Below, piece by piece: positions 1 through 62,867 of a stretch of DNA of 62,867 nt. The notes below the pieces were generated by a model. That model searched no databases and was not told where the DNA came from. It saw only the letters and a list, made by a program, of their open reading frames with translations. Made by a program: the position numbers and the translations under genes. This DNA comes from Mayamaea pseudoterrestris (lineage: Eukaryota): positions 186,001 to 248,867 of the forward strand of contig BROI01000034.1 of NCBI GenBank assembly GCA_027923505.1, in the 5' to 3' direction. Numbering within the stretch: the stretch's first letter is position 1; the number at the start of each line of letters is the position of its first letter.

Positions 1-3000
1 GACTGGTGACAAGTTGTCACCAAATACATTGCCATCCCCTGAGACACCAGCCAAGCCTACCATCTTGTCGCGCAGCCTGAATAATGATGTCGGCACCATT
101 CTGGTGTATTTTGGGCACCTACAGGGCTTGCTGTAGGGGCGTTTGAATGTCACAGCAACTGCGGGATGAGACTGGTGACAAGTTGTCACCAAATACATTG
201 CCATCCCCTGAGACACCAGCCAAGCCTACCATCTTGTAGCGCAGCCTGAATAATGATGTTGGCACCATTCTGGTGTATTTTGGGCACCTACAGGGCTTGC
301 TGTAGGGGCGTTTGAATGTCACGGCATCTGCAGGATGAGACTGGTGACAAGTTGTCACCAAATACATTTCCATCCCCTGAGACACCAGCCAAGCCTACCA
401 TCTTGTAGCGCAGCCTGAATAATGATGTTGGCACCATTCTGGTGTATTTTGGGCACCTGCAGGGCTTGCTGTAGGGGCATTTGAATGTCACGGCGTCTGC
501 GGGATGAGACTGGTGACAAGTTGTCACCAAATACATTGCCATCCCCTGAGACACCAGCCAAGCCTACCATCTTGTAGCGCAGCCTGAATAATGATGTTGG
601 CACCATTCTGGTGTATTTTGGGCACCTACAGGGCTTGCTGTAGGGGCGTTTGAATGTCACAGCAACTGCGGGCTGAGACTGGTGACAAGTTGTCACCAAA
701 TACATTGCCATCCCCTGAGACACCAGCCAAGCCTACCATCTTGTAGCGCAGCCTAAATAATGATGTTGGCACCATTCTGGTGTATTTTGGGCACCTACAG
801 GGCTTGCTGTAGGGGCATTTGAATGTCACGGCAACTGCGGGCTGAGACTGGTGACAAGTTGTCACCAAATACATTGCCATCCCCTGAGACACCAGCCAAG
901 CCTACCATCTTGTAGCGCAGCCTGAATAATGATGTTGGCACCATTCTGGTGTATTTTGGGCACCTACAGGGCTTGCTGTAGGGGCGTTTGAATGTCACGG
1001 CATCTGCGGGCTGAGACTGGTGACAAGTTGTCACCAAATACATTGCCATCCCCTGAGACACCAGCCAAGCCTACCATCTTGTAGCGCAGCCTAAATAATG
1101 ATGTTGGCACCATTCTGGTGTATTTTGGGCACCTACAGGGCTTGCTGTAGGGGCATTTGAATGTCACGGCAACTGCGGGCTGAGACTGGTGACAAGTTGT
1201 CACCAAATACATTGCCATCCCCTGAGACACCAGCCAAGCCTACCTTCTTGTAGCGCAGCCTGAATAATGATGTTGGCACCATTCTGGTGTATTTTGGGCA
1301 CCTACAGGGCTTGCTGTAGGGGCGTTTGAATGTCACGGCATCTGCGGGCTGAGACTGGTGACAAGTTGTCACCAAATACATTGCGATCCCCTGAGACACC
1401 AGCCAAGCCTACCATCTTGTAGCGCAGCCTGAATAATGATGTTGGCACCATTCTGGTGTATTTTGGGCACCTACAGGGCTTGCTGTAGGGGCGTTTGAAT
1501 GTCACGGCATCTGCAGGATGAGACTGGTGACAAGTTGTCCCCAAATACATTGCCATCCCCTGAGACACAGCCAAGCCTACCATCTTGTAGCGCAGCCTGA
1601 ATAATGATGTTGGCACCATTCTGGTGTATTTTGGGCACCTACAGGGCTTGCTGTAGGGGCGTTTGAATGTCACGGCATCTGTGGGCTGAGACTGGTGACA
1701 AGTTGTCACCAAATACATTGCCATCCCCTGAGACACCAGCCAAGCCTACCATCTTCTAGCGCAGCCTGAATTATGATGTTGGCACCATTCTGGTGTATTT
1801 TGGGCACCTACAGGGCTTGCTGTAGGGACGTTTGAATGTCACGGCATCTGCGGGCTGAGACTAGTGACAAGTTGTCACCAAATATGTTGCCATCCCCTGA
1901 GACACCAGCCAAGCCTACCATCTTGTAGCGCAGCCTGAATAATGATGTTGGCACCATTCTGGTGTATTTTGGGCACCTACAGGGCTTGCTGTAGGGGCGT
2001 TTGAATGTCACGGCAACTGCGGGCTGAGACTGGTGACAAGTTGTCACCAAATACATTGCCATCCCCTGAGACACCAGCCAAGCCTACCATCTTGTAGCGC
2101 AGCCTGATTAATGATGTTGGCACCATTCTGGTGTATTTTGGGCACCTACAGGGCTTGCTGTAGGGGCATTTGAATGTCACGGCATCTGCGGGATGAGACT
2201 GGTGACAAGTTGTCACCAAATACATTGCCATCCCCTGAGACACCAGCCAAGCCTACCTTCTTGTAGCGCAGCCTGAATAATGATGTTGGCACCATTCTGG
2301 TGTATTTTGGGCACCTACAGGGCTTGCTGTAGGGGCGTTTGAATGTCACGGCATCTGCGGGATGAGACTGGTGACAAGTTGTCACCAAATACATTGCCAT
2401 CCCCTGAGACACCAGCCAAGCCTACCATCTTGTAGCGCAGCCTGAATAATGATGTTGGCACCATTCTGGTGTATTTTGGGCACCTACAGGGCTTGCTGTG
2501 GTGGCGTTTGAATGTCACGGCATCTGCGGGATGAGACTGGTGACAAGTTGTCACCAAATACATTGCCATCCCCTGAGACACCAGCCAAGCCTACCATCTT
2601 GTAGCGCAGCCTGAATAATGATGTTGGCACCATTCTGGTGTATTTTGGGCACCTACAGGGCTTGCTGTAGGGGCGTTTGAATGTCACGGCATCTGCGGGC
2701 TGAGACTGGTGACAAGTTGTCACCAAATACATTGCCATCCCCTGAGACACCAGCCAAGCCTACCATCTTGTAGCGCAGCCTGAATAATGATGTTGGCACC
2801 ATTCTGGTGTATTTTGGGCACCTACAGGGCTTGCTGTAGGGCGTTTGAATGTTACGGCATCTGCGGGCTGAGACTGGTGACAAGTTGTCACCAAATACAT
2901 TGCCATCCCCTGAGACACCAGCCAAGCCTACCATCTTGTAGCGCAGCCTGAATAATGATGTTGGCACCATTCTGGTGTATTTTGGGCACCTACAGGGCTT

Positions 3001-6000
3001 GCTGTAGGGGCATTTGAATGTCACGGCATCTGCGGGATGAGACTGGTGACAAGTTGTCACCAAATACATTGCCATCCCCTGAGACACCAGCCAAGCCTAC
3101 CATCTTGTAGCGCAGCCTAAATAATGATGTTGGCACCATTCTGGTGTATTTTGGGCACCTACAGGGCTTGCTGTAGGGGCGTTTGAATGTCACGGCATCT
3201 GCGGGATGAGACTGGTGACAAGTTGTCACCAAATACATTGCCATCCCCTGAGACACCAGCCAAGCCTACCATCTTGTAGCGCAGCCTGAATAATGATGTT
3301 GGCACCATTCTGGTGTATTTTGGGCACCTACAGGGCTTGCTGTAGGGGCGTTTGAATGTCACGGCATCTGCGGGCTGAGACTGGTGACAAGTTGTCACCA
3401 AATACATTGCCATCCCCTGAGACACCAGCCAAGCCTACCATCTTGTAGCGCAGCCTGAATAATGATGTTGGCACCATTCTGGTGTATTTTGGGCACCTAC
3501 AGGGCTTGCTGTAGGGGCGTTTGAATGTCACGGCATCTGCGGGCTGAGACTGGTGACAAGTTGTCACCAAATACATTGCCATCCCCTGAGACACCAGCCA
3601 AGCCTACCATCTTGTAGCGCAGCCTGAATAATGATGTTGGCACCATTCTGGTGTATTTTGGGCACCTACAGGCCTTGCTGTAGGGGCGTTTGAATGTCAC
3701 AGCATCTGCGGGATGAGACTGGTGACAAGTTGTCACCAAATACATTGCCCCCTGAGACACCAGTCCAAGCCTACCATCTTGTAGCGCAGCCTGAATAATG
3801 ATGTTGGCACCATTCTTGTATTTGGGCACCTACAGGGCTTGCTGTAGGGGCGTTTGAATGTCACAGCATCTGCAGGCTGAGACTGGTGACAAATTGTCAC
3901 CAAATACATTGCCATTCGAGACACCAGCCAAGCCTTTTTAAGCAGCCTGAAAAATGATCTTGGCACCATTCTGGTGTAATTTGCAGGCACCTACAGGGCT
4001 TGCTGTAGGGCGTTTGAATGTCATGGCATCTGGGCTGAGACTGAGTGACAGTTGTCACCAAAATGCATTGTGCCATCCTCTGAGACACCAGCCAAGCCTA
4101 CCATGTTGTAGCGCAGCCTGAATAATGATGTTGGCACATTTCTGGTGTATTTTGGGCTACGGGCTTGCTGGAGGGGCGTTTGAATGTGCACGGCATCTGC
4201 GGGCTGAGACTGGTGACAAGTTGTCACCAAATACATTGCCATCCCCTGAGACACCAGTCAAGCCTTCCATGTTGGCAGCGCAGGCATAATGATGTTGGCA
4301 TTCTGGTAAGTGTATTTGGGCCCCCCTAAGGGCTTGCTGTAGGGGCGTTTGAATCACATCACGGCATTCGGCGGGGGCGGACTGAGTGACAAGTTGTCAC
4401 CAAATCGTCATCTGCCGACACCAAAGCCTACCATTTTGGGTAGCAGGCGGGATATTGTGTGTCCATTCTGGTGTAATTTACGTGCTGTAGGGGCGTTTGA
4501 ATGTCACGGCATTCGCGGGCTGAGACTGGTGACAAGTTGTCACCAAATGCATTGCCATTGAGACACCAGCCAAGCCTACCATCTTGTAGCGCAGCCGGAA
4601 CACTTTATTTTGGCTACAGGGCTTGCTGGGGGGGCGTTTGATGTCATGGCATATGAGGGCTGAGACTGGTGACAAGTTGTCACCAAATACATTGCCATCC
4701 CCTGAGACACCAGCCAAGCCTACCATGTTGTAGTGCAGCCTCAAAAATGATGTTGGCACCATTCTGGTGTAATTTTGGCACCTACAGGGCTTGCTGTAGG
4801 GGCGTTTGAATGTCATGGCATCTGCGTGCTGAGACTGGTGACAAGTTGTCACCAAATACATTGCCATCCCCGGAGACACCCGCCAAGCCTACCATCTTGT
4901 AGCGCAGCTGGAATAACGATGTTGGCACCATTCTGGTGTAATTTGGGCACCTACAGGGCTTGCTGTAGGGGCGTTTATATGTCATGGCATCTGCGTGCTG
5001 AGACTGGTGACAAGTTGTCACCAAATTACTCCATCCACTGATACACCAGCCAAGCCTACCATCTTGTAGCGCAGCAGGAATAATGATGTTGGCACCATTC
5101 TGGTGTAATTTAGGCACCTACAGGGCTTGCTGTAGGGTGTTTTAATGTCACGGCATCTTCGGGCTGAGATTGGTGACAAGTTGTCACCAAATACGTGCCA
5201 TCCACCTGAGACACCAGCCAAGCCACCGTCTTAGCGCAGCCTCGAACAATGATGTTGGCACCATTCTGGTGTATTTTGGGCACCACTACGGGGGCTTGCT
5301 GTAGGGGCGTTTGAATGTCATGGCATCTGCGTGCTGAGACTGGTGACGAGTTGTCACCAAATACATTGCCATCCCCTGAGACACCAGCCAAGCCTACCAT
5401 CTTGTAGTGCAGCCTGCATAATGATGTTGGCACCATTCTTGTGTATTTTTGGCACCTACAGGGCTTGCTGTAGGGGCTTTTGAATGTCATGGCATCTGTG
5501 TGCTGAGACTGGTGACAAGTTGTCACCAAATACATTGCCATCCCCTGAGAGACCCGCCAAGCCTACCATCTTGTAGCGCAGCCGGAATAATGATGTTGGC
5601 ACCATTCTGGTGTAATTTGGGCACCTACAGGGCTTGCTGTAGGGGCGTTTGAATGTCATGGCATCTGCGGGCTGAGACTGGTGACAAGTTGTCACCAAAT
5701 ACATTGCCATCCCCTGATACACCAGCCAAGCCTACCATCTTGTAGTGCAGCTGGAATAACAATGTTGGCACCATTCTGGTGTAATTTGGGCACCTACAGG
5801 GCTTGCTGTAGGGGTGTTTGAATGTCATGGCATCTGCGGGCTGAGACTGGTGACAAGTTGTCACCAAATACCCTGCACGCCCCTGAGACAACAGCCAAGC
5901 CTACCATCTTGTAGCGCAGCCTGAATTATGATGTTGGCACCATTCTGGGTGTCTGGTCAGACACCTACAGGGCTTGCTGTAGGGGCGTTTGGATGGCATC

Positions 6001-6720
6001 TGCTGTGACAAGTTGTCACCAAATACATTTCCATCCCCTGAGACACCCGCCAAGCCAACCATCTTGTTATGCAGCCCGAAAAATGATGTTGGCCCTTGGT
6101 ATTAGCACTACAGGGCTTGCTGTAGGGGCGTTTGAATGTCATGGCATCTGCGGGCTGAGACTGGTGACAAGTAGTCACCAAATACATTGCCATCCCCTGA
6201 GACACCAGCCAAGCCTACCATCTTGTAGCGCAGCTGGAATAATGATGTTGGCATGATTCTGATGTAATTTGGCCACCTACAGGGCCTGATGTAGGGGCGT
6301 TTGAATGTCATGGCATCTGCGGGCTGAGACTGGTGACAAGATGTCACCAAATACATTGCCATCCCCTGAGACACCAGCCAAGCCTACCATCTTGTAGCGC
6401 AGCTGGAATAATGATGTTGGCACCATTCTGGTTTAATTTGGGCACCTACAGGGATTGCTGTAGGGGCGTTTAATATGTAATGGCATCTGCGGGCTGAGAC
6501 TGGTGACAAGATGTCACCAAATACATTGCCATCCCCTGAGACACCAGCCAAGCCTACCATCTTGGCTTGGCCTGACGATGTTGTCATTCTGGGTGTAATT
6601 TGGGCACCTCTACAGGGCCTGATGAAAGGCGTTTGAATGTCTGTGGCATCTGCGGGCTGAGACTGGTGACAGTTGTCGCAAATACATTCTGCCATCCCTG
6701 AGACACCATTGACTACCATC
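1..6720 (+). repeat. 169-bp satellite, subfamily A (array runs off the window start)
   Basis: Head-to-tail monomer GACTGGTGACAAGTTGTCACCAAATACATTGCCATCCCCTGAGACACCAGCCAAGCCTACC...GGGCACCTACAGGGCTTGCTGTAGGGGCGTTTGAATGTCACGGCATCTGCGGGCTGA with 169-bp period (the repeated 88-aa ORFs are spaced 169 bp apart). Near-identical to ~3700, indel-rich afterwards. Right boundary is approximate and strand is an arbitrary orientation label. Confidence 0.97.
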
Positions 6721-9700
6721 TGCTGTGGGGGGTGTTTGAATGTCACGGCATCCATGGCTAGAACTGGTGACAGTTGTCACCAATATATTACCGTCCCCTG
6801 AGACGCACTAGCCAGGCATACCATCTTGTAGCGCAGCCTGAATAATGATGTTGGCACCATTCTGGTGTCATTGGGAAATACATGCCTGCTGTAGGGAGGC
6901 GTTTTGAATGTCACGGCATCTGCAGGCTGAGAGTGGTGACAAGTTGTCACCATCGTCCGTCCCCTGAGACACTAGCCAGGCATACTATCTTGTAGCGCAG
7001 CCTGAATAATGATGTTGGCACCATTCTGTGTGTTTGGAGTCATGGCCTGTCGGGGGGCGTTTGAATATCACGGCATCCATGGGCTGAGACTGGTGACAAG
7101 TTGTCACCAATATATTTTGCAATCCCCTGAGACACTAGCCAGGCATACCATCTTGTAGCGCAGCCTGGGCGTGATGTTGGCACCATTCTGTGTCATTTGG
7201 GTATAGTCATGGCCTGCTGTAGGGGCGTTTGAATGATGTCCGGCATCTGCGGGCTGAGACTGGTGACAGGGTGTCACCAATATTTACCGTCCCTGAGACA
7301 CTGTAGCTTACCATCTTGTAGCGCAGCCTGAATAATGATGTTAGCACCATTCTGGTGTCATTTGGAAGTATACATGGCCTGCCGAAGGGGCGTTTGAATG
7401 TCACGGCATCTGCATGCTGAGACTGGTGACAAGTTGTCACCAATATCTTATCCCCTGAGACACCAGCCAGGCATACCATCTTGTAACGGCCTGTAGCAAT
7501 CAAGGCACCATTCTGGTGTCATTTGGAGTGTATACATAGCCTGCTGTAGGGTTGTTTGAATGTCACAGCATCTGCGAATGAGACTGGTGACAAGTTGTCA
7601 CCAATCATCGTGCCTCCCCTGAGACACTAGCCAGGCATACCCATCTTGTAGCGCAGCCTGAATAATGATGTTGGCACCATTCTGGTGTCATTTTGGGAGT
7701 AACATTGGCCTGCTGTAAGGGTGTTTGAATGTCACGGCATCTGCAGGCTGAGAGTGGTGACAAGTTGTCACCAAACTCATTGCCATCCCCTGAGACACTA
7801 GCCAGGCCTACATCTTGTATTCTTGGCGCAGCCTGAATAATGATGTTGGCACCATTTGGTTCATTTGGGTGTGTATGCATTCTGTCGAGGGGGCGTTTGA
7901 ATGTCATGGCATCCGCGGGCTGAGACTGGTGACAAGTTGTCACCAATATCATTGCCGTCCCCTGAGACACTATCCAGGCTTACCATCTTGTAGCGCAGCC
8001 TGAATGATAGATGTTGGCACCATTCTGGCGTCATTTGGGTATAGTCATGGCCTGCTGTAGGGGCGCTTTGCAATGTCACGGCATGTCTGGGTGGCTGAGA
8101 CTGGTGACAGAAGTTGTCACCAATATATCATTGTTCCCTGAGACACTATCCAGGGGCTTACCATCTTGTAGAGCAGCCTGAATAATGATGTTTTACCATT
8201 CATCCCGGTGTCATTTGAAGGAAGTACATGGCCTGCCGGGCAAGTTTGAATCACGGCATCTGCACAAGAGACTGGTGACAAGTTGTCCCAATATCATTGC
8301 CGTCCCCTGAGACACTAGCCAGGCATACCATCTTGTAGCGCAGCCTGAATAATGATGTTAGCACCCTCCTGGTGTCATTTGGGTATAGTCATGGCCTGCT
8401 TTGCAAGGGTGTTTGAATGTCACTCATCCGCTGGAAGCTGAGACTGGTGACTAAGTGTCCCAATATTGTGCCGTCCCCTGAGACACTACCAGCATACCAT
8501 CTTGTAGCGCAGCCTGAACAATGATGTTGGCACCATTCTGGTGTCATTTGGGTGTATACATGGCCTGCTGTAGGGGCGTTTGAATGTCACGGCATCCGGG
8601 CTGAGACTCGTGACAAGTTGTCACCAATATCATTGCTGTCCCTTGAGACACTAGCCAGGCATACCATCTTGTAGCGCAGCCTGAATGATGATGTTGGCAC
8701 CATTCTGGTGTCATTTGGGAGTATACATGGCCTGCTGTAGGGGTGTTTGAATGTCACGGTGTCTGCAGGCTGAGACTGGTGACAAGTTGTCACCAATATC
8801 ATTGCAGTCCCCTGAGACACTAGCCAGGCATACCATCTTGTAGCGCAGCCTGAATAATGATGTTAGCACCATTCTGGTGTCATTTGGGTATAGTCATGGC
8901 CTGCTGTAGGGGTGTTTGAATGTCACAGCATCCGCGGGCTGAGACTGGTGACAAGTTGTCACCAATATCATTGCCGTCCCCTGAGACACTAGCCAGGCAT
9001 ACCATCTTGTAGCGCAGCCTGAACAATGATGCTGGCACCATTCTGGTGTCATTTGGGTGTATACATGGCCTGCCAAAGGGGTGTTTGAATGTCACGGCAT
9101 CTGCAGGCTGAGACTAGTGACAAGTTGTCACCAATACCATTGCCGTCCCCTGAGACACTATCCAGGCATACCATCTTGTAGCGCAGCCTGATAAATGATG
9201 TTGGCACCATTCTGGTGTCATTTGGGTGTATACATGGCCTGCTGTGGGTTGTTTGAATGTCACGGCATCTGCAGGCTGAAACTGGTGACAAGTTGTCACC
9301 AATATGATTGCCGTCCCCTGAGACACTAGCCAGGAATACCATCTTGTAGCGCAGCCTGAATAATGATGTTGGCACCATTCTGGTGTCATTTGGGAGTATA
9401 CATGGCCTGCTGTAGGGGCGTTTGAATGTCACGGCATCTGCAGGCTGAGAGTGGTGACAAGTTGTCACCAATCACATTGCCGTACCCTGAGACACTATCC
9501 AGGCATATCATCTTGTAGCGCAGCCTGCATAATGATGTTGGCACCATTCTGGTGTCATTTGGGTGTATACATAGCCTGCTGTAGGGTTGTTTGAATGTCA
9601 CAGCATCTGCAGGCTGAGACTGGTGACAAGTTGTCACCAATATCATTGCCGTCCCCTGAGACACTAGCCAGGCATATAATCTTGTAGCGCAGCCTGAATA

Positions 9701-12700
9701 ATGATGTTGGCACCATTCTGGTGTCATTTGGGTGTATACATGGCCTGCTGTAAGGGTGTTTGAATGTCACGGCATCTGCAGGCTGAGACTGAGTGACAAG
9801 TTGTCACCAATATCATTGCCATCCCCTGAGACACTAACCAGGCATACCATCTTGTAGCGCAGCCTGACTAATGGCAAGTTGGCATGGTCTGGTGTCATTT
9901 GGGTGTATACATGGCCTGCTGTAGGGTTGTTTGAATGTCACGGCATCTGCAGGCTGAGACTGGTGACAAGTTGTCACCAATATCATTGCCGTCCCCTGAG
10001 ACACTAGCCAGGCATACTATCTTGTAGCGCAGCCTGAATAATGATGTTGGCACCATTCTGGTGTCATTTGGGTGTATACATAGCCTGCTGTAGGGGTGTT
10101 TGAATGTCACAGCATCCGCGGGCTGAGACTGGTGACAAGTTGTCACCAATATCATTGCTGTCCCTTGAGACACTATCCAGGCATACCAGCTTGTAGCGCA
10201 GCCTGAATACTAATGTTGGCACCATTCTGGTGTCATTTGGGTGTATACATGGCCTGCTGTAGGGGCGTTTCAATGTCACGACATATGCAGGCTGAGACTG
10301 GTGACAAGTTGTCACCATTATCATTGCCGTCCCCTGAGACACTAGCCAGGCATAACATCTTGTGGCGCAGCCTGAATAATGATGTTGGCACCATTCTGGT
10401 GTCATTTGGGTATAGTCATGGCCTGCTGTAGGGGTGTTTAAATGTCACGGCATCCGCGGGCTGAAACTGGTGACAAGTTGTCACCAATATCATTGCCGTC
10501 CCCTGAGACACTAGCCAGGCATACCATCTTGTAGCGCAGCCTGAATAATGATATTGGCACCATTCTGGTGTCATTTGGGAGTATACATGGCCTGCTGTAG
10601 GGGCGTCGAATGTCACAGCATCTGCAGGCTGAGAGTGGTGACAAGTTGTCACCAAAATCATTGCCATCCCCTGAGACACTTGCCAGGCATACCATCTTGT
10701 AGCGCAGCCTGAATAATGATGTTGGCACCATTCTTGTGTTATTTGGGTGTATACATAGCCTGCTGTAGGGGCGTTTGAATGTCACGGCATCTGCGGGCTG
10801 AGACTGGTGACAAGTTGTCACCAATATCATTGCTGTCCCTTGAGACACTATCCAGGCATACCATCTTGTAGCGCAGCCTGAATAATGATGTTGGCACCAT
10901 TCTGGTGTCATTTGGGAGTATACATGGCCTGCCGAAGGGGCGTTTGAATGTCACGGCATCTGCAGGCTGAGACTGGTGACAAGTTGTCACCAATATCATT
11001 GCCGTCCCCTGAGACACTAGCCAGGCATACCATCTTGTAGCGCAGCCTGAATAATGATGTTAGCACCCTCCTGGTGTCATTTGGGTATAGTCATGGTCTG
11101 CTGTAGGGGTGTTTGAATGTCACTGCATCCGCGGGCTGAGACTGGTGACAAGTTGTCACCAATATTATTGCCGTCCCCTGAGACACTAGCCAGGCATACC
11201 ATCTTGTAGCGCAGCCTGAACAATGATGTTGGCACCATTCTGGTGTCATTTGGGTGTATACATGGCCTGTGGAGAGGGGCGTTTGAATGTCACGGCATCT
11301 GCAGGCTGAGACTGGTGACAAGTTGTCACCAATATCATTGCCGTCCCCTGAGACACTAGCCAGGCATACCATCTTGTAGCGCAGCCTGAATGATGATGTT
11401 GGCACCATTCTGGTGTCATTTGGGTATAGTCATGGCCTGCTGTAGGGCTGTTTGAATGTCACGGCATCTGCGGGCTGAGACTGGTGACAAGTTGTCACCA
11501 ATATCATTGCCGTCCCCTGAGACACTAGCCAGGCATACCATCTTGTAGCGCAGCCTGAATATTGATGTTGGCACCATTCTGGTGTCATTTGGGTGTATAC
11601 ATGGCCTGCTGTAGGGGCGTTTGAATGTCACGGCATCTGTAGGCTGAGACTGGTGACAAGTTATCACCAATATCATTGCAGTCCCCTGAGACACTAGCCA
11701 GGCATACCATCTTGTAGCGCAGCCTGAATAATGATGTTGGCACAATTCTGGTGTCATTTGGGTGTATACATGGCCTGCTGTAGGGTTGTTTGAATGTCAC
11801 AGCATCTGCAGGCTGAGACTGGTGACAAGTTGTCACCAATATCATTGCCGTCCCCTGAGACACTAGACAGGCATACTATCTTGTAGCGCAGCCTGAATAA
11901 TGATGTTGGCACCATTCTAGTGTCATTTGGGTGTATACATAGCCTGCTGTAGGGGCGTTTGAATGTCACGGCATCTGCGGGCTGAGACTGGTGACAAGTT
12001 GTCACCAATATCATTGCTGTCCCTTGAGACACTATCCAGGCATACCATCTTGTAGCGCAGCCTGAATAATGATGTTGGCACAATTCTGGTGTCATTTGGG
12101 TGTATACATGGCCTGCTGTAGGGTTGTTTGAATGTCACAGCATCTGCAGGCTGGGACTGGTGACAAGTTGTCACCAATATCATTGCCGTCCCCTGAGACA
12201 CTAGCCAGGCATACTATCTTGTAGCGCAGCCTGAATAATGATGTTGGCACCATTCTGGTGTCATTTGGGTTTATACATAGCCTGCTGTAGGGGCGTTTGA
12301 ATGTCACGGCATCTGCGGGCTGAGACTGGTGACAAGTTGTCACCAATATCATTGCTGTCCCTTGAGACACTATCCAGCATACCATCTTGTAGCGCAGCCT
12401 GAATAATGATGTTGGCACCATTCTGGTGTCATTTGGGAGTATACATGGCCTGCCGAAGGGGCGTTTGAATGTCACGGCATCTGCAGGCTGAGACTGGTGA
12501 CAAGTTGTCACCAATATCATTGCCGTCCCCTGAGACACTAGCCAGGCATACCATCTTGTAGCGCAGCCTGAATAATGATGTTAGCACCATTCTGGTGTCA
12601 TTTGGGTATAGTCATGGCCTGCTGTAGGGGTGTTTGAATGTCACGGCATCCGCGGGCTGAGACTGGTGACAAGTTGTCACCAATATCATTGCCATCCCCT

Positions 12701-13942
12701 GAGACACTAGCCAGGCATACCATCTTGTAGCGCAGCCTGAACAATGATGTTGGCACCATTCTGGTGTCATTTGGGTGTATACATGGCCTGCCAAAGGGGT
12801 GTTTGAATGTCACGGCATCTGCAGGCTGAGACTAGTGACAAGTTGTCACCAATACCATTGCCGTCCCCTGAGACACTATCCAGGCATACCATCTTGTAGC
12901 GCAGCCTGAATAATGATGTTGGCACCATTCTGGTGTCATTTGGGTGTATACATGGCCTGCTGTAGGGTTGTTTGAATGTCACGGCATCTGCAGGCTGAGA
13001 CTGGTGACAAGTTGTCACCAATATCATTGCCGTCCCCTGAGACACTAGCCAGGCATACCATCTTGTAGCGCAGCCTGAAAAATGATGTTGGCACCATTCT
13101 GGTGTCATTTGGGTGTATACATAGCCTGCTGTAGGGTTGTTTGAATGTCACGGCATCTGCAGGCTGAGACTGGTGACAAGTTGTCACCAATCACATTGCC
13201 GTACCCTGAGACACTATCCAGGCATATCATCTTGTAGCGCAGCCTGAATAATGATGTTGGCACCATTCTGGTGTCATTTGGGTGTGCTGTAGGTGTGTTT
13301 GAATGTTAGGGCATCTGCAGGCTGAGACTGGTGACAAGTTGTCACCAATCACATTGCCGTCCCCTGAGACACTAGCCAGGCATACCATCTTGTAGCGCAG
13401 CCTGAATAATGATGTTGGCACCATTCTGGTGTCATTTGGGTGTATACATGGCCTGCTGTAGGAGTGTTTGAATGTCACGGCATCTGCAGGCTGAGACTGG
13501 TGACAAGTTGTCACCAATATCATTGCCGTCCCCTGAGACACTAGCCAGGCATACCATCTTGTAGCGCAGCCTGAATAATGATGTTGGCACAATTCTGGTG
13601 TCATTTGGGTGTATACATAGCCTGCTATAGGGGCATTTGAATGTCACGGCATCCGCGGGCTGAGACTGGTGACAAGTTGTCACCAATATCATTGCTGTCT
13701 CCTGAGACACTAGCCAGGCATACCATCTTGTATCGCAGCCCGGAAAATTATGTTAGCACCATTCTGGTGTCATTTGGGTATATGCTTGGCCTGCTGTAGG
13801 TGTGTTTGAATGTCACGGCATCTGCAGGCTGAGACTGGTGACAAGTTGTCACCAATATCATTGCCGTCCCCTGAGACACTAGCCAGGCATAGCCGTTGCT
13901 TGCCACCTGCTGTGGGTGTGTTTGAATGTCCACCGGCATCTG
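6721..13942 (+). repeat. 169-bp satellite, subfamily B
   Basis: Same period and core, with fixed diagnostic changes: CAATATCATTGCCGTC, ACTAGCCAGGCATACC, GTGTCATTTGGGTGTATACATGGCCTGCTG. Confidence 0.95.
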
Positions 13943-13966
13943 GGATCACCATTCGTGCCGATCCCG

Positions 13967-14279
13967 TTGCAGGATGCGAACGAAAACAGCGAAAATCGGG
14001 CAAGTCACACCGAATGTCCGATAGGGTGACACAGCGGCACTCGCGGCTCACCACAGCCTCACGATCGCGTGATGCGTGGCAGCGACGGCTTCGAAGCGAT
14101 TCAACGAGCATATTGCTGAAACTAGTGCGATATAGAGTAGAAACAAGCAGACTTACTAAGCTTGAAGAGTTAAGAAAGCGATTTATTCGTCTCTCGTATT
14201 GTAGCAACTGCAAGCTTGGATTGGCCATCCAAGGACAGCTACAAGCGAAAGGTGCAACAATTTGATTTACAAGTTACAA
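13967..14279 (+). repeat. Copia-1 5' LTR (TTGCAG...TTACAA)
   Basis: Direct repeat of 20223-20535. Confidence 0.93.
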
Positions 14280-14295
14280 GATTAACACTGTCTTG
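14280..14295 (+). promoter_or_regulatory. Copia-1 primer-binding site GATTAACA-CT-GTCTTG
   Basis: Abuts the 5' LTR. The GATTAACA core is shared with the PBSs of Copia-2 and Copia-4. Confidence 0.75.
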
Positions 14296-14428
14296 AGACT
14301 CATTGCCTCGGCATAGAGACTTTATCGACGAAGAGTACTATTGATTTACGAAGTAACGTGGATGCACGTTGGTTCTTGGCCCGGAAAGTTCCGCAGGTGA
14401 TAGCAAGAACATTGTCACGACGACAACG

Positions 14429-17400
14429 ATGGCGGAAACTCGCGCGCAGAAAGACGCGGCTTTTGCGCATGTTTACGAAGAGAACGTAGGCATTTTCCAA
14501 GATCCTCAGTTCAAGGAGTTATTCGACGAACTCGGAGTAGAATCGCTTACGCAATTGATCGAGATGGAGTACGACGATTTCGCGACGAAGTGGAACGTCA
14601 CGACGACGACAACGACGACGACTGACGATGGCGACAATGTCACGCAGGAAATGAGCGAACATTCGCTAACGAAGATGAAACAACGCACGATCACGAACGC
14701 GATCGAATGGTATTTGGCGCAAGAGTCGCCGGACATCAAGACTTGGTCGCAACTGACCACCGAAACGCTGGCGACGTCCGTCACAGCAGCGAACGAGTCC
14801 AAGCGCGCAACATTGCGGCGTGGGCAGCGGAAGCCGGAGCGGAAACCTCCAGCGAAGGAAAGCGAAACGGAATCCAGAAGGACGAATCCAAGGACTCCAC
14901 GCTAACGAACGAAGCGCGAGTAGCCGACTCGCCCGACAAGGTGCCACCGACGCGTGGGCGTGGCGGAAAGCAGTCACCGACATCCGTACTGGACCTCGGC
15001 GACGACGAAGACGACGAGAAGTATTCAGACCAATTTACGAAGTCTATCAAGTTCTCGGCGAAGGATTGTAAAGAAATGAAGCTGGATTCCTCGTGGAAAC
15101 AGTGGATTTCCGAGTTGAAAGTCATCGCTACATTGCACGACTTCCACGAAGTCTTTGACGACGATTATGACCCGAAAGAAAAGGGACCGAAGGAACAGAA
15201 GGCGTATGCAAAGAAGAATGTGTTTGTATACAGGATCTTCCTCACGCACTGTCGAACTCCGTCTGCATCACTCGCAGTACAGCAGTTCAAGAAGACGATT
15301 GACGGACGCGAAGTCTACCAACGATTGTGAACGCGATACGAAGAAGGCGCTACTGCTCACATCGAGAAGGAACGCGCGCGAACGGAACTGCAGGGAATGC
15401 GGCTGACCGAGAAGTGGTCACGGCCGACGATCGAATTTCTCGCACTGTTCTACAAGAAAGTCATCTGGCTGCTCGAAATGGACGCAGAAGCTCTGACAGG
15501 TTTACAACGATACGACATGCTACGCGATGCTTTCTCCGAGCACACTGGATTCAGCGCATCGCTAGCAGGTTTTGACGGAATGATTGCCATCAAGAAACAC
15601 ATGGGGCAACACGATTCGGAAGACAATTTCGCGCAGTTGTACGCGCACTTAGAAGAGTGCTGCATCAAGTATGACAAGAAACACCCATCGACGACGAAGA
15701 CTAAGCGCACAATCAATCAAGCGCAGTCTAGTGGAACGAAAGGAGGCGGCGGCGGCAATGGCGGCGCGACTCCAAGCGGCTTATCGGCGGAACGATTTGC
15801 AGCGATCATGAAGAAACCTCACGCAAGCGTGAAGGATGAAGTCTGGTTGGAGATGAAGTTCGATCAGTGAAAGCAGTTGAAGGACAAGCGTGCGACGGCG
15901 CCCAAGACACCCGAAAATGGATGGCGACCGCGCAACCAACGAGGCACGGCTACGACGCAAACGCAAGTCAACGCGGCGCATCAAGAGCGTCACGCGACGG
16001 AATCTGTAGCGAACGATCACGCAAGCGTTCCTGGCACGATTAATATTCAGCCAGGCAATAGTGGAATGTCAGTCCAAACGGCTGCACGATCGGTTCTGCA
16101 AGCGAATAATGCGAGTACTACAACTCAGCAAGTGACAGGATCGTTGACGACTGATAACACCGGACGAGGTACATTCAGCTTCAACATGCATCGTCGTATG
16201 CGCGTCAATCGCGCACACTACGAGCGGATCAACGAAGGCGCGCTCATCGACAGCGGCGCGAACGGAGGCTTATGCGGAGGAGACATGCTCGTCGTTTCGG
16301 AAACAAACGCCGAGGTGGATGTGACTGGTATTGACGATCATATTGTCCCAGCTCTCAAGATTGGCACTGCAGCTGGACTGACAAAGACCCTTAGTGGCGA
16401 AACCATTCTGCTTTTGTGTCACCAGTATGCTTTAAAGCGAGACGGACCAACGATTCATTGCCCGAATCAATTGCGCGCAATGGGACATCGTGTCGATGAT
16501 ATTCCGACCATGTTTGGCGGAACGCAACAAATTACGACGAACATTGGAGGCTACGTTTTGCCATTGGCGATTCGCGATGGCCTGGTGTACTTGGACGTGA
16601 CGAAACCCACGTTCGATGATTTGGATAAGTATCCGACTGTCATCATGACGTCGGACGTGCCGTGGGACCCAACTGTTTACGATGTCGAGCACGCGCACGA
16701 CGATTTCGACGAACGCGATCACGATTATGGATCTTTCGACGAACGATTCGACGATGACGGTATCACGCACCGCAATCGTCACACGCCGACACGCACTGGC
16801 GACGAACTTGACGTACTGATCAATCGGTGCGTGCGACACGCTCAGTTTTCACGCGTTAATTTGCGGAAGCTACGAAGCAAGGAACCGGACTATAATGCTC
16901 TTCGGCCATACCTCGGATGGGTCCCGACTGAGCGAGTTCAACAGACTTTACGTCACACGGAAGCATGGTATCATCTCAGCGAACATCCGCGATTACCATT
17001 TCGACACCTCACGAAATCACGATTTCCGGCCGCGAACGTTCAGCGGTTGCGCGAACTATTCGCCACGGACACGATACACTCTGACACGCCAGCTTTGGAT
17101 GATGGAATTCTAGGGCATGGGGGAGCTACTAAGATGCAGCTCTTTGTTGGACGAGAAAGTTTTTACACGCGCGGCTACCCGATGAAGTCGGAGAGCGAAA
17201 TGTCAAACGCGTTAGAGGATTTTATCCGCGAAGTGGGTGCTCCTAACGGACTGCTCAGCGACAATGCCAAGTCGGAGACTGGCAAGGCTGTGAGGGATCT
17301 CTGTCGGATGTACAATATTCCTCAAGTGACCACAGAACCGGGTCATCCAGAACAAAATCCATGCGAACGTCACACGTCGCACATTAAGCCAATGATGGAG

Positions 17401-20205
17401 AACCTCCAGCGAGATTCGGGTTCGCCAGGCCATTGCTGGGTTTTGCTGATTAAATTCGTAATCATGATTCTGAACGTCCTCGCAACGAAATCGCTGGGAT
17501 GGCGCACTCCAACGGAAGTTGCGTTCGGAAATTTGCCGGATATTTCGCCTTTGTTACATTTCAAGTGGTGGGAACCGGTCACGTTTGAGGCGCAGGGGAG
17601 TTTTCCCTCGGCGGTACGATCTGGCAACGGCCGATTCGTGGGCATAGCAGAGAATAGCGGTCCGCACATGACTTTTCTCGTTCTAACGGACGACACGCTT
17701 CAGGCGATTCCGCGCTCCAACGTGGTCTCGCGCAGCTACTTGTTACCACGAGAGTTGCCTTCCTTCCCTGAGTCTGGAGGGGAGATTTCTGAAGAAGCTA
17801 CACGCGCAAGCGAGCGAAATTTTGAAACTCCAGATCTTGCGACAGGACGCTACCATAGCACGAATGCGACAGAAAGTAGTCACGACAACTACGAAGGAAA
17901 CGACGACGAAACGATTCCGATGGCGAACCACGCCAACGTACCAGCAAAGTTCTTCAGAAGGGCTGAGCAAGAATCAGGGAATAAATGCCCTCTGTTCTCT
18001 CCAAGCGAACTCATCGGACGCACGTTCGTAAGGGAACACGAAAACGGTCAGAAAATGCGAGCGACTGTATGCGAATATATCGAAGTACGCGATAACGAGC
18101 TACTCGAAACGACGAAAGGTTTCTTGATCCAGATGGGAGAGGAGCCAGCGAAAGACTTAATAAGTTACAACGAACTGTCGGATTTAATCGAACGACAGAT
18201 GGACGAAGATATACGAAACGATCCGGCGACTCAGTGGGTATTCACGAAGGTAATCGGACACGAGCTTAATTTGAAACCGAACGATCCGACATACAAAGGA
18301 AGTTCAAGTAACGTTCTCGTCGAATGGACTGACGGAACGACGACGTGGGAGCCTCTCGCGATCATGAAGAAGGACGATCCGATAACGATCGCAGAGTATG
18401 GACTCAAGCACGGCTTACTCGACAAGCCAGGATGGAAGCAGCTGGAACATTACACTCGGAAGCGAAAGAAGTTTCAACAGATGGTGACAGCAGCGAAATG
18501 AAAATCGAAAGCAAACGGCGTACGCTACAAATTCGGCGTAAGGTTGCCGCGCAATTATAAAGATGCGAAAGCTCTCGACGAGATCAACGGCAACACGCTG
18601 TGGACGGATGCGATTCGAACGGAATTAAATCAGATAAATGATTACGACACGTTCGCAGATCAAGGAGTCGGTAAGGTTATGCCGGCGCCATGGAAACGAA
18701 TAAACGTGCACATGATATTCGATGTCAAGCACGATTTGCGACGGAAAGCACGACTCGTCGCAGGAGGACATATGACAGAGCCGCCGAAGGATTCAGTTTA
18801 CTCGGGCGTTGTGTCATTGCGAAGTCTACGAATGGTAGCGATGTTAGCGGAACTCAACGGTCTGGAACTGTGGGCAGCTGACGTCGGCAACGCATACTTG
18901 GAAGCGAAAACGAAAGAGAAGGTTTATATCGTGGCAGGTCCGGAGTTCGGGGAGCTCGAGGGTCACACGCTCATGATCGTGAAGGCATTATACGGTCTTC
19001 GCACGTCAGGCGCACGCTGGCACGAACACTTTGCAGACACGCTCCGCGACATTGGCTTCACGCCGTGTATCGCAGAACCGGACGTGTGGATGCGCGATAA
19101 AGGCACGCACTACGAATACGTTTGTGTGTATGTCGACGATTTAGCGATAGCGATGAAGAATCCGAAGGAACTAACGGATCTTTTAATTGAGAACTACAAC
19201 TACAAGTTGAAGGGTGTCGGTCCATTGGCATATCATTTGGGCGCAGACGTTTGGCGAGACGACGACGGCGTACTCTGCTTCGGAGCGAAGAAGTACGTCA
19301 CAAGACTATTAGCGAATTACAAAGAAATGTTCGGCGAGGAACCGCGACCGCAGACAAGTCCACTACGCGACGGCGATCATCCGGAACTCGACGAAACGAA
19401 AGAACTTGACGACGACGGAATTGCGAAGTATCAATCGATCATTGGTGCGTTGCAATGGGCAGTAAGTTTATGTCGATTCGACATTCACTGCGCTGTCATG
19501 ACTATGGGGAGATTCCGAGCTGCGCCACGAGCGGGGCACTTGGAACGGTTGAAGCATATTTGCGGATACTTACGACGATACCCGGATGGAGCGATTCGAT
19601 TCAACGTTTCGATTCCAACGGACGAGCGATACGCGACAGTTGACAAGATGGATTGGGATTACAGTGTGTACGGCAAGATCTGCGAAGAGCTTCCGTGGAA
19701 CATGCCCACGCCGCGTGGCAAGGCGGTGCGAATGTCAACGTTTGAAGATGCAAACCTGTACCACGATTACACGACGGGACGGGCAGCGATGGGCATGCTA
19801 CACATGTTGAATGGGACAGTCGTCGATTGGTTTTCGAAACGCCAAGCGACGGTCGAGACGGCGACGTACGGCTCGGAGTTTGTAGCAGCAAGAGTGAGCA
19901 CGGAGCAGATCATGGATCTCCGCTTCACGCTACGCATGTTGGGAGTTCCGCTCGACGGACCTTCATGGATGTTTGGAGACAACAAGTCGGTAACGCAAAG
20001 CAGCAACTTACCGCACTCTAGTCTGACGAAGCGACACAATGCACTGGCATTTCACCGTGTACGCGAGGCGATTGCGGCGGGAATTATTAATTTCAACCAC
20101 ATCATGGGAACGACAAACCCAGCGGATGTACTTACCAAATTTCTTCCGCGGGCTACGGCAAGCAAGCACTTAAAGAACCTGCTCTTCAAGGAATCGAACT
20201 ATTAG
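14429..20205 (+). pseudogene. Copia-1 gag-pol (one frameshift near 14780-14900, in-frame TGA at 15328, 15868, 18499)
   Basis: PR LIDSGANGG; IN ATDT...SDNAKSE...QNPCE; chromo-like VLVEWTDGTTTWEPL; RT KARLVAGG, ADVGNAYL, KALYGL, YVDD; RH FEDA, GSEF, GDN, NPADVLTK. The ORFs starting at 14707, 15397, 15877 and 18544 share one frame. Confidence 0.93.
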
Positions 20206-20222
20206 GTATGACTTGAGGGGAG

Positions 20223-20535
20223 TTGCAGGATGCGAACGAAAACAGCGAAAATCGGGCAAGTCACACCGAATGTCCGATAGGGTGACACAGCGGCACTCGC
20301 GGCTCACCACAGCCTCACGATCGCGTGATGCGTGGCAGCGACGGCTTCAAAGCGATTCAACGAGCATATTGCTGAAACTAGTGCAATATAGAGTAGAAAC
20401 AAGCAGACTTACTAAGCTTGAAGAGTTAAGAAAGCGATTTATTTGTCTCTCGTATTGTAGCAACTGCAAGCTTGGATTGGCCATCCAAGGACAGCTACAA
20501 GCGAAAGGTGCAACAATTTGATTTACAAGTTACAA
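20223..20535 (+). repeat. Copia-1 3' LTR
   Basis: Follows PPT GAGGGGAG and matches the 5' LTR. Confidence 0.93.
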
Positions 20536-22781
20536 AGTGGCTGTCGTCGGGGCGATCGAGACAGCGTCATTCTGATAGAAGATTGTACCAGGCACCGAGG
20601 CAGCTGCTTGTGACTGCTGGGTATTCGCGCGGTTTCCGTTGTTCGCGCGTCTTGTTGTTGCAGGTCTTGGGACGGCTTCACGTCGAGCCATGAGCTGAGC
20701 GTATTCGTCCTCGTTAAGTCGGCCGAGTCGTTCGTACATCATGTACGACCAGGGGGCCTGCAACAACTGTTCAAAGTTCAGATAATCACCAGGGAATTGT
20801 TCCCAATGCGCTTGCGTACCCGCTGCTGGTAGTGGCGCGGAAGAGCCTCATCCTCCGGAACCGCGGCCCGCTTGGGTGCCACGTCCACCGTCTCGTCCAG
20901 CACCGCGTCCGCCTTGGCCGCCGCATCCGCCTTGGCCGCCGCGTCCTCTGCCATGGCCGGAACCGCGTCCATTACCACGTGGCTGTTGGCGTTCTTCTTG
21001 CCCTTGTTCAACTTGGCGTTCTTGTTGTCGACGCGCAGAGCCTGCTGCAACAACATATCGAAAAGATAGTCATAATCTTCCGTTACGACGGTGTCTGGGT
21101 CACCGTTTGCACTAATGATGCATCGTCGTTCAAATGTCAAGTGCTGGTCGAATTTTGTGCACGTGGGGCCGAATTCTTTGTCACCTTCCACTGCAGCTCG
21201 GAGCCAGTAGTACTTCTTCTTGTCATCCGTCACTCCAGGACGGAACTCTTCAAGATTCTTCATGAGCTGTTCAATGTAGTTGAGGAACTTGTAGTGCCCC
21301 TTTGTCCAGGTCGAATCTAGGCAAATCGTCGCAAGCTTGGCTTGTAGTTCGTTCGCTTGGATGGTAGCTAACTCGCCGGAACCAAACTTGGTCGCGAGAT
21401 CGCGGTAGACGCTCTGAGCGTCAGACTTGTCAGTGTACTTCATTAGGAGCGATTGGTATCCAGGTACTTTGAGACAGTTGCGAAACGCAGTGTACATGAA
21501 GATTTGCTGCTCCTTAAACTCTTCCTTCTCTTCTTCCGTGACTGGTGCGTACTTGCTGTCGAGCACGTTAGAACAGCCATGGAGCTTGGCGATTGCCTTG
21601 GTAGACGCGCTCCAACTCAACCACCCGTGGGGATGTTGGAACATTTTGTAGTCCTTGTAATCTCGCTTCGTCTTGATGTTCGAGAATCGTCCCTTGGCAT
21701 CTGCTTCCTTTTCGGCCTTCTCAGCCTTCATATTCTCATTTTCGAGTTGCTTGGCAAGTAACTCGCTTGCGTCCTCTTGGACTCGAGGATGTAATAACCT
21801 TCATCACGCTTTCGACCGGTTTTTTGTTCGGTGAGTCTTTCTTGGAATCGCTCAAGCTTGCCTAAATCAAGCGTATACCACGCTTTGGTGTTCGGGGCTC
21901 CATCTTGCATGTTAAACCATTCGCATGCATCGAGGATAAGGTTCACGTAGACTGGTGCTAGTTTCATTTCATATCGTACTGGGGCGGCGGCTGCTTGTTC
22001 TTCGGCCGGTTTGTCGGCCGGTTCTCGTCTGGGTGCGCGCCGGTCAGGTTGGCCACGCTCAGGGGGTGGGGATGGCAGTTCTTTCGACCCAGTAGGGGGC
22101 TTCAAGTTGCTCCTTGGTCAATCTCAACATCTGGGTAGTGGTGGTTACATTCCAAAACAAGAACGCTTCCTGGATGTCTCGCCAAAAAACGTTCACGCAG
22201 AGCGCTTGCAGAGCTTCCGCAGTAACCAAAACCATGATAGTGAATACCTCGCTTTCCGCAAGTCCTTACTCAAACAACAACCGCTCTCAATGCAGTCGAG
22301 CCTTATACGATCCTTTTCTACGCGCTCGTGCCAAGTATTCGGATTGACGACGTCGCAAGGAATCTGCTCTTTCTCTCTCAATTTCTCGATTCTTTCACTC
22401 TCTCTCTTTCGCACAGCTCTCTCAGGTCAAGACAAGCTAGCAAGACTGTTAATCTGACACGATATCATCAGACGAACCTTTATTCCAGCAACTACAATGG
22501 ACTAGGAGCAATCAACCTCTTCGTCCAGCGTAAAGCAAACAAACAAACTAAATTGCTAGAATAGTGCATGTTACTTGCTACTCTACTCGTGCGCTTCTTT
22601 CGTTCTCACTGGGTTCACGGTCGAGGTTCACGCCTCGATTGTCAGCGATTTCACTCATGTATGTGAGGATTCGGTCACAAGTGTGACTCAACCCTGCACA
22701 GGATTAAATGCATACAAAACACAGGTAGCTAACCGTCTTGTCATGAGACGCAGGTCAACTCAACTCAATAATATTGTGTCA
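20536..22781 (-). mobile_element. Truncated Ty1/copia 'Copia-2' (5' LTR, PBS, frameshifted gag; pol lost at the Copia-1 junction)
   Basis: LTR 22455-22781 has termini TGACACAATAT...ATATCGTGTCA. PBS GATTAACAGTCTTGC lies at 22454-22440. Gag pieces resemble Copia-1 gag: WLSWSASTKAIAKLHGCSNVLD vs WKQWISELKVIATLHDFHEVFD, and both carry ASVPGTI. The outer end abuts the 169-bp satellite. Confidence 0.88.
22440..22454 (-). promoter_or_regulatory. Copia-2 primer-binding site, complementary to a tRNA-Asn(GUU) anticodon arm
   Basis: The plus strand reads G-CAAGA-CT-GTT-AA-TC, the layout of tRNA positions 26-40, and directly abuts the LTR end. Confidence 0.75.
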
Positions 22782-23897
22782 CTACAAGATGGTAGGCTTG
22801 GCTGGTGTCTCAGGGGATGGCAATGTATCTGGTGACAACTTGTCACCAGTCTCAGCCCGCAGATGCCGTGACATTCAAACGCACCTACAGCAAGATCTCT
22901 AGGTGACCAAAATACACCAGAATGGTGCCAACATCATTATTCTGCCTGCGGTACAAGATGGTAGGCTTGGCTGGTATCTCAGGGGATGGCAATGTATTTG
23001 GTGACAACTTGTCACCAGTCTTAGCCTGCAGATGCCGTGACATTCAAATGCCCCTACAGCAAGCCCTGTAGGGGCCCGAAATACTCCAGAATGGTGCCAA
23101 CATCCTTATTCAGGCTGCGCTACAGTATGGTAATCTTGGATGGTGTCTCAGGGGATGGCAATGTATTTGGTGACACTTTGTCACCAGTCTCAGCCCACAG
23201 ATGCTGTGACATTCAAACAACCCTACAGCAGGCCTGGTAGATGCCCAAATTACACCAAAACAGTGCCAACATCATTAGTTAGGCTGCGCTACAAGATGGT
23301 AATCTTGGCTGGTGTCTCAGGGGATGGCAATGTATTTGGTGACAACTTGTCACCAGTCTCAGCCCACAGATGCTGTGACATTCAAACACCCCTACAGCAA
23401 GCCCTGTAGGTGCCCAAAATACACCAAATTGGTGTCAACATCATTGATCAGGCTGCGCTACAAGATGGTAGGCTTGGCTGGTGTCTCAGGGGATGGCAAT
23501 GTATTTGGTGACAACTTGTCACCAGTCTTAGCCCGCAGATGCCGTGACATTCAAACGCCCCTACAGCAAGTCCTGTAGGTGCCCAAAATACACCAAAATG
23601 GTGCCACCATAATTATTCAGGCTGCGCTACAAGATGGTAGTCTTGGCTGGTGTCTCAGGGGATGGCAATGTATTTGTTGACAACTTGTCACCAGTCTCAG
23701 CCCGCAGATGCCGTGACATTCAAACACCCCACCAAATTGGTGTCAACATCATTCGCCCCTACAGCAAGCCCTGTAGGTGCCCAAAATACTCCAGAATGTT
23801 GCCAACATCATAATTCAGGCCGCGTTACAAATTGGTAGTCTTGGCTAGTGTCTCAGGGGATGGCAATGTATTTGGTGACAACTTGTCACCAGTCTCA
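22782..23897 (-). repeat. 169-bp satellite (subfamily A-like), inverted relative to 1-13942
   Basis: Reverse complement of the monomer (CTACAAGATGGTAGGCTTGGCTGGTGTCTCAGGGGATGGC...), about 6.5 copies. Confidence 0.96.
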
Positions 23898-24293
23898 TAA
23901 TTTAGGGTGTTGGCCACCCCCATCCTGCAGACCATTCCATGGTGTAGGCCTCCAGGCAGTCCATTTTGCACCATGGCAAACCATCCTCATGTCAATGGCA
24001 CACCCTGGACATGTTTTGCTTGACTCATGGGTTTGTTGGGTGATCAGGGCAGGGGCATTGTAGTGGTATGATTCCATAATTTGGGGTGTTGGCCACACCC
24101 ATCTTGCAGACCATTCTGTAGTGTAGGCCTCCCGGCAGTCCGTTTTGCACCATTTCAGACCATCCTCATGTCAATGGCACACCCTGGACATGTTTTGCCG
24201 GACTCATTGGGTTGTTGGGTGGCCAGGGCATGGGGCATTGTAGTGGTATGATTCCATAATTTGGGGTGTTGGCCACACCCATCTTGCAGACCA
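23896..24293 (+). repeat. 180-bp satellite, left part (interrupted by Copia-3)
   Basis: ATTCCATAATTTGGGGTGTTGGCC recurs at 24071 and 24251 (period 180). Confidence 0.93.
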
Positions 24294-24805
24294 TGCTGAA
24301 GCCTCGTTTGTGGCGGCCTTCACTTCAGGTTTGAGAAGCCTAGCTGACGAACAACCTGACATCATCACAACCCTAACACATGACGTGAAAGGAGATTGAC
24401 CCGAAAGATACTATGACCCTGATTCAGACCCGGAGGAGACCCCGGATGTTAGAGGTCGCATTTTACCAGAAATAAGGAGAACAAACTTACGGCCTGATTC
24501 GATAAGGAGAATGCCCGGAAGAACGGAGATTCGAACCGTAGCCGAGTACCAGGCATCTACAGCGAGGGAACAACCAGGAACCTCCATCTGCCGAGATGCA
24601 GCTATGAAAGGCCTGATGTACACGAGCTCTCCCGAACATTCGGTTCCGACAATCAGACGGAACTAATTACGCACGACTAGATTTTAACATTCGAGCAAAC
24701 AAGCTCACTCTCCGAAATAACAAAGCTGTTACACCGTAGCATCTTTAGAGGGTCGCAAAGCATTTTAGTCAACACGGATCCGTCAACGAGATCTGAGTCC
24801 AAGCA
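24294..24805 (+). repeat. Copia-3 5' LTR
   Basis: Direct repeat of 34402-34913. Confidence 0.96.
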
Positions 24806-26384
24806 AAGTCGCGACTTGCCGTTGGACCAGAGCAAGTAAGTACCGATCGTCGAACGAACGAATTGAACGAATCGCCGAGTGAGTGTCCGGACGCGGAATC
24901 AACCACCTGTGATTAAAGAGAACGAAAGATCAGAACGGAAAAGAGAGGCAAGAAAACGAGCCCTTTTCATCTTAAACAGGCAATCAAACGAACGAGCAAA
25001 CGAACGTACACGAACGAGTAAGTGAATCGCCGCGCGAGTAACGAACGAGAATCCAAAACGAGAACGAGAACGAATTTCATTGCAAGTGTTGAAAGAGAGC
25101 GAATAGCGTTGTGAGACAACCCTTTTGCTTATATTTGACACAGATACACCAACCGACAAAAGTACCGTCATCCTTGCCTGCCGCATATCTGCCGCCGCAA
25201 GAGCATCAACGAAGCGACCGTCAACGCCGTCGCCCAACGAATCCATCATTACCATCACCGAAAGATCCAACGAAGCCATTCCGGCTGCTTACACGTCAGC
25301 AGCTATCGATCAACCTTCTCGATCAACAGAAGGAGCCAATCAAGTGAGAATCGCAAACGTCCATCAAGAACAAGTGACGAGCGATCCATCCTACTTTCTA
25401 CCCGACACGCCATTCGTCACTCGACAGAATCGAGTCCAGTCACACACTTGCCCTTGTCTTGTCTGCGAAAGCAACAGACGAGTTCCAAGACCTCCAGTGG
25501 CACGCCCCGACCCAGTCGCATCTGCTCCGATAGACGACTCAAGAGAAGTTCAACAAGAGTTAGACGAGCTTTTCCACCAAGTTTCACCGACACGAACAGT
25601 TGTTTCGCATTCCTTACCAAGCGATTCAAACTCCTGGACTGACGAGCATCTTCAGCAAGTCCTTGACGGCTTAGACGACAACTGGCAGCCTTGCGCCACT
25701 GATCGTCGACGCATACTCGATCCGTTCTACCGATCCGAGTACATCGAACCAACACCAACAACGAGACGCATTGACGACGAAGATTTGCAGCGAAACGATC
25801 GCTTCCGTCAACAGCAGCAGCATCAGTATCGCCGAGCACAAGAGCAACGCCGTCAAGCTCATCAACGAATCGACCAAGCTCGAAGAATCCAACGAACGCA
25901 ACAAGTTGAGCAAGTACATCGTCGAGCAACGCAACAAGTCCACGCTCCACGAAGAACTTACGCTCAAGTAGCAAGAAACAACAACCGACGCCAACAAATC
26001 AACGAAGCACGACCACAAGTTCCATATCAACATCGCCTGGAACGCTTGCAAAGAGAAGTACGCAGTCTTCAATTGCAAGTCAATCGTCAACAGCAACAAC
26101 AGCACCAACAAACGTACCGACGAGCTCAACAAGTGAGCGAGCAACGAAACAATCAAAACCGTCAAAACCCGCGTCAACGACACGTTCGTCCACGCTCAAC
26201 GAGGTTCGCTACAGTCAACAGATCGTTAGCTAACCAACATCACGAGACACGTCATCAACGTCTGACCGCCAACCGTCAAGTTAGCTATCAGAACCGAGAT
26301 TACCGCCAACAGAACAACGAAAGTCGACAAGTCCCTCCACGCCGACACTCATCTACAGGAACAACAGTCGGATACTTCCTTTAG
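24774..26384 (+). CDS. Copia-3 putative ORF0: Met-free Gln/Arg-rich protein. Predicted exons 24774-24835, 24980-25017, 25144-26384 (446 aa if started at ACG 24774)
   Basis: Stop-free frame 25125-26384 with no Met. Two GTAAGT...CCCTTTT..ACAG intron candidates keep the frame open back to 24681. Start site and splicing are inferred. Confidence 0.55.
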
Positions 26385-26461
26385 ACAAAGAACAAACAAC
26401 ATCTATCAAGACATAACAACGCCGACACTTATCTACCCGAAGAATACAAAACAAATTCAAC

Positions 26462-29400
26462 ATGATGACCGTAGAGACCCTTTGTCTCAAGACACCCAAG
26501 CATCCAAACACCGCCGAAGGTCATTCATCCTGGTTCAACGTTTTAGTAGCAATTGCTGAAGCCGGAGGATGTGTTAGACCGATTACAAGTACGAGAGATC
26601 CTCATCTACCAGTTACCGAAAGAGAGGAAGATTTGCCAGTTGTTTTAGACGTAAATGACGGCAATGTCAATCAACAAGAAGCAGACGCCTCGGTTGCGGC
26701 ACGCGCCGAAGCTGAAGCTGCAAGAACACACAACAGCAAGCTGATGAAGTTCCTTACCATCGCCCTGTCAACTAACGAGCTGAGCGGCATCATCAACAAC
26801 GCCAAGACCGCCGGCTACCCAAGAGGAGAAGCACATCTAGTCCTTGCCATACTTGAACGACGTTTCCAACCGAATCGAGTAATCGCCAATACCTTGTTCC
26901 TCCAACAACTTGGAAGCCTCTCTATGGCTAGACCCAACGAAAACCCAAGAACGTTTCTAGATCAAATGTTTGCAGCATCATCACAGTTTGGCCAAGAACT
27001 TACCGGACCGATCCTTTTCAGCAACATTATGAACAAGGCCCCGTCACCATATCGCGTTGCATTAATGACTCTCCAAGAGCGGACGCCCGACAATCCTTTA
27101 ACAGTGGAACAAATCGAACGACAAATGGCGTCCACCTACATCACATCTTTCGCAACCAAAAATGCCTTGGATAGAGATGAAGACCATCGCGAAATGGGAT
27201 TATATGCAGACAACAACAATCGTCCTCCAAGAAACTATCAAGACCGAGACCGACCGCGAGACCAAAACCGCGGCCAGTATCGAGGCAACAACGGAGGCAA
27301 CAACGGATATCAACAAGGACGACAAGGCCAATACTACCAACAGCAACCGCAATTCGAATCAAGACACTTCAATGGCCACTGCAACTGCTGTCGCAAGTGG
27401 GGCCATAGAGAATGCAACTGTTGGGAGCGCGAAGAAAACGCCGACGCAAGACCGTCGAATTGGGTTTCTTGTTTGACAAGTGAGGAACACCAAGCCATTC
27501 GAGACCGAGACAATCGTTATCGACTCGACCGATCGCCAGAGCGACCAAGGGAGTCGTATCCAAGACGTCAAGAGCCAGAGCAACGACGTGGAAATGATCG
27601 CCAAGGAAACGACCGAAACGATCGCAATGATTCACGTCGACCTGAACGACAACGCGAGACCACAAGACGTGACGACCGCCGCCGCGACCAAGGCAGTGAA
27701 AGACGAAGCCAACAACAAGACACTCGAAGAAGAGATGATAGAGATCGCAATCGTCGAAGCGATAGAGACCGTCGAGATCGAGGCGATCGTCAACGTCAAG
27801 GAGGAAGGGAGCAAGCAATGCCCGCCGTTCGAGAAGGATTTCTCCGTCCAGGCGGACGCATACCAGACCGACTGCCGCAAACACAAGAGCGCGCAAGACC
27901 GAACGAAGAAGCTTCATTGTCAACCATTGGAACGGGTGAATATCTGTTATCAAGCATTCGCGTTCGTCATAGCGTGAGTCGAGCAGCATCAAACGGAGCA
28001 TACACGTTAACTGACAGCGATCATCTACAAGACGACGACACATCACCCGCACCTCAAGCGACACGGCTCAATCGTCCACGTAAAACAAAATCCAAGCAAG
28101 TATCCAACAACAAAATATCATGGACACCTGGAATGCCTTGGAGCTTGTGTGAATCTGACACGGAAGACGAAGATGAATCAGACAACGAATGCAGCACTAT
28201 CACCGCAGTAGCAAACAATTACAGCTGCACTTTCGGCAAAGAGCCCATTGTTCCACCACATCTTCGATCCTTCGTAGCATACCCTGCTCTCACAAGCTTT
28301 GACAATGACCAAGAGACCGTCAATATCCCAGCATCAAGCATGGCAACGACTGAAGATGACACTGAAGAACCAAGTGACGCGCCAAAGGAAATTGACTGTC
28401 CACCGCATGAACCAACAGAAGATCCAACCGAAGAGCCAACTGACGATCCTACCGAGGAGCATACAGAAGCATCCTACCCTGACCATAACGCACTAGAAGA
28501 AGAATGGTTAGCGGCTGGTTATGTGCAATGGCGAGGAAGTTGGATACCTCGAGAAGACTTGACGCCAAGCGCTATGGAACGCCTCGCTCAGCACTTGCCG
28601 TCCTTTGCTCCTCCACAACTAAACATACCGACACCGCTGGTCTACACGTTTCCACCAGACGAGGAACCGCCACACCATTTCATACAAAGCATTTTAAATG
28701 TTGAGCCACTTCTGTACACCATGTCGCAAGCAGTTGTCAGCACACTGGAAGAACTCGAAGAACACTTCGGCACTTGTGTCGACAGTGGGTTCACACATCA
28801 AGAAGCCATCGAATCAACTTGCGGATTGTACCACTTCTTCACCGGTTTGCGAGTATGGGATACAGAACGAGTAGAAGTCTCGTACGCACAGTCAGACGAA
28901 GCTTTACTCCCCACAACAACGTCGGATGAAGCTTTCTTGCCCACGACTGCAACAACAGAAGCGATGACTAAAACTCAGTATGATTCGGACGATCCGGACG
29001 CCATTGTTGAGTATACCAATTCAAGCGACTCAAGCGCCAGCAGTTTCAACAGCAACGACACGTTATACTTTCACGCGCGGATTCCTCGACCACCATGGGA
29101 TCACCTTTATCCATCACCAGAATATGGCGATGACAACGAAATCCCTCAAGAAGAATACGATGCAAACATCCAACAAGTACGCGAAGACGAAGCGAACCTT
29201 GATGACCCTGAAGCAAGACAAAGACTGTTAGTGATCGAGCGCGCCAGCACGGCACGTTTCATGGAAGAAATGGAACATTGGTTTGCTCAAGCCATTCAGC
29301 GTCAAGGTCACCCAATTTCAATGGAACAATTTGACGAAGCCATCAACTTTGGCATAGAACAAGAAGTCGCACGTCGCGTCTGCGAAGGCACAACAAGAAC

Positions 29401-32400
29401 CACATACAGCATCGCGCAAATCCTTCGTGAAATCGTCGTTGGATATGTAATGGACTTGTCCATGCGCCGTCTTTGCAAATCGACATGCCGTGGGTACTTT
29501 CCCTTCAAGAACAACCGCAACCCAGACGACAGCGATGATGAAGACCATGTCAATGACACCTCAATGTCTGCCCAACTTGCACGAACGCAGTCCTACATTG
29601 CGAATGCGTTAGACCGTCGAGACGAGGAAGCAGCCGCAGCAGCTGCAGCCAACAACTCTTCAGGGAACTCCAACACGAACAACGCATCAATTTCAAGGAC
29701 CGACAGCACGCTCGCCCTCACAACCACCTTTAATGACTTTGCATTGAGCGCCGTCGTGCGGTCCCTCGGTGTTCCAAATAATATCGACCTTCTATCACAC
29801 CCTGAAATCTTCATTGGCGACACCGGAGCCACTATTGATACGACACCATACCCCGACGGACTCTTCGACACATCTACCATGCACAACGAATCCATAACCA
29901 TGGGTAACCAGACCGTCGCGGATATTCAAGCCATTGGAAAGCTCCGAGTCGTAGTCTGCAATCACACTGGCAAGACCCTTTACCCGGCTGTTCTACAGCA
30001 CGTCGCATACGCCCCTGATTGTGGATACAATTTGTTCAGCATCACTCAACGAATGAAACATGGATGGAGTCTTCACGGCGACGCCGGTCGCATGGCACTA
30101 ACCAAGCCAGGCAATCAACCAATCGTTTTCGACATTGTCATCAACACGCGCAAAGGACAGCTCTACTGCATCCTTTTCAAACGTATCTTTACACCGCCAA
30201 AAGAGACTCCCAAACCACGCATTGAATACGCCTTTGCCAATCCGGCGACTCGACAACTCCCACCACGTCGCCTTTCCTACATGCAAGCACATCAGCTTCT
30301 CGGCCATCAAGGGCCACGCACCACACTAGCAATTGCTGAGCACCTCAAATGGGAAATCACCGGCTCTGCCAAGGATAAATGCACACCATGTACGATCGGC
30401 AAGGCCAAGCGCCGTTCGTTTCCGCAGGTATCGTCTCGCGAGCGCGCCACAGTCCCCGGCAAACATTTGTTCCTTGACCAAACTTCTTTCCGTGTTACCA
30501 AGATTGATCCGAAACTACAACAAGGCCTCCGTCGCCAATGGACATTAATAGTCGACGAGAAGACTGGCTTCAAGCACTCGTTGTTTCATCGCACCAAAGA
30601 CGCCATGGCCGAGCACGTCTGTGAATTGTTCGCTCAATGGTTCCACCAAGGAAAACCGATTAAGTATCTCCGAATGGACAACGCCGGTGAAAACAAGTTG
30701 CTTGCCAAACGCATGTTCAGTTCTGACTGGCAATTCAACATCAACATCGAATGGACTTCCGTCGACTCGCCGCAACAAAACGCCCCAGTCGAAGTCAGCT
30801 TTCCAACGTTGACCAACCGCACTCGAGCCAACATGTACAGCGCCAACATACCGCCTCTTCATCGCTTGTATATTGGACCCGAAGCATTCGACTATGCCAC
30901 CAAGCTTGACGCCCTTGCCATGATAGACGTTAACGGCGTCCTTGCCACTCGACACGAGCACTTTCACGGCGTTGCTTCGCCGATTATTGGAAACCTTCAA
31001 ACATTTGGAGAGGCTGTCACTGTTGTACTTCCCGGTATTCGCACGCATCTATCCGATAAAGGTTTTCAAGGCATCTTTGTCAACTACAGCAGCAACCATC
31101 CGAAAGACTGCTATCGAGTTTACAACCCGGAAACCAAGCGCACACACGACGTTAAGCACATCACTTTCTTGAAACGTCCCTACTTTCAACGCCGCACACG
31201 TCGTGAAATCGTCCCACCAGCTATCGTTGATGTTACATCTGAAAGCTCCGACTCCAGCAGCATGATAATTGAAGTCATTCAAGCCGACGCACCTCACCCA
31301 CTTACGTGTTCCACCACCGCAACACCGATATCCAATCCGCCTGCCCCAGCGGACGTCCAAGCTGGGGAGGTACTAGATCCGAACGCCGAAACTGACGAAT
31401 TTCCAAACGCGGATGACGAGCTTGAACTTCCCGCTGCGCCAGACGCCCCTGCAGACCAAGGCAATCCGCAAGAATCAACAGCAGCGTCTGATGCGCCGAC
31501 CGATCCAATCAACAACAGTGCACAACCGTCAGCCGCACCAGCAGGAAATAGGGCCACCGAAGCAGCACGACGCCACATCAGAAGGGTCAGAGACGAAGCT
31601 GAACGTCGACGACGAGGACATGTCCAGTACACAAGATCAGGACGACCGTCAAGACCACCGACAAGATATGGCCAAGACGAAGATCAAACCCAGTACACAA
31701 GATCTGGAAGACCGATACATCCACCTGCACGTTATGGTCAAATCGCTGCTGACATTGATCCACTCGAAGCTGATGAATACGATTATGAGTCTGAAAACGA
31801 GTCCGACGCCGATCGCGAGTCCTACTCAAGTTCATCGACGGCATCAACTTATTCGCGTACAACAAGTAAATCAGCCGACGAACGCAACAGTTACGGCACA
31901 TGCAGATACATGAATTACTCTGAATCATCGACGAGTCGATCAATCGTTAGCGAACGAAGCATTCGAAGCATAAGCGAGTCATTCAATTCAACTGACAGTG
32001 ACTGCAACAGCGACGACAGCTCAAGCGACGACAACGCTTTGCTTCATTTGACCAACGATGAGTTCCAGCAATTAACTCTGGAAGAACAAGACGAAGTTAT
32101 AGCATACTATTCGAGCAGTGAAAACGATGGAAGAATCCAAATGCCATCATGGTTGACGACAGCCCACACAAACGACGACGAATTCGACAGCCAGTACGAC
32201 ATTGAAAGCGCATCATCTGCCCAACGAAGCGCACCTCTCTCGTCAATCGACGTCGAAACTGTTACAACCACCCGAGCATCGAATGTTGATAGCAGCAAAG
32301 CTCCAAGCCAAGAACTCGGGAAGGGTACGACCGACACAGAAGAGTCATCCATTGAAATAATAGCAACATGCCCAGAACCGAGTGGAGCAGAAGATCAAGC

Positions 32401-34774
32401 CGAAAATAAATCGCACCTCGACAGTCATCTTGAAATCGACAACGGATACAACCAGAACGAACTCGAACAACCAAACCGGTCCGCTCAATCTAAGCACAAG
32501 GAATTTATGCTCGACCATGAGGACCCAGCATTACTACGCAACCTCATCTTCAACGATGTACCAACAAGTATTCGAGTCATAATCGACGAACGCAGTGTTC
32601 CTCCATGCCTACCGACCGATTCAAACTTCGAGTACGCATTTCCAGCATACCAAGCAACACCCACCGCAACAACTCCGACCGACGCCTTCGACAAACACAT
32701 AGAAGACATCTTCAGCGACGAAACACCTGATACTGTTGAATATGCTTTCGTAGGAGCAGGCATTGGCGGAGGATTTGTCACCACCGACGAACTACACGCA
32801 GTAAAATTCAAAGACGCCGTCAATGGTCCGGAGCGCGAACACTGGTTCAAAGCGATAGAAAAAGAGCGCAAGAATTTGGAAAGCCGAGAAGTCGCTATCG
32901 CTGTTCCGCGCAGCCAAGTACCAAGAGACGCCGCACTATTGACAAGCAAGTGGGTATTGCGAAAGAAATCCGACGGAACCTACAAAGCAAGAATAACAGC
33001 ATGAGGATTCCAACAACGCGACGGCGAGCATTACGACAGTCAATCAATTTCGTCGCCAGTCGCTTCACCAACCACAATAAAGCTCATCACAACAATCTCA
33101 GTAATGACAGGATGCGTTCCGCATATAGTCGACATCAGTGGAGCCTTTCTATACGGCACATTTGACGACGACCATCACGTTTACATGGAGATTCCAGAAG
33201 GCTTTCGCGAGCACTACCCGCCCGGACATGTTTGGAGACTTGTCCGCACACTATATGGAACGAAACAAGCCGCAAGAGCGTTCTGGGACAAGCTGTTGTC
33301 AGCACTCCGCAAGATGGGATACGCAAGAAGCGTTGCCGACCCGTGCCTATATTTCAAGTGGGTCAAAGGGCAACTAATCCTAATCGTGTCATGGATCGAC
33401 GACTTATACATCAGCGGACCAGACGACCTCATCAAAGCCACGAAGATAGAACTGAAAGACCATTTCGCATGTGAAGATTGCGGACCGATCAAGGAGTACA
33501 TTGGCTGCAAAGTCGAAATAGGCGACAACTACCAACGATGGACACAACCAGTCCTACTTCAAAGCTTGAAAGACGAATTTGACATACCGACAAAAGGAAA
33601 AGAACCAAGACTGCCTGCACTACCTGGCAGCATCCTACCAAAACTCGACGAAGACGAAGAACTAAGTAACAGACAGCAAACGATCTTCCGTTCAGCAAAC
33701 GGCAAGCTTCTATACCTCGGACGATGGTCAAGACCCAAGGCCCAGTACGCCATTAATGCCAACTGCCGCTACATGAAACAAGCAGGCAAGACACACATGG
33801 CAGAAACAAAACGCACAATGAGATACCTACTATCAACACCAAATAGAGGAAGACTATTCCTACCGACACGAAAGTACCAAGGTCCCAACCATCTATTCCG
33901 CATTCGAGGAATGAGTGATTCGGATTACGCAAAAGACCCCGAGAAGCGCCGCAGCCAAACAGGAGGCATCACCTTTGTAGAAGACGTCCCTGTCTCCGAG
34001 ATATGCCATCTTCAAAAGCTCATATCGCTCTCCGTAACGGAAGCCGAAATGGCCGCAGGAACTGAGACCGCTCAAGACATGCTTCACGTCAAGAACCTAC
34101 TTGAATCAATTGGCTTACAAGTGGAGCTACCAATGATTCTGGAGATCGACAATAGCGGAGCAGTTGATATCGCCAACACTTGGAAGACAGGCGGAAGAAC
34201 AAGACACCCAGACGTACGCCACAACTTCATCCGAGAGCTTAAGGAAGCAGGCATCATACGAGTGAATTGGATTGAAACCAACTTAAACACAGCAGACATT
34301 TTCACCAAGAACCTGGACCAAGTTACCTTCAACCGCCACGCACGAGTACTGGTTGGAGAGGACGAATACATGCCTGAGTCCATCCTCCCCAACGGGAAGG
34401 GTGCTGAAGCCTCGTTTGTGGCCGCCTTCACTTCAGGTTTGAGAAGCCTAGCTGACGAACAACCTGACATCATCACAACCCTAACACATGACGTGAAAGG
34501 AGATCGACCCGAAAGATACTATGACCCTGATTCAGACCCGGAGGAGACCCCGGATGTTAGAGGTCGCATTTTACCAGAAATAAGGAGAACAAACTTACGG
34601 CCTGATTCGATAAGGAGAATGCCCGAAAGAACGGAGATTCGAACCGTAGCCGAGTACCAGGCATCTACAGCGAGGGAACAACCAGGAACCTCCATCTGCC
34701 GAGATGCAGCTATGAAAGGCCTGATGTACACGAGCTCTCCCGAACATTCGGTTCCGACAATCAGACGGAACTAA
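26462..34774 (+). pseudogene. Copia-3 gag-pol, intact except one in-frame TGA (33002-33004) in RT
   Basis: Zinc knuckle CNCCRKWGHRECNC; PR IGDTGAT; IN AHQLLGH..CTPC, MDNAGE, QNAPVE; RT KARITA*GF, DISGAFL, LYGTKQA, WIDD; RH SDSDYA, TEAE, IDNSGA, NTADIFTKNL. The frame continues into the 3' LTR. Confidence 0.93.
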
Positions 34775-34913
34775 TTACGCACGACTAGATTTTAACATTC
34801 GAGCAAACAAGCTCACTCTCCGAAATAACAAAGCTGTTACACCGTAGCATCTTTAGAGGGTCGCAAAGCATTTTAGTCAACACGGATCCGTCAACGAGAT
34901 CTGAGTCCAAGCA
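34402..34913 (+). repeat. Copia-3 3' LTR
   Basis: Follows the PPT and is followed by TSD GACCA. Confidence 0.96.
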
Positions 34914-36348
34914 GACCATTCCATGGTGTAGGCCTCCCGGCAGTCCGTTTTGCTCCATGCTAGACCATCCTCATGTCAATGGCACACCCTGGACATTTTT
35001 TGCCTGACTCATTGGGTTGTTGGGTGGCCAGGGCATGGGGCATTGTAGTGGTATAATTCCATAATTTGGGGTGTTGGCCACACCCAGCCTGCAGACTATT
35101 CCGTGGTGTAGGCCTCCCAGCAGTCAGTTTTGCACCATGTCAGACCATCCACATGTCAATGGCACACCCTGGACATGATTTGCCTGACTCATTGGGTTGT
35201 TGGGTGGCCAGGGCAGGGGGCATTGTAGTGGTATGATTCCATAATTTGGGTGTTGGCCACACCCATCTTGCAGACCATTCCATGGTGTAGGCCTCCAGGC
35301 AGTCCGTTTTGCTCGATGCTAGACCATCCTTTTGTCAACGGCACACCTTCGACATGTTTTGCCTGACTCATTGGGTTGTTGGGTGGCCAGGGCATGGGGC
35401 ATTGTAGTGGTATGATTCCATAATTTGGGGTGTTGGCCACACCCATTTTGCAGATGGTGTAGGCCTCCAGGCAGTCCGTTTTGCACCATTTCAGCCCATC
35501 CTCATGTCAATGGCACACCCTGGACATGTTTTGCCTGACTCATTGGGTTGTTGGGTGGCCAGGGCATGGGGCATTGTAGTGGTATGATTCCATAATTTGG
35601 GGTGTTGGCCACACCCATTTTGCAGATGGTGTAGGCCTCCAGGCAGTCCGTTTTGCACCATTTCAGCCCATCCTCATGTCAATGGCACACCCTGGACATG
35701 TTCTGCCGGACTCATTGGGTTGTTGGGTGGCCAGGGCATGGGGCATTGTAGTGGCATGATTCCATAATTTGGGGTGTTGGCCACACCCAGCCTGCAGACC
35801 ATTCCATGGTGTAGGCCTCCCGGCAGTCCGTTTTGCTCCATGCTAGACCATCCTCATGTCAATGGCACACCCTGGACATTTTTTGCCTGACTCATTGGGT
35901 TGTTGGGTGGCCAGGGCATGGGGCATTGTAGTGGTATAATTCCATAATTTGGGGTGTTGGCCACACCCATCTTGCAGACCATTCCATGGTGTAGGCCTCC
36001 CGGCAGTCCGTTTTGCTCCATGCTAGACCATCCTCTTGTCAACGGCACACTTTCGACATGTTTTGCCTGACTCATTGGGTTGTTGGGTGGCCAGGGCATG
36101 GGGCATTGTAGTGGCATGATTCCATAATTTGGGGTGTTGGCCACACCCAGCCTGCAGACCATTCCATGGTGTAGGCCTCCAGGCAGTCCGTTTTGCATCA
36201 TGTCAGACCATCCTCATGTCAATGGCACACCCTGGACATGTTTGCCTGACTCATTGGGTTGTTGGGTGGCCAGGGCACGGGGCATTGTAGTGGTATGATT
36301 CCATAATTTGGGTGTCGGCCACCCCCATCTTGCAGACCATTCCATGGT
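34914..36348 (+). repeat. 180-bp satellite, right part (~8 copies; two adjacent 170-bp deletion variants at ~35410-35750)
   Basis: Resumes in register after the TSD (GACCA|TTCCATGGTGTAGGCC). Confidence 0.94.
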
Positions 36349-36940
36349 AGCTGGAGCAGGAGGGGCGGGCGGTAGGTGCGGGCATCCCATCGCGTATGGT
36401 GGCCATTGCCTGCTGCAACTGGCGACAGAGGCGAGTTAATTCGGTGGTTTGCGCGAGGTTGGCGTGATCCTGGTAGCAAGCTTGGCCAGCCGTGCAATGC
36501 TCCAAGCGCTTGTCGTTGGCCTTGTTGAAGCGGACCTGGAGATTCTCCATGGTGCGATCCACCTCATTGACATCGCGGTCGTAGACAGCGAGATCGGCGG
36601 CAAACACGCCACTGTTGATGAGGACGAGGAGCGTGTCGTGGATCTGTTGTTCCGGTGGAATGGGCGTGCCGGCATCGTCGGCAAAGTCGTTGATGTCGGT
36701 GATGCAACTCCCAATGCGCTCAATGGGAACGTTGGGATTTCATGGCGTGAGGAGACGAAGAACGTTGTCTTTGCGCTCTTGGTTGGAAACGCGTCTGTAG
36801 GTAGCTGTGAGATGTGTGACATCTGTAGAATGGTGATGTTGGCATAGAGGGAATGACGGTTCTGGAGGACGGAATAGTAGTCTTCGTCAAGCGCGACAAG
36901 TAAGCAAGCCTTGAGTGCAGTGTGGGCAACGAGCATGGGA
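36349..36940 (-). pseudogene. Internal gag fragment of another diatom-type LTR retrotransposon
   Basis: With one frameshift and one TGA it translates as YANITILQM/THLTATYRRVSNQERKDNVLRLLTP*NPNVPIE..INDFADDAGTPIPPEQQI..LINSGVF..RTMENLQVRF..TAGQACY. This resembles the PWDP..PIE type gag of diatom copia as I recall it. No LTR or TSD. Confidence 0.65.
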
Positions 36941-37473
36941 AGAATCTGCAACTTGTGGTGTTGGCCATACCCACAGTGGAGGCCGTACCCATGGTGTCAG
37001 CCTCCAGGCAGTCCTTTTTGCACCATTTGAGACTATGCACCTGTCAATGGCATACCCTGGACATGTTTTGCCTGACTCGTTGGGTATTTGGGTGGCCAGG
37101 GCATGGGGCGTTTGACAGGTCAGAATCCACAACTTGTGGTGTTGGCCATACCCACAGTGGAGGCCGTACCCATGGTGTCAGCCTCCAGGCAGTCCTTTTT
37201 GCACCATTGAGACTCTGCACCTGTCAATGGCATACCCTGGACATTGTTTTATCTGACTTATTGGGTATTTGGGTGGCCAGGGCATGGGGCGTTTGACAGG
37301 TCAGAATCTACAACTTGTGGTGTTGGCCATACCCACAGTGGAGGCCGTACCCATGGTGTCAGCCTCCAGGCAGTCCTTTTTGCACCATTTGAGACTCTGC
37401 ACCTGTCAATGGCAAATGATTGGTCATGTTTTGCCTGCCTCATTGGGTATATGGGTGGCCAGGGCATGGGGCG
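36941..37473 (+). repeat. 181-bp satellite variant (3 copies), diverged relative of the 180-bp family
   Basis: AGAATC recurs at 36941, 37122 and 37303. Shares GCCTCCAGGCAGTCC, TGTCAATGGCA.ACCCTGGACATGTTTTGCCTGACTC and GGGTGGCCAGGGCATGGGGC with the 180-mer. Confidence 0.92.
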
Positions 37474-39664
37474 GTGACAACTTATCACCAGTCTCAGCCC
37501 AAAGATGCCGGGACATTCAAACGCCCCTACAGCAAGCCCTGTAGGTGCCCAAAATACACCAGAGTGGTGCCAACATCATTATTTAGGCTGAGCTACAAGA
37601 TGGTAGGCTTGGCTGGTGTCTCAGGGGATGGCAATGTATCTGGTGACAACTTGTCACCAGTCTCAGCCCGCAGATGCCGTGACATTCAAACGCACCTACA
37701 GCAAGATCTCTAGGTGACCAAAATAAACCAGAATGGTGCCAACATCATTATTCTGCCTGCGGTACAAGATGGTAGGCTTGGCTGGTATCTCAGGGGATGG
37801 CAATGTATTTGGTGACAACTTGTCACCAGTCTTAGCCTGCAGATGCCGTGACATTCAAATGCCCCTACAGCAAGCCCTGTAGGTGCCCGAAATACTCCAG
37901 AATGGTGCCAACATCCTTATTCATGCAGCGCTACAAGATGGTAGGCTTGGCTGGTGTCTCAGGAGATGGCAATGTATTTGGTGACAACTTGTCACCAGTC
38001 TCAGCCCGCAGATGCCGTGACATTCAAACACCCCAACAGCAGGCCTGGTAGATGCCCAAATTACACCAAAACGGTGCCAACATCATTAGTTAGGCTGCGC
38101 TACAAAATGATAGTCTTGGCTGGTGTCTCAGGTGATGGCAATGTATTTGGTGACAACTTGTCACCAGTCTCAGCCCGCAGATGCCGTGACATTCAAACAC
38201 CCCTACAGCAAGCCCTGTAGGTGCCCAAAATACACTAGAATGGTGCCAACATCATTGTTCAGGCCGAGCTACAAGATGGTAGGCTTGGCTGGTGTCTCAG
38301 GGGATGGCAATGTATTTGGTGACAACTTGTCACCAGTCTCAGCCCGCAGATGCCGTGACATTCAAACGCCCCTACAGCAAGCCCTGTAGGTGCCCAAAAT
38401 ACACCAGAATGGTGCCAACATCATTATTCAGGCTGCGCTACAAGATGATAGGCATGGCTGGTGTCTCAGGGGATGGCAATGTATGTGGTGACAACTTGTC
38501 ACCAGTCTCAGCCGGCGGATGCTGTGACATTTAAATGCACCTACAGCAAGCTCTGTAGGTGCCCAAAAAACACCAGAATGGCGCCAACATCATTATTCAG
38601 GCTACGCTACAAGATGGTAGGGTTGGCTGGTGTCTCAGGGGATGGCAATGTATTTGGTGACAACTTGTCACCAGTCTCAGCCCGCAGATGCCGTGACATT
38701 CAAACGCCCCTACAGCAAGCCCTGTTGGTGCCCAAACTACACCAGAATGGTGCCAACATCATTATTCAGGCTGCGCTACAAGATGGTAGGCTTGGCTGGT
38801 GTCTCAGGGGATGGCAATGTATTTGGTGACAACTTGTCACCAGTCTCAGCCCGCAGATGCCGGGACATTCAAATGCCCCTACAGTAAGCCCAATAGGTGC
38901 CCAAAATACACCAAAACAGTGCCAACATCATAAGTTAGGCTGCGCTACAAGATGGTAGGCTTGGCTGGTGTCTCAGGGGATGGCAATGTATTTGGTGACA
39001 ACTTGTCACCAGTCTCAGCCCGCAGATGCCGTGACATTCAAACGCCCCTACAGCAAGCCCTGTTGGTGCCCAAACTACACCAGAATGGTGCCAACATCAT
39101 TATTCAGGCTGCGCTACAAGATGGTAGGCTTGGCTGGTGTCTCAGGGGATGGCAATGTATTTGGTGACAACTTGTCACCAGTCTCAGCCCGCAGATGCCG
39201 GGACATTCAAACGCCCCTACAGTAAGCCCAATAGGTGCCCAAAATACACCAAAACAGTGCCAACATCATTAGTTAGGCTGCGCTACAAGATGGTAGGCTT
39301 GGCTGGTGTCTCAGGGGATGGCAATGTATTTGGTGACAACTTGTCACCAGTCTCAGCCCGCAGATGCCGTGACATTCAAACGCCCCAATAGCAAGCCCTG
39401 TAGGTGTCCAAAATACACCAGAATGGTGCCAACATCATTGATCAGGCTGCGCTACAAGATGGTAGGCTTGGCTGGTGTCTCAGGGGATGGCAATGTATTT
39501 GGTGACATCTTGTCACCAGTCTCAATCCGCAGATGCCGGGACATTCAAACGCCCCTACAGCAAGCCCTGTAGGTGCCCAAAATACACCAGAATGGTGCCA
39601 ACATCATTATTCAGGCTGCGCTACAAGATGGTAGGCTTGGCTGGTGTCTCAGGGGATGGCAATG
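37473..39664 (-). repeat. 169-bp satellite (subfamily A-like), inverted orientation, ~13 copies
   Basis: Same monomer and orientation as 22782-23897. Confidence 0.96.
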
Positions 39665-40602
39665 AGGCTACCAACATTTCAACCATGAGGCTACCAACAC
39701 CAAACCCTGAGGGTATAATTTCAACCATGAGGCTATTATGAGGCTACTAGCCCTTTGAACCATGAGGCTACTCACACCAAACCATGAGGCTGCCATTTCA
39801 CCCATGAGGCTACCATGAGGCTACCAATATTTCAACCATGAATCTACCAACACCAAACCATGAGATTACCATTTCTACCATTTCTACCATTTCAACCAAG
39901 AGGCTACCATGAGGCTAACATAGGGCTACCAACCTTTCAACCATGAGGCTGACATTTTAACCATAAGGCTACCATGAGAGCCCCATGGTACCCTCATGGT
40001 TTGGTGTTGGTAGCGTCATAGTTGAAATGTTGGTAGCCTCATGGTAGCCTCATGGTTGAAATGGCAGCCTCACGGTTTGGTGTTGATAGCCTCATGGTAG
40101 CCTTATGGTACCCTCATGGTAGCCTCATGGTGGATGTTGTAGCGTCAAATACCCATGGTACCCTCATGGTAGCCTCATGGTAGCATCATGGTAGCCTCAT
40201 GGTAGCCTCATGGTTTGGTGTTGGTAGCGTCATAGTTGAAATGTGGGTAGCCTCATGGTAGCCTCATGGTTGAAATGACAGCCTCACGGTTTGGTGTTGG
40301 TAGCCTCATGGTAGCCTCATGGTACCCTCATGGTACCCTCATGGTACCCTCATGGTTTGGTGTTGGTAGCGTCATAGTTGAAATGTTGGTAGCCTAATGG
40401 TAGCCTCATGATAGCCTCATGGTTGAAATGGCAGCCTCACGGTTTGGTGTTGGTAGCCTCATTTAGCCTCATGGTAGCCTCATGGTAGCCTCATGGTAGC
40501 CTCATGGTAGCCTCATGGTACCCTCATGATACCCCCATGGTTTGGTGTTGGTAGCATCATAGTTGAAATGTTGGTAGCCTCATGGTAGCCTCATGGTAGC
40601 CT
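39662..40602. repeat. 11-bp minisatellite (CCATGAGGCTA / TAGCCTCATGG) arranged as an inverted repeat centred near 39980
   Basis: The left arm reads CCATGAGGCTA and the right arm reads TAGCCTCATGG. Interspersed ACACCAAA/TTTGGTGT and ATTTCAA/TTGAAAT modules flip with it. Confidence 0.93.
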
Positions 40603-41670
40603 GCACCAACCAGACTATCAAGGAATGGAACTTAAGTGCTGGTGTCCAAAGCGCCTCATTTCAATGACGGTTGACGTTGTCAGCAGCTCCAAAGGGCCAG
40701 TGTGACCCAGTGTCGTGTTGCTGATGCAGGTGATTCGGTACGAAGTCATTTAAATGTTGCTTAAACTCTGTCCGCTTTGGCAATTAGATAATTTGCGTCT
40801 GTATAAAGTATATAGAGCAAAGAATGGAATGAGGAAGTCATCTCAATGTTTTGCATAAAATGTGAGGTCTCCGTTCATGGGCTACTTTACTTTAAATACG
40901 CATCAAAACTCAACCAAACATGGCAAATCAATCCATTACACTATAGAGCAAGTGTATGCATAGTATCAGTGTCAAAAAGGACCCATGGTGCGATAGCAAG
41001 AATGGATTGGGGGGGGCAACAAAAAAAGAACGTATTTTTTCAGAAACGGAGCTGCGGCAGGACCAGTACGCCTTGGACGACAAAACCGACTGCACACTTG
41101 AATCTGTCGTGACTTACTTAGTAGATCAAGTGTTTTAAATCTATAGTTACTTCCTTCTGTGTGCTATAAACTGGAATGACGGATGCTGCTGCAAATGGTG
41201 GATGGTTGGTCGATCCGCGGCGTCGTGAAAACCTGAAAAATTTACTTGAAACAAAACGGCAATATTGAAATATACATTTTGGGCTGGTGTGCAAGAAGGG
41301 ATGTGGAATATAGCAAGAACAATGGCTAGGACCATCATTTTATGGTTCGTATAACAATGAATTGGAGACTATACCGTGCCATGGAGCCCTTCCACTACCA
41401 TGGCTGGATAGCATTGGCCTGTTTGACTGATCATTGATGCATTGATGCCTCCTTCATCAAGTGGTTGGAGCCTGGTTGGTGTTTGGCTGTCAACTGGTGC
41501 AGTTGTTTCCACACATTCGCTGGAGCATTGGCCAGAGTGTGGCCAGAGCATGGTGCTTGTAAATCCGATGAAATATTGGGGAGGGTTTTGTCATGGGTCA
41601 AGGGTTTGGCCATGCAGGTGCTCATAGGATGCTCCACTGGTGCACCAGTGTTACCTTCTAAGCAGTGGTT

Positions 41671-41838
41671 TTGTTGGCAGCCTCAAAGTTTTGTTGGCAG
41701 CCTCATGGGTTTGTTGGCATTCTCAAGGTTCTGTTGGCAGCCTCATGGCTTGATTAGCAGCCTCAAGGTTTTGTTGGCAGCTTCATGATCTTGTTGGCAG
41801 CCTTATGGATTTGTTGACAGCATCAAGACTTTGTTGGC
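41671..41838 (+). repeat. 20-bp minisatellite TTGTTGGCAGCCTCAWGGNT, 8 copies plus a partial ninth
   Basis: Units start every 20 bp from 41671 to 41831. The ninth is cut by Copia-4 sequence. Confidence 0.9.
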
Positions 41839-42357
41839 TACGACGAGCAGCGTACCCGAGGGGAGTGACAAGTCGCAGAGCGGCGAAGTCAAGAGCCCAA
41901 ACCCTAATTAGCTTGTGTCAAGTCCGCAGCTGTCGTACGTGACATGTGAATGAAGAAAGTGCGCAACCGTCATGTGGATGCGTTGTATGAATGGAATGAC
42001 TGATTACGACTGATGTAATGTGATTGAAAGAAACGGATTGATCGGATGATCTTCCGAGTGGTCGATGTAGCGATGTAGCGATAAGCTCACAATATAGAAC
42101 TACAAGTTTGCGACGAGAGTGCAGTTGTATTTGTGTAGTGGCGAGCGCAAGACTATTCGACGAGCCATCTCCATCAAATGCTGTACAGACCGTGGCCAAG
42201 GAACCTGTATTGGAGCTTTTTGGAGGTAAGACATTGACTGCGAAATCGTCAACGGTGTTAGATTAACATTTCAGTGCTTTGAGAGCAAGAACGAGCGAGG
42301 GAGCTATTGTGACACATTCGTCTGCAGCGAGTCCGATTCCTCTGATCAACCTCCACC

Positions 42358-45300
42358 ATGGCGACGATTGATGTAACGACCTACAAGTGTGCCGTCGGTA
42401 AAGTCTTCGACATTCCGTGGCTCGCAGCGTCCGCAACTTGGGATCCAAACGACCCTACCGCAGTGTGTTTTGAGCAAGAGGAACTCACGACTGCGGAGGC
42501 GATGGCCGAGTTGTCAGAACAAGATGTGACGAACATTAAGACCCAGTACCATTGGCCAACGATACGAACAAGCCGATTGCGCAAGCTCATGAGTTGGATT
42601 CACAAGCAACGTCGGACGACTGCGCAATGGCAAGACCTGGAGAAAGACCACATTACGAGCCGAGACCTACCAGTAGCACCGGGGTCACCGACCGCAGGCA
42701 ACCGCAGTTTTGGAGACTTCAGCGTTATCGGAGGCAACAACACCACGACGAAGCGACACGACATCAAGTTGGATCTGAAGACCATGCTGGAGCTCAAGAA
42801 CGATCGCAAGTTCTGCTCCTACTGGCGGGCCTTCAAGAACCGCATGCGAAGCGAGCGACTTGGCTACTTTTGGGACGACGAGTTCAAGGCACCAGCTGCA
42901 CTCAAGCCTGAATTCGCCGAGTATTAGTATCAGTGTTCGAAGCTTTTAGCGGCACTCGAGTATACCTGCAAGACATTGTCCGCAAGCACATCGACAGCGC
43001 GAATGCCTCAGCATGCATTGCAGAGTTGGAGGCGACATTCCTCAATGGGATGGCGCGCAAGTTGGATCTACGTTCGGCTGAAGACGAATGGCGCAATTTC
43101 ACCCTTGACGCGGGTTACGCCAAGTCTCTTGTCAATTGGCTTATCCAGTGGTCCAGCAAGGAAGAGAACTACAATGACTACGCCAAGGAAACCGAACTAC
43201 TTACAGCAAGCACGAAGCGTCAGATTTTGGAGCGCGCAGTTTTCCGCCATGCGGATATGGCAGCGGCGGTGAACATGGCGCTGATTGAAGAGTCCAAGAC
43301 CAGCAATCCGATGGCGTACACCCAGTTTTGGAACCTCCTGAACGACGTCGCACGTCAATCTGACAATCGTCGTGGCATCAAGGAGACCGAGAAGCGTCAG
43401 GCGAACCAATCTGAGCAGACCAAGAAAGAGAAGGAGAAGACAAAGAAGGCAAGCGTGAACAATTCCCAATCTACGCCAAGTAGCAGCAACAATCGGCAAT
43501 CCAATCAGGGGGGTGGTGGTCGCGGCGACTTGAGCACGGGACGAGGCGGCGGCGGTGGCCGCGGTCGGGGAGATACTCGTTCGTATGTTCGCAGCTATGC
43601 CGACACAAAGACGATCAAAGTTCCCAGTGACGTGAATGCGATGATTCCACCAAACACATGGCAACTCCTTACCCGCGATCAGCAACAAGAAGTGTTTGAA
43701 CGCTGCGGTACGAGTCGAGCGGCCAGTGCTGCAGGTGGTTCGACATCAGCAACACAGGCAGGCACCACGCAGACGACGAGTACAACACGCAACGCAAATG
43801 TCGCAGCCACTTCATCAGCGGCAATGACGGCGAGTGCGGCGACTGAACGTGTGAACAACACCAGCCGTGGCTCAGCGATGCAAAGTTTCTTCGGTCCAGA
43901 CCAGCCCACGACTACGACTCGGGGAGCAAATATTGCTCAGAGTCGCAAGTACAAAGTCGCGAGCATTGACTTGGATAAGCATTCAGCGTCGACTGTCAAT
44001 CACGGCGCGAGTGGCGGAGTATGGGGAGCGGACGGCCGCATCCTTACCGAGGACAAGTTCCACAAGATTGAAGTCACTGGAGTCGGTGGTCTCAAACTTC
44101 CGGACCTGTCTACCGTCACAGCAGTCGCCAAGCTTAAGAGCACCAAGGGTTGGGTCATCGGTGAGTTCCATAATTACGCATATTCTGGAACCGGCAAGAC
44201 GATCCATTCGAGTATGCAGATGGAAGCCTTCGGACTTCACGTCAACGACAAGCATTACAACTTTGGTGGCAAGTTACGAATTGAAACGCCAGACGGATAC
44301 AAGTTTATGCTCGGAATGGAAAGTGGCATGGCGACCCTGCCAATGTTTCCAGTATCGGCGCATGAGCTTCACACCTTACCTCGGGTCATGATGACCTTCG
44401 ATGGGCCTTGGGATCCAAATGAGTTTGACGTCGAGCCAACCGAGGACGACGACTATGACTCTTCGGATGACGATGACGACGAGGACGACGTACCGGACTT
44501 GTTGTCACGTGACGAAGACGACGAAGACAGTGACGACGAAGAGGGCTTCACGCGTGTGACACGTTCGCGTACGCAGAATCGCACCCATTGTCAGAGCGTG
44601 GCATATACGAATCTCGGACATGACAATCAACCTGTTTACACTGAGAAGGAGCTAAATGTTTGTGCCGTCGTACAGAAAATGCGGATCTCGTCTATCAGCC
44701 CTACAAGTCTATCCTGCCAAAGAAACCTGATATTGACGCATTGATGCCGAACTTTGCATGGTACCCGGCGCAGATGATCAAGGATACTTTGCGCCATAGC
44801 ACGCAGTTCAACATGCACGAGCACCGATACCCCCCACGGATGCATCGAAAGAGCCGATTCCTGAACGTCTACCGTCTAGATGATCGAGTGGCCCATGACA
44901 CCATGTTCTTCGACGAACCAGCCATGGATGATCAAATCGACGGACATGCAGGGTGCACATGCGTGCAGCTATTTTATGGTTGTCGCAGTCAGATCATTGT
45001 CATGTATCCCATGCGGACGAAAGGTGACGTACCAAAACGATTCCGTGATTTCATCCGCGAGTTTGGAGCTCCGTTGGAAGTCTTCTCGGATAATGCAAAA
45101 GAAGCGATGAGTGCCGAGTTTGACGAAGTAATGCGCAAGTTTATGATTCGCCGTCGACATACATCGGAGCCGTACTATCAGAATCAAAACCCAGCCGAGC
45201 GCATCATCGGGCACGTCAAGGAAAGTCATGAACGACTTATGGACCGAACGGGCACTCCAGCATGCTTCTGGCTACGCGCTTTACTCTTTCAGACTGAGAT

Positions 45301-48300
45301 GTACCATCATTTGTCGCATCCAGCGTTGGACGGCAAGTCTCCCATTGAGTTTATCACTGGGCAAGTCCCCGACTTGTCAAAGTATTTGCATTTTTGTTGG
45401 TTTGAAATTGTCAACTACTTTGTCAAGGATGTCGAGGCCCTGGGTACCCGCCAGCGTGGGGCATACTGGCTTGGTCCCAACACGACGTGTGGAGACAACC
45501 TGACGTACTTCATCTGCGATTGCGAGACCCACGAGATCATGACGCGATTGGTTTGCTTACCCCGAAATGACCCAAAACTTTTGAACCTTTGCGTACCGGC
45601 ACCTGCTTCCCCAGTCATAAAAGAAGGGGAGCCGCTTCTCTATACCGTACCTGGTCTAGGTGGCGAGATCCTTATGCCGGAAATGATCAAGAAGATTACC
45701 GAAGCCGAAGGCAGAGATGATGATTCTTTCATTCCTGACAAAGATGATACCCCTTTGGTTGAGACGGTGGAATACCCGGAAGACGACGATATGACCGACG
45801 GGGAGGAAGATCCTAATCCTGCCAATGACGACGACGACAAGCCGAAGAAGAAGAACATCAATCCGTGGCGCAAACTTCCAAAGTATGCACCCGATGAACT
45901 TATCGGCAAGTCGTTTCTCATGAAGACGGACGACGGGCAAGAAGTTCGAGCGACCATCATGAGCAAGCTGAACAATCGCGACGCCCAGAACCATCAGAAC
46001 ATTAAAATGATGCTGAAGCTTGGTAACGGCAAAGCGGACGAAGTCATGTCCTATGTCGAGGTTTCCGATCTCTACGAGAATGAAGTGAACCAAGACATGG
46101 TGAATCCTGAGCGTAAATGGTTCTTCAAGGAGATTCTAGACCATCAGGGTCCGCTGACGAGCAAGTCAAAGAACTGGAAGCACTCCAAGTGGAACGTCCT
46201 TGTACAATGGGACGATGGATCCAAGACTTGGGAGCCTCTCAACGCGATGATCAAAAGCGAAAAAGTATCAGTGGCAGCCTACGCGCAAAAGCATAATCTT
46301 CTCGACAAGGATGGATGGGCATCGTTGAATCGATGGGCCCAGAACGCCAAGAAGGTTGTGCGCAAGGTGGCGACCGCCCGAATGGAGCAGCAGAAGAACG
46401 GACCACGCTACAAATTTGGAGTCCAAGTACCCCGAGATTGGAAGGAAGCGCGACGTTTGCAGGAAGCTGCAGGGCACACGAAGTGGACGGATGTGGAAGG
46501 CGTGGAGCTTGCGAACCTGGATGAGTACGAGACGTTTCAAGATCTTGGTCCGAGTTCCACCACAGCACCACCAACTGGTTACCAAAAGATCCGAGTCCAT
46601 TTTGTGTACCGTCCGTTTGCAATGTAGGTAACAGAGCCGGTGAGACATTTCTGTATTATGCCATTTTACACCATGAGTCATACAATCATCATTTGTTTAA
46701 GCCTCTTGAAATCAATTGGTGAAAAGAGACGAAAGCGGAAGGCCACTGTGGGTCCCGCAGAGCATTTCGAAACGCACGTAGGCTTGGTAGGATTTGTACG
46801 GGACGGCTGGCGCGCCAGAATTGCTGCTCACCAACCATCGAAGTTCCGGAACAATTCCTGCGGGATCTCGAGCAGAACTTTTGATTATACGCATACACTG
46901 CATTAACTAGAGAGTAAAGATTGCGGTGGTATAATTTGTTTTCTTGTGGGGCATCTGTAGCTCCCAGGATATGTTCCAAGAACTGGCTCGTTAGTGAAAA
47001 TCGTGTTCTTTGCAATCAGACGGTACGATGTCAAGCACGATTTGCGATACAAGGCACGTCTCGTTGCAGGCGGCCACCTGACGAAAGACAACGACAATGC
47101 CTACTCCAGTGTTATCTCATTGAAGGCAATGCGTCTAGCTCTCGTCATTGGAGAAGCGAACGGCAAGAAGTGCATGGTCGGTGACATTGGGAATGCTTAT
47201 CTTGAAGTGTTCACCAAAGAGAAGGTATACTTCGTTGGAGGCCCCGAGTTTGGGGAGCGCGAAGGACACATCCTAGTCATCATCAAGGCTTTGTATGGAT
47301 TGCGAACGAGCGGAGCACGATTTCATGAACGCTTAGCCGACGCCCTACTTGCGGAAGGGTGGAAGCCGTCCTATTGCGATTCCGATCTGTGGATCAAGGA
47401 CGCTGGCGACAGCTACGACTACCTCTGTGTATGGGTTGACGATCTGTTGAATATTTCAGACGATCCAGCAGCGTTCTTCAAGATGCTAGAGGAGAAGTAC
47501 AAGTTTAAGCTCAAAGGTGTTGGACATCCCGAGTATCATCTCGGCGGTGACTTCGGACAAGACCCTGACGGAACTCTTTACTGGTCGGCCAAGACCTACG
47601 TTGCGAAACTCTTGGCGCAGTACGAGCGTTTGTTTGAAGGTCCTCCGAAGAAGTATTCATCACCAATCGACAAAGACAACCATCCCAAACTTGACCAAAG
47701 CGAGCTACTGAACGACCAAGAGAAGAAGATTTACCAGTCTCTAGTCGGAGCACTTCAGTGGGCGATTACTTTGGGATGATTTGACATTGCCGTAGCAGTT
47801 GTGAGTCTGTCGCAATTCCATGTGGAGCCGCGCAAGGGACACCTGCAGCGGGTGAAGCGAGTCTGTGGATATTTGCGAGAGTTACCGGATGCAGCAATCC
47901 GTTTCTGTACGAAGTGGCCAGCCAACGAGGAGCACTTCGGTACCATGGAGGAACAAGATTGGGAGCGCAGCGTTTACGGGAAGGACGGAGTTGATGAGAT
48001 GTTGGACGTCTACCCACCACCAAAGGGTGTGACTGTGCGAACATCAACTTTCGAGGATGCGTGTCTCATGCATTGCATGGTGACAGGCAAGTCATTGGAA
48101 GGAGTTTTGTCATTTGTCAACCAGACGCCTGTCGACTGGCATTGCAAACTTCAGGCTACAGTCGAGACTGCGACCTTCAGATCGGAATTTGGCGTAGCAA
48201 AGAGTGGAACGGATATCAGCATTTCTCTACGTGCGTCGCTCATGGCTATGGGCGTACCATTGGAGAAGTCTGCCTGGATGTACGGAGACAACCAAGCAGT

Positions 48301-48616
48301 GATTACGCAATCTACAATCCCAAGTTCAACATTGTCCAAGCGACACAATCCGTTGGCCTACCATCGTGTTCGTTGGGCAGTTGCTGCGGGGATTATCAAG
48401 TTTGTGAAGATTGACGGAAAGGAGAACATTGCGGACGTACTTACCAAGTACCTGCCGTACTGTGATGCGATGCCATTGCTCAAGCCAGTATTGTTTTGGT
48501 GCGGCGATACATCGTATGCGATTGTGAAGGACAAGAATGCGGCTACGACGAGCAGCGTACCCGAGGGGAGTGACAAGTCGCAGAGCAGCGAAGTCAAGAG
48601 CCCGAACCCTAATTAG
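42358..48616 (+). pseudogene. Copia-4 gag-pol (frameshifts near 42930 and 44680, MITE insertion, TGA at 47777)
   Basis: Degenerate PR TVNHGASGG; IN AHDT..SDNAKE..QNPAE; chromo-like VLVQWDDGSKTWEPL; RT KARLVAGG, DIGNAYL, WVDD; RH FEDA, GDN, NIADVLTK. Confidence 0.92.
46609..47023. mobile_element. 415-bp non-autonomous Tc1/mariner-pogo-type DNA transposon (MITE)
   Basis: TA duplication at 46607-46608 and 47024-47025. TIRs CCGTCCGTTTGCAA / TTGCAATCAGACGG (12/14 match). Removing it restores the RT frame HFVY-DVKHDLRYKARL. Confidence 0.92.
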
Positions 48617-49125
48617 CTTGTGTCGAGTCCGCAGCTGTCGTATGTGACATGTGAATGAAGAAAGTGCACAACCGTCATGTGGATGCGTTGTATGAATGGA
48701 ACGACTGATTACGACTGATGTAATGTGATTGAAAGAAACGGATTGATCAGATGATCTTCCGAGTGGTCGATGTAGCAATGTAGCGATAAGCTCACAATAT
48801 AGAACTACAAGTTTGCGACGAGAGTGCAGTCGTATTCGTGTAGTGGCGAGCGCCAAGACTATTCGATGAGCTATCTCCATCAAGAGCTGTACAGACCGTG
48901 GCCAAGGACCCTGTATTGGAGCTTTTGGAGGTAAGACATTGACTGCGAAATCGTCAACGGTGTTATCGCGTGACGCCTGTGTGGGCAATAGACGGATAGC
49001 TACCCAACCGCAGTCTCTTACGAACAGTACGAAGTCTCGTGCGAACAGGTCCCGCACTAGCTGTTAGCTACGGCAGTGATGTGCAGGCTAGTCTACCCGA
49101 CCGCTGTCTTGCGAACTGTACAACA

Positions 49126-49620
49126 TGACTGCCAATCCATTGCAACCGCCCACCGACAGACCAACCTGCCATTCAACTCCAGAGGCTGGGTCAGTGCCAA
49201 CGGCGGCAGCCGACCTTGTTCTATTGTAAAGGGACTATTGGCATTCCAGACATTTTTCACTGCCCATAATCACCTAGGGTGGCATGCCACCTTTGAGGGG
49301 CAGATAGCCATTGGATGGGCAGCAGTGCAGGATAATTTCCATTACTCCAATGCAAAACTGTATCTTAATGGAGGCACTGTCTGTCTTGAATCATCCTCAA
49401 TATATCTAAAACATTTTGGGACATGTGGTCGCAGCCCAACAACACCATCCATCAACAGGAGAGCAGTATCCAAGTCTGCCCAGCTGTGACTCCTCAGCTG
49501 CCTTGGAAAATGTGTATCCAACAGCTTCCACCAACACAAATCAAAGCCAGGTTCCATCTGGTCTGCAAAGAGCATGAGCCAAACATGGCTAGGCGACCTC
49601 CAACTGCATGCCCACAACCA
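49126..49620 (+). pseudogene. Decayed 3' fragment of a non-LTR retrotransposon ORF (LINE/Ambal-like)
   Basis: HNHLGWHATFEGQIAIGWAAVQD followed, after a frameshift, by MWSQPNNTIH. This resembles the IGW..F.G.....W and W..RN..IH C-terminal motifs of LINE ORF2. The region is CpG-depleted. Boundaries are approximate. Confidence 0.42.
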
Positions 49621-50213
49621 AAACCCACTATATGTTATCTGTTCCAGTGTTATTTTATGTCCAGCCAGGTACTGATATGTGTAATGGTCCTTGTAACAAG
49701 TATGGCATTGGATATCACTCTGGCATCTTCCAACTCAACCTGTACTACTCCATTACTATCTGAAATCCTATGTCTGTGATCCCAGATGGTACAATACATT
49801 TGTTGCGTAGATTCATCTGTACTGATAAAAGGAGTAAATCATTGAGTTGTTATTATTGCTTGGCTGGTGTCTCATTTTGCTGCAATGTCATTGGCTTGGA
49901 GTCATACCCCTAAGATTTCTCAAGCCCTGGCAACTCAACAACACAATGAGTCATGTAAAACCTGTTTTAAGGCTGTGCCACCGACAATTTGTCGTAGGGA
50001 GAAAGGTCATGGGGAGAACTCCTACAGGGTTGCCAAAGTCACATACAGTACTTGCTTATATTGATGCTAAAATAATTATTACAAGCCAGTCTAAAGATTT
50101 TTCAACATGCAACATGACCGCATCAGGCATTCGTCCAACTTTAAAGCATGTCACACCTCAAAAGCCGCTCGTCGCACCCCTAACACCCACAGGCAGCTGC
50201 ACTCACACAGGCA

Positions 50214-51639
50214 CTACTTGAACACTTTGCTGTCCTGAATTGGCTTGTCTTCGAGGGTTTCCTCACTGCACCAGTAATCCTGAACAATCTGCTTGTGTTC
50301 TTCATTCGTTGGGTCAAGCTTAGTCCAGTCGTACCAGTTGGCATCGTCGTTCGCCGCCAGCAAATATTCCACCGTCTGTCCGCGCAGTAACCAAACACCC
50401 TTGATTTCGAGCGTAGTGTCTTCCGTTCCAAGCACATCCATGACACCAAATGCCCACTTGCGAACTTCATCGCTGCGCTGTTGAAAGCCTCCAACGGCAT
50501 TACTTGTCATGAAGACCATCTTGTTTTCTTCATTGTACTTGTAGTTTTGCAACCACAGGGAATAGCCATTGGCGTCAAAATTTTCCCAAAACCACTTCAT
50601 CGACTCCTCGTAAGTAGGTGCGTTGGAATACTGCTTCTTCCAAGCGTCCATGATGAATGGCGAGGGTGTCTCACGGTCCATAATCTTATAGGGGTGCTCC
50701 TCCTTCTTAACAGGCGCAACTTCCGAATCGACTTCGGCAGCTGCTTCGTTCTTGTCCTCCTTCTTCTTGGCGTCCTTCTTAGGAGCCGCCGCTCCTCCGG
50801 CGGACTGTCCCTTAGCTAACAACTCCTTTTTGCATAACGTCACCTTGCCGACGACTTGGACAAATTCAGGCTGATTGACGCAGGTATTGAACCAACGCAT
50901 GACATTTCCAAATGGCTTGATAAAGTTCTTGTCGCAAACCAATTTGAATGGATACAACAAAGTCGAAGCAACGACAATGTCAGCAAGCGTCACCTGATTA
51001 CTAACCAAGTACGTCTTGTCGAGCAAATATCCGTCAAGGACAGTCAATGCGGCAGCAAGGTCCGTCTTGGCCTTGATGTAGCTAAAGAAATAGGAAAGAA
51101 TTGATTGCCGAAAATGTCAGTAAATTCTGTATAGTAAATTACCGACGAAGCGTGACAAGTCGTTACTCATCAAGGATTGACAACTCGCCATTTCACTTTG
51201 CTTGACACGAACAAAGCACGCAACCCTGTGATCACGACATCTAGCATGTCCATTCTCCGATCGCATTATGAACTTACGCATTTTCTTGAAAGGGAATGTA
51301 TCCCGCTGCCGGATAAAACCAAACGCAGGCTGGAAGCTCAACATCATGTGAAGCCCAATCCATCCAAGCGTCAATCGCCGCCGTTTCCTGCGAAGTTTCG
51401 CCAAGCAATCCAGTATCGCGTCTCAAGCCAGCGACATACTTGGCCATGGCATGACTACTGAAGATGGTAGATCCATCAGGCAACTGCAGCAAGGGAAGCT
51501 TGCCGACGGGGCTCTTGGAGGCATGCTTCAAGTCAGTATCTACATTGATCGAAACGCCATTGTATTCGGCAGCAATTAGAACCGAAAAGGCACGAAAGGA
51601 AGCCTCTGGAGCATAGAGGGTATACGAAGGAGCAGGCAT
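50214..51639 (-). CDS. EEF1G: Translation elongation factor 1B-gamma; exons 51639-51278 and 51081-50214
   Basis: N-terminal GST-like domain (SPVGKLPLL, LLG....AAIDAWMDW, TLADI) and C-terminal EF1G domain (MDAWKKQYSN, WFWENFD, FMTSNAVGGFQQR, YDWTKLD). A 196-bp GTAAGT...TTTAG intron joins ENA-YIKAK in frame. Confidence 0.95.
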
Positions 51640-51993
51640 GCTTACGTGCTACGGTTTAGGTATGCTCGTATTCGACAGTGGATGGAACTTGTGGCGAGTC
51701 GAAGGATGAGGCGCGGCGACGAACGAATCTCGCGTTCGAATAATGGACGGCGGTGATGATGCAACGTCTGGCCAGCGTTCTACTGTACAAGGAGTGTACG
51801 CCATAAACTTTGAATCAAACTTATTGGTAGTATAGAACAAAGTGTACCAAGCAACATCGTAGCGGTTATCATTCTGGATCCCGACTATCGTTTCGCACTC
51901 GCCCATCGCCATGGGAAATTGACGCATGTTCCTACCATTGTCAAGCAAATACAATAGTCATTCGTTCCCTACTGATACTTTTATCACTGGAAG

Positions 51994-52800
51994 ATGCGGT
52001 TAACAATTCACAATGTCAAAATCCCCTCTAGACGTGCGCTTGGGCAACGAACTCGACCATTTGCTAGCGACGGCATTCCATTCTATGGGTGCCCTCGATC
52101 GCAGTCGCAAACGCAATCGCCATCCAATATGATTACACTTGTGCAAAATGCAATGGCGGCAGTTTTAGATCCTACAAGAGCTGATGCAGTGGCTGTCGTA
52201 GGTGAATTGACTGGTCATTTGGCATTGCAGAAACTGCACGACGTCATGCTCAACGACAAACAAGGAAGACTTATAATGCTGGAACGTCCCATCGTTTCCA
52301 AGGAAAACATACCATATGAGCGTCTTTTGCAAAGCAGTGAATCTATTCACGCGACGCCTTCCGACAGAATTACCTTTGGACAAGCCTACGGCGGCTTTCT
52401 TCACAAGCATGGATTTGATCCCGACGATCGAGACGAAATCAAGCACATTTGCGACCCCAATTTGGCGTATGTCATGCTTCGGTATCGACAGTCTCATGAT
52501 TTTTTTCATACGCTAACAAACTTGCCACCGACGGTCTTGGGCGAGCTTGGTTTAAAGTGGTTGGAACTTTTTCAAACGGGCTTGCCACTTGCTGCGTTGA
52601 GCGGAACGGTTGGATCCTTGCGACTGGATGCGCAGCAGCACTCGATACTTTGGAAGTTATACTTGCCATGGGCCAAGAGAGTTTCGCAGCAGATGGAATT
52701 TGGAGCTTTGATGACGGTTTATTACGAACGCGAATGGGAAACACCACTAGTGGATTTGCGGAAGCGACTTGGAATAGAACCTGCACCGAAAATCAAGTGA
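51994..52800 (+). CDS. COQ4: Ubiquinone biosynthesis protein COQ4
   Basis: DPTRADAVAVVGE, TFGQAY, AYVMLRYRQSHDFFH (HDxxH-x11-E motif), GELGLKWLE..QTGLP, LRKRLGI. Basic N-terminus is compatible with mitochondrial targeting. Confidence 0.93.
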   Translation: MRLTIHNVKIPSRRALGQRTRPFASDGIPFYGCPRSQSQTQSPSNMITLVQNAMAAVLDPTRADAVAVVGELTGHLALQKLHDVMLNDKQGRLIMLERPIVSKENIPYERLLQSSESIHATPSDRITFGQAYGGFLHKHGFDPDDRDEIKHICDPNLAYVMLRYRQSHDFFHTLTNLPPTVLGELGLKWLELFQTGLPLAALSGTVGSLRLDAQQHSILWKLYLPWAKRVSQQMEFGALMTVYYEREWETPLVDLRKRLGIEPAPKIK

Positions 52801-53231
52801 ACAGTGTAACGGCGAACAAAGTCTGAAAGTCTGACGCTAGTCATTGATATACTTGCTTGTGCGACCACTCTCCTTTCTTATCAAGTGTTGCAATGAAACG
52901 TTTGCGCAGATATCATTGATTCGTCTTTGGGCGCATCAAGCGCCATGCCTGTGTACAGTAACAACTTTGGGAGACTGCGTTTTAGTATCCTACATTCGTT
53001 ATTAACTTTTTGTTGTACAAGTAAAACGTAAAGGAAGAAGGCGCAGATCAAAGGAGAAAGGGACTACCGGCATTGGTATAATATAATATACTGCAGTACG
53101 GAGCATTGATTTGTCGCAGCTGTAACCGCTACGACAGACGTTCATGGCGCGCCGCACCGCATCGCCATTATTATTTTCGCCCCGTTTGCTGCCATTCCTT
53201 CACGTATCTAAAGTCTACTGTACGTAGCGTC

Positions 53232-53942
53232 ATGTCCGAGTCAGAGGAAAAGGACCATGAAAAAGCGTTGCGGGAAGACGCCGACGATCTGGCGTGTCTC
53301 AAGGATGATGACGTTGAAGATGAGGCGGAGGACGTTTACGCTGCTCATCCGCACAATCAACAACCGGAAACACCTCGAACGGTCAAATACAAGCAGGAAC
53401 TTTTGGATGCAGCGGCCAATAGCGTTGAAAACAATCAAGTTGATTTTACGCATGCGATTGAGGTCTTGTCGGATGAAGTTGTAGCTGATGTTCTTTCCAA
53501 AAAGCACGGACGATCAAATTCTCCCAATCAAACGCACGCCGTCCAAGTAGCAGCAGCAGCTGCGGCAGCGGCAGCAGCTATTAGTACTACTACTACAAGT
53601 CAAGAAGAAAGTCGAGCGCATGCAGCAGAAGAAGTCGCGGCCGAGGATTCCGGCATGCAGCAACCATTGGCGGGTGGCTTGATGCTCGTACACGACGGTC
53701 CACCCGTCGAACCGCTTTCGTTGGTGTACGGCGGAGCATGGCCTGACGGATGGCGACAGCGGGTCGTGTTGCGCAAGACTGGAGGCCGAAAAGGACCGAG
53801 ACGCGACAATTACTTTTATACGCCAAAGAAGGGATATGAATTGCTCGGAGTCAAAAAGGCTAAACTATTCTTGACCAAGCTGAAGGAGTGTGACGGCGAT
53901 GAAGACAAGGCGCTTGAATGTATGGCGGCGCCCATTGTATGA
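53232..53942 (+). CDS. Acidic protein with a C-terminal MBD-like (methyl-CpG-binding fold) domain
   Basis: ATG at 53232. WPDGWRQRVVLRKTGG...RRDNYFYTPKKGYELLG..AKLFL resembles the MBD consensus LP.GW.R....RKSG.....DVYY..P.GK..RS.......L. Confidence 0.7.
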   Translation: MSESEEKDHEKALREDADDLACLKDDDVEDEAEDVYAAHPHNQQPETPRTVKYKQELLDAAANSVENNQVDFTHAIEVLSDEVVADVLSKKHGRSNSPNQTHAVQVAAAAAAAAAAISTTTTSQEESRAHAAEEVAAEDSGMQQPLAGGLMLVHDGPPVEPLSLVYGGAWPDGWRQRVVLRKTGGRKGPRRDNYFYTPKKGYELLGVKKAKLFLTKLKECDGDEDKALECMAAPIV

Positions 53943-54312
53943 GTAACAATTGCACGAGTATGTGGCGCAATAGATGGTCGTTTACATTATACGCAACTGT
54001 TAGTCTGTTTGTAGAACCATACGCTTCGAGTGCTGCCAGTACGATGAGTGAATCGGGCCATCCACAACCGTCGCCTTTTTATCATGTAGTGATTGTCAAT
54101 CACTCGATGAAATAATCACGCAATGAATGCAAAGGCAATACTTGATACATGATCATGCATGATACACTTGCTATTAATGATTGTATCATTGTATTTCCTA
54201 CTGGTAAGCAACTGTTCATCGACTCGCACACCACTCACAGTGAAGTAACGCTTGCATCAAACTCCTCGTTACACTTCCACGCCGACGAGTCGCAAACCCA
54301 ATCCAGCCCGCC

Positions 54313-56420
54313 TTAATCCACCTTGACGTTTTGGAAAATCGCTCGGACAAATCGACTAGCCGCTCCATGCCCAAGAGTGCCACACAAGAGACCCAGATTG
54401 ATCGCAATCAACGACATATATCCAAAGTAGTACGTCGTCTGTAGCAACCCGTGCATTTGCGTCTTGAACAAGAAATAGTAAATCAAAAACATATGCCGCC
54501 GTTGACGCTCCACTACCAAACGCCGTCCATTGCCACAGGTAATTCTCCGCATTGAGGCAAAAAGTAAGCGACAATGATCGATGTCATACCCCGACAATGG
54601 TCAAGATTGAGTAAACGCCAAGCGAAATCCATACACATGGTAAAACTTGCGGTTCAAAGACTCGTCAAGACGTAGTAAAGCTCAATGAAGATGCTTCCAA
54701 ATGACAACAAAACAGCCAATAGAATCAAACCCCTTGGCCGACCGTACCATGGTCATCCTCTGGGATTGGTCGAGGAATCGCATTAACTCCCCGGAAAATG
54801 ATCCGCGGCGACGGCGTTGATCCTTGGCTGCCAACAGCGTGACCCCGAGTATCGTACCAACGACGTCAAGTGGAACCGACACAAAGACCCAAATCAAAAA
54901 GAGCTTCATCATCACCATGAATGGGATTGTGTTGATCTTGCCGTAAAACAGCGAAACTGATTGAGCAGCGTCAGCACAACAGCTGATACTGTCGGCAGCA
55001 AAAGCACTGTCAACCCCACCAGCTGCCGAAGGGTGGTTTCGGTCCCACTAGTTTGGCGACGCGCGCTCGACGTGGTTGGGTAGTACATTTTGAAGAATTG
55101 GCCCCGACGAATAACCGGAAATTTGCTCGGGGCGTAGCAAACAATCACCGTGCAAAACTTCACCTCGTTGCTCATGCACTTGTCCATGGAGCGGTCCAAG
55201 GGCGGCCAAGAGAATCACTCAAGCGTGGGTACCCCGTTGCCAGCCCGTTCCAATCAAAGCGGCAAACAAGGGCGGCATGGAGGGCGCTCGAAAAACATCC
55301 TGCCTGCTTCCATCCACGTCCTCGCTGGACTTTCGTCGGTCTTGCCTTCGTCGTCCACTCTCCGTCGCCCGCTTCCGTGTCCCGCAATTCCATATCGCGC
55401 GTGTCCTTCTTGGCGTTCGTAGCAAAAATAGTGCGACCAATCCCGGAAACAATACCTCATGAATGGTTGAAAACGCTAAACCAGTGGATGGGTGCTGAAA
55501 AGTCGTGATCAAGGTAGCGTTCAAAAGCGCGAGTGAAAGAGATCCGTCGACTTGTTCCACTTGACATGCATGGTAAATTTGAGAATGACGCCCTCCTCCA
55601 CCTTGACCAAACTAGCCGGATCGCTCGTCAAATCGACTTGTACAATGTTATCGCCATTGTAGGTAACGACAAGGTTTCGTGTCGTGTAAACGAATGGGTG
55701 CAGATCTCCAATGTCTTCGACCTCCGAAACATGGTCCAGTCGATCCTTGTCGTCCTTGTCTTTCACTCTCAAACGCCTTGCTTCTGAGCTTGGAAGCAGC
55801 TCTCCAACCCATTCCCCCAGCGGCAGGTCATCCAAGTACATTTGGTAGAACCATCGACGTTGAATGGCATTTGCAAAGGCTTGCGCTTGTTCCTTGGTGA
55901 GAGGCTTGGTTGAGCATTCTTCCGTCTTTTGCGAGTCTTCGCTATACAATATGTCATGACTAGAGTGCCGAAGCGAATGTCCCCGGGATACTCGCCGATA
56001 CTTTGAAGCAATTCGTTAAACTGCCCTTCATTGTCGGGGTGGGTGCTTGGTTTCTGGAGCGCAATACGGAGTGTGTGTCTCTGCTTCCTGCGGATTGGCG
56101 TATGGACCGACCTGTAGGATTTCATGGAAAGAGAGTGAGTGAATCATGGGTTCAAATAACAGTGATGATCCATGAATCTCTAGTACTAGATATAATCTGC
56201 AAAGTAGCATTGCTACGGACTCGATGGCCCTCGTAATCGATTTCAAAGGCTGCTCAAAATGGCGGTTGATCTTTCTAGCAGCAGAGAGTATGTTGATTCG
56301 CACCTTATTCACCCAAAGCTCAACATGATCTCCTTTTTTGTAGTTATGATCCGAAGTTCCTGCTAGGACATGTGCCACTAGCAGTGAAAAAACAAGAGCG
56401 CATCCTCCGCCAATCCTCAT
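54313..56420 (-). CDS. Transmembrane 9 superfamily (nonaspanin/EMP70, TM9SF3-like), broken by many indels that are probably consensus errors
   Basis: Signal peptide, then DHNYKKGDHVELWVNK|VGPYANPQE (intron 56303-56112), WFYQMYLDDLP, ENYLWQWTAF, YYFLFKTQMHGLLQTTYYFGY and C-terminal FVRAIFQNVKVD, spread over several frames. Confidence 0.85.
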
Positions 56421-56659
56421 GGTGGTTGCGTTTTGTGCGGGCCGTCAGTCATCGGACGTGACCCGATTAATGTCGCACAAAGAATGGCGTTCTGCGTCTG
56501 CGTCGGACTGGTAATCATGACATTATTGCAGCCGTCGATTTCACGCGCACGAAGAATCGCGACAGATTCACATGCAGTCGATATAAATCAGAGTTGTACA
56601 ATTTGAAAAAACGCGACTGTACCATACTGATTCAGATAGTCTGACGAAACAGTCATTGA

Positions 56660-56722
56660 ATGATTGAGCGAGCGCTACTTTTGGCACTTTGCTTTTCTCG
56701 CATCGCGTTCGCCTGGATTAGT

Positions 56723-56759
<37 letters not shown>

Positions 56760-58010
56760 CTAGAATCTCTGGCAATCTGTTCAGCATGGTTTCTTCGTCG
56801 TCTACAAGTGCAGTTGAAATCAGTGACGCTTCCTCGACGCGTCAAGCCGTTTCAAAATACTATGGTGAGACGCTCAAAACGTCGGCCGATCTTCAAACCA
56901 ACGCCTGCTGCACTGGAGCCTCGCCGCCAACGCACATTCGCGACTTGCTTAAGAATATAGCCGACGAAACGAAAGCAAAGTACTATGGCTGCGGCTTGTG
57001 TCTACCAAACTACAATTTGGAAGGAGCAAGAGTCTTGGATTTGGGATGTGGAGCTGGCCGAGACGTTTACTTGGCGAGTCAACTCGTCGGTGCGTCTGGA
57101 AGCGTTGCAGGTGTCGACATGACGCACGAACAGCTGCAGTCTGCCAAGGACTTTCAAGACTTTCATGCCGACAAGTTTGGATACAAGAATACGGAATTCT
57201 ACCAGGGCTACTTGGAGACACTTCTTGATATTCCAGAGCTAGAACCAAACACGTTTGATGTCATTATCAGCAATTGCGTCATCAACCTTTGCACCGACAA
57301 GCCGGCCGTGTTGAAGGCTTGCTACGAACTTTTGAAACCAGGTGGCGAATTGTACTTTTCTGACGTATATACCAATCGTCGAGTGCCAATGGCTTTGCAA
57401 AAGAATGCTCTACTGTGGGGAGAGTGCTTGTCGGGCGCCCTTTATTGGAACGACTTTGAGGCGTTGGCCAAGCAGGCTGGCTTTAATGATCCACGTTTGG
57501 TCGAAGATTCACCCATTACCATTCAGAATAAAAATGTTGCTGCCTTGGTAGATCAAGAGGGGCATGGTGGTTTGGATTTTTACTCGGCCACGTACCGACT
57601 CTTTAAATTGCCCGAGCTAGAACCGGCGTGTGAAGGTACGTTTTTGAAAGCTAATCGTGGATGCCAAATTTAAGGCGCTTGTCTAATAAATCATGCGTCT
57701 CTCTTCCAATTTCGTATTTGTAGACTACGGGCAAGCGGTTATTTATAAAGGAACGATACCTCGATTCAATTCGTCTTGGACACTCGACAAGCATCACACG
57801 ATGGAGACGGGGCGCGTGTTTGCTGTTTGCGGCAACACATATACAATGCTACGTGAGAATCCTCGACTTGCACCCCATTTTGACTTTATTGGAACTTGGG
57901 ATCGACATTACGGCCTATTTGAAGGATGTGGAGGTGGACTGCCATTTGACAAGAGCACAAGCAATAGAGGTGGAAAGGGAGATGTGGCTGCTGCGGCAAG
58001 TTGCTGTTGA
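56660..58010 (+). CDS. AS3MT: Arsenite methyltransferase (ArsM/AS3MT family) with bipartite targeting presequence; exons 56660-57635 and 57724-58010
   Basis: TNACC, YYGCG, VLDLGCGAGRD, GVDMT, ISNCVINL, GGELYFSD, WGECLSGA. An 88-bp GTACGT...TAG intron joins ACE-DYGQAVIYKGTI. Confidence 0.9.
56723..56758 (+). repeat. (AGC)12 microsatellite encoding poly-Ser in the presequence
   Basis: Visible directly in the sequence. Confidence 0.9.
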
Positions 58011-58499
58011 GCGCTACAATTATTGTCGACGGTTTATAAACTAGATATGGTTATACGCCATGCCCATAGCTCGGTTTCTCTCGTCTGACCGAGCTACTGT
58101 ATGATATCACATAATCTACGGAGTACTTCACAGCAGCCGCCAATGCGGCGCTATATGCACGTTTGGGACATTTCACGAGCAGAATGACAGGCATGAGGAT
58201 TCGACGACCAATTAGATGTAGTCGTCGATGTCAATCGTTGCTGACGGGGGTTGTCCCTGATGATAGGACTCAAAATTGGGTCATTTAGCTTATGTTTTCT
58301 ATCACTTTGGTCACAGACATGGACACTGGACATTCTCTGACGAAAGTCATGCAAGGCAATAATGTTCATTATATAAGCCTCGGCGAATTCTACGATCAGG
58401 GGCGATTGACTACCCTGACCATTTCGGTGCACATTATTCTCATTCGCAAAACGATTGAGTTGTCCATTCGTCTCAACAACGATGCTTGCTACGAGCATC

Positions 58500-60034
58500 A
58501 TGTATAACGACGAAGTCAATCACCATGACAATGTCCTCGAAGAAGGAGAAACGAACCCCTTTGTTGGTCTGGGAATGGGTGCTACGCTTCCTCCAGGATG
58601 TAAGTGACAAAGAATTTGAACGATGTGAAGTCAACTCGTTTGATGTCACTTACTGAGATAGAGCTCTGTTTGTCGCTCGCTCCTTGCAGACACAAGCCTG
58701 CAAAGTCAACAGAGTAATACGATTCAGCTCATGCGACAGCCGATTCTTGGAGGAGAAATTATGGGATCTCCTCCTCGATGGCATCAGCAAATAATGAATG
58801 CCTCCACTCCGCATGCCGGTGTGCAGCACTTCCCAATCACAATGAACCAGCAGATGCATACGACTTCTTCCCAAAACATGAATATGAATCAAATGAAAAA
58901 CAACTCGTTAGCATATCAGCAGCTTCAGCAGCAAAGTTACGGAATGGATCTTCAGACACATCTTTTGCAGCAACGCCAACAGCAACTGCTGCAGCAGCAG
59001 TTACAACAAGAAAGTGCATTCATGCCAATGGCTTCGTTTTACCAACCAGCGCAACAGCAGCAGACTGCGTCGCTTCTTCTTTCGCAGTCCACGTACAACG
59101 ATGGCTCATCTCATTTGCAAAATCCGATGCCATTTTCGGCAAGTGGCGCGACGATTGCAAGCAAATGGAATCCTTCTATGGCCATGCCCGATCCACATCC
59201 GGCGCCTACCCCTTCATTCTATTCAATCCATCAGCCAATGCAACAGCAGGATACGCCGCAGACGCAGCAAGCTATCGCGCTTCAAAAGGCAGCTCTCCAG
59301 CAACAAATGCAGTTCGCCTACAACGAGGCTCAGCAATTTGAGCAGCAACTTGCCTTGAGACATCAACCAAGGACAGCCCAGCCATTCATGACACAGGAGC
59401 AACAGTGGCAGCAACGCGGCGCCAGACAGTCGCTTCGGCGCACCTTGCGGTCTCCGCTTATCCTTCATTGCGGCCAGCGGTCTCATGAAACACAAAAAGC
59501 GCAAGGCGCAAACCTTTCCGGAAAAATTCGTGGACGCGCTCATGCGCTCACGGTATCAACGAGAACATTGTCGCATGGTTGCCCGACGGCACGTCGTTTG
59601 TTTTTGTTCGACCCCAAGCTGTTTGTTAAAATCGTTCTTGGACCGGTTTTCAAGCATACCAAATGTGCATCCTTCGTAAAGCCTCTCCTGGGGGTTTCAG
59701 CGCGTGACGTGGTTCGGGAACAGAATGCTTCTATCATCCCCTCTTTTCCCATCCGCCCGCGACCGGGCCCTCGGGAGATCAAGTTCAGCTTTCGCCATGC
59801 TTCGCGGGAGGGATGATGATGGTTGTCATCAAAGGGCTTCCCGATTTTTTGTCAATAAATCCTCCGCCGAGCCTGGCCGGCGTGGATAAATTAGCTCCAA
59901 TCATGCAATATCCAGGCGAAGGTGCAATCTCCGGGGCGGGCTCGCGGCTTCAAGTTCGCTTGTCTGCCGCATCGGTGTTTGGTCAGGACTTGGGCTCGGG
60001 GGCGTTGAGGACATTCAAGATCATTAGTAAGTGA
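58500..60034 (+). CDS. Gln-rich protein with HSF-type DNA-binding domain; exon 58500-58599, intron 58600-58689; 3' part frameshifted, end uncertain
   Basis: A GTAAGT...TTGCAG intron joins in frame to the MRQPILGG ORF. TFPEKFVDALM / IVAWLPDGTSF / DPKLFVKIVLGPVFKHTKCASFV...WGF across frames matches the HSF domain pattern. Confidence 0.72.
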
Positions 60035-62867
60035 TCCACGATTGCCATTGGACGTTTTTTTTCCGGTCGACATAGCCATGGCCTTCAAGCATTAGTGCCG
60101 CCATACGAAAACTGCTGTTGCGGACAAGCCGAGATGACGGGGGACGATGCCGCATCGTCATCGACAGTGACTGGGGTGAGTTGAACGGCCCAAATCGCGC
60201 GCCGCTCGGACCTTTTCCCTCCGCTTCGGCTGTATGGCTTTCGCGGTCGAATCGGAACAAGGGTGTTTTGGTTGCTAAATCCAATGAAGCCCCCAGTTTG
60301 TTGTCGGTGCGGTCATCGTCTGTCGGGCGTGAGTGCCAACGTGAAAGCAGATGCAGATCCAACTTCATTTGACTTTTTTAATGTGGGCTGTAATGCGGAA
60401 TGATATTTGCCTTATGTTGTCGCTATACATCGAACTTTGAGTAGTAGGCGAACGATGCAATAGAACGCTTATCGTACTGCAAATATTAGTGGCTTCGGCT
60501 AGTGATCGTCAATCGTAAACTCATCAATCGCATATCTGGTTGGCATCTACTTGGCGCTTGTAACAACCCTAATACTAACATGCCGACAAATGCCGAGGTG
60601 CATAAGCTTCCCACATTATACCATCCCTTTACTGCGGCCGGACAAGTACAGATAATTTCAAAAGAGGGTCCATAGGATCCTCGCAGCGTTCTTGGGTAGC
60701 CCCTATGCTCCTGGGCCAGCATTGCTTTGGAAAATGCCATGGGACTTGTCCTGAAGCCAGTCCCAGTTCGAATCGACCACGGCGAACACGACAACAATTG
60801 GACTGCGGCGATATGCAGCAGCCTTTTAGACAACCAAGCAAGAGTAAAATCTAGACTTTGGTCTTGCTGCTTTGGCTCTCGTTTTGCAGCGCCATCTTGG
60901 TCGTCTGTCCAATGGGCGCTAGACGTATGTTGACGAAGTGAAACGAGGAAACGCGTGAACTTGTATTAGCGGGTATAGATTCCATTTTATAGTGATCTAC
61001 TCAACGCTGTGGTCGTGCTAAACCTGTTAAGATATTGATGCAGCCGTGTCGTCGCTGCCATCTTCTGAAACCATGGGGCCGGCCCTGCTTCACTCCTCGT
61101 CAACTCCCAGTCGCCGCTTGCCCATTGACCATATACACTGGCAGCCTTCCAAAAGCCCATCCTCTGACCGTTCCTTGTAGATGGTGTGGTCGTCGACAGT
61201 TCACGCCCAGCCGTATTTGTTCCGCGACTAATCGACGAAACTGAGAAGGCGGCAGTCAGGTTCCAGTCTTGTTGCTTGGTGCCCCGGCCGTTTTCGTCTT
61301 CTGTACGTTAGTAATGACATGTTTCTTGGTCTTCTTGTCGTTGCCAAAAGAGTTCATTAGAATTGATAAGGTCCTTCCTGTCAAGTAGTCGTATTCAACG
61401 TATTAAGCTTGAGTCTTCTTGCTGCTGCGAATTCTGCGGATCAAAGAGCAGACGCTGTCATGGGTCGAGCACTCGGGAGATGCATAGATCCGTCGTTGTG
61501 GAATCCATGCCGAAATGGAGCAGCAACGAGTCAAAGCAGAGGGCGATGTAGCGTGGTGGCGCGTAAGCGAAGGTCAAATTCGGTTGTTCCAGTCAAATTT
61601 AGCGAGATGAATGGGACTTTTTTAAATGATATCAAAAATGATTAACATAAAACTCAAGAGTTGAAACGACGCGTCCACAATGGACAAGCTCGGCAATGGC
61701 GATTGTTTCCCATCGTCAGTCGAGCGAGATTGAAGATCACGCGCGACGGCGCGCCACACGATCACGTGTCGCTGCGGTTCTACACGCTGTTAGCTAGCGC
61801 TTCACTGTCAATGTTTGTCACGGGCATGATGTTGCATTCCGCCATCAGCAAATACCAGGTATGAGTTAAAGTAGGGTTGTTATGTACGTTTGAAGCCAAA
61901 GGTGAAAAACATGAGTGTATCCTCAAAGATGCTACTATGCAAAGTATAACAGTGTGGCATTGTGCCATCATTATAAGTTTGTCCGTTCCGTCGCTTTGAA
62001 TTCTTCGAGTCACCATCTTCGCAGTAAACTCCATGGCCAATTTCGGCGCATTGTAGCTCGACTCGCTGCGGAGTGAACTACTGACAGTTACCGTGATGAG
62101 CTCGTACGCCAAATAAAGGCCGAAGAAGTGGATCTTGCTCCTCGTCGTCATACGGCACGAAAGCAGTAATTGATGCTGCAACGCCGAAGCTTGTGCATCC
62201 ACCTCACATCTCGCCTTGCTGACACTTTAAAGCTGCGGCAAAAGCAGAACAAGGCTGGAAAGATGGCTACCGTTCCCATGTGCGGGATGCACCTGGATTA
62301 TTTGCACTCGAAAGCGCGTCAATGAAGGAAGCTCCACAAGCGCGGCAGTAGCAGCTACAAAGACAGTGCCGAAGTAAACGGCAAAATAGCGGCCGATCGT
62401 TTGGTTTGCATGTATCACAGCAGCGGACCGCGCCTTTAAAGGCGACTGCATCAAGTCGCTCGACTTACAACACTTTCGAAGCCGCTAGAAAGTATGCCGT
62501 CTCGCCGCCGCCAGAGCAGTAACAACAATTGTCTTGGTAGGCGACACCTTTCCTGGGACCAAAGCGCCAATAATCGGCGCAGGCAAGACGGAAACGAAAA
62601 AGTATTGTTTGTCATATTGGGCGGAGCTTTCGCTCAATCAGCTCGGTGCTACTCATCGTTCTCGAAACTAGTCCTGCCTAACCGATAACTGGTTACCAAC
62701 TCCAATAGCTCTGGCAGCTTCAGTGATTTTGTTTCCTGTAGCGACAAAAGAGTCCGCCACAGCTGCTGCCAATAGCGAATGAGTGGACAAAAGGTAAATC
62801 TCCGTCACCGTTACGAATTTTGGCGTGTTCATCGTATCAAGTAACACTGGAACCAGTAAGAAAAGGA

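Follow-up and report, generated by a model that had tools for sequence, protein, structure and literature searches.

Three divergent Copia elements of Mayamaea pseudoterrestris with a putative half-tRNA-Asn primer binding site

A short sequence common to three elements at the LTR junction

The primer that an LTR retrotransposon uses marks its lineage and gives the host a point of control, and tRNA fragments not only prime these elements but also inhibit them. Three Copia elements in a 62,867-nt stretch of Mayamaea pseudoterrestris DNA (contig BROI01000034.1 of assembly GCA_027923505.1, positions 186,001-248,867, forward strand; hereafter the window) raise the question of what primes their reverse transcription. 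An earlier note on this DNA had seen in none of them the TGG of a primer binding site for a tRNA CCA end, and TGG is indeed absent from the first 40 nt past the LTR of Copia-1, Copia-2 and Copia-4. The features considered here, numbered from the first letter of the window, are as follows.

13966..14279, + strand: Copia-1 5' LTR, 314 bp, ending ...GTTACAA; 311/314 identical to 20222-20535
14280..14295, + strand: Copia-1 putative primer binding site, GATTAACA-CT-GTCTTG
15871..20205, + strand: Copia-1 pol, integrase (rve) region and, in the same frame, Ty1/copia-type RT (RVT_2)
20215..20221, + strand: Copia-1 polypurine tract GAGGGGA, abutting the 3' LTR; read from the sequence
20222..20535, + strand: Copia-1 3' LTR, paired with 13966-14279
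20778..21800, - strand: Copia-2 gag-like ORF, 340 aa, with a Gly/Arg-rich tail
22440..22454, - strand: Copia-2 putative primer binding site, GATTAACAGTCTTGC
22455..22785 (approx.), - strand: Copia-2 putative 5' LTR, single copy, starting TGTAG... and ending ...TGTCA; boundary inferred
24294..34913, + strand: Copia-3, an element of another Copia lineage, 512-bp LTRs at 99.4% identity, TSD GACCA
41836..42260, + strand: Copia-4 5' LTR, 425 bp, ending ...GGTGTTA; 96% identical to 48541-48965
42261..42268, + strand: Copia-4 putative primer binding site, GATTAACA
46961..47779, + strand: Copia-4 RT (RVT_2), Pfam E 1.4e-20, in a pol broken by frameshifts and stops
48526..48537, + strand: Copia-4 purine-rich tract GAAGGACAAGAA, near the 3' LTR; read from the sequence
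48541..48965, + strand: Copia-4 3' LTR, paired with 41836-42260

Copia-1 and Copia-4 have pol regions of Ty1/copia type. The Copia-1 pol frame is open from 14626, with in-frame TGA codons at 15328, 15868 and 18499; a Pfam rve match in 15871-18501 (E 4.3e-4, below the gathering score) lies upstream of the RT, which matches RVT_2 with an E value of 5.9e-26 in 18502-20205. The pol of Copia-4, with its RVT_2 match, is collinear with that of Copia-1, and the two proteins are ~28-53% identical over the longer segments. Of its coding region Copia-2 keeps only gag, and Copia-1 interrupts the element at 20535/20536. Its putative LTR sits between a 169-bp satellite and the primer site, and a second LTR is absent from the window. 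The gag-like ORF has 785 relatives at E<=0.001. Among 13 long relatives that were scanned, three, all of at least 1,500 aa, carry a downstream RVT_2 domain and the other ten gave no Pfam match; these fusions suggest, indirectly, that Copia-2 is also of Ty1/copia type. None of the three copies is intact, since Copia-1 has three in-frame TGA stops, Copia-4 has frameshifts and stops, and Copia-2 is truncated.

The 8-mer GATTAACA is common to Copia-1 (14280, + strand), Copia-2 (22454-22447, - strand) and Copia-4 (42261-42268, + strand), and re-reading the window placed each motif where the earlier note had put it. That note had also described the motif as following the 5' LTR with no spacer. This is exact for Copia-1 and Copia-4, because the two LTR copies of each part ways at the very next base after the LTR end, while for Copia-2 it depends on the LTR end inferred from a single LTR. 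The LTRs had further been called unrelated, and pairwise blastn searches among the three elements (word size 7) bore this out, giving no LTR or leader similarity; the sole nucleotide similarity consists of two short matches between Copia-1 and Copia-4 within the RT coding region. The Copia-2 gag matched neither Copia-1 nor Copia-4. The shared 8-mer is thus conserved against a diverged background.

Complementarity to the anticodon arm of tRNA-Asn(GUU)

The Copia-2 15-mer is the exact complement of tRNA-Asn(GUU) positions 26-40, in agreement with the earlier reading of its complement as a tRNA-Asn anticodon arm ending at position 40. The tRNA stretch that faces it comprises G26, the 5' strand of the stem, the loop CUGUUAA, U39 and C40, and all 15 bases match the tRNA in the eukaryote-type tRNA-Asn bait used below (L058; 15/15). 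The shared 8-mer calls for ...UGUUAAUC at tRNA positions 33-40. In Copia-1 it complements U33-C40 and is followed by a 2-nt insertion (CT) and by GTCTTG, which complements C27-C32. In Copia-4 the complement of U33-C40 is confined to 8 contiguous nt, and six of its eight pairs with the tRNA are A-U. The full arm complement is therefore found in Copia-2 only. Predicted duplexes with tRNA positions 21-40 had energies of -26.0 kcal/mol for Copia-2, -18.9 kcal/mol for Copia-1 (shuffled mean -6.2) and -15.7 kcal/mol for Copia-4 (shuffled mean -7.0), the shuffled means for the three elements ranging from -6 to -8. With the 8-mer held fixed, further pairing in Copia-1 was not significant (68/1000 shuffles as good), nor was a possible interrupted extension to 42280 in Copia-4 (77/1000). 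Copia-3, which served as a negative control, did no better than shuffles (-9.2 vs -8.4).

From the Copia-2 15-mer we predicted a full arm with a 5-bp stem and the loop CUGUUAA, and searched for it in viral and then in metagenome contigs. Among the exact matches in viral contigs, 46/57 were tRNA-Asn(GTT) genes called by ARAGORN, and in 32 of these 46 the base before the arm is G, as in the Copia-2 site. For the metagenome contigs, 61 of 120 loci among the matches listed hold a tRNA bearing the arm, and 59 of these were called Asn(GTT). The arm predicted from Copia-2 is a common natural tRNA-Asn arm. When the 15-mer itself was searched in the viral contigs, 32 of 98 matches lay antisense in tRNA-Asn genes; the contiguous 15-mers of Copia-4 and Copia-1, used as controls, hit tRNAs in 0/65 and 0/49 matches, respectively.

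The host was examined by aligning contigs of public runs that hold the window to L058, which carries the predicted arm. Three such runs, from two studies and under two organism labels, hold 0.75 (X1), 0.72 (X2) and 0.45 (X3) of the window's sampled words. Each contains a contig piece that aligns to L058:120-177 over 58 nt, 57/58 identical and with 0 gaps. The single mismatch may lie in the part complementary to the primer site; placed at random, it would do so at ~15 of the 58 positions. The piece spans tRNA positions 8-64, comprising the D arm, anticodon arm, variable loop and T arm, and the contig flanks supply a perfect 7-bp acceptor stem, a discriminator G and, 6 nt downstream, a TTTT run of the kind that forms a T-run terminator, which together mark a nuclear-type tRNA-Asn gene. 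The gene probably belongs to the host, an assignment made solely from its recurrence in three window-holding runs of two studies, and a shared contaminant is conceivable. The proposal thus survived the search for a matching host tRNA-Asn.

With the position, conservation and complementarity of the site, a tRNA-Asn gene in the runs that hold the window and no alternative primer site, the sequence most likely would pair with host cytosolic tRNA-Asn(GUU) in the anticodon arm, and not with a tRNA 3' CCA end. We give a probability of roughly 70% to the reading, argued by analogy, that Copia-1, Copia-2 and Copia-4 are primed by a tRNA-Asn 5' half ending at C40. Such a fragment would arise if the 3' strand of the anticodon stem were cut between positions 40 and 41, before or after annealing. 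Its last 8-15 nt would pair with the element RNA, through U33-C40 in all three elements and back to G26 in Copia-2, and reverse transcriptase would extend the 3'-OH of C40 into U5. Minus-strand strong-stop DNA would be made in the way known from Drosophila copia and yeast Ty5, which use an initiator tRNA-Met half. The earlier note placed the end of that fragment, in both elements, in the same register (position 40; CAU-AA-CC). The host tRNA match and the self-priming results described below support the earlier note's proposal of half-molecule priming with tRNA-Asn in this lineage; the half-tRNA, its role as primer and the exact cleavage site we infer from the known cases. Eukaryotic tRNA-Asn normally carries queuosine at position 34 and t6A at position 37. 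Both modifications would be expected to make pairing weaker and to keep the primer from being copied, an objection that the accepted tRNAi-Met halves face as well.

Other explanations of the post-LTR sequence

The 8-mer, or the 9-mer that includes the terminal A of the LTR, could instead be another leader signal, such as a packaging or dimerisation signal or a U5-leader hairpin, in elements that use a different primer, the likeness of Copia-2 to tRNA-Asn being incidental. Just 8 nt are common to all three elements, and in the GalEa Copia elements of fungi exactly this place is taken not by a tRNA site but by a conserved hairpin or palindrome (PMC5445492). This 'Conserved Hairpin Site' is, like the sequence studied here, a short conserved non-CCA sequence right after the Copia 5' LTR. 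However, the GalEa site forms a palindrome that takes in the final base of the LTR, and it has no tRNA counterpart, whereas GATTAACA is not palindromic and matches one; the last LTR base plus ~9 internal bases form no such palindrome in the three elements, AGATTAACA not being self-complementary. It is Copia-3 that resembles the GalEa case. Its post-LTR sequence differs from that of the other three, and at the same position it has a perfect 12-nt palindrome, AAGTCGCGACTT, that is not tRNA-Asn. By eye, the LTR end and 8-mer of Copia-4 could also fold into a small 5-bp hairpin, but this is not kept in Copia-1 or Copia-2, where the folds differ. The elements have no other primer site, and the extra 7 nt of Copia-2 and the GTCTTG of Copia-1 carry on along the same arm, one that occurs widely in genuine tRNA-Asn genes and that the host runs also contain. 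We consider this explanation unlikely. Chance recurrence of an AT-rich 8-mer in three unrelated copies fares far worse. Its count over both strands of the window, four, is not unusual on its own (shuffle mean 1.87; 11/100 shuffles reach 4), but three of the four copies lie at the LTR/internal junction at offset 0, two of them exactly defined and that of Copia-2 inferred; the fourth, at 61640, is intergenic. The naive probability that two more independent elements carry this 8-mer at offset 0 is ~2e-10 by simple arithmetic; position effectively refutes chance, and the longer match to a real tRNA arm also speaks against coincidence.

The primer might also be half of some other tRNA with a near-identical arm, either an organellar tRNA-Asn or a tRNA-Lys(CUU), as proposed for fungal FunCo1. 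The FunCo1 site, ATTAAGAGTCT, is one base off ATTAACAGTCT of Copia-2; a second tRNA-like contig in the host runs has 36/41 identity to the central part of the bait; and the arm is shared by many tRNA-Asn genes of AT-rich or bacterial type, some of them perhaps organellar. Against this, all three elements have a C opposite base 34, which fits the G34 of Asn and mismatches the C34 of Lys, and the host runs contain the nuclear-type gene at 57/58 to the bait. Reverse transcription of Ty and copia elements takes place in cytoplasmic particles, which favours cytosolic tRNAs, and we regard a different tRNA as quite improbable. Still less probable is Tf1-type self-priming, in which the transcript folds its own 5' end onto the post-LTR site and this end is cut to form the primer. 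Some Ty1/copia lineages are predicted to prime themselves (TAR; PMC6317226), and Tf1/Sushi and the plant TAR elements likewise lack a CCA-end site; they need the complement of the site at the transcript 5' end, and the elements here have none. When the complement of the initial 8, 10 or 12 bases past the LTR was sought in the LTR of the same element, even the best fit had 2-4 mismatches, and across the three elements 63 to 500 of 500 shuffled LTRs did as well; the window holds no exact reverse complement of GATTAACA besides the primer sites themselves. Priming by a tRNA-Asn half thus also withstood this check.

Comparison with known half-tRNA primers

To our knowledge, experimental proof of half-tRNA priming exists only for initiator tRNA-Met, in copia and also in Ty5. 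The 5' half of this tRNA is the reported primer of Drosophila copia (PMC10275265, citing Kikuchi 1986) and of yeast Ty5 (PMC13017519). The elements described here resemble both in their Ty1/copia-type pol and in that the primer would have to be a cleaved 5' tRNA fragment; they differ in that the tRNA is Asn(GUU) and not initiator Met, and in that the part common to all three is only 8 nt. In plants, Neumann et al. (2019, PMC6317226) list 1/2 tRNA-Ile for Bianca and 1/2 tRNA-Met for Osser, Bryco and Gymco-II, and describe half-molecule priming as reported for Ty1/copia lineages only and as lineage-specific, which fits the different site of Copia-3, an element of another lineage (domains RVT_2, Pol_BBD and SH3_retrovirus). 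The tRNA-Ile half of Bianca is a non-Met elongator accepted there on in-silico grounds. Asn is absent from the half-molecule primers in the main text of that paper, which mentions tRNA-Asn only among sites that for the most part pair with tRNA 3' ends (2% of elements). For the fungal FunCo1 elements an internal tRNA-Lys(CUU) site right after the LTR has been proposed (2017, PMC5445492), with the same anticodon-arm geometry; the one base by which it differs from ATTAACAGTCT lies opposite anticodon position 34, and its printed site starts one base later, opposite U39.

The earlier note knew of no description of such priming. This holds for tRNA-Asn, for which we found no report of half-molecule priming, but not for the wider idea, as a half tRNA-Ile and an internal tRNA-Lys site are in print. 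On sequence grounds, tRNA-Asn would thus be a new primer for a mechanism already published for Met and Ile. If the reading is true, it adds a fourth tRNA, takes the mechanism to hosts other than animals, fungi and plants, and implies that anticodon arms of the xUU-AA-U loop family (Lys, Asn) have been reused. It also predicts that the host contains a 5' fragment of tRNA-Asn whose last base is position 40.

A speculative extension, which we hold to be unlikely, is that a whole clade of Copia elements, here and perhaps also in algae related to the host, uses the tRNA-Asn(GUU) 5' half ending at C40 for its replication; a search for more elements with a definable junction of LTR and primer site yielded none. 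If it were true, an 8-nt complement of U33-C40 could suffice for priming, with some help from interrupted pairing that reaches the D stem, and retrotransposition would depend on anticodon-stem cleavage of a single elongator tRNA. As tRNA halves increase under stress, this would provide a direct molecular link between stress and Copia bursts in diatoms. Stress-activated bursts of this kind have been described (Maumus 2009, PMC2806351), in a paper whose main text is silent on priming. For annotation, an LTR end followed by GATTAACA would offer a simple motif, since standard primer binding site finders look for CCA-end complements and will miss such sites.

A conserved motif after three unrelated LTRs

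LTR pairs were identified by comparing the window with itself and by reading the junction sequences. The Copia elements are as follows:

13966-14279 and 20222-20535: Copia-1 LTRs, 311/314 identical
between 20535 (end of the Copia-1 3' LTR) and the 169-bp satellite that begins near 22782, minus strand: Copia-2
24294-34913: Copia-3, 512-bp LTRs at 99.4%, target-site duplication GACCA, RVT_2; a distant Copia used for comparison
41836-42260 and 48541-48965: Copia-4 LTRs, 96% identical

In both Copia-1 and Copia-4 the 5' and 3' LTR copies part at the base following the LTR, where the 5' copy runs into GATTAACA. Copia-2, which is interrupted by Copia-1, retains a single LTR with an inferred end, the 15-mer GATTAACAGTCTTGC at 22454-22440, and a gag-like ORF. 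Reading the window sequence located all three post-LTR sites as an earlier note had described them. Its claim that no spacer follows the 5' LTR holds for Copia-1 and Copia-4, whose LTR pairs are exact, but rests on the inferred LTR end in Copia-2. The three LTRs are unrelated, as claimed, and the leaders likewise share no similarity. The 8-mer GATTAACA occurs four times in the window (shuffled mean 1.87, with at least four copies in 11/100 shuffles); three copies lie at LTR junctions, and the remaining one, at 61640, is located between genes. Given that the LTRs and leaders have diverged and the 8-mer occupies the same functional position, a short motif has been kept against a fully diverged background. 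The post-LTR 8-mer is a real, non-chance feature of these three elements.

In Copia-1 a match to integrase precedes a reverse transcriptase (RT) of the RVT_2 family, and RVT_2 was also detected in Copia-4. Their pol regions are collinear, with about 28-53% amino-acid identity in the longer segments. The gag of Copia-2 matched neither Copia-1 nor Copia-4, the gag regions gave no Pfam match at E<=1, and a word-index search of Copia-2 gag against longer proteins returned no match. A full HMMER search found 785 relatives at E<=0.001. When 13 long relatives were scanned, RVT_2 lay downstream in all three of at least 1,500 aa, and the other ten had no Pfam match. The RVT_2 downstream of gag in its longest relatives suggests that Copia-2 is probably Copia-type.

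An RT query found no relative among viral contigs. Alignment of the RT to genome contigs returned three Copia relatives, L178, L179 and L180, that are 56-59% identical to Copia-1. L178 begins within gag, L179 holds two adjacent related elements without a definable LTR pair, and L180, 1.2 kb long, contains RT and nothing else. All three lack GATTAACA, but none spans the LTR/leader junction, and they have no bearing on the motif either way. These short contigs carry bacterial MAG names (Rhodobacter, Weeksellaceae, 'bacterium') and are probably eukaryotic contigs mis-binned into bacterial MAGs.

Complementarity to the tRNA-Asn anticodon arm

In the complement of the Copia-2 15-mer, read as a tRNA arm, G26 is followed by a 5' stem strand, the CUGUUAA loop, U39 and C40. 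Completing the stem by pairing gave a 17-mer arm, which was searched for exact matches. Viral contigs contained 57, of which 46 fell within tRNA-Asn(GTT) genes called by ARAGORN, and the base 5' of the arm is G in 32 of these 46 genes. Among the matches listed for metagenome contigs, 61 of 120 loci were tRNAs with the arm (59 Asn(GTT), 2 Ala), and the remaining loci among them were mostly coding-looking chance matches or truncated tRNAs. The arm-bearing genes are partly eukaryote-like; among them are L058, L059 and L155, repeated in tandem with a T5 run downstream of each copy. Of 98 viral matches to the Copia-2 15-mer itself, 32 lay antisense in tRNA-Asn; as a control, 15-mers taken contiguously from Copia-4 and Copia-1 gave 65 and 49 viral matches with 0 in a tRNA. 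This control indicates that the Copia-2 site is tRNA-Asn-like along its entire length. The proposed anticodon-arm complement is therefore full length in Copia-2 only, and in Copia-1 and Copia-4 is confined to 8 nt opposite U33-C40. Beyond the 8-mer, Copia-1 has a 2-nt insertion and then GTCTTG opposite C27-C32.

Duplex energies against tRNA positions 21-40 were -26.0 (Copia-2), -18.9 (Copia-1) and -15.7 kcal/mol (Copia-4), compared with shuffled means of -6 to -8 and -9.2 kcal/mol for Copia-3, the negative control. When the 8-mer was kept and everything else shuffled, pairing was as good in 5/1000 shuffles for Copia-2, 68/1000 for Copia-1 and 77/1000 for Copia-4. Pairing beyond the 8-mer is clear in Copia-2 and only suggestive in Copia-1 and Copia-4.

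Giant-virus-type contigs from the viral and metagenome sets (L015/L099, L084, L140) carry arrays of eukaryote-like tRNA genes with a conserved spacer motif between genes; the arrays include tRNA-Asn with the same anticodon arm.

No tRNA gene is present in the window. The host tRNA was sought in public sequencing runs that share sequence with the window, given here with the fraction of sampled words of 50001-60000 present in each: X1 (0.75; organism A), and X2 (0.72) and X3 (0.45), both from organism B in a second study. Run contigs were aligned, at a minimum of 80% likeness, to L058:70-230, the bait, which contains a eukaryote-type tRNA-Asn gene with the predicted arm. X1, X2 and X3 each yielded a 58-nt piece at L058:120-177 with 0 gaps and 1 differing letter, not placed within it. 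The piece corresponds to tRNA positions 8-64 and includes the entire anticodon arm. On the tRNA strand, its ends revealed a perfect 7-bp acceptor stem (unlike that of the bait), discriminator G, and TTTT six bases downstream; CCA is not encoded. A host tRNA-Asn with the arm, on which the earlier note's proposal hinged, is thus probably represented by a gene matching the bait at 57/58, the unplaced letter aside. Judged by its sequence, this is a nuclear-type gene. The differing letter is plausibly a compensating T-stem change, because host base 65 is unlike that of the bait. A fourth run, X4, gave no piece on the bait, and no run recorded as RNA appeared among those matching the window; neither result counts as evidence either way.

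X1-X3 also contain a second tRNA-like gene, aligned at L058:136-176 with 36/41 identity (5 other letters) to the central part of the bait. Its acceptor stem, T arm and flanks are unlike those of the bait, and its anticodon is not readable. Possible identities are a tRNA-Lys and a second Asn isodecoder, and the gene may be relevant to the shorter matches of Copia-1 and Copia-4.

A probable half-tRNA-Asn primer and its alternatives

We consider it fairly probable (about 0.7) that the site in Copia-1, Copia-2 and Copia-4 is a half-tRNA-Asn(GUU) primer binding site (PBS). The complementarity, the site position and the presence of the tRNA gene are direct observations. Its position immediately after the LTR is that of the minus-strand primer site. 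The 3'-OH of the primer would then lie on the tRNA base that pairs with the first nucleotide past the LTR, C40 of tRNA-Asn, and U5 cDNA would be joined to ...UGUUAAUC of the tRNA. A 3'-OH at C40 would in turn require the anticodon stem of tRNA-Asn to be cleaved within its 3' strand. Q34 and t6A37 are usual in tRNA-Asn and are expected to hinder pairing; however, t6A37 is also present in initiator tRNA-Met, so this modification does not separate the Asn from the Met cases. Cleavage of tRNA-Asn and priming from the half would be analogous to known half-molecule primers, which are described as arising by cleavage on the 3' side of that stem (PMC6317226). For copia, experiments showed a half-tRNA primer (Kikuchi 1986, cited in PMC10275265), and one is annotated for Ty5 (PMC13017519).

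Other primers fit the junctions less well. A conventional CCA-end PBS would begin with TGG, which is absent from the 40 nt after the LTR in all three elements, as the earlier note had observed. Self-priming, which that note had named as the competing possibility, would call for a complement within the element's own LTR; the best complements there to the first 8-12 post-LTR bases had 2-4 mismatches, the same as in shuffles, and we regard it as very unlikely. Comparison of the leaders with other parts of the tRNA gave no further complement of at least 7 nt.

Candida Tca2 is reported to be primed by a tRNA-Arg fragment. Half-molecule PBSs are described as reported only in Ty1/copia, with half tRNA-Met in Osser, Bryco and Gymco-II and half tRNA-Ile in Bianca (PMC6317226). 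The PBS of fungal FunCo1, ATTAAGAGTCT, is described as the complement of an internal tRNA-Lys region (PMC5445492) and is one base apart from the Copia-2 site, opposite anticodon base 34. No half-tRNA-Asn primer was reported in the literature that we searched, although PMC6317226 and PMC5445492 could list one in their supplementary PBS tables. Main texts of diatom and microalgal transposon papers (PMC2806351, PMC8147415, PMC7017206, PMC5963040) do not mention PBS or tRNA, and that of PMC5776459 only expands 'PBS' within a figure legend. The suggestion that the arrangement was undescribed thus stands for the Asn half, a new variation, but not for the half-tRNA principle or the near-identical Lys site, both already in print.

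Copia-3 differs at its leader. Abutting its 5' LTR, at 24806-24817, is AAGTCGCGACTT, a perfect 12-nt palindrome that recalls the 'Conserved Hairpin Site' replacing the PBS in fungal GalEa Copia (PMC5445492). The TGG-starting TGGACCAGAGC at 24823, 17 nt past the LTR, is a possible CCA-end PBS, in which case its spacer would be long. Fitting the post-LTR sequence by hand to an anticodon arm in three registers never brought U33, purine 37 and stem pairing together.

Decay, insertion and surroundings

All internal in-frame stops are TGA (Copia-1 15328, 15868 and 18499; Copia-3 33002; Copia-4 44742 and 47777), and the terminal stops of these young elements are TAG or TAA. The Copia-3 TGA lies within the RT domain directly 5' of a GF motif, a position usually occupied by Arg/Lys in Copia RTs, and may derive from CGA. 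Differences between LTR pairs are CpG to TpG/CpA in 3/3 (Copia-1), 11/15 (Copia-4) and 1/3 (Copia-3) substitutions. Together, the TGA-only internal stops and the mostly CpG changes suggest methylation-driven decay rather than recoding.

The four Copia elements are nested among satellites, in a pericentromere-like landscape bordered on the right by host genes:

1-13891, 22782-23897 and 37473-39665: large 169-bp satellite arrays, right-hand blocks inverted relative to the left
23896-24294 and 34911-36348; 36941-37479; 39662-40602: two more satellites, of about 180 bp, plus a complex repeat
50214-51116, minus strand: EF-1-gamma/GST-C protein
51976-52800, plus strand: Coq4
56660-57673, plus strand: SAM-dependent methyltransferase

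Copia-1 lacks a target-site duplication (left 13961-13965, ATCCC or TCCCG; right 20536-20540, AGTGG) despite 99% identical LTRs, which suggests that its flank was recombined or deleted after insertion into Copia-2; the satellite on its left lies just 74 bp away. Copia-3 sits within the satellite of roughly 180 bp and has a clean target duplication of 5 bp.

Follow-up and report, generated by a model that had tools for sequence, protein, structure and literature searches.

Why does a retrotransposon carry a tract of more than 1.8 kb without a single ATG ahead of gag, and is the long methionine-free frame inside that tract translated? Both questions are raised by a locus of Mayamaea pseudoterrestris (contig BROI01000034.1, GenBank assembly GCA_027923505.1). 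The window, meaning the whole stretch of 62,867 nucleotides (62.9 kb) that was analysed, contains a complete 10,620-bp (10.6-kb) LTR retrotransposon of the Ty1/copia type at positions 24294-34913. Here we describe the element, the composition of its leader, the open frame within the leader (ORF0) and the signals that might allow this frame to be expressed.

The element and its ATG-free leader

The element at 24294-34913 is a young, nearly intact Ty1/copia-type LTR retrotransposon. Its parts are as follows.

24289..24293, + strand: 5' copy of the 5-bp target-site duplication GACCA, with the 3' copy at 34914-34918 (sequence reading)
24294..24805, + strand: 5' LTR of 512 bp, TG...CA, 99.4% identical to 34402-34913 (self-blastn)
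24823..24835, + strand: putative PBS-like stretch led by TGG, 17 nt behind the 5' LTR (sequence reading)
24617..26461, + strand: ATG-free tract, interpreted as the leader at the 5' end of the genomic RNA (ATG count, dinucleotide shuffles)
26462..34774, + strand: gag-pol frame, 2770 codons (translation, domain search)
34394..34401, + strand: polypurine tract GGGAAGGG, adjoining the 3' LTR (sequence reading)
34402..34913, + strand: 3' LTR (self-blastn)

The gag-pol frame starts at the first ATG after the ATG-free tract, in the context CAAC-ATG-A, contains a single in-frame TGA (33002-33004) and ends 372 nt into the 3' LTR. A CCHC knuckle is visible in its translation, and the domain search placed Pol_BBD at aa 1118-1201, SH3_retrovirus at aa 1507-1572 and an RVT_2-type reverse transcriptase (PF07727, E-value 5.3e-33) after aa 2181. 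Because Pol_BBD and SH3_retrovirus lie upstream of RVT_2, integrase precedes reverse transcriptase (RT), which is the Copia domain order. Together with the LTR pair, the GACCA duplication and the polypurine tract, this order identifies a complete, young element of the Ty1/copia type. The initial annotation had called it a Copia, and the RVT_2 domain, the position of integrase before RT and the 5-bp target duplication bear this out. The two LTRs differ at three positions, every one of them upstream of 24519. The first 373 nt of the 5' LTR duplicate the pol coding tail together with its stop codon, the copy of which is found at 24664-24666 (tblastn of the pol tail). A scan of the LTR detected no TATA box and no AATAAA, just three weak Inr-like matches at 24677, 24705 and 24729. 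The insertion site is a 180-bp satellite, itself located inside 169-bp satellite arrays.

The element family is multi-copy in the DNA-like contigs of the four sequencing runs compared, one of which yielded 1864 matching pieces, 582 of them 90-95% alike. Among the matches listed, the RT is closest to metagenome proteins (48-50% identity), and the only named match among them is from the diatom Epithemia (46% identity). The CoDi elements of diatoms, one of the closest known systems, are likewise of the Ty1/copia type, with a PR-IN-RT-RH order (PMC2806351). Unlike the element described here, CoDi elements are not credited with a long AUG-free leader or an ORF upstream of gag in the available portion of that account. 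A gag-based metagenome scan and an RT-alignment scan of viral contigs detected no relatives. The RT-alignment scan of prokaryote genome contigs identified two loci, both contaminants. One (L001) is a decayed Copia with a decayed gag and an RT 43% identical to that of the element; its visible upstream sequence is the 350 nt before gag, which contain 8 ATG. The other (L002) is too short for leader comparison.

Between the ATG at 24616 and that of gag at 26462 there is no other in any forward frame, a gap of 1846 nt; the next-longest ATG-free gaps in the 62.9-kb window are 369 nt on the plus strand and 363 nt on the minus strand. It had been claimed that 24619-26461 lacks ATG where about 29 would be expected; we likewise count zero, versus 28.8 expected at uniform composition and 21.3 at the actual base composition. 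Dinucleotide frequencies lower the expectation for the leader to approximately 11.7-11.8, and against this composition-matched null the absence holds, with none of 5000 dinucleotide shuffles of the leader free of ATG and a lowest count of 2. ATG counts are ordinary on either side, both in the LTR part at 24294-24618 (7 observed, 6.3 expected) and in gag-pol (128 observed, 121 expected), and thus the depletion is local to the leader. Within the leader are 72 ACG and 93 codons that a single transition would turn into ATG, and its CpG dinucleotides are over-represented (160 versus 106). The ATG void is therefore mutationally fragile rather than a stable by-product of composition, and must be maintained. 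Two further Copia-like elements are present in the window, both with an ORF that opens at an ATG no more than about 150 nt from the LTR, so that here a long void is peculiar to the element under study.

On its left the void begins within the LTR, and the pol stop codon repeated there (24664-24666) follows 48 nt further on. This position suggests that transcription starts at or after 24617, in which case the void would make up the whole 5' leader of the genomic RNA. Should transcription begin at the edge of the void, it would be close to certain that the absence of AUG is maintained to let scanning ribosomes through to gag, and this is the part of the interpretation with the best support. Predicted RNA structure in the leader is not weaker than in gag-pol (mean -38.4 versus -41.0 kcal per 200 nt, p = 0.22), and an Rfam search of the leader gave no match at E-values up to 1. 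Three of the sequencing runs, independent of one another and belonging to two studies, contain the leader sequence in their contigs, each piece differing at 1-3 positions. Seven of the 40 variant rows listed (there are 126 further rows) fall in the leader, and none of the seven makes an ATG.

A methionine-free open frame upstream of gag

Most of the leader is occupied by one open frame.

25107..26384, + strand: ORF0, 425 methionine-free codons followed by TAG (translation, shuffles, codon scores)

The initial annotation had placed a methionine-free frame of 419 codons at 25125-26384. The frame is indeed open and devoid of methionine, but the extent given was slightly short, as it runs from stop to stop over 25107-26384 (425 codons). 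The HTCPCLVC motif and the Q/R-rich tract that had been noticed are both present in the translation. ORF0 is longer than chance allows: none of 5000 dinucleotide shuffles reached 425 codons, the maximum being 389 and the 99.9th percentile 340. Over the same span frame 1 contains nine stops (25345, 25375, 25531, 25561, 25672, 25969, 26134, 26227 and 26263) and frame 2 also contains nine (25112, 25136, 25640, 25664, 25700, 25772, 25907, 26231 and 26282).

ORF0 is also gag-pol-like in codon use. A codon log-likelihood trained on in-frame versus out-of-frame codons of gag-pol gives +32.9 for frame 0, versus -41.8 and -82.7 for the other frames, and frame 0 is the top-scoring frame in each 300-nt window from 25069 to 25669. 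The third-position composition of the N-terminal half (A.324, C.329, G.133, T.213) is nearly equal to that of gag-pol (A.317, C.330, G.142, T.211). By a synonymous-codon score, frame 0 of ORF0 reaches 48.2, where in-frame windows of gag-pol have a mean of 44.7 (sd 12) and off-frame windows a maximum of 31.2. The off-frames of ORF0 itself score fairly high (24.6 and 35.5), so part of the synonymous-codon signal is base composition.

The two halves of the frame differ in character. The N-terminal half is of ordinary complexity, is not repetitive and carries the HTCPCLVC motif. The C-terminal half is Q/R-rich, low-complexity, triplet-like and T-poor, and thus stops are disfavoured there by composition alone; other frames and the minus strand in this region also contain open frames of 107-193 codons. 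Four of the 40 listed variants (126 further rows exist) fall in ORF0, three non-synonymous and one synonymous, which are too few for dN/dS and lean slightly against constraint. A 1-nt deletion at 25663 occurs in one run (depth 17.8 of 44.2) and is missing from the other run of the same sample.

Within the libraries searched, ORF0 is an orphan protein. We identified no homologue in a word-indexed search of 5.8 billion proteins or by HMMER over 1.84 billion representatives, no Pfam match at E-values up to 10, and no relatives in the Atlas or in a scan of metagenome DNA. An origin of ORF0 as a duplicate of gag-pol was rejected (best BLASTP E-value 0.41). The single-sequence AlphaFold model is poor, with a mean pLDDT of 54.8 and residues 1-177 below 50. 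Its confident parts are long helices at approximately residues 224-278, 307-353 and 366-406, all of them in Q/R-rich, low-complexity sequence.

Intron-like units and candidate start codons

As ORF0 contains no AUG, it could only be started at a near-cognate codon. The initial annotation had proposed that such a codon lies inside the LTR and is joined to ORF0 by the removal of two introns. The features on which this proposal draws are the following.

24774..24776, + strand: ACG in the R/U5 part of the LTR, a candidate near-cognate start flanked by A at -3 and G at +4 (in silico unit removal)
24836..24979, + strand: intron-like unit 1, 144 nt, GTAAGT...CCCTTTT...ACAG (motif scan, generic intron model)
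24980..25017, + strand: putative mini-exon of 38 nt between units 1 and 2 (in silico unit removal)
25018..25143, + strand: intron-like unit 2, 126 nt, GTAAGT...CCCTTTT...ACAG (motif scan, generic intron model)

Both units match exactly the reading given for them at 24836-24979 and 25018-25143, and at the level of sequence each resembles a spliceosomal GT...AG intron in having a consensus donor, an acceptor and a pyrimidine tract. The 10.6-kb element has just two copies of GTAAGT (24836 and 25018) and the 62.9-kb window just two of CCCTTTT (24961 and 25120), the latter in both units 102-125 nt 3' of GTAAGT and 12-17 nt 5' of ACAG. Aligned to each other the units are 65% identical, mainly via GAACGA repeats, a likeness that speaks neither for nor against a plain tandem duplication. 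Both lengths are multiples of 3, and the units contain all four of the frame-0 stops between 24681 and 25107 (24837 and 24864 in unit 1, which also has an alternative GTGAGT donor at 24879, and 25023 and 25104 in unit 2). In silico removal of both units reproduces the claimed frame, open back to 24681 through the ACG at 24774 (CAAC-ACG-G) and running for 446 codons to the TAG at 26382. No ATG is created at any junction, and the same ACG is found in the 3' LTR, as had been stated. The contigs of the four sequencing runs contain no joins at the predicted junctions, a result that, for DNA-like contigs, bears on neither splicing nor expression.

We also applied a generic intron model, requiring a GTRAGT donor, a length of 40-300 nt and a pyrimidine run within 30 nt of YAG. 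In the leader it detects three units, one of them using the GTGAGT donor at 24879; across the 8.8 kb of the element outside the leader it detects none. Shuffles of the leader yield at least three units in 6 of 3000 cases and at least two in 67 of 3000. When the whole element is shuffled, at least three generic units arise in 41 of 500 cases, and the number of units is thus unremarkable; what is unusual is that they cluster in the 310 nt behind the LTR and have a motif in common. The putative exon 1 (24681-24835) contains no coding signal by either the codon log-likelihood or the synonymous-codon score. In-frame alternatives among near-cognate codons include CTG (24726) and ATC (25305 and 25350), and the CAAC context is frequent in this A/C-rich sequence.

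Proposed translation of the leader and comparison with known systems

The reading that we prefer, and to which we give even chances, combines an AUG-free leader for scanning to gag with a real AUG-less ORF0 for which a near-cognate codon serves as a weak start, in the manner of rice tungro bacilliform virus (RTBV). Selection would keep the leader free of AUG in three frames, approximately from a transcription start in the LTR to gag, and a scanning 40S subunit would meet the gag AUG first, 1.8 kb downstream. A minority of ribosomes would start ORF0 at the near-cognate codon and the remainder would leak through to gag, so that one RNA may be bicistronic by leaky scanning in the manner of RTBV. 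ORF0 would then be a genuine extra coding frame of approximately 425-446 aa, with a disordered N-terminal part and a long Q/R-rich helical C-terminal part as predicted by the model. The arrangement found is the one expected for leaky scanning, with an upstream region AUG-free in all frames and a downstream ORF that begins at the first AUG. An open ORF0 with gag-pol-like codon use, inside a tract long under selection, argues for its translation. Points against this reading include the orphan status of ORF0, its poor structural model, the share of base composition in its codon signal, the 1-nt deletion at 25663 and the 8 ATG ahead of gag in L001.

The main alternative is a plain, long AUG-free 5' UTR, in which ORF0 is untranslated and open either because of T-poor, triplet-repeat-like sequence or as the relic of a once-coding insert. 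We regard this as somewhat unlikely, although several observations speak for it: ORF0 has no start codon, homologue or confident fold, its C-terminal half is low-complexity, open frames of more than 100 codons also exist in other frames and on the minus strand, its off-frames are fairly high on codon use, and three of the four listed variants are non-synonymous. Composition, on the other hand, does not produce 425 codons in any of the shuffles, the N-terminal half is stop-free without being repetitive and has gag-pol-like codon positions, and frames 1 and 2 have many stops over the same span. A neutral frame 0 should likewise have collected stops while selection held the tract free of AUG. Chance or an assembly artefact as the source of the whole pattern is extremely improbable, given the shuffle tests and the recovery of the same leader in separate runs and studies.

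The intron-like units bear on how ORF0 would be started. In the model of the initial annotation both units are spliced out, the LTR ACG at 24774 is joined in frame to ORF0 to give a 446-aa protein, and unspliced RNA is packaged. This is unlikely in our assessment. It gains from the coincidence of both GTAAGT of the element and both CCCTTTT of the window with these two units, from the confinement of the generic units to the leader, from lengths that preserve the frame (144 + 126 nt) while removing every intervening stop, and from the A at -3 and G at +4 of the ACG; it loses from the frequency with which whole-element shuffles reach the same number of units, from the silent exon 1, from the several alternative near-cognate codons and from the commonness of the CAAC context. 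The GTAAGT sites might instead, or in addition, be U1-binding sites or other RNA signals, acting in silencing of the 5' LTR poly(A) site, packaging or dimerisation, which would fit either view of ORF0. In retroviruses the major splice donor occupies the same position behind the PBS, and in HIV-1 U1 bound at the major donor acts in poly(A) suppression. The first GTAAGT of the element is similarly placed, 31 nt behind the LTR and adjoining the PBS-like stretch; a bare U1 site, however, would not need the pyrimidine run and ACAG that follow each donor at an intron-like distance, and we consider this explanation quite improbable.

The closest parallel to the preferred reading of a scanned leader with a near-cognate start is RTBV. 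According to the available part of the account (PMC5902531), ORF I of this virus is initiated at AUU by about 10% of ribosomes, and the others continue scanning for 900 nt, across ORFs that contain no internal AUG. As described there, both are reverse-transcribing elements with an upstream coding region devoid of internal AUG and a polyprotein ORF at the scanned-to AUG, the non-AUG start of the upstream ORF being established for RTBV and proposed here. They differ in that the RTBV tract, in the same account, is approximately 900 nt long, holds two ORFs and follows a shunt, whereas that of the element is approximately 1.8 kb with one ORF. The two are unrelated in sequence, ours being a Copia LTR retrotransposon for which such expression is a proposal.

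The extra ORFs known from LTR retrotransposons are mostly 3' of pol or in plant gypsy elements. The ORF0 of Retrosat2, RIRE3 and RIRE8 and the ORF1 of Ogre are extra, orphan and fast-evolving ORFs upstream of gag-pol in plant Ty3/gypsy elements (PMC3485330, PMC7264820, from the portions available). The likeness, on these accounts, is an extra orphan ORF upstream of gag-pol with no homologue outside the family. Those elements are plant gypsy, however, their available descriptions include neither an AUG-free design nor a non-AUG start, and the ORF0 found here has no similarity to theirs. Homology to Ogre ORF1 or Retrosat2 ORF0 was not detected, as ORF0 gave no match in the protein, HMMER or Pfam searches. 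For an accessory protein made from a spliced mRNA the precedent is CERV of C. elegans Cer1, an LTR retrotransposon in which unspliced RNA is the genome (PMC10309623, available part). Cer1 is an animal gypsy-type element and has no sequence similarity to ours, in which splicing is only predicted.

A fusion of ORF0 to Gag by frameshifting was considered and rejected, since there are stops in both frames (26382 in frame 0 and 26414 in frame 2). Murine leukaemia virus makes glyco-Gag from a CUG start in its leader as an in-frame N-terminal extension of Gag. The element likewise has a leader-encoded frame upstream of the gag AUG, with a near-cognate start that is a fact for the virus and a candidate here. 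Unlike glyco-Gag, ORF0 (frame 0) ends 78 nt before the gag ATG (frame 2), and the ORF0 stop and the gag-frame stop make a fusion of the glyco-Gag type impossible.

The usual view is that LTR retrotransposons produce their Gag and Pol through frameshifting, readthrough or fusion. In a full-text literature search, conducted partly by titles and abstracts and extending to sources other than subscription literature and supplements, we found no retrotransposon for which a leader ORF lacking AUG, or leaky scanning past a non-AUG start, is described. The strongest form of the proposal is that a Copia independently evolved pararetrovirus-style leaky scanning, with an AUG-free tract (approximately 1.7-1.8 kb) longer than any known for this strategy, an orphan protein made from the LTR ACG after removal of two introns and splicing deciding between accessory protein and packaging; in this full form we find it doubtful. 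The sequence signal is strong and clean, and rests on one element in one genome.

The void and the methionine-free, coding-like frame inside it suggest a virus-like strategy by which two proteins would be made from one RNA. If this is true, leaky scanning of the RTBV type would extend from plant pararetroviruses to retrotransposons, the leader would offer a natural test case for the distance over which 40S subunits scan, and Copia biology would gain an orphan accessory protein. Even on the conservative reading, selection on scanning has left an unusually clean trace in a 1.85-kb UTR that is AUG-free despite 72 ACG.

Gag-pol frame and its overlap with the LTR

The polyprotein of the 10.6-kb Copia-type element with the long ATG-free leader (the main element) is approximately 2770 aa long (window 26462-34771, + strand), about twice the usual Copia size, and includes long, low-complexity inserts of acidic, basic and Ser-rich character in the gag-protease and integrase-RT intervals. 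The gag-pol frame is broken by one in-frame TGA (33002-33004), located shortly upstream of the RVT_2 domain. Unless this codon is read through, this copy is probably RT-defective.

At its 3' end, the pol reading frame enters the 3' LTR for 372 nt (34402-34774, equivalent to 24294-24666 in the 5' LTR). The final 123 codons of pol and its stop codon are therefore LTR sequence and are duplicated in the 5' LTR, and because of this extension the pol C-terminus overlaps the U3 promoter region. The U3 part of the LTR also contains a short direct repeat that could serve as a promoter element:

24474-24511, ATAAGGAGAA, two copies, 28 nt apart

Other Copia-like sequences

Two further Copia-like elements occur in the window:

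13966-20535, second element, LTR pair of 314 bp (99%)
41836-48965, third element, LTR pair of 426 bp (96%)

The RTs of both share only ~21-23% identity with that of the main element, and their leaders are short and ordinary.

Copia-like polyprotein genes were also identified, using an RT alignment, at two loci (L001, 1-4544, and L002) whose contigs are recorded under metagenome bins of Gammaproteobacteria and Bacteroidota. These genes most likely represent eukaryotic contamination of the bins.

Satellite surroundings of the insertion

Two satellites form large arrays in the window:

1-13885, 22782-23730 and 37473-39664, 169-bp satellite
23896-24298 and 34911-37473, 179-181-bp satellite

The 180-bp array is the insertion site of the main element, whose target duplication is intact. 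This satellite-rich region looks centromere- or heterochromatin-like.
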